A stretch of DNA of 63,887 bases, filler included, from Kipferlia bialata (taxonomy: Eukaryota): NCBI GenBank assembly GCA_003568945.1. It is 3 parts of 3 records of this genome, joined end to end, with 100 filler letters (N's around TTAATTAATTAA, not from the genome) between each part and the next. Parts side by side here need not be neighbours in the genome. Positions count along the whole stretch, not along the records: positions 1 to 21,739 come from BDIP01000317.1; positions 21,840 to 43,553 come from BDIP01000318.1; positions 43,654 to 63,887 come from BDIP01000384.1. The stretch is one strand, 5' to 3'. Positions 1 through 63,887 of the stretch are shown in pieces. Within the stretch, counting starts at the first letter, position 1; the number at the start of each line of letters is the position of its first letter. Made by a program: the position numbers and the translations under genes. Below the pieces are notes generated by a model that worked only from the letters and a program-made list of their open reading frames with translations, was not told the DNA's origin and did no database searches.

Positions 1-112
1 TTTTTTTTTTGTGGGTCCCCCCCCCCCCCCCCCCCCCCCCATCAGTCCTCCTCTCACTCCCAGTCACAACCACGTTCACACCTCACCCCCTCTCTCTCTC
101 TCTCACTCCCAG

Positions 113-3100
113 TCACCACCACGTTCACACCCCACCCCCATGCTTCCACTCAGGTATGTACCTGTTATATATATATATATAACCTGCCTATGTAGACTAC
201 ATACCATGTCTCATCCTGAGTTACACTGTGCCCTTGTATATATACCCTCTCTTAGAGAATCCCCCCCCCCTCTACCCCGTACTCCCTCAGTCTCTGTCAG
301 GCTTGTCTATATGTGTCCATTTGTATACATACAAATACATACTAATCTAACACCCAGTATTCCCTGTCTGTGTGTGACCTAGTCAACAGCAATATCGCTG
401 CTTATCTCTCTCTCTCTCTCTCTCTCTCTGTCTTACCCTCAGTTATCCCTGTCTGTGGGTGATCTAGTCCTAGTCCTCCAGGAGACAGAGAGACAGGTGC
501 ATTATCCCTCTGTCTCTCTCTTCATGCAGTTCCACGACAGTGTATCTGCATCTCACTCTCTATTTCTCTACTTGACTCTCTCTCTCTCTATGAACCTGTG
601 GCGTAGCCACCTCTCCACATGTACACTCACATCAAATATATATAAAATAAATATATAAAATAAATATATATATAAAATATATAAAATAAATATATATTCT
701 CCATCGTTGGGTAGAAGTCCTCACCTTAGGATGTGACGTGGTGCAAGGGGTATGTCCTAGAGAGTGCATCCACCTCTAGTACCTCTAGTGTATCAAGTGT
801 GTCTGGTATGACCAGGGGCATATTCCCCTACACCCACATTGTGCCAGTAGGCAGGGAGGAGGAGGGGAGAGAGGGAGAGGGAGAGGGAGAGAGGGTGGAA
901 TCTAACCCCTCCCATACCTCGCCACTCCGCAATGCTGTCTCTCCCACCGTACTAGAAGAGGAAGGAGAGGAAGGGGATGAGGGAGAGAGAGAGGAGGGAG
1001 AGAGTGAGTTGAGTGAGGGGGGGAGAGACAGTGAAACGGAAGAGGAAAGGGAGACTCAAGAGAATCTACTCGATTCAGTCATGGTCTCTGTATACAGGTA
1101 TATTTGTGTTCCTCTGTATGTACTATATATGACTATGATTGAATCATTGTATAACCATGGTCGTATTTTCTCTATGGAGTAATTGATTCCAGTATAGTGA
1201 TAGTGAGAGGGAAAAGTCTTTAGAAGTATATATTCATGTACGTAACGTGTTAGGACCTCTCAGGCAATATGTATATGACTATATTTATACTAGTACACTC
1301 TTATCCACAGAGATGTACGCACATGTATCCAGATACTGACTGAGGAACTGGCAATGGAGAGAGACAGGGAGAGAGAGAGGGCCAGTGGGTCAATGACCAT
1401 AGTGTCTGTGACACAGGTATGTATTTACACTGTTCATTGCGTAGTTCTTCTCTATAAGGTCAACTAAGGCCTTGGTAGTTTGTCGACAGACCATATAAAG
1501 ACTCTCTCTTTGAGTATATGTATGGGTGTTAGTTAGGGTCTGTGATACACGTATGAACAATGCCAGAGTACTGTTTTAGCGTCTCTCCGGTATCTCAGAT
1601 ACCTTAGAACCTGGATGGATATATTATAATACATGCAGAGAATGTGTCGTATACTGTAATTCACAAGTCTTGTCTTGATTTCTTACCAATAGGGCCCCCT
1701 GATGGCCCTGATATCCTCCATGCAGAGCGTGTATCTCCCTATATATATAACACTTTTCACTCTCTATTAGCATATCTTCCCAACAGGGCCCCCTGATGGC
1801 CCTTATATCCTCGATGCAGAGTGTGGCTCAGATGCTAGAGGCAGATAGAGACAGTGAGGGAAGAGAGAGAGACACTGACGATAGTGAGAGGGAGAGAGAG
1901 AGAGAGGCTCTGGTGGAGAGGGCAGTCTCCCTGATACAGCGCAGTGAGAGGCTCAGTGGGTATCACATTGCCCCTAGGTATTGGGTTGTGCTCATCCTCT
2001 ATACTGCTCTGCTCAGTGACGCTGGTGACTGATGTGCACTCATGTGTACATATGCACCTGCATCTATATATGGATAACCTCCAGGCTTCCCTCAGTTATC
2101 CGTGCCATATATACATATTCATACATAGTATACATATATATATATTTATTACTATCTATGAATACTATACTTACTGAATACTATACTTACGCATAGGTTG
2201 CCCTCTGGTGTCCGTGCCAGTATCTCCAACATGTCATTCTCTCTCTCTCCCTCTCTACACTACAACACATATACGTGTCTCTTACCTAATCTCTAGGCTT
2301 CCCTCTGGTGTCCGTGCCAATATCTCCAACTGCTCAGGCATCGACCTCTACTGGAGACATGTCTACGAAGAGCAGAGGGAGAGGGAGATGGAGAGGGAGA
2401 GACTCTCTGCCACCTCAAGCAGGCCGTCCCCTGCCTCTCTCTCCCCACTGCTATCTCCTGAGAGAGAGAGAGAGCCCACAGACACTCTGGCATATCTGAC
2501 TGTGTCTCTGCCTGCTCTGCCTATGATGTTCCCACTGGCCATGTCATCAGGGGACAGCCTACCCAGAGAGTGCAGACACCCAAAGGTAACCTCAGTATAT
2601 ATATATATATATATATATATATTGACTATATATAAATATATGTTTCCACTGGCTATGTCATCAGGGGACAGCCTACCCAGAGAGTGTAGGAATCCAAAGG
2701 TAACACCAGTATATATATATATATATATATTGACTATATAAAAATATATGTGCCACTGGCCATGTCATCAGGGGACAGTCTGCCTAGGGAGTGTAGGAGT
2801 CCTAAGGTAAAACTATATATATGCATACATATTATTTCATGAGTACCCCAAAGTGTGTATCATATCTCCTATTAGTCAGTGGTGGTTGTCCATTATTGTT
2901 TCTCTTCTCTCTTCTATTAATAGTCTGACCCCAGATGTCGTTCTTCGTTGTTGCTGTCGAGAGGGAGCGGGGCAGGGAGAGAGAGACCCTGTCCATCACC
3001 CCTGTGACTGAGACGGTCAGCCTCACATACGACAGAGAGAGGGGGAGAGAGGGAGAGAGCACGGCATGCCTCGCTATCGACAGGTGGGGTGAAGTATACA

Positions 3101-6100
3101 AATTCATATGTGTATGCTATGACACAGTCCTTTACGAGTATGTCTATGGTATGTATACAACTCTGACACCGAGGTGGGAACTGTCCCACAGAGACACCCT
3201 CGATGCAGATTTCTATATATATATATATATATACATTTGTGTGTGTGTGTATTTATACGAATAGGTATATCACTTATACCCAGAGTGACACAGACAACCT
3301 GGACGCAGAGCTATATATATATTAATATATATATTAATATATATATTAATATACATATATGTATATATGTCAAATATGTATAGAGGAGTAGGTATAACTT
3401 ACACCAGGTGGGAGCTGTCCCAGAGTGACACAGACACCCTCGATGCAGAGCTGTACCTAGTCTCAGTACTATCAGCCACGGATATACCAGTGGCCCTATC
3501 TGCCAAGAAGAGGTCTATTGCTCCTCCTGGACCCTTAGTCAATACATCTGCCAAGAAGGGTGTGGAGGGAGAGGGTATCAGCATCTCACATGACGTCGCT
3601 GTTGCCTTCAAGCCACTCGCTAGCCTCATAGCTGAACACAGGTGACTACCACTGGGTACATAAGACGCAGCCTACTTCTTGTATTAATATGAATCCTGGT
3701 AGTATTCAGTCTCATAGGTCAGCAGTGGTAGAGTGATATACGTTAGTATCCAACTTGGAGTGATGGGGTAGTATCCTCTATATGATCACAATCTCTTACA
3801 CCAGAGAGAGAGATCATCCATTGCATGATCGCACATCCCAGCGGGACAGTGGACATCTCGGGTCTACTATGGATAGGAGCGGATCTGCGTCTAGACGTGA
3901 CAGTGCTAGATTCTCAGACAGTAGCGCCCGTGGTTCCTCTGTCATACCCGTACTAGACCTACCCACCCGTCTACAGCTGTTGACTGACTCCACTCCCTAT
4001 CTATCCTGGAAGGGTGCCATCTCACACTGCCTGGAGGGCGGGAGGGAGAGAGAGGGAGAGAGGGTGGAGGAGTGCACGATAGGGGAGCTCACCAGGAGCT
4101 ACCTGGCGTGCTACGGAGTGTCATTCAGAGAGAGAGACAGGGAGAGGGAGAGAGAGATGGGTGGCGACGCCTGCCTGGATGCATCACTCGAACTCTCCTC
4201 TCCAACCAGTCTCAATGTTCTATCTAAGGAGACTGAGGTCTTTTGCTCTGATCCAAAGACCCTCTACACAAAGAGAATGCCCAATGAGATTGCTCTTCTC
4301 AAGCCAGCAATGGGTTTACCCCTCAACTTCCCCCTCTCCCCTAGTCTGCCTCTGTGTACTCTGTCCAGAGAGTCACTGCATGTCACTCTGGATACGGCCA
4401 AGTTCCTATCAAAGGACATGCACAGTTCCCTTGTCACGCTCTCTGTTGTTTCTGGGGAGGGTGTGGAGTATGAGTGTATTCAGGTAACCAACTGCAATAT
4501 GCCGGTAATGTGCTACTATATGTACACAGTTTCATATTAACATAGTGATTTACCCTCTAGATCTTACTTATTATAGGACACCGATGGTACTCTCTGCAAG
4601 AGTGTCTCCCTCCCTGTCGTTGCCAAGGACCACTCCCCTGGGCACTGGTCAGGTACCATTATATGAAATATTCTATCATTTCTAAGCGTGTTGACGAGTA
4701 TGTTTCGTCTGGTACCTCCTTCACTCAATGTCTATAATTGCATGGGTATATAAATGCATTATTGTATATAGTATAGTGACTTTACCTTCAGGTGTACATA
4801 TCAGACTAGACGTGCTCGCTAGCCTGGCCAGTAACCAGACTCCAAGTGACTATCACTCTCATAGAGCGGCATTGGTAGCACTACCCTCCAGTGACCCCCA
4901 CCTGGTTATATCCATAGACGCTGTCCACATGAAGAAGAGGACTGTTGACAGGGTGGCATGTGCCGCAGTCCCACTATTCACAAGGTAAATCCATATTGAG
5001 GTCATTCACTCAAGGGTATTCACAAGGTATATCTTTACCACTCCCTCTGACTCCCATTCCTCCTCCTTGAATGTATTCTTATCCTAGGGGAACCATTGCA
5101 AGTGGGGTTATGGACTCTGTTACTCTCCATGATTCTTTTGAGAGTGGCAGTGGAAGTGTGTCTCTCCCTCTTGCTGGGTCAGTGAGACCCAAGGACACTG
5201 TGTCACTGTCGTTCAACCCAGTATCCCACACATTCCCCCCACAGACACACTATCTGGGGCAGCTGCTATCCTTGAGGGACAACATGAAGGTATCCAGTCA
5301 TGATATATATGTGCTAGTATAATTTGTGCTTAAAGCAGCTATTTTGACAACATGAAGGTATGTGTGTATATATGTATACGTAATCATATATTGTGATGGC
5401 TTCTATTTCGTCTTGTGTGATAGCTCTATTGAGTGGCTCGTCCTCTGACACAGGTATCGCAGGCCTATCTGTCGAGAGCACTGGACAGTGCTAGCAAGCA
5501 GCCATGGTCTAAGGTAACAGTCTTTACGTATTTGCAAAGGTCTTATAGCTGGTACTCACACCTAAGGTCTCACCCCACTTTGCTGAGGTCGTTAGAGGTC
5601 TTCTGCTAGCAGTCAGTCGGGGTTACTCCCCACACACAGCGGACTTTGAGGTGAGGAGGGTTATATATAACATACATAATAGTGTCATTATTGATTCTTC
5701 ATTGTTATGAAGTGGTTACTGACACTAGGTCTTGGATTCGCACCGTGCTGCCTTTCGTACTCTTCTCTCAGTCCTGGCCAAGCTAGACGTTGCTGCGGGT
5801 GAGGTACCAGGTGGCATAGACCCCCAAGGCAATGCAACCACACTCTCCAAGGGTGCTGTGACCTCTCTGCTTAGGGACTATACCATACCCTGCCTGGTGG
5901 ACGATAGGGTGCACCCTGCGGTACCTCTGCTGCAGTGCATGTCGATGTGTCTATACACGGTGGGGGATGGGGAGGGAGAGAGCTCCAGTGCCATGGCTGC
6001 GGCAGAGAGAGAGAGAGCGGAGTGGGGGGTCGATAAGCTGCCTCAGGCCCTTCCATGGTTGGTGTCTATTCTTTCTGAGTTGTGGCTGGGACAGAAGAGA

Positions 6101-9100
6101 GCACTAGGTCTACCAGGTGGGTACATACACATCATACTTCTCCATTATCAGTCTGGGTATCTCCTTCACTCTTAGAATCGTTATAGTTCTCATAACCTCA
6201 CCTTCAGAGTCTATAGACGAAGAGATGGATCTCATTGGTGGAGAGTACGATGACACCCAACCAGAGATGGTACACATTGTTCGTCAGTTCCACAACAACC
6301 TTGACTGCGACCTCAGTCTCCTACTCTCCATCATTAGTAACGCACCACCCAAGCAGGCACGGGGTAGGCTCAGTACCACATCCAGAGACAGTGTGCGTCT
6401 CAACGCGGTCTGTGACAAGGCGCAGCAGGTCTTCACCAACACCCGCGTCGGTCTCTCTCTGGCCTCAGCTGCCTTGTTCGACGCACTCTCCGGTACCCTA
6501 CCTGCAGAGAAGCTAGCCACACTGGGTACTGATCTAGTGTCTGCGGTAGCATCAGTACCGGAGACTAGGAGAAGGCGTGCCGGGAGTATCGAGTCTGTGT
6601 CTCAGTTGGAACCTCCCTCCGATCATGTGCAAGGGACACCTCTACCCTTTGACGATAGGCTCAAGTGCCTTGACGACCTCACTGAGACTCCATCCTTCCA
6701 CACAGTTGGGAGTATACTGCACTCTGCTGTGTTCAGCGCACTTGGCCACTTACTCTCTCTCTGCTCTCTCTCTGCCAGCTCTGTAGATACTATTGCAGTG
6801 GGTGCCGAGCATGCTGCTGAAATGGTAGCAGAGGTAGAGGGAGAGAGGGATGGAGAGGGTGATTGTGGGGGTATCGATGCCCTGTACCGGTGTGTGAAGG
6901 TGGTTGCACATGCCATGATGGCGGTCAATGGTGGAAGGGGTAGCAAGGGTAACCCCAATATGTCACTGGCCGTTGCACTGCCAGTGATGCCACACCTATT
7001 GGCTCACATAGGCAGTCTCACGAGAGAGTGTCAGGAGCGGCACCTAGGTAGGTCAATCGCGTAGAGACTAGAGTTACCTGAATCATACTCACCCCAGTCC
7101 CCTCTTCTACCGAGTCAGCCTGCCTTCAGCTCTGTGTGACCTGTGTCATCACACACATCAACAGCGTGAGTGCCCCGCAGCTCCTTCAGCTCATAGCTCA
7201 GTTCGGCAGTGATGCTGGTTTCTACGCGGAAGATGGGATTGTGCCGGAGGGTGTAGATACCCTGGACGGTATAGTATCCGACCCTTCTGCAGTGACCTCC
7301 TTCTTGGGACTGTTAGGCTTCCTGCTAGCCTCCCCAGTATACCCCGAGAAGTGGCTGTGTGCCATACACCTGCTGGTGATAGCATGTCTCAAGGCTGGGC
7401 AGGTGAGTATATATCTCTCTTATCGTGTAGTGCTGGTCTCTAACCCCAGGTCTCTCTCCTTGCTCTCAAGTCCATTGGTTATCCAAAGGGCTCTGGTGAT
7501 GACTCTCTAGATAGTGGATCTGTCATTACAAGCAGCACTACCCTGAGGGAAGTGGTCAGTGCTATCGGGGCCAGCAGTAGGTAAGAGTACACTATAACAT
7601 TATTACAATCGCGTAGTTTCTAATCCTTCGTCCTGAGAGAGGTGGTCAGTGCTGTTGGAGCCAGCAGCAGGTATATATACACATTATCCCACTAAGAATA
7701 CATTCGAGTAGTTACATAGACTTTGTAGAGGTGGTCAGTGCTATCGGGGCCAGCAGTAGGTAATAGTGCACGTCTACAACCTTACTACAACCGTGTAGTA
7801 GCTTTAGGTTCGTCTCACTCTAGGTTCTTGTTCTCCATCGTGCACTACCCCTCTCTGCACCTGGAGACTATTGGAAACAGCGTGTTCAGACGGATGACGG
7901 AGACAATGTACAGCGGGGACCTTAGGTATATTGTAAATACACAAATCCCTTATATATACTATTCATTATTTTTACATAGTGACAATGTAGTGTATACACT
8001 ATTCTTTAAATATACTGTTCTGTGTGGTCAGACAGATGACGGAGACAATGTACAGTGGGGACCTCAGGTACAAACATCCCCCTTCCATGCACAGATGTGG
8101 ATTTCATAGGATATTCGCTTCCAATATGTGTCAGTCACCTTGTATACTTCTGATACTTACTCGATAGGGTTGATGCAGCCCAGGGCCTTACTGCTCTCTG
8201 GCTCTATGCCGGCAGGGTCAGACCCTGCTTTGTGCCCAGTCTGCTGGCTGGCATACTGCTAGGTATGTGTACATTTATATATCGTGTATATATTCTAAAT
8301 ATGTATGTAATAGCAATCGCCAGGTATGCATGCTTTGTCCCCAGTATGTTGGCATGAATACTTGTGTATGTATATTAGCCATCATCAACGTAACTGTGGT
8401 TATAATTAGTATGCACTAACCGCTTCAGGATACAAGGCTGTGTCCTGCCGTCCCACCATGCTATTCATATATACATATATATATCAGATATATACTAGTG
8501 AGTGATATATATATATATACTAACTCCTCAGGATACAAGGCTGTGTCCTGCCGTCCCACCATCTAAAGTATAACGGTTATATATACGTACATGTATATAC
8601 ACCTATATACCACACATGCCTAGACGAGGAGGCATCGGCAGACGGTAGTGTAACTAGGTATAGTATTGACACGATGGTACTGATGTAACAAGGTTTGCAT
8701 GTATTTGTATTCTGTATAACACACACAGACATATGTATATATTTATATATCTATATCCTAGAAGAGGAAGCATCCTACATAAGCATACAAATGTCTAATG
8801 GCAGGTGTCTAGTGCGCACCGTAGAGATATACGACTCTGTCCTTCGGTCCAGTCCACAGTATGACTCGGTGATCAGGGCATTCGTTACAGACATATCACA
8901 GCGCATAGCAGAGGCATGCAGGGTTTAATAGTTATAGTATATAGTTTATGGTATATATATAGAGAGTATGATGTTGTAGAGTATGACTCAGTGATCAGGG
9001 CATTCGTCACTGACATATCAGAGAAAACCACTATATGCAATATATAATGGTATTAGTTGTTTCTCTTCTGACCTCCAGGCCCCTGGTACCCTCAACTGTC

Positions 9101-11502
9101 TGGATGTGTATTGTTTGCACTTTCAAATTCTACTCATAGGTGTAAGCATCAATAACTCTAACTTTCAGGCCCCGGGCACCCTTAACTGTCTGGACGTGGA
9201 TGGAAAGCCGATACCGGACTCGCAGCCAGTACGTCGCTCCAGTGATGAGAGAGATAGAGACAATACCAGTACTGACAAGGGTGTGCTGAGGCCTGACTCC
9301 CTGGGCCATGCATTTGTGGTAGAACTACAGGCAGTGATGGCTGTGATCCTTCTGATAAGGTGTGTCAATGTTCTTTAATACGATATTGATCTGGCATCAA
9401 CTACCCTTATGTCCTGATTTAGTGTCATACATATATTTCAGTGATGAATTGTACTAATATCATGTTTCTATTTAGTGTATTAATCCCAGGAGTGATAGAC
9501 TGGGCATCAACCCCCGATGCCCTGTATCGTTATCATGGATACAGTTCAGTGTGTGTTTACAATACTATTCTTCTCACTCCAGGAGTGATCGACTTGGCAT
9601 CAACTCCCCCTATGCCCTGTACACCACACGGTCGCTGGCACTGGTGCCACTCCTGTCATTCCTGAGGTACACAGTATCACTTTTGTATATATGCTTATAT
9701 ATATATATAGACAAGACTTTTCTATTTCTTGTATCCCTGTCAGCATGCGGTTATCACATATTCTGTTCCTGGTGCCACTCCTGTCATTCCTAAGGTACAC
9801 CTATACACGTGTATACTCTAGATACATACTTTACTGTGTGTATACAGCATTGTACTTCAAGGATTATATCCCAATCTGTATAAGTGCTTGGTGCCACTCA
9901 TGTCATTCCTAAGGTATGCATGTGATATACTTAGGTGAGTTCACTATTCACATAGAATAGTTTTAGGAATGGTTAGAGTTTGCTCTTACCGCAGGCGTAA
10001 CCGCCGCACTGTCCTCTTTCAGCACTATGCCCAGTCCCTACTCTCTCATATATAGATATATATATTATAATATATATAGAGAGAGACTATCATATTGTCG
10101 TTCATTGTACTCTTATCACAGGCGCAACCGCCGTACTGTTCTCTTCCAGCACTATGCCCAGTCCCTGCTCTCATTGCATGGAGAGGTAGAGAGTACTGCA
10201 GGAGAGGGGGCTGGGAAGACACCCTTTGCAGAAACACCTAGGTATGTGATTAATTATATACATTAATATATATATGATATAGTATTCATAATGGATATAT
10301 ATATATAATATAGTATTTATACATCGTATATATATACCCCCAGTATCTCCTTAATGTGTGGAGGACAGAATAAGTATCTATATTGTCTCTGTGTTGTTCT
10401 TACTGCTAGGGGTGAAGACTGCTAAATTGTATGTATTTAACGTATGTGTTACTTACTGATAGGTCTCTAGGACCAGGCCCCACCCCCAGCAACCCCTCTC
10501 CCTCAGACCTAGAGGAGGCATCTAGCGATGGCACAGACACCGGCAGATACCTAGCACAGACAGGGGTGGTACTCCTGCACATGGGTAGGTGTTTTATAAG
10601 TTACACGGTGTTCTATTATTGCTACGCGATTGACCCCCAGGTGTGTGTGCGTCCTGGACCTCTGGCTCCGCTGACAAGAACACTCGGGTGGCTGCCCCCC
10701 TAACCTCTATCCTCCAGCTGCCACTGGTGAGACTGCCAAACTCACCAAGAACGGCGTTCTGGGCAGGGCCCTATCACAGGCATGTGATATATGTACTATG
10801 TATAGCAGCGTTCCTTATACGCAATACTATGTGGATACCGAGAAAGGATGGCGTTCTGGGCAGGGCCATACCACAGGTATACATTGTGATAAACACTCAA
10901 CCAACACATATTTACATATAAGTGTATATCTTACACCCGCCCTCAGTCGATGGATGCTGTATGGTCATCCCTATAATCGGCGCATAAAACTGTTACACTC
11001 CATAGCATACATATTTACATCTACATGTATGTATATTTTCCATGTGTGTCTCTGACTCAGTGGATGGATGCTGCATGTCCAGCCGCACTCCTTCAATGTG
11101 GGCACAGGGTCAATCACCAGAGAACAGGTATATATATGTATATATATATATATACATATTGTCTTATATAACCACATACATGCATATCAGTATGTGTATT
11201 AGTCAATGTGGGCACAGGGTCAATAACCAGAGAGCAGGTGTGATATATACATTTGATTGTATGTGTGTGTGTGGGAACAGGGCCAATCACGCCAGAACAG
11301 GTATATTAATTACTATACACACTACACTATACATACACTTGTGTATGGGGTCATGTTGGCATTTGGAAATACAAGTGGAGGTGAGGGTGCTGTGCTCTTT
11401 CTCTCGCTATCTATATATATACGTATATGCCTGTAGTTCAAGTCTAATACTCTCTCACAGCAGGCACTGACCAGATCCATCGAGGCATTCACAGAGGCCA
11501 AT

Positions 11503-11560
<58 letters not shown>

Positions 11561-12780
11561 TCTGTATCTATCTAAACATTGACACAAGGCACTGACCAGA
11601 TCCATCGAGGCATTCACAGAGGCCAACCTCTGGGAGAGGTAAGTGGCTACAGTAAGTCTTATTAAGTCATACGCATATGCACCTATGAAATATCCTATCT
11701 ATGGCTTCATTATCCTTCTCATTTCAGGTCTATCAGCATTCTAGATCTTCTGGTAGAGAGGGCCATGTATGTCACCCACGATACGTCTCTCTCTCTCTCT
11801 CTTATATCAGGTCTATTAGCATCCTGGACCTCCTGGTAGANNNNNNNNNNNNNNNNNNATATCAGGTCTATTAGCATCCTGGACCTCCTGGTAGAGAGGG
11901 CCATGTATGTCACCCACGATATGTCTCTCTCTCTCTCTCTCTTATATCAGGTCTATTAGCATCCTAGACCTACTAGTCGAGAGTGCCATGTATGTCACAC
12001 ACGATACGTCTCTCTCTCTCTCTCTCTCTCTAATCTCAGGTCTATCAGTATACTTGACCTACTAGTCGAGAGGGCCATGTATGTCACCCACGATATGTCT
12101 CTCTCTCTCTCTCTTATATCAGGTCTATTAGCATCCTGGACCTACTAGTCGAGAGGGCCATGTATGTCACCCATGACATGGCACTGGCATCAAGGCTCAG
12201 CCACCAGAAGGCAGACCTATTGGCACTCATAGGGGGGCAGGTACACACACTATCGCGTTAGTTCCGTAAGTCATCGAGTAAGTTTTGTGAGTCATGCTAA
12301 TACCTCAGGCCAGAGTGTGGCCCAAGTACTACCTTGTGCTTTACAGTCACAGAGACCACAGGGAGGGAGGGAGGAAGAGAGAGAGAGAAGTGTGTGACGG
12401 TGATGAGGATACCCACTCCCCATTCCCCCCCATCCTGTGTAACCGTGCCTTTGTGCATGAGACATCTCTGAGTGTGGCATCGTTCAGTGCACTGATGACG
12501 GCATCGTGGCCTGGGGTGCCAATTATCAACAGTAGAAGAAGGTATTTTGTGCATGTATATAGAGAGGGACGTACTTCCAATACGCTAGGGGGAGGACCCG
12601 TGATATATGAATAGTGTATATAGTACATTGTCTGTCGATTACTCTTACCGTGATAGGGACCGTGTCCGAGGTGACCCGTATATCCAGCTGTTTGATGTTA
12701 GACCATCGTGCATGGCTGATCTGTTCAGAGATGCAGTGCTGCCGAGGTCTATTGAGAGACTGGCACTCACTAGGTAATTG

Positions 12781-12824
<44 letters not shown>

Positions 12825-24900: not shown

Positions 24901-26967
24901 CTGTGCCGTACCCGTTTTGAGTACCACGCAGAGCAACATCCCCGTGACAGACTCTCCAAAGGAGCTAGTGGTACGATTGTTTGTGTATATATATAGTCTC
25001 AACGCAAGTCACAATATGTCACGGCAGTTGTTGAGACTCTCTTACCCCAGGTGGATAAGGATTTTGTCAAGAAGGTGCAGAAGTACATCTACTACATCCT
25101 GGGGTTCATCGTGGCATCTGCCTTCCTCGCCATCGTCCTCTACAAGCACTCCATCCTGCTGGGTCTGGACCGCTTCCCCATCCAGTGGATCGAGGAGACT
25201 CCCTCCGAACTTGGGTGAGTGTGTATGTTCTATGTGGTATACCTACTGTGTCTGTTTAGCATACCCTCACCCCAGAGAGAAGAAGACCTGGATCGGAGGC
25301 GTCCTCAGCGGTGTCTTCTGGTGCTTCTTTGTCGTTATGGGCTGCGGCCTTGTGGTCCCATTCCTGTTCACCAACATCGCAGAGGACCGCTCCCTCGTCC
25401 CCCTCTCCCTGGCCTCCACCGACCTCACCGGCACTCTCACCATCGACCTCGCCCTCACTGGAGGCTTCGAGAGTTGTGTCGTGCCGGGGGTCGACGGCAC
25501 CAACGGATGTGCCGAGGCCATCCAGATCACCCTGCCCTCCCCTCTCCTCCCCGCCAACGTCACCCAGACCTGCACCAAGCCCTCCTCCGACAACTCCCAG
25601 TGCACTGTGCACCTAGAGGTGCCCAAGGCCCAGCTAGAATCCCGCGAGACAGAATTCGCATTCACCCTTGATGGCGACGCTGGCGAGTACTTTGCCTCTG
25701 TCGTAGAGTGGACAGTGACCTCGGACGCCTCCAACCCCAAGGTACTGACCTGTATATGGTATGATACTGTATGGTGCACGGATGCCACTTACCACTAGGT
25801 CTCTGAGCTCTCTACCTGGGGTGAGTTCCTCGCCCTCGTCATGTCCGAGATTGAGAAGTGGGACAAGTTCCACTGGTTCACCGGCAACGACGAGGAGGCC
25901 AAGCGCGAGCTGCAGACCTCCTCCATCACCGGTACCTTGCTCCCAGAGCCTTCCATGACCTTCCGCGGCATCACCGAGCCCACCGAGATCAGCATCTTCT
26001 CGACCGAGTCCATGTATCTACTCGACTACGAGCCCAGCGGTGAGGAGGCCAGCGAGCTCAACCCCAACCCCAGCACAGGCCGCATCTTCGAGGTAGGAGC
26101 ATGTCCTCTCTGTATTTCTCTACATTTGTACTCTCACCCCCTAGACATCAAGTACGAAAAGAGCATTTATCAAGTATATGTCAAGTGTATTCTCTGTTGT
26201 GGGTCACCTCTCTCACCCCCAGTTCATCAAGTACGAGAAGGGCAGCATGGTGAACAGCCAGAACTTCTGGGACCAGAACGGAGTCAGTCTCTCCATCCTC
26301 ATCGAGAGGAGTGAGAACGTTCTCTCCTGGAAGCAGACTAAGGTACGGCATGATCTGGTCTCCAAATACTCTCTCTACCACGCCTTCACTCCTCACAGAG
26401 CCAGATCGTTGGCAGAAGCATATATCCTCCTGCACACCCATAATCGTATAGTCTATGTAGTGATTTCACCCCCCAAGTATAGTCATTATGACCTACTGCC
26501 CCACCATGCTTCTATATATATGGAGTGGTAGACTCAGTATATAACACGTATACCTCACCCATTTGCAGGTTTAGGGCATGACTCCGTTTCTTCTCCGCCA
26601 TAGTACACATATATATAGTATTAGTACATATATACATAGCATACTGGCATACCCATACCCACATCAGGTCCAGGACATGGCCGCGTTCTTTGCCGCCATC
26701 CTCGGAGCCATGACCGGTCTACACGGCACCTTCGAGGGCATCGTAGGATTCCTACGCGGCCAGTGGGACGGGCACAACGACAGGAAGGAGGCCAAGAAGG
26801 CCAAGAGGGACGCTATAGTGGCCAGCGCCAGTAGCCGCCTGGCCCGCCCCACCGCCTACGACAACCCCCTTCTCACCGTACCACGTGGCAACGCCCCAGG
26901 AGGTGTTCGTGGGTCTTTACCCTTTGCCCCAGTCCGGGAGAGGTCAGGTGACCTCACCGCTGTCTGA
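21938..26967 (+). CDS. Large membrane protein: kelch repeats, Cys-rich insert, ephrin-receptor-like (GCC2/GCC3) Cys repeats, about 3 TM segments; 5' truncated
   Basis: Kelch motifs AIYAFGGKLG, LMVFGGQDNDG, MVLFGGMGTDGVLGDTYVF. Cys repeats CFACPTGRFSAHD..CTACPAGFYNG, CLACPSGTYNGDEGAAQCLPCPDGYTCP. Hydrophobic segments YILGFIVASAFLAIVLY, IGGVLSGVFWCFFVVMGCGLVVPFLF, FFAAILGAMTGL. Stop TGA at 26967. Strong C/G third-position bias and short introns. Confidence 0.8.
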
Positions 26968-27409
26968 GGCAGGGCATAGATCCAGTGTCTGATACTGATA
27001 CGGGCGTGACCTAGCGGCATGCTGTGCAATATATATATGTAGTATTGTGTGTAACTGATAGTAACAGTGTATGTAATAGTTTAGCAATATGGGTCTCTAG
27101 TGTATCTTAGAGATATCGGTAGGGTATGGAAGTTAGCATATCATACTGAGGCAAATTTCTATACTGTATAGTATACACTCGACATATATTTTGAGCCCCA
27201 TGATACCCTTTGCAGCAAAAGTCACCTGCCACCCCATGTCAAGGGATATAACCCATACGAGACCCCGGGTGACATGGCGGTATGGGACTACTACTATTGT
27301 TTGTATGTGGATGGTATGATTGTCACTGACAGACGTCTGAAATGTCTGACCCTTTTTCAGGCGATGAAAAAAATGGCAGGTACATCAACAGTCTTTTCAC
27401 TCATCAGCC

Positions 27410-27541
27410 ATGGGTTTCCCTCCGAACCCCCGTTTTGCTCGTGTAGACATCCCTGGGAAGGGAAGGGGCCTTGTGGCGTCCCAGGACTTCACGCGAGGTG
27501 ACGTTATTCTGGTTGAGAAGGCCCTGCTGGAACTGCCCAAG
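27410..27541 (+). CDS. First exon encoding the N-terminal half of a SET domain (SMYD-like)
   Basis: MGFPPNPRFARVDIPGKGRGLVASQDFTRGDVILVEKALL matches SET motif I (GxG-L-A...GDxIxxE). Donor GTACTC follows. No C-terminal NHSC motif was found downstream. Confidence 0.65.
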
Positions 27542-27665
27542 GTACTCTCTCTCTCTCACCTCTCTCTCTCTCATACTAATGTAACTCTTATCTATGTCGA
27601 TGCATGTCATCATATAGTACAACGAGAAGTCATATCTACCCCTGTTCCCCCCCCCCCCCCCCCCC

Positions 27666-27699
<34 letters not shown>

Positions 27700-27934
27700 A
27701 TATCTCTCTCTTGGAGTGAAGACGTCAAGATTGATAGTCTCTCCCCAAGGAATAGGGTATCAGAAGTGTGACACATAGTAGTATCCCCCCCCTTCCCCTC
27801 CTCCCCCCCCCTTCCCCACCTCTCGGTTCCCCCAGTCTGCTCGCCTCTTGGTGTCTCTACTGTTCTTCCTTACCATAGTGTTATACTTCCTTCTGACTCC
27901 CTGCCATGCGTGACCCTGTGTCTGTGTCCACCAG

Positions 27935-30900
27935 GGACATACCCGCACAGACAGGTAGATGTATATTTGTGTACGTCAGCTCTGAGATACTGTATCTATT
28001 GTATGTGTGATCCCTGGACCTAGGATATATGGTATATATACTATTTGTTCCCATATAGATCTATACGTTGCATAGATAGTATATATATCAAGTAGTCACT
28101 CTTCATTCTAACTTCAGACAAGCGCTCTCTGTTTGCCCTTGGTCCCAAGGATGACTCGGGCATATAGTGTATACATATACATATATATATTGGCAAGTGT
28201 TAACACCTATTCCTAACTCGCAGACAAGCGCATTCTGTTTACACTTGGTCCCAAGGATGACTCTGGCATATTATATATATATGTATAGATACGTAACGTA
28301 TCTATACACGTATCATACGTGTATATATGAACTAACTCCTTATGCTAACCCCCAGACAAGCGCATTCTGTTTGCCCTTGGTCCCAAGGATGACTCGGGGG
28401 TATACTACCTGGAGAGAGAGCTGCAGCTAGAGCTGACCCTGCCCCAGTACCAGATAAGGGCTACACTCAGAGAGGGGTTCCAGACAGACCTGAGGTGTAT
28501 ATCTATATATATACACGTATATATGTAGATATATATAATAGAGCATGTATATATATATAGGGAGAGAGTGTGTGTTAGTATATAGTATCAGAGCCACACT
28601 CAGAGAGGGGTTCCAGACAGACCTGAGGTAATATCAAAGAGACTACCTGTATATATGATAGAGAATTGAGGTGACCAGAGAGAGAGAGAGAAAGAATATA
28701 TGGTATACGTTCCACCCTTAGAGAGGGGTTCCAGACCAACCTCAAGTACACATGCATACATATATTACAGTCTACGCGATTGTCTAACCGTGTAGGTCTG
28801 GCCCCGATGTCCTTGACCTAGTGGGTATGGCTGACCATGACTTCCCCTGTGCCTGGCTGATGCATGATGTACTGTACGCAGTGTATGGGACAGGGGAGGG
28901 GGGGAAGATACCAGAGGTATGAGGACAGTACTATAGATTGGTGCATATATATATATATATATAAACTGCATGATGTACTGTCTGCAGTGTATGGAACAGG
29001 GGAGGGGGGGAAGATACCGGAGGTACAGTGTATATGTCAAGCCCAACTCCCTCTCCCGTCCCTTGCCTACTCAATCACATACCCATTACGAATATGATAA
29101 GCTCTATTCTCAGTATATCTTCCCTCAACACCCCAGCCCTCCGTCGCCTGGCTGACTCTATCAACTCCATCAACATAAATGTACTAAACTCTCTATATCT
29201 ACACTAATCAGTGAGTCTGCCCCCAGCCCCACCCCTCTCTTAGGGGCCTTGCTGAGTCCATCATAAGGGACATCATCATATATTCACTATATACTCTACA
29301 CACTACACTGATCCATATTCACATTGATACTAACGCAAGCCCCATCCTTCACTGCGTGGCCTTGCTGACTCCATCATGAGGGACATCATACAGGGGTACT
29401 ACGGGGCACCGGTATGATTATTAACTAACCATAGACCAATACTATACATGGGTCATATATATTCCATACATTATACATATAGTGAGTCTCTAGTTAGGAA
29501 GGGAGACATCCAGGGGTACTACGGGGCACCGGTATGTGTATATGAGTGTACATACATAATAGTTATGAAGAGATATGATACAGGGGTACTACGGGGCACC
29601 GGTATGATAATATGTATATTATGTATAATGAATATTAATGAACTGTACATAGACCAAATATACAGTCCATGCCCTATACAATCAGTCTCTAGTTATGAAG
29701 AGATATGATACAGGGGTACTACGGGGCACCGGTATGACTAATCGCTCACATACACGTTTCAATGCATATACACAATACTCATGTTAGTGGAGACATTATT
29801 GGTATGGGTATACACTAGAAGACTCGGATATACTAGTATACCTAGTATGCCTAGTATTTCCTGTATAGCCCCGACTCCAGATAAGCGGTGCTGTTGTTCC
29901 CATGTTGGTGTGGTTGCCAAAGAATGACAGTAGCTATGTATCTACATAACTATACATCTATATGTCTATGTAGTATTCTAAGCCTCAGGTCCGTGGTACT
30001 GTTCCCCATGCTGGTGTGGTTGCCAAATTAGTATATTCACATATACTTGTATATATATATCCCTATAGTATATAGTGGCAATAAATATATCCCCACCTCA
30101 GGTCCGTGGTGCCGTTGCCCATGCCGGTGTCGCTGTAGGGGGTGGGCCATCCTGGAGGACAGTCAGTGACAGGGACAGAGGTACATATGTGTATGTATGT
30201 ATATATCTCCTTGTATACACATACATGAATGGCTATATTCGTATGTATTACTGTATGGCCATCGTGGAGGACAGTAAGCGACAGGGACAGAGGTACTACA
30301 TATATATATATATATATGGTATAGTTTTGGTAAGAGGCATCAGTGCGTTGATACGTGGGGGTGGATATGGTGACTGTATCTATCTCATGGGTCTATACCA
30401 TACACATCTCACCCCCAGTCAACTTCCCCCTGATCGATCTCTTCATATGGGTCAGGGAGGAGCCACTGGCACCCTTTGCAGACACGCCACACGTGAGGTA
30501 AGGGGTCAACTACCCAGCCCTCTCTTATCAATTACAGTGTGAGAATACACGCTAGAGTCCTTAAGACTATACTACTATTATGTTGCACCCTTTGCAGACA
30601 CGCCACACGTGAGGTATGGGGTCAACTGAACACCTGTTACAGTGTATATATACACCCTAGAGTTCTTCACGTGACGTAGCGTGTATAAGTAACAATGAAA
30701 CAGAGTATTGTATGAGATGTATTTTGTGTATAGCAGAGGGCCGGGGCTGGTATATATATACATTCATGTAAATGTATATATATGCCATGTACCTATACAA
30801 TACCAGCGTATGTTTATACATATGTGTATATATACATACACTCACCGCAGGTATGAGGGCGTCAAGCAGAGGGCCGAGGTGCTGCCAGTACCTGAGGTAT

Positions 30901-31035
30901 GCATGCACATATATATCTACACATATATAGCTATACGTATATATCTGAAGTGTTGACTAACCCGAGGGAGATGCCCCACCCCCAGAGAGGGGGGAGGTGA
31001 GGGGTGTGGAGGGGTGCGGGTGTGTGGTCATGTGA
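27935..31035 (+). CDS. Multi-exon hypothetical protein ending in a CaaX prenylation motif (GCGCVVM); may or may not continue the SET exon
   Basis: Spliced DIPAQT|DKRILFALGPKDDSGVYYLERELQLELTLPQYQIRATLREGFQTDLR|SGPDVLDLVG...GKIPE|...|YEGVKQRAEVLPVPE|GDAPPPERGEVRGVEGCGCVVM-TGA (31033-31035). Confidence 0.6.
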
Positions 31036-31421
31036 AGAGGTTTGGGGTGGAAGTCACTTGAGACGAGTCCAATGTTCTCGAGGTGAACTGATAGCTGGTG
31101 TAGTAGGAGGCTATCCAGCAAATAGAGGCCAAGTGCTATCACAACCGCTGTAGACACACAACTGATGAATAGACTACTATAGTGAGTGAGAGCACAACTT
31201 GTGCCACAAGAAGCCCTTACGCTGATAGGTATACTGTGACATAGAAACCCTCAAGCTCATAGGAGATGGCATGTGCTGTATTAGAACAGCCACCACGTAA
31301 GTAGTACCACACAGACTTTTCACAGACGTAATACAGGCCACCACACCTTCGGTCGTGTGACAAGAGCCTTTGACCCTCAACTCTGCAACTTACACAATCA
31401 CAGGCACCAGCCAGTCTAACG

Positions 31422-32420
31422 ATGGTGCCCATGCAGCACTGTATACTGAAGTGCAAGTGGGTTGATAACCTCACCGTGTGTGCATACATTGGCCCCTTGA
31501 CCCCTGAGGGTGGCGTACCGGACTACTTTCATCCTACTGAGCCATATGCGATGCTTGCGTTGGCACCAGATGTCACAACGAAGTGCGTTGAGTCTCGTAT
31601 TGTAACTATTGAGCCTGTTTCCCGGACTGTTACCGTAGATGTGATACCAAACCCCTTTCAGCTGCTTTACAGGATGTCTGCCACAAGGGTAGGGGCCCAT
31701 GTGTACGTGTATGGCGGCCTTACGACACAGGATCATGCTTCAGCTTCAGACGCCCTCTACACATTCCACATACCCACAGAGCAGTGGAGGCAGATACCAA
31801 AGAGAGGAAGGTGGCCATGTGCAAGGTGTGGGCATGTAGCATTTACCCTGGATGGTAGACTCCATGTAATGGGGGGATATACTCCAGAAGAACTGTTGGT
31901 AGCTGGTCGGTTCCCTATAGTAGTAGAACGTGGAGCCCACGACCACTGGATCTACACCCCCAGCACAGAGCGCTGGCACCTTGCCCATGGGGGTTTCCCA
32001 ATGGTAGTATACAAGTTGCGCCGTGGTGGCGTGGTTTCCAGTGACGTGTTCTACCTGATATCAAAGGCCAAGGCCAAGGCTTCTGAGAACTTGTCTGACT
32101 TGTCGGTTAGGAGGCCCCCTACTCTGTTGTATTCTTACACAGATCGGAGCGGGTGGCAGGTACACTACCAGCGCCTACCCATATTCGGGTTTCACAAGTT
32201 GCGTGTGCGCGGTACTGACCTCTGGCTCTATGATATCGACTCGGTACACATCTATTGTACATCCTCTAGAACGTGGAGGGAGGTGCCGCATAGGAGGTTA
32301 GTGGATAGTGGTGGGATGCTAGTACTCGCCCTGGGTGACAACATTGCCCCATGCACCACACTTAAGGTGACATCTGGGGCACAAGAGATGGAGACAGAGT
32401 GGGTAGAGTGGGAGTACTAG
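31422..32420 (+). CDS. Intronless kelch-type beta-propeller protein
   Basis: 332-aa ORF with VYVYGG..LYTFHIPTEQW and RCGHVAFTLDGRLHVMGG..WIYTPSTERW kelch repeats. Confidence 0.88.
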   Translation: MVPMQHCILKCKWVDNLTVCAYIGPLTPEGGVPDYFHPTEPYAMLALAPDVTTKCVESRIVTIEPVSRTVTVDVIPNPFQLLYRMSATRVGAHVYVYGGLTTQDHASASDALYTFHIPTEQWRQIPKRGRWPCARCGHVAFTLDGRLHVMGGYTPEELLVAGRFPIVVERGAHDHWIYTPSTERWHLAHGGFPMVVYKLRRGGVVSSDVFYLISKAKAKASENLSDLSVRRPPTLLYSYTDRSGWQVHYQRLPIFGFHKLRVRGTDLWLYDIDSVHIYCTSSRTWREVPHRRLVDSGGMLVLALGDNIAPCTTLKVTSGAQEMETEWVEWEY

Positions 32421-33095
32421 TCTGGCAACTGGTACACCGATGACTATACACTATACATAGTTTAGACACACTGAATCAGTGTGACACTGATCCAGAAAGT
32501 ACACACATGCAAACACAAATAGCCAAGGCCAACACACACTTCAGAGGAACTGTCAGTGTTCTGTTGGAGTGAAAGTCACACTACTAGTCTAGTGGTGTGT
32601 GTCAAGGGCGCTAGAAGATGGAGATGCATGCGCCATCGATGGATCTTCTTCTTGGGAGATTTCTACAGAGTCATTGCCAGTTTTGCTACACGTGTACTTC
32701 TCCACACTTCCCAAGGGCAGCCTAGGGTGAAGACAATACGAGGGGCCCTTAGTATCATATTCCACTCCTTCAGTCAAGTAATAGGTACCCAGAGTTGAGA
32801 CACACAAGATAGGTAGGTCCCTGGGATCACGCCATACAGTGTATGGCGGCCATACACTCTTATGTATCACCTTCTGATTTGGCTTGTATCCGTTAATATA
32901 CAGCCGCGTAACCTAAATCGAACCGTCTATGCAATAGGATTCACTTGGTTATCTATTCGATCCCGTTATGTCTGAGACGTACCATTCTCTATTGAGATAT
33001 ATACTTAGGACCAGATCACTCTTACTATCCGAAAGAGCGCCCTACGTCGGATTGACGACTCTCAACTACGATCAAACGCAAAGCCCCCTTTACAC

Positions 33096-34376
33096 TTAGA
33101 GAGTCAGTGTAAACGCTTCACTGCAAGTGCCGTCTCGGTCGGAACCAGCCTCGTACAGGAACAGGCACGTTGTGTCATTGAGAGTGACAGGGACATGATG
33201 AGTGTTAGGTGTGGGAGGGAGAACTAGCCTTGGCACCCTCTCCCACTCACCGGTAACAGGGTCCCATATGTAGACAGGGTACTGAAGAGGCGACGAGAAG
33301 TGGTTCGGCCTCTCTCTCTGGCAAGAAATTGTGACCAGTCGCCCAGAGATCTGGAGATTGGCAGATGTACAAATCCAGTATCTATACGTCTGTCGGTATG
33401 TTATATGAGTGTCTCCATCTTCTTCCACAGGTACCGTTCGAAGGAGAACGTGGATGGTCTGACCAAAACACTATATACTATATAGTACATAGTCAGAATT
33501 TCAGACTCTGATACATTGTTATCGTACCTGGGTGGCACTGACGACAGTGTGTGTATGTGCTGGCATTACACGTTGGCGGCCACGCAGACGGTCGCAGGTG
33601 ACATGTAGTCTGTGACCGCCTGTGGAGTAGAATACATGGGCGGTATCATTCAGTGTGGCAACTTGTGAAACTCCACCCCTCCTTGTCTGGGGATGTGTGT
33701 CACTCTCTTGCAGACATGACCACACACCAGTCTCAGGGTTGTAGCAGTCTAAACAGGAGTAACGCTTCTGCAGTGCTGCGGTACGGATGATAGGTGGCAG
33801 ATCGGCGCTCATTACCACTAAGTGGTCATCTAGACACACAGCTATAGGATCACACCTCCCAGGGAGTGGGGAGGGTTCAGTCTCCCCTGGCGCTAACCAC
33901 TTCGGCCCAGGCAGCACGGACCACTCTTCTGTGGCAAGATCAAAGACATGCAAATCGTCAATCGTGTCATAGGGGTATCCATGGCGTTGTAAGACATAAC
34001 CCCCGTCGACATATACAGCATCCCCCACCCTAGCCATGGAGATCTGTCTCACTCTCTTGTCACCAAAGGGTGAGGGAATGACCCTGCTCTCACGCACGTG
34101 TGGTGTGGCATTGTCTTCGAAGGAGACAGACAGCATCAAGAAGGGAAGCTCGCCCTTAGGCTGGCTACTACGCTGCAGAAGCACCCTGTTGTGACAAGCG
34201 TTCACACCTGCCAGTACCCATGAACGGCCCTGTAGGGCAGTCACTGCGTCTAGGGATAAGGTGTGAAACTCCATGGGTCGACAGAGTGATAGTTCAGCGA
34301 GGGTTAACACTGGCTGTAGAGAGGGCAGCCAGTGACTGCCACAGTCCCCTTGATAATCATTGATAACCATGTCCAC
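33096..34376 (-). CDS. Kelch-like beta-propeller protein, probably two exons
   Basis: ORF 34376-33519 (MARVGDAVYVDGG, VFDLATEEW, YNPETGVW). A donor after ..SATQ (~33528) joins in frame to TIHVLL..IWDPVTGEW in ORF 33428-33096. Confidence 0.65.
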
Positions 34377-34948
34377 AGGACGAGGGTATCATTTGACTGT
34401 TCAGTAATCAGTGTGGGATGCGAAACAAAAGTATGAGTATAATATTGGAATAGATGGGCATTGACTGTACGTAATTGAATGTAGTTGCACATCCCAAGCT
34501 GTGGCACACCTTGAGGAATTATCTATGATGAACATCCTGGGGTGTCTATTTGGAGCTTGTCTCTCGTTGTCAGGCCACCAAACATGATACCACAGGCAAC
34601 TATTCTTGTAAAGGATACATTTAGCGAACACCCAATGGTACCTCCGGGGCCATGGAAACAAGATCTAAAGCCAGAATTCGGAAACCAACGTACTAAATGC
34701 TTTACACTACACAATATATATTACAGACCCTGTATCCAGCAACTCTCTCTCTTCTCTTCTCTCCCCATACCCTTCCTCCCCTTATCCCACCATGCCTATA
34801 GGACAGTGCAGTGTGAGGTGCCACAGCATTACCCAGATAGAGCAGTAGCTGCAGCTCAATAACTCCACCTCTACTTACTCTCTAGTACACCCACTCTGAC
34901 CACTCTGTCTCCATGTCCGTCCTGCCCCTCTCTCTCTCTCTCCACCCC

Positions 34949-35898
34949 CTAGTAATGCCACTCTGACCACTTTGAGTCCATGTCTGTCCTTCCCCACTTT
35001 ACACTCAGCATGGTGTTAGGGCCAGCTGCATGCCCCAGCCGGTCCAGATATTGATCCCTCCCCTCATTGTACTCCTCCTCGGGCACCTGTCTCCACGTGC
35101 AACTACCGGTATCATACAGGTGTAGGTCACCCCTTGAGAACACACACAGGTCCGGACCACGCGCACGGAGACCCGTTGGTTCTATGAAGGGCAGTGCTAT
35201 TGGCTCTAGCTCCCACCCGTTCTCCTCACTGTATGTGTACAGTCTACAAGGGTCATTGAACGCCGCCTCTTCCTTCTTACCCATCTGGTAGTATACCTCA
35301 TTCACCACCACCCCTGTGGACTTGGGCCAGATGGGTACCTCACCCACTAGAGTCTAGTGACTAGACGCCATGTCTCGGTGCTAGGAGTGTACACCCAGTG
35401 CTCATACGAGGGCTGGCCATAGGCCATGTCGCAGAGGACACCCGCCATGATATGCAGGTTACCCCCGAGAGAGAATGTCTTATGGCCATTCCTTGCAAGT
35501 GGCCACTCTCCTTCACCCTTGGGTATCAGCCTCCACTCTCCAGTGGCTGTGTCATACTCATGTAGGGTATCGGTCTGGGAGTGGAAGCTCTGATCCATGG
35601 ACCCCCCAAACACATATGCACACTCCCCTACTCTGGTTAGAGACATGGCCGTCATGGTCTTAATCGGGTTGGACACAGTCTCAAATGTCACATCTCTTGT
35701 CACAGGATCCAATGTGACAATGTGAGTGGAGGTGGGTCTCCAGGTCTCAGCGCTCAACAATAGCGTTGCGAATGGCTCACTAGGGTGATAGAAGTCTGGT
35801 ATGCCACCCTCAGGGGTCAAGGGGCCAATGTATGTGGTTATACAGTGGTCATCAATTTTCTGGCTCTTAATGAGACAGTGCAGCATGGGCACGGGCAT
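34949..35898 (-). pseudogene. Kelch paralog of 31422-32420, broken by a 14-bp frameshifting insertion
   Basis: ORFs 35898-35347 and 35347-34949 together align end to end with the 332-aa paralog (YIGPLTPEGG.PD..HP.EP; W.EW.Y*). The break is at TGG CGT CTAGT[cactagactctagt]GGGTGAG. Confidence 0.72.
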
Positions 35899-36468
35899 AT
35901 GTGATACTAGTATACCAGTGCCTCAGGATGAGATTATGACTCAATTACAGATTTAAGAGAAAGACAAGAATAGTGCATGGGAACAGGTATTGGCTGTATT
36001 AATGCCTAAGGGTGAGATTATGACTTTATACCAGACTTAAGAGAGAAAGAGAGAGGCATAATAAACGCTAATTCCTAAGGGTGAGGATGTTGCTGTGCAT
36101 AGGTAGCAGAGTCGAGAACTGGCGAAGTATATTGATATATATTCATATAGAGTACCATCCCGGAGAGTTGGGGTCTAATTGATACTATAGTTGTGTTAGG
36201 ATAGGATGGGAAACGAAGACATAGTAATTTCTGGAAACAGAAAAGAGACAAAGGATGAAGGTGATACTGAGGAAGTGTTTTACAGCCACAAGGAATATAT
36301 AGAGAGCAATGCTACTTGGCATTGTGCTGACACACTTTAAAGCTAGAAAGGGATTGGGGGGCGGGGGGGGGGGGGGGGGGGGGGAGGGGGGGGGGGGGGG
36401 AGGAGGGAGCGGGGGGGGGGGGGGGGGGGGGGGGGTAAAGCAAGGTCTCCATGTCTTACTCAACACAT

Positions 36469-36684
36469 CTAAGCTCCACACCGTACCCAGCTGTGGACTA
36501 TGCCTGCTAGCACGTCATCCAAATCTCTCTCTCTCTCTCTCTCTCCAGTGTGCCCCTCCATAGCCAGACAGTGACCACACAGAGACACTACCCTCTCCAC
36601 AGCACGCTGAATGTCACTGTCAACTAGGGATAGAGCCTCTCTGAACTCCTCATCGATATCTCTTACACTAGAGGCACCATTCAT
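36469..36684 (-). CDS. Probable first exon of a hypothetical gene, divergent from the zinc-finger gene
   Basis: 71-aa ORF MNGASSVRDIDEEFREALSLVDSD.. with natural composition and a possible GTACGG donor near 36485. The continuation is lost at a poly-G tract. Confidence 0.4.
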   Translation of the reverse strand: MNGASSVRDIDEEFREALSLVDSDIQRAVERVVSLCGHCLAMEGHTGERERERDLDDVLAGIVHSWVRCGA

Positions 36685-36857
36685 CGTTGGATTAGAGAAT
36701 GTGAAAGAAACTTGTGGTAGGCTAGACCCCTAGATCGCTCTCAGATACGAACCCTTATTGCCAAAAATTACCGATCGGAAAGATACGGTCGAGCTTGGCC
36801 CTGAGGCGAGGCCTCTCTTCTCTGCTGTTTGACACATAAGGCTGAGAGTGAGACAAC

Positions 36858-49608: not shown

Positions 49609-52600
49609 ATATATATATGAGAGTTCCACATTCTGTACAGGACACTCCACCTATGCAAGGTATAGATGTATGATATACATACTCATTGTGTACAAAGTGT
49701 ACTATGTATCCCTATTACAGACACTATTGTATTTTACCCAAATGTACTAACTCCATATAGTGCATATATACTTACCACCCACATCTAAATACTTTGGTAT
49801 ATATATACGTATACTATGTATGTATACTAACCCCCAGGCCCCCCATGTCCCCACTGACAGGGAGGACACTGTGCTTATACATATATACCACTTATACATA
49901 CTCACTCATATGTAGTATATACCCTACTATTAATACTCACCCCCAGGCCCCCCATGTCCCCACCGACAGAGAGGACACTGTGGTCACATATATATATATA
50001 TATATATATATATACTACAGATAGACATACTCACTCATATACATACACATATATTGTACATGTATTATATACCCAAGCATACTCACTCCCAGGCCCCTCA
50101 TGTACCTACTGACCGGGAGGACACAGTGGTCACACCCACCTCCAGCACCCTGGCTGTGCCTGTACCACTGCCCCAGTCACAGCTGGTATGGGTATATAGA
50201 TTCATATACACTATATGGACAGATAGTCTATATACTATATTCTATGTACTGTACTCTAGTACAATGCCTGTGCCACTGCCCCAGTCACAGCTGGTATGGG
50301 TATATAGATTCATATACACTATAGTCACAGCTGGTATGTATACGTTTATATATGTACTATATGGACAGACAGTCGATATACTATGTACTATACTCTAGTA
50401 CAATGGCTGTGCTTCTGACTCAGTCACAGCTGGTACGGTATATCTCTCTCTCTATCTCTATTTCTATATTCTCTCTCTATTGATATATATTGATACTGAG
50501 TAAGTGGTATAGAGTGTATATATATATTTCATACACCCACCCCCAGGGTAAGGGCACCAGAGGCAGGGAGAGAGAGAGAGACAAGTGCAAGGGTGACCCC
50601 TCTCAGTCAACTGAGCAGAGCGAGATATCAGTCCACCTGCAGGTATTACCATATTCTCTCCCCCTGTCCTTCTATCTCGCTACACCCCTATCTTTCTCTT
50701 TCTCTCTCTCTCTGGCCACACCCCTCAGTATCACCAACTAATTAATTTAATTATCTTCTCTCTCTCTCTCTCTCTCTACCTACACCCTAACCCACCAGTG
50801 TCTGCAGGAGTTCATCGGAGAGGAGCTGTCAGCTGAGATGGCCAGGATAGGTATGTATATCTACTATATACTTATAGATATACTATACATAGTATATACT
50901 ATACATAGTGTATACTTATAGATATACTACTGGATTCAGCTACTGAGATGGCCAGGATAGGTATGTATATATCTACTATATACATAATGTGATACTGACA
51001 TCACACACTGCTGATATTGATAAATGTATTTACACAATACTGATATAGAGCTGACAGCTGAGATGGCCAGGATAGGTATGTGTAACACTATATATACTTG
51101 TTTCTCACTGTACACTCATTATATACCAATATCATATACTGCTGTTATAGATGTACTAGGCACTCTCATTGGTATATATACATATACATGTATGTATATA
51201 TTTTTGTATACTTTACTATACTGGTACATATATTACTGACGCATAGGCACTCTGATAGGGCGGGACCAGCCACAGAAGGGAGAGGCCAAGGCAGAGAGTG
51301 AGGGAGAGGGAGAGGGAGAGGGAGATGAGGCAGATGGTGTTGAGGCAATCACTGAGGGAAGTGAGGGAGAGAGAGAGGATGGAGAGACAGCAGACAGGCC
51401 CCTGGGACAGGTATGGTATATCATCTTAGTGTTTGACATAGCTTTTATAGCTCATTATATAGTATACTGTATGTTTCTTATTTATGTAGGCATCTATGTA
51501 GGTATGGTGTATGCCATTCGGGTTTATCCATAATATATATGAGTACTTCCTATAATGGGTGCAACTCACACCAGTGTGAGACCGATGTGATCGGGTCAAG
51601 TGAATTGTATTATACTAATCCTTTATGTAAAGGGAATAAGAGACATTCTAGCGCTGCATAAACCTTGACTATACCTTACCCCCCAGGGCGAGACCGATGT
51701 GATTGAGTCCTGTCTGGGTGAACTAGCATTCTGCTCCAGTGTCCTCAGGCACCAGCACCCACTCTCAGACGACCCGGCCAATCTGCTGCAGGTATCGCGT
51801 AATTATACAGTATCGTGTAGTATGAAGCCAAGCCCATCTGCTACAGGTATCGCGTAATATATACAGTATCGTGTAGTATATGTAGCCAAGCCCATCTGCT
51901 GCAATTATCACGTAATATACACCCCATCATGTAGGACATATATGCCTCTCTCACCATCAGATCATCTCTTATATTATAAATATTCCGTGTAGTACTTGTC
52001 TCACTCTCAGGACCTCAATGTGCCTGTCTGTATCGCCTAGTATATAAATGCAACATTACATAGTATAGTATATGCTGTCACGTTGAATACCCATGCATCT
52101 CTCTCACTCTCAGGAATCAGATCATCTCTATCGCGAGAGGGGGTGTCGACATCAAGGAGGGGGAGCTGACAGCAAATGAGCAGGTATGTGTCTTTACACT
52201 CTTTGCCATATCCTGTTGTTATAGTTATTCTTCTCTATCTCTCCCCCCCCCCCTCTCTCTCTCTATTATGCTACTATACCGTGGATGGGTACTGTACCTA
52301 TATCGAGTAAGGGGAGCTTGCAGCGAATGAGCACATGAGATGATTGTGTTGTAAATGTATATAGATATATAGTATTTTTTACTAGTATTGCAAAGAGGAT
52401 AATATTGGATGGTACGAATACCCCTATCTCACCCCAGCTTGATCCATATATATATATATATACATATACACCTATCTCACCCCAGCTGGAGCTGAACCAG
52501 ACCATCCGCATGTACGTGCTGGCCCAGAGACAGGTGAGACACTTGTATAGAAGTGTGTATATATATAGTCATACATATCTATATATGAGTGTGTATGTGC

Positions 52601-52922
52601 AGGTATATGACACTCATGTATCTATGTACGTGCTGGCCCAGAGACAAGTATAATATGTGAATTCGTGCATTCTCTTGTTCTCTTCCTGAAGTATGTATAT
52701 ACGAGACGCCTCAGATATCCATGTGTTCAACATTTATGCCTCTCCTTGGGAATACTAGCACATTTGCCTTATAATAGGAGCTGAGGCACCTTGCCACCCA
52801 CAATGACTCTCTCTCTCTCTCTATATATATACTTATCCTAGGAACTAAGGCGTCTAGCCACCCACAATGCCGAGCTGAGGCAGAGGGTGAGAGACCTGGA
52901 GAGCAAGGAGAGCAAGGAGTGA
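44412..52922 (+). CDS. TBC1D5: TBC-domain Rab-GAP, TBC1D5/Gyp6-like, with C-terminal coiled coil; 5' end not seen
   Basis: Spliced SALRPLYWMLFLK, VDNPL, arginine finger ILLDLRR, glutamine finger SYRQ|GMHEIAA, LHLMDLDVEPVIFSV|RWLRVLFGREF..LLIWDVILA, LTNYLAASMLL. Ends ELRRLATHNAELRQRVRDLESKESKE-TGA. Confidence 0.85.
46490..47073 (+). repeat. Exon-echo array: four upstream copies of the GMHEIAATLHYAL exon start
   Basis: Copies at ~46492, 46581, 46724 and 46847; the real exon starts at 46958. Confidence 0.9.
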
Positions 52923-53099
52923 TAGCATTGAGGGAGAGAGACAGAGAGAGAGAGAGAGAAATAGGGACAGCGTTGTGAATAGGAATCGAGTTTTGGAGGA
53001 ATGAATTGCGTCGTTTACTCTGACATCGGAGGTGTTACTTGAAAGGCGTTTCTCGTCTTCATATGCCTCCACATGTATGAATATTGTCTGTTTGTAACC

Positions 53100-56000
53100 T
53101 CTAGAGTATCAATGACGATTCATCTTCCTCTCTTCATTCTATAGCCCTCGGCCTATCCTTGCGTAGTCGTGTCCTCCAGAGCCAGAACTAATCCACACCT
53201 GAGAGTGAGAGTACACTTTTATGTTAGCCCAAGTCCTTCACTGGGTGTATATATTGAATTATATATATACCTGAGGTGCCTGTTAGAGAGTGGCTCGAGC
53301 TTGGTGCGGAGACTGACTCCATCACCAACCCTAGGTGTAAGTGTCAGTGTGTGAGACTTCTTCTCAATATTTTGGCTGTGATGTTACATCACTGATGTAC
53401 TATCGGTGATGTACACCACATTAATGTACCATATGTTCAGTTGGTGAATTTCACTGCATTCTGTAACAGAATCTGTAATGAGGACTCAGACAAATAGATG
53501 CCCACCTTGCCAACAACCAATCAGCTGTGTATCTCCCGCCAATTGTATCAAAGCCAATGGTAACGAGGTACCTTTGTGTCAGTCCATACTCAAATCGTAC
53601 CGTATATCATCTCTCTCACTGAGAGAAACATCTGGCCGACACTGCAATTGTCATGGATATCTTCTAACCATAAACCAACAACTTGTAACGATATCTCTAG
53701 GCCTATATGATTTCCACGTACCATGCTACCATCGTGCATATCCAACGCAGTATGATGCCAAGGGGGTCTCTGCTGTTCATCCAACCTGGGGTCAGTCTTC
53801 AACCAAGTAAGTGAATGAAACTATATTAATTAGTGCCTTGATAATACTGATACTGATACTAATAGAGGTATCCTTGGGTCAGTCTTCAACACATAAAAGA
53901 AAAAAACAAAGGAGTATGACCCTCACACAATGAGAGAGAGAGGGGGAGCGTACCTATGATGTTGGGGTCTATCCACCTCAGCATGTATGTGACTGGACCC
54001 TCAACCAGGAACTCTAGTCCAAACACAGTGAGAGACATGGTGCTGAAGCGTCTGGAGTTAAGGTCTTGCTACTTAAGACTATTGCGAAGAAAAGAAACAG
54101 TGTCTGAAGTAGCAGTCTTGAGTCTAGAGACTATTGCAAAGAAGAGTAATAATATGTAGAGTTGGATTCCAATGGTTCCGTGTCTTTGTACATACCTTAC
54201 CCACAAGGTACGCTGAGCCCGTCGCTCTCCTACCTCTCTGGAACAACCTTCGTATCTAGTGGTGAGACCTATTGTCCTTGCTTCCTTCCTTTATGATGTT
54301 GGACAATTTGCAAACTCAAATGATATGAGATAGATAGACATACCTTTGGATGAAGTAGGTCAGTGCACATGTCTGCACTGCACTGAACACATAGTCACTG
54401 TAACTCTGGAACACAAATCGTGATTGATATTATACTATATCCTATGTGTATCTGATTGGAGTACCTCTGTATGAAGTATGTCAGTGCACATGTCTGCACT
54501 GTACTGAAGATTTGTATATATTCATACTATTTCAGCCTACATACATAATTCTTGATGATACAAACTATTATAGTACGTGAGTAGAGTTGCGTTACCTGAG
54601 GTAACTTACCTCTGTACGAAGTATGCCAGTGCACATGTCTGCACTGCACTGAAGGCATAGTGCTGGGAGACAGACATGAACTGACAGGCAGGGTCAATCT
54701 ATGGTCAGAGAGTGGTGTTTTGTGTCACAGAGAACGATGTCAACTACACTATGTTTGGGTTTGTAGAAGAGTCAGACATAGAACCAGTACATATGCATTG
54801 AAATTGCAACCCTTACACCTTACCGTCAGGTGATGTCAACAGGTAGTCCAGCCCGTAGTACACAGTGCTACCCAGAGCCATCAGGACCAAGGGGAGGGAG
54901 GACAGGTAGAGAATCCGCAGTACACGTAACCTTCTAGCATTGCTTGATGTAACTCCATCATACTTGACCTCAGCAGGTGACCTGTCTACGTCTGACAAGG
55001 TGTCCTGTCTGTATGATACCCCACTGGTTGAAGTATAAGCATGTGTCTCCTGGACTAGGGCACAGGCTGTCTCCTCAGGAGGGTCCTCACAAATGTATAC
55101 GACCTCCTGTGTCTCGGTGACTCTAGACAGTGATGCTGTCTTACTCTCATATGCCCATCTCAAGAGTAGACCCATGGATACACCCTTTGTGTCAGACACT
55201 ATTTGTGATGATGAATCATAGGAGTAGCAGCCCGTAGGGGAAAGAAGGTACTGTGTGAGCACCTGCAACATACTGCCAAAGAAGGGAAGGATGCCCTGGA
55301 ACCAGCCTGCTAGCACCTGGGTTAGAGAGGTCATGACATGTTACTCAATAGTGTCAGAGTAGAGATATGAACGTATTTCGAGTAAGATTGCTATTGTTAT
55401 TGTCTTAAGTGTGTGTCTCTCACCTGCGGCCACCAGAGGCCCCAGAAGTCCAAGAGTGTTCCCATACCAGATGGCTGTCTCATGGTGGCATAGTCCATCC
55501 TGGTCCAGCTCTAGAGTTAGTTCAATACTATTAGAAGGGTATAACTTATAGTCGCAGTCATCATGACTAGTCATCATGACTACCGGGTATCCAGAAGTAC
55601 CCTTAACTACCTTATACTCCATGACCCTGTCCCTGACTGGCTCTGTCAACAGGGGCACAACCAAGGCTAGAGCATAGTATACAACACAGAGAGGGACAAG
55701 GGCAACACTCCTCTGGTCAACTCCGCCTTCAACCATCTTCCCACCTACAGCAACGTCATGCTTTTCAAGACACCTGACTATTGCAGCAGTGATTGGTATG
55801 ATGACAAGGGAGACTAGTGTTATGAGCACCATTGCACACCCGAAGAAGGTGAGGGGGTTGCTCTCAATCTCGCCCATCTGGAACCATCTGGGTGTTAGAA
55901 TGTTATCGAGTTGTATAGTACATAGATTATTGAGCGATGTATGATGCAAATCATCTGCGCATACATTACCAGAGTAAGTAGGCCATTATTCAAGCTTAGT

Positions 56001-56947
56001 TGTGTGTAGGAGTCTCCTACAGTACGAGACAGTAGAAGACCCAGCTATATGCGTACTGATTGAGAGAGGGATGGTACTGGGGAAATTACCTGTACCGCCA
56101 GAATGTCTGGTCTGATGGTATGCACTGGTACCAGATACCCTTACCTGTACCGCCAGAATGTCTGGTCTGATGGTATGCACTGGTACCAGATACCCTTCAG
56201 ATACTGCTGAAAGCAGATCAGTCCAACAAAGACAGGGAAGCACAGGAGGTATCGAAGTAGGAGTCTCCGCATGTAGGCAAGATACTGTCTGAACCCCTCA
56301 TTGTTCAGAAGAGCGAGTGCCCTGTAGACATGGTTGAAGCCATACACACAGCCGGACACCTGCAATGTAAAAGAGAACTCAAATATAGTATATTGAAGAG
56401 AGATACGCTTTACTCCAATTGCTTGGAAAGCAAGGAGGGAATAAGTATAGCATAGCCCCTATGATTAAGTGTGTAATATTACGCACCAGTACAAACCCTC
56501 CCCTCCACCCAGCAAAGAGCACTGTGGGAGTGAAGATTGCGACGAGGACTCTCTTGGCAGGAGTGTCTAGCTCCTGTGTGAGTTCATATTGGGAGGATGC
56601 ATCCATATGTGGACACAAACATAAGGGTCTAAGTATCAGGCCAGTATACATGTATATCACTATATATATATGATATTCGCATACCAAGAAGTACTGTGTG
56701 TCTGCCGCTGCCCCACTACTGTGAACAAAGATCATCATGAACACTCCTAGGCCCCGGGCTACATCCCTGTAGCATCAGTTACTCACTGTAATCTAGAGAG
56801 CAACTCAGTATTATCCTGTGGAGCAGTAACAAACACATACATTGACAGTAGCCTTGGACTGCCATCAAAAACTGCTCGAGGGAACATGAGTCCCATCAAC
56901 CAGCCCCAGTACACACGGAGAGCACGGATAGCCCCAGTCCTCGGCAT
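53100..56947 (-). CDS. Hypothetical multipass membrane protein; multi-exon, boundaries approximate
   Basis: Hydrophobic ORFs 55341-55949 and 54813-55334, plus smaller GT-AG exons (e.g. IDPACQFMSVSQHYAFSAVQTCALAYFVQ at 54610-54700). Candidate ATG at 56947. No family recognised. Confidence 0.5.
56086..56195. repeat. Perfect 55-bp direct tandem duplication of an exon end plus donor
   Basis: TTACCTGTACCGCCAGAATGTCTGGTCTGATGGTATGCACTGGTACCAGATACCC x2, identical and adjacent. Confidence 0.95.
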
Positions 56948-57416
56948 CCTTTAGTCTTTATATGCACCACGGCTACTGAATTGCTGTGGCTGATATAGAG
57001 AGAGGGCACTAAGTAACTGGGACTCCTTACTGGTCTACAGCTAGGATATCTATTGCTGGTCCATATTTGCTGAATTGAAACCCTCATTGTGAGGGCCAAT
57101 AGTTGGCCTCAACAGTATCAAGCGTTCATCCACTCAACGACATCAATCAGCTCAGTTGTTGTGCAAATTGGGTCTGTACTATGTAAGGGTCTCGGTATTG
57201 TAATATTTCGTGGGACAAAAGAATTCAAGCAATAGAACTCAAAGACATTGGTTCGAACGTTGCATCTATTACATATTACATTGTGTTACAAGTTTCAACA
57301 GAATCATAGCTTCATCTGGATTCAATGGACACTGTCAAAGACGATCGTCTAGGTATATATCCTCCTATGTATGCTGTCTAAGACAGTCTTGAGTAAGCCA
57401 CTGTCTGATACAGTCT

Positions 57417-57780
57417 CTAAGTGGAGCCCCCGAACCCTGTCACGGACAGCACCATCTCAATGACACTCAGGTCGTTGAGGGCCCTGGAGTTAGACTACTA
57501 AAAGACAACAATGTCAAACTGTGCCAAAATACAACTAGACACCATATGGGTAATATCATTCCCAGCTTTTCATTTAGAATGGAGGCATGGGGCCGCAACA
57601 TAGAGAGAGCAACTTATATAGATATCTATAAACACTGTAACACCGTTAAGATATATACACTAATATACCTGATATGCGCCGTCCTCCCCAGCTTCTCGTC
57701 CAGGATGGATGCATCGGCAGTCATCTTGAGGCCATAGGACAGGACAACCTGAAGAGTTAGAGATGATAGTGTCTGGTGGG

Positions 57781-57815
<35 letters not shown>

Positions 57816-58281
57816 GTGACACGAAGGAAATTCATTGGCAGTCATCTTGAGACCATAGGAGAGGACGACCTATGGTGTAAGTGTCCAGAATGCTGATGCT
57901 TGTACAATAGTCATGGAGTTACTTGACGGTTGATAAGTAAGAGAAGTAGAGTGAACACACACATATATTTACCTCTGTGACATTAGGCATGTTGTGCCTC
58001 ATTGTCTCTGACACTGTATGTTGCACAGCCACCTTCTTGGCAGGGGACCCGGGGTCAATGGGACGGGCTGGGGTGAGTACTCTAATATATAGTACACAAG
58101 ACTGAAAGATAACTGATGATATTTGCGCATAGTCAGCCATACACATAGTCTCTACTATCAGCTATAGTAATGCCGTACCGAGCGCAGTGAGTGGCGAGAC
58201 AAATCCATCCCCGACAGCAGTCACTAGGATGATACGACGGAACATCCTGAGATAAGGGTGTAGGGGGAGAGAGAGATAGTA

Positions 58282-58328
<47 letters not shown>

Positions 58329-61300
58329 TTACCTTAGACTTCTGGCGCCAGCGAGGGTGAGGAGGTACGGCTCTTCCTGCTGCTTTGATACCTATTGGGT
58401 CAGAGGTTATGGACAAACAGTATTACGCACAGCCACTAAAGTGACTTCACTAATATAGAATACACATCATCCCATTCCAGATAGATTCAGGTCTCTCCGC
58501 GATGTCTCCTCGGCCATAAAGCAGCCCATACAAAAATCCATACACATACACACATATATATACACATATAGTGTTATAGTATGTATGTCACAATACAAAT
58601 ATAGTGAAATACAGTACAATGTATCCGTGCAACTACATACCATCAAGTTTAGATCTCTGAGCGATGTCTCCTTGGCCATGGAGGCAGCCCTCATGACAGA
58701 CAGGGCAGAGGACACAATGGCACTAGGGGTAAGGCAGAGACAGAGAGAGAGAGAGGGAGAGAGAGAGAGAGAGATGGATGCCCTCCTGAGGGACAGGACA
58801 GAGGACACAATGACACTAGAGGTAAGATATATGCGGGTATGTATATATAGAGAGAGAGAGAGAGAGAGAGTAAGAGATTGGCAGAGGACACAATGGCACT
58901 AGTATAGGGGAGAGAGAGAGATACTCACTTTGGCCCACTGACTGTGCCGGCATGGGGTGCATTGAAGGTCAGCAGGTGGCCCAGTCTGAGGGTGAGAGAT
59001 AAACAACGATCACATACGTGATTTATCCTGCATACACAACGTCAACAGTCCTATTCAATGTAAAAACAATTCATGTACATAATGTACCTAGGCAGCAGCG
59101 GTGCCAACAGCTCTGTCTCCAGGGCACTTCTAATGATGACACCACCAAGGGAGTGGCCGACAAAGCTGAGGGTGAGGATGTAGAAGAGTAGACACTCTAA
59201 CGTTCAAAGAATACATGCTCTCTATCTCTCTCTCTCTGGTATATATACACATATATATATACATACATGTCACGTACTCTACCCTCTCCACCGCTGTCAT
59301 GTCACACCCTGCGTGTATCTCCTCTGCCAGTCTCTGGCCCAGCTCAAGGATGGAGTGCGTGGTGTACTCCTGAGGTCAGGACAAGAATATGAGTTATGCA
59401 TATACACTAATCATTAGATTATAGTGGACAGTAACCCAAGTCAACGATGGAGTGCGTGGTGTACTCCTACTGTAAGAGAGGCCAAGTGGGAGAATCACAA
59501 TATTTACTATACAGACTCTCTAATATATGTACACTACTTACCTCGTTGCATGTGCTGATGATGTGCTCATACTTGGAGTGGCCACTCTTCCTGGTCAGCC
59601 TCTGCAGGACCTGATGTTATAGGGTAACTACTATGTATTCTTACAATATCTAGAGGACTCTGGAGGACCTGACAATCAATATATACAATGGAACGATACT
59701 ATTCGAATCCTAAGGTCCTAAGGCCAAAGCATCATCGATTCATAAATTGACGTAAGTCATATTGTAAAGTATACTACACACACTCACCAGCATGTCTCTG
59801 AGCAGCCTCACGTCTCCACTGGACCCTCTGAATCCATGCACAAACACAGTCAGATGGATTCCCATCCTACGCTTGTCTCTACCTAGGAAAGTTAGTGATA
59901 TCCATCTGTATAATAGTAGGGATACGTTATATGAATGATGATAATGATCAAAATGCCGTCGCATACACACCTCTCCTGCCTGGCACACTGGGTGTGCCTC
60001 TGGATATAATGGATAGAGTATCATATTACTATCTTTATCTCCTGCATATTCATATATGTACATGTACGTATACGTATACACACCTCTCCTGCCTGGCACG
60101 CTGGGTGTGACACTGGGTATGACACCCCCTACCCTGGGTGGGGGGGAGTGGGGGAAGGACCTCATCCGGCCCCTGGAGTAAACAATATGTATATATGGTG
60201 TCAATTGAATCATTTAATCATTGAATGTCAAACTATCAATATATATATATATACTTTGTCTCTCTCTATTTTCATCAAAGATAGTGTTTGCTAGTAACAG
60301 TGAAAATCCAAATACAGTACCTCTGCTTTGTGTATATGACTGGGCAGTTCTCAGGCCTCAGGTCACGCCTAGACACGGGTTCTGACATGAGGGGATTGAA
60401 TAAGAACATGTATAGTAGAGATAAGTTTGAATAGAATTCACACTAATGCATACGTCTGAGTAGTATTAATGATACTTCAATAGAATATCTGACCTGAAAA
60501 CACAGCTCTGTATCTGTCAATGACTTACAGAGCTCTATGTGGTCTATACAATCTATATACTATATACAACTCTATATACAACTCTATATACAATAACATC
60601 AAAGAAGGGTGGACTAGCATATACAGTATATATATAGAGAAGTATATACCAACACCAACCTGGGAACACCGCCCTGTATCTGTCAATGACCTCCACACTG
60701 GACAGGGTGTACATATATACATATACATATATATATAGATAGGTATACAGGTATAAGACTATATATACACACTACTAATACCTGGGAACACTGCCCTGTA
60801 TCTGTCAATGACCTCCACACTGGACAGGGTATATAACGACGAGTTAAGTATATATGAGTATACTATTACAACAATATTGAGCGGAAAGTACCTGGGAACA
60901 CCGCCCTGTATCTGTCTATGGCCTCCACACTGGACAGGGTGCCTATCCTGGATATACCAGTCACGTCATCAGCCTCAGCCTGCCTAGGGGTCAATCGCGT
61001 AAGATACCGACACTTATCGTGTAGAAGTATTACCTAGCCTCTGCCACTACACTGTATCTGCCTCTCTGTAACATAGCAAGGTCATCCTGAGTCAGGGTCT
61101 CTCTCTCTCTCTCTGCCTCTCTCTGCTGGGGTATCTCCACAGTGGTCTGTCTCTGTGTGACGGCTACTCTCTCCCTCTCTCCCTCCCTACCCTTGCTCTG
61201 TGATAGGGGTGGGGGTGCAGTGATGGATGGTGAGTCGGGTACTCCAAACTCCTCAGTCACACCCTCATCCCCAAACACATCCTCGGGGCCCTCCATGGTC

Positions 61301-62664
61301 CACCTATGGTTAGAAGAGACACATATATATATACATATATACAGTTGATCCACCTAGGGTAAGCAGAAATATGAGTATTCATTATATATACAGTATTCAC
61401 AATGGTCTTTGAAGATGTAAATGTTTCAATAGTCCAAACACATCCTCGGGGCCCTCCATGGTCCACCTGATATGAGTATCAAGAGTACATCTAGCATATA
61501 TAGATAGACTATATATCATATACATAGTCCAAACACATCCTCAGGGCCCTCCATCACCCATCTGAAGTTAGTGACAGAATCAAAGGGTAGCAGTATTTAT
61601 ACGTAATACCTATTCATCCCACCATATACTATATAGACACTATATATATATAACTGTATACCTTGAGCCTTGAATGCTAGGACCTCTCTCCCTCTCCCTC
61701 TCCCTGTCTGCAATCTCGACCAATGCAGCATCTCTCTCCCGGCACAGCAGGTCAGCCATGCGACCCCTAGCGGTGAGAATAGTAACCATAATAATAATAG
61801 TACAGCAATCATCACATGTGTGTGTCAGTATACATATACACAGTATACTGAATAGATCTCTCTTTCGGCACAGCAGATCAGCCATGCGTCCCCTATGGTT
61901 AGATGCATTGCATTACACTAGTCAGTATACACATATACAGGATAATGTATAGAAAACTATCCCGGCACAACAGATCAGCCATGTGTCCCCTAAGGTTAGA
62001 AGACACACATGAAGTATACAATGACATTCCATACAGTAGTCAGTAATAATAATTCGCGGTGACCATACCTAGCCTTTGAGTGTTCCTTCAGCAGCACTTC
62101 TAATATATATATTACATTCAACAATTATACACGTATATACCCGGCCTTTGCGTGTTCCTTTAGCAGTATATAGAGTGTACACACACACATATATATGCAG
62201 TACATATATGTATATACCTAGCCTTAGTGTGTTCCTTCAGCAGTATGTTGGTGCACATGTTGGGGTGGGTGGTCACATGGGCAACGAGTTTACGCCTAAT
62301 GGTAAGAATCGGGCACAAATACTAGAAGACACTACAGAGAAGAACATCAGATGAATATATATAAGAGTGTAAATGCACATGCTGGGGTGGGTTGTAACAT
62401 GGACCACGAGCTTGCGCCTACAGGTAAACAATGGGAAACTCGTAGAATATCATAAGACTTACGAAATACTACTTCAAGACAGCAACAACACACTATGTGG
62501 AAGTAAATACCGCAAATTATAAGAAAGAGTATGACATACCTTGCTATGCTAAGTGACATTGCAGGTTCTACTAGGTTGAGCTTGGCCAGAAGGGCATTGA
62601 GGTAGAGAAGGGCACCCTTGAGGATGGCTGTGTGTCAGAGAGGCATTCACATTGTTCGCAAGAG

Positions 62665-62711
<47 letters not shown>

Positions 62712-63712
62712 GGAAGAGTGAGTGTTGAGGTAGAGGAGGGCCCTTCAGAATAGCTAGAGGTCAGAATGGAATACAAGATTCAGCTTTCAACTAGAGAGAG
62801 TATGTACAGATAGAGAGTACCTGACTCACTGACCGACGGCACTATATCAGCAATATGGTACCTCTCTCTCTCTCCTATATATATATATACATATACACAT
62901 ATATATAGTATATATACTATATATACTATATATAGCACCTGGCTCACTGACTGATGGCACCATGTCTGCTATCGGGGTGGGTGCATCCCCCTGGGCACTC
63001 CTGCCCATGCAGCCACACATCAGACTCACCCTGGGGTCAGGATCGCGTGGAATATACGGTAAAGTATGAATCTGTGCACTTGACTACTGGTACTCTGTGT
63101 CTCCCTCTCACTACACACATATATACCCAGATCAATACCTCCTCCTATCACTCCTGTCCCTCTCCCTCTCCCTGTCTATGTCTCTGTGGACTGGACTGGG
63201 ACAGGCAGAGTTGGACTGAGAGAGAGAGGTCGTTACAGAGTCTGAGAAGGTTAGTAAGGAGATAATTACAGTGCTGATGTATATATGTGAAGAAGAGAGC
63301 GGGGACAGGCAGAGTTGGACTGGGAGAGGGAAGTGGTGACAGAGTCTATGTGGTTAGAATAGTATAGTCATACTATTATTATACATACAACGTATATACA
63401 TAGGGCAGAGTTGGACTGAGAGAGAGAGGTCGTAACCGAGTCTGGCTGATTAGATTAACAATAGATAACTGAGAATGCCACAAACACATCGCATGGTTGG
63501 ACATGGTCCAGAACACCCATATGTATCCATAAACAAAACACTAATGACTCATATATTTACCTCAAATCACTGCGTGGGGACAGTATATACAATATATACA
63601 ATAAGTACTGTATAGTTATACCTCTTATCACTGCGTGGGGACTGTCACTCTGCTTGGCCATGACCAGTGATGCAAGGGTGTCATCGGTCTCCAGAGACTC
63701 ACTGGCACGGGC
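57417..63712 (-). CDS. FAM135: DUF676 alpha/beta-hydrolase (FAM135-like putative lipase); 5' end beyond the window
   Basis: HLTVFVHGFRGSSGDVRLLRD (59780-59870), ILELGQRLAEEI, nucleophile elbow SFVGHSLGGVIIRSAL (~59125-59167), LLTFNAPHAG, C-terminal KLGRTAHIR|ALNDL; stop TAG at 57417-57419. Confidence 0.85.
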
Positions 63713-63834
63713 CTAGGGGTCAGATGCCCATAAATATATATATATATATATATACATAGGGAGAGAGATAGAGAGCGAGAGAGAGTCATCTGTCTCAAGG
63801 GAGTCACTGGCACGGGCCTAATAGTCATATGCTC

Positions 63835-63887
<53 letters not shown>

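What the first reader, a model, noticed from the sequence alone, without database searches (positions are those of the whole stretch)
64..63830. Window-wide 'exon echoes': intronic partial exon copies that preserve the protein code
Seen: in most intron-rich genes here (DOCK, MFS, CaaX gene, zinc finger, beta-helix, TBC, DUF676), many exons have partial duplicates with a fixed geometry. Acceptor+5' parts sit upstream of the real exon, 3' parts+donor sit downstream, and the truncated end usually abuts a (TA)n or (CT)n tract. The differences from the real exon are mostly synonymous; for example, 1695 versus 1788 differ by CTG/CTT, TCC/TCG and AGC/AGT and nothing else. Flanking intron sequence is often not alignable. 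Established: neutrally decaying pseudo-exons accumulate mostly non-synonymous changes. Inference: the echoes were functional coding sequence until captured. One model is break repair by one-sided invasion of a divergent allele, with homologous joining in the exon and microsatellite end-joining on the other side. This would leave the displaced exon end as a fossil, so introns would be an archive of past alleles and evidence of cryptic genetic exchange. I do not know of a description of this, but I could not search.
Basis: partly seen in the sequence, partly recalled or inferred. Interest (0 to 1): 0.9.

Follow-up and report, generated by a model that had tools for sequence, protein, structure and literature searches.

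The report
Exon echoes archive past alleles
In the free-living protist Kipferlia bialata, about half of the introns examined hold short leftover copies of the neighbouring exon's end that differ from it mostly at silent positions, likely scars of DNA repair copied from very different alleles, which would reveal hidden genetic exchange and a new way for introns to grow.

Summary
Confirmed. The window is three joined Kipferlia bialata contigs. In 8 gene models (136 exons) I found 141 partial exon copies; 65 of 128 introns carry one. Geometry is strict: 64 of 69 upstream copies hold the exon's 5' end, 68 of 72 downstream copies the 3' end; none reversed, inverted or whole. Against their exons dS 0.39, dN 0.061, omega 0.156 (95% 0.12-0.22); a neutral tandem duplicate run through the same pipeline gives 0.38-0.58. 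Echoes also differ from each other silently (omega 0.20, star-like), so several working versions of each exon coexisted. One read-derived DNA contig spans three echoes and their exons without a difference, and one RNA contig splices past five, against haplotype chimeras and routine use. The microsatellite junction is overstated (60 of 141 vs 27% background). Best reading (0.6): break repair copies an intron plus ~37 nt of exon from a diverged allele and ends by end-joining. The species has Dmc1 and Pol-theta but no Rad51A or Ku70. No donor allele was seen; no prior description in 10 literature searches.

The parts
443..16515 (+).
   Evidence: four exons confirmed by an RNA contig
1693..1731 (+). 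5' echo (AG kept) of exon 1787-1977: 3 silent, 0 amino-acid differences; skipped in RNA
1787..1977 (+). Real exon, matched by the RNA contig without a difference
2085..2230 (+). Two 5' echoes (2085-2112, 2201-2230) of exon 2297-2585; on one DNA contig with the exon; skipped in RNA
2297..2585 (+). Real exon, matched by the RNA contig
2640..2796 (+). Two 3' echoes (2640-2699, 2753-2796): 5+5 silent, 1+0 amino-acid differences; skipped in RNA
7632..7759 (+). Two 3' echoes with GT of exon 7450-7580
11728..12102 (+). Array of 5' echoes of exon 12123-12240; four full units share one cut point and differ from each other by 5-7 silent and 0-2 amino-acid changes in 20 codons; the unit at 11811 beside the N gap is probably an assembly overlap
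13241..13563 (+). Three 3' echoes of exon 13038-13140
14713..15384 (+). Exon 15050-15154 with three 5' echoes and two 3' echoes
18927..21556 (+). Codon-biased MFS-like gene (weak Pfam MFS_1 hit), 13 exons, 4 echoes, 5 silent and 0 amino-acid differences
21938..26967 (+). Codon-biased 19-exon gene with short introns (median 68 nt) and no credible echo (one threshold-level hit): internal negative case
27935..30896 (+). CaaX-ending gene (weak SET hit upstream), 7 modelled exons, 13 echoes, omega 0.154
38574..43486 (-).
41364..41643 (-). Three mutually diverged 5' echoes of exon 41305-41130 (7-8 silent differences each from the exon)
44412..52919 (+). TBC-domain gene (P0002), 23 exons, 32 echoes, omega 0.122
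49838..49988 (+). Two 5' echoes of exon 50093-50185; the nearer has 7 silent and 0 amino-acid differences in 14 codons
53722..54698 (-). Four modelled exons of an unnamed gene, 2 echoes
57420..63817 (-). DUF676 gene (P0001), 21 exons, 22 echoes, omega 0.186
60494..60830 (-). Three 3' echoes of exon 60983-60892
21740..21839 (.). Artificial spacer (N44-TTAATTAATTAA-N44) between contigs 1 and 2
43554..43653 (.). Artificial spacer between contigs 2 and 3

Best explanation
The echoes are real, spliced-out partial exon copies that were likely captured from working, strongly diverged alleles during homolog-templated DNA break repair. Shown: their presence in DNA, their exclusion from the one mRNA contig tested, their tandem geometry, their silent divergence from the exon and from each other. 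Inferred: (1) alleles in the species differ by about 0.3 at silent sites and their TA-rich introns no longer align, so exons are the only homology; (2) after a break in an intron, one end invades the homolog at the neighbouring exon, copies the donor's intron and the first ~20-65 nt of the next exon, fails to anneal in register with the mismatched recipient exon, and is joined to the broken intron stub by Pol-theta-type end-joining; longer copies would anneal cleanly and leave no trace; (3) the result, one new intron-like stretch plus an orphan exon end (about 110-130 nt per event), is tolerated only when the orphan has one splice site, so whole-exon copies are purged and the spliceosome pairs the nearest sites across the exon; (4) later unequal exchange or conversion between echoes and exons of other alleles extends and refreshes arrays; (5) after capture an echo decays neutrally. 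Whether the echo is the donor's piece or the recipient's displaced end is not settled; I favour the donor's piece.
For: Logic: in one chromosome lineage only one copy can be coding at a time, so echo-exon omega cannot fall much below 0.5; simulated through the same detector 0.38-0.58, observed 0.156 (0.115-0.223), 4-fold vs 0-fold sites 0.263 vs 0.049. An allele model (silent divergence 0.3, then up to 0.05 neutral decay) reproduces dS 0.398, dN 0.058, omega 0.146 (parameters chosen to fit). Echo-echo omega 0.20. In 30 exon/echo/echo triples private silent changes are 35, 34, 30 per branch; both echoes carry private silent changes in 14 of 30, inside the star-of-alleles range (10-19) and outside the fast-exon ladder range (2-10). 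Silent differences are balanced (GC>AT 125, AT>GC 116) while amino-acid differences lean to AT in the echo (106 vs 38; Fisher p 3e-5), as expected for two functional versions followed by short intronic decay. pN is flat (0.06) across pS classes, rho 0.09, against 0.24-0.65 under single-lineage models. 15 of 21 near-identical echoes have unrelated flanks, unlike a fresh same-chromatid duplicate. Stub lengths fit: cut end to next acceptor median 66 nt vs donor to echo acceptor 92; donor to cut 76 vs echo donor to acceptor 113. Intron length rises 107, 227, 315, 449, 657 nt with 0-4+ echoes. DNA contig X1 record 1 spans 1200-2570 with 0 differences and no repeated 31-mer; RNA contig X2 record 9 joins four exons past five echoes; X2 holds 0.43 of the words of 1200-11199, exon-only expectation 0.426. 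Toolkit: K. bialata is listed with four Dmc1 entries, Spo11 and PolQ, no Rad51A, no Ku70 (PMC8516963 section 8 and Supplementary Data 2); DMC1 is the mismatch-tolerant recombinase (PMC7809202 abstract).
Against: No donor allele was observed: no second-allele letters or extra depth on exons in X1, single-member clusters for P0001, P0002, P0005, no relative in two metagenome scans. Silent diversity near 0.3 among alleles would be at or above the highest I recall for eukaryotes (recalled, not from a call). Microsatellite junctions are only modestly enriched. The rise of pN towards the cut end is largely reproduced by the detector alone, so it gives no support to step 4. Observed rho 0.09 is at the low edge of the allele model's own range, 0.08-0.40. 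Reach does correlate weakly with exon length (rho 0.32). Read evidence covers 3 echoes in DNA and 5 in RNA out of 141, from contigs of one sample that may be the source of the assembly. Sex has not been directly observed in Metamonada (PMC8516963 passage).
Confidence: 0.6

Rival explanations
1. The donors were not segregating alleles but homeologous or paralogous copies in an ancient hybrid or polyploid ancestor; the same faulty repair captured their exon ends, and the donors were later lost or homogenised.
For: Explains low omega equally well; explains why no diverged allele is seen today; a diploid k-mer profile is reported for the species (PMC5874029 passage).
Against: Some clusters need four mutually diverged versions (11728-12102; 41364-41643) and branch lengths are star-like; per-echo silent divergence is spread widely (10th-90th percentile 0.10-0.55) rather than at one or two subgenome levels; no second gene copy found.
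Confidence: 0.13
2. Echoes are under protein-level selection now, as alternative exon halves used in minor transcripts or swapped into the exon by frequent DNA exchange.
For: Splice sites are mostly intact and score as well as the real ones (echo higher in 27 of 58 acceptors, 28 of 60 donors); amino-acid changes are milder than neutral (mean BLOSUM -0.04 vs -0.44).
Against: Only 6 of 128 ungapped echoes have an in-register GT/AG switch point; the RNA contig carries exon letters and skips five echoes; RNA word share equals the exon-only expectation; 5 stop codons and 13 gapped echoes, 10 of them frameshifting; AT-leaning amino-acid changes show decay.
Confidence: 0.08
3. Ordinary same-chromosome tandem duplication across a splice site, with neutral echoes; the silent excess comes from the living exon, possibly with an unusually fast silent clock.
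For: Gives the geometry directly; some arrays are clear tandem repeats with their intron parts (32 of 129 flanks similar); 27 of 79 echo pairs share the cut point against 13% by chance; farther echoes carry more amino-acid changes than nearer ones (25 vs 12, p 0.047).
Against: Predicts omega 0.38-0.58; rescuing it needs the exon's silent rate to be 5-15 times the intronic neutral rate, and that ladder fails the triple test (14 of 30 vs 2-10) and the pS-pN test.
Confidence: 0.07
4. Assembly artefact: pieces of two diverged haplotypes joined through microsatellites.
For: Short-read draft with gaps; perfect period-55 copies beside two N gaps and at 56086 look like overlap artefacts; 9 of 141 spacers hold a perfect dinucleotide run of 30 nt or more.
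Against: One 1,705-nt contig of X1 covers 1200-2570 at the depth of other contigs with 0 differences; X1 holds 0.96 of sampled words of 1200-11199; 132 of 141 spacers lack a run long enough to bridge a 31-letter word; clusters have three to four versions, more than a diploid offers; stops and frameshifts in echoes cannot come from working haplotypes; omega unchanged away from gaps.
Confidence: 0.04

Closest known systems
Pseudogenic exons of mammals (Morais and Harrison 2009, PMC2718932; abstract and Ka/Ks section read)
   Same: Non-coding exon copies lying within their own gene.
   Different: Those are disabled duplicated exons in 0.4-1.0% of genes with Ka/Ks peaking at 0.25-0.75; echoes are one-ended ~36-nt pieces in about half of the introns, omega 0.156.
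Tandem duplication across an intron-exon boundary, potato RdRp (Ma et al. 2016, PMC4974935; abstract read)
   Same: Same layout: upstream copy of acceptor plus exon start, then the intron end and full exon.
   Different: A single case in which the upstream copy became an exon and a new intron arose; here the copy is skipped, recurs up to six times per exon end, and is silently diverged with mostly unrelated flanks.
One-sided invasion / SDSA finished by end-joining (PMC4888836; SDSA passages read, one-sided invasion only as a cited title; the abort-then-end-join step is recalled)
   Same: Proposed molecular route: one end copies a template, the other junction is non-homologous.
   Different: Known as induced repair events; I found no report of it accumulating genome-wide as an intron architecture or as a record of alleles.
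Mutually exclusive tandem exons (e.g. Dscam; recalled, and search listing)
   Same: Intronic exon copies with low dN/dS.
   Different: Those are whole exons with both splice sites that are used in mRNA; echoes have one site and were skipped.

Membership tests
Pseudogenic duplicated exons | Copy of an exon disabled by stop or frameshift | tested here: not met
   No whole-exon copy; at most 76% covered; only 5 stops and 13 gapped among 141
Pseudogenic duplicated exons | Neutral-decay pattern against the parent (Ka/Ks about 0.25-0.75) | tested here: not met
   omega 0.156, 95% 0.115-0.223; matched null 0.38-0.58
Pseudogenic duplicated exons | Excluded from the main mRNA | tested here: met
   5 of 5 tested echoes skipped by one RNA contig
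Mutually exclusive tandem exons | Each copy has both acceptor and donor | tested here: not met
   0 of 141 reach both exon ends
Mutually exclusive tandem exons | Alternative inclusion in mRNA | tested here: inconclusive
   Not seen in one contig; contigs drop rare forms
Intron gain by tandem duplication | Tandem layout across a splice site | tested here: met
   64 of 69 and 68 of 72; none reversed
Intron gain by tandem duplication | A new intron is spliced between the copies | tested here: not met
   Single long introns in RNA; switch points in 6 of 128
Intron gain by tandem duplication | Intron part duplicated along with the exon part | tested here: not met
   32 of 129 flanks and 12 of 79 spacers similar beyond chance
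Homolog-templated one-sided repair products | Copied piece matches an existing donor allele | tested here: inconclusive
   No second allele or isolate found
Homolog-templated one-sided repair products | Microhomology or simple-repeat junction at the non-homologous end | tested here: inconclusive
   60 of 141 vs 27% background; junctions are old and imprecise
Homolog-templated one-sided repair products | Required enzymes present in the species | not tested
   Taken from PMC8516963 Supplementary Data 2, not re-derived
cDNA-templated (retro) copies | Copy runs across the exon junction without intron | tested here: not met
   Echoes keep intronic AG or GT and above-control identity over the first ~12 intron bases

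The most novel reading that the evidence does not exclude
Kipferlia introns are a genome-wide fossil archive of alleles: a repair system left with Dmc1 and Pol-theta but no Rad51A or Ku repeatedly pastes exon ends of diverged partner alleles into introns, so one genome records three or four past alleles per locus, silent diversity near 0.3, recurrent outcrossing in a group where sex has not been seen, a main route of intron lengthening, and exon-definition splicing in a short-intron protist.
Probability: 0.4. Interest if true: 0.92.

Novelty: categorically new. Interest (0 to 1): 0.8.

Why it matters
If right, population history and genetic exchange can be read from a single genome of a metamonad, a group in which sex has not been directly observed (PMC8516963). 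It would add a mechanism of intron growth (median length rises from 107 to over 600 nt with echo number) tied to a reduced repair toolkit, and imply that a protist with 50-110-nt basic introns chooses splice sites across exons, since orphan sites that score as well as the real ones are ignored. Practically, echoes mislead intron-definition gene finders (my own parser took them as exons). The molecular steps proposed are each known; the novelty rating is for the genome-wide feature, which failed a defining test of every family considered, and rests on 10 searches of an open-access library only.

Tried and rejected
No whole genome is held, so the genome-wide extent rests on three contigs. Two metagenome scans found no relative. 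A homolog search with the longest 'DOCK' exon found nothing among proteins of 490-2000 residues, so that gene's frames are mine, supported by RNA for four exons. The run search listed no holder on record as RNA; X2 is a guess at RNA, though its contig joins at intron ends. Bins without RNA cover are not used as evidence except where the contig joins across them. Rejected: pN gradient towards the cut end as a sign of age (reproduced by the detector); 5' and 3' echoes as the two halves of a split old exon (no complementarity; co-occurrence 18 vs 15.8 expected per exon, 19 vs 16.8 per intron); in-register splice switching (6 of 128); cDNA donors (intronic splice sites kept); a directional codon-preference shift in exons (125 vs 116). 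Second-order selection through echo-to-exon conversion was rejected on argument only: conversion slow enough to leave pS 0.3 gives too little selection. Literature: 10 searches gave no description of this feature; in the species' genome paper 'tandem', 'duplicat' and 'heterozyg' occur 0 times in the main text (its supplements were not read). Earlier scan notes: nothing for this genome or look-alikes; one search gave single duplicated exon pieces in other genomes.
Full report
Source and layout. The window is three contigs joined by artificial spacers. Three window exons match public proteins at 100%, all named Kipferlia bialata: P0001 (DUF676), P0002 (TBC) and P0005. No whole genome is held.

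Gene models. P0001 has one exact spliced parse (21 exons); for P0002 I took the parse with fewest exons (23); P0005 reproduces nine exons of my earlier hand model exactly. Five further models were curated from a self-trained parser and pass a phase check except for one skipped stretch, 8262-8805. Together 136 exons and 128 introns.

The observation. Each exon was aligned, blind to codon position, to its two neighbouring introns. The threshold is passed by 84 of 256 adjacent pairs and 0.44% of 4,275 non-adjacent pairs. This gave 141 echoes in 88 clusters. Upstream echoes hold the exon's start (64 of 69; AG kept in 58), downstream echoes its end (68 of 72; GT kept in 60); none is whole, reversed, inverted or two introns away. 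This is the layout of a tandem duplication across one splice site. Echoes reach 18-69 nt from the splice site; median reach levels off at about 41 nt in exons over 100 nt. Introns with 0, 1, 2, 3 and 4+ echoes have median lengths 107, 227, 315, 449 and 657 nt. The cut end is near a simple repeat more often than chance, but in under half of cases.

The code signal. Differences fall 116:78:387 on codon positions; dS 0.389, dN 0.061, omega 0.156, cluster bootstrap 0.115-0.223, one echo per cluster 0.139, four-fold sites 199 of 758 against non-degenerate sites 112 of 2,280. It holds in the publicly annotated genes, on each contig, at four thresholds and away from gaps. The fair null is a tandem duplicate that decays while the exon keeps gathering silent changes; through the same detector it gives 0.44-0.49 over five age ranges and 0.38-0.58 in 40 replicates. 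In a single chromosome lineage only one copy can be coding at a time, so this bound is general unless exons mutate several times faster than introns. Echo-echo omega is 0.20. In 30 triples the exon, the nearest echo and a farther echo carry 35, 34 and 30 private silent changes and 8, 12 and 25 private amino-acid changes; this fits a star of diverged alleles and not a fast-exon ladder. Silent differences are balanced between GC and AT, amino-acid differences lean to AT in the echo: a long phase as working code, then a short intronic phase. Against over-reading: the allele simulation's parameters were chosen to fit, and a rise of pN towards the cut end is mostly a detector effect.

DNA and RNA. 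Two runs hold the locus. On 1200-3290, one X1 contig covers 1200-2570 without a difference, spanning three echoes and their exons, and exon bins show only that contig's depth, so no second allele was laid. One X2 contig lies in four abutting pieces on exons 1311-1416, 1787-1977, 2297-2585 and 2935-3083 with no other letters, skipping five echoes. X2's share of words over 10 kb, 0.43, equals the exon-only expectation, 0.426. Limits: contigs only, one sample, possibly the assembly's source, and a small part of the window. Two counted echoes beside gaps look like overlap artefacts.

Mechanism. Low omega needs copies that were coding at the same time. Use in mRNA is not supported. That leaves other chromosomes. 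Echo flanks mostly do not match the exon's flank, even for near-identical echoes (15 of 21), so the piece came with another intron or was later overwritten within exon homology. The intron stub next to the cut is shorter than the complete intron-like stretch on the echo's splice-site side (66 vs 92 and 76 vs 113 nt), and 5' and 3' echoes arise independently. I therefore favour a break in an intron, one-sided copying of the partner allele's intron plus a short exon piece, and end-joining to the stub, with later echo-exon exchange (27 of 79 pairs share a cut point). K. bialata is listed with Dmc1, Spo11 and PolQ and without Rad51A and Ku70 (PMC8516963: passages, section 8 and rows of Supplementary Data 2 read), and DMC1 tolerates mismatches (PMC7809202 abstract; two more papers seen as listings). 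Orphan splice sites score like real ones yet were skipped, which points to pairing across the exon (inferred); the species has a reduced spliceosome (PMC6679479 passages). No donor allele was found, so these steps are inferred; a hybrid or polyploid ancestor is the main rival.

Comparison and verdict. Mammalian pseudogenic exons are rare and show Ka/Ks 0.25-0.75; the potato case has the same layout but made a new intron; mutually exclusive exons are whole and used. The species' genome paper (first sixth of the text and passages read) reports 124,912 introns and a diploid k-mer profile and does not mention such repeats in its main text. Ten searches of an open-access library found no description. 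The feature is real and pervasive in this window, its code-preserving signal is robust, and its origin from diverged alleles is likely (0.6) but awaits a second isolate. Interest 0.8.

Noticed in passing
21740-21839 and 43554-43653: N44-TTAATTAATTAA-N44 spacers: the window is three unrelated contigs of 21,739, 21,714 and 20,234 nt; all three show echoes.
   Followed up: yes
11804-11840, 42216-42265, 56086-56197: Perfect period-55 copies, two of them beside N gaps; probably assembler overlap artefacts, so two counted echoes (11811, 42265) are suspect.
   Followed up: partly
10641-10879: In my model the real exon ends in a GC donor at 10780 while its downstream echo has GT; not checked in RNA.
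   Followed up: no
11464-11638 and 29227-29411: Real exons modelled with AAG acceptors while their upstream echoes have CAG; fits position-based choice, not checked in RNA.
   Followed up: no
21938-26967 and 18927-21556: The two most codon-biased genes (C at 53-57% of third positions) have echoes in 4 of 30 introns against 60 of 98 in the other six genes; two genes only.
   Followed up: partly
31374-32417 (+) and 35350-35922 (-): Long intron-poor kelch-repeat reading frames facing each other, 70-78% alike in parts.
   Followed up: no
36860-37800: Several diverged copies of a short Cys-rich zinc-finger-like segment followed by GT donors; weak zf-Di19 hit; which copy is the exon is unclear, so left out.
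   Followed up: partly
8262-8805: Exon phase unresolved; the pair 8624/8762 may be a 5' exon piece lying downstream, the one possible exception to the geometry.
   Followed up: partly
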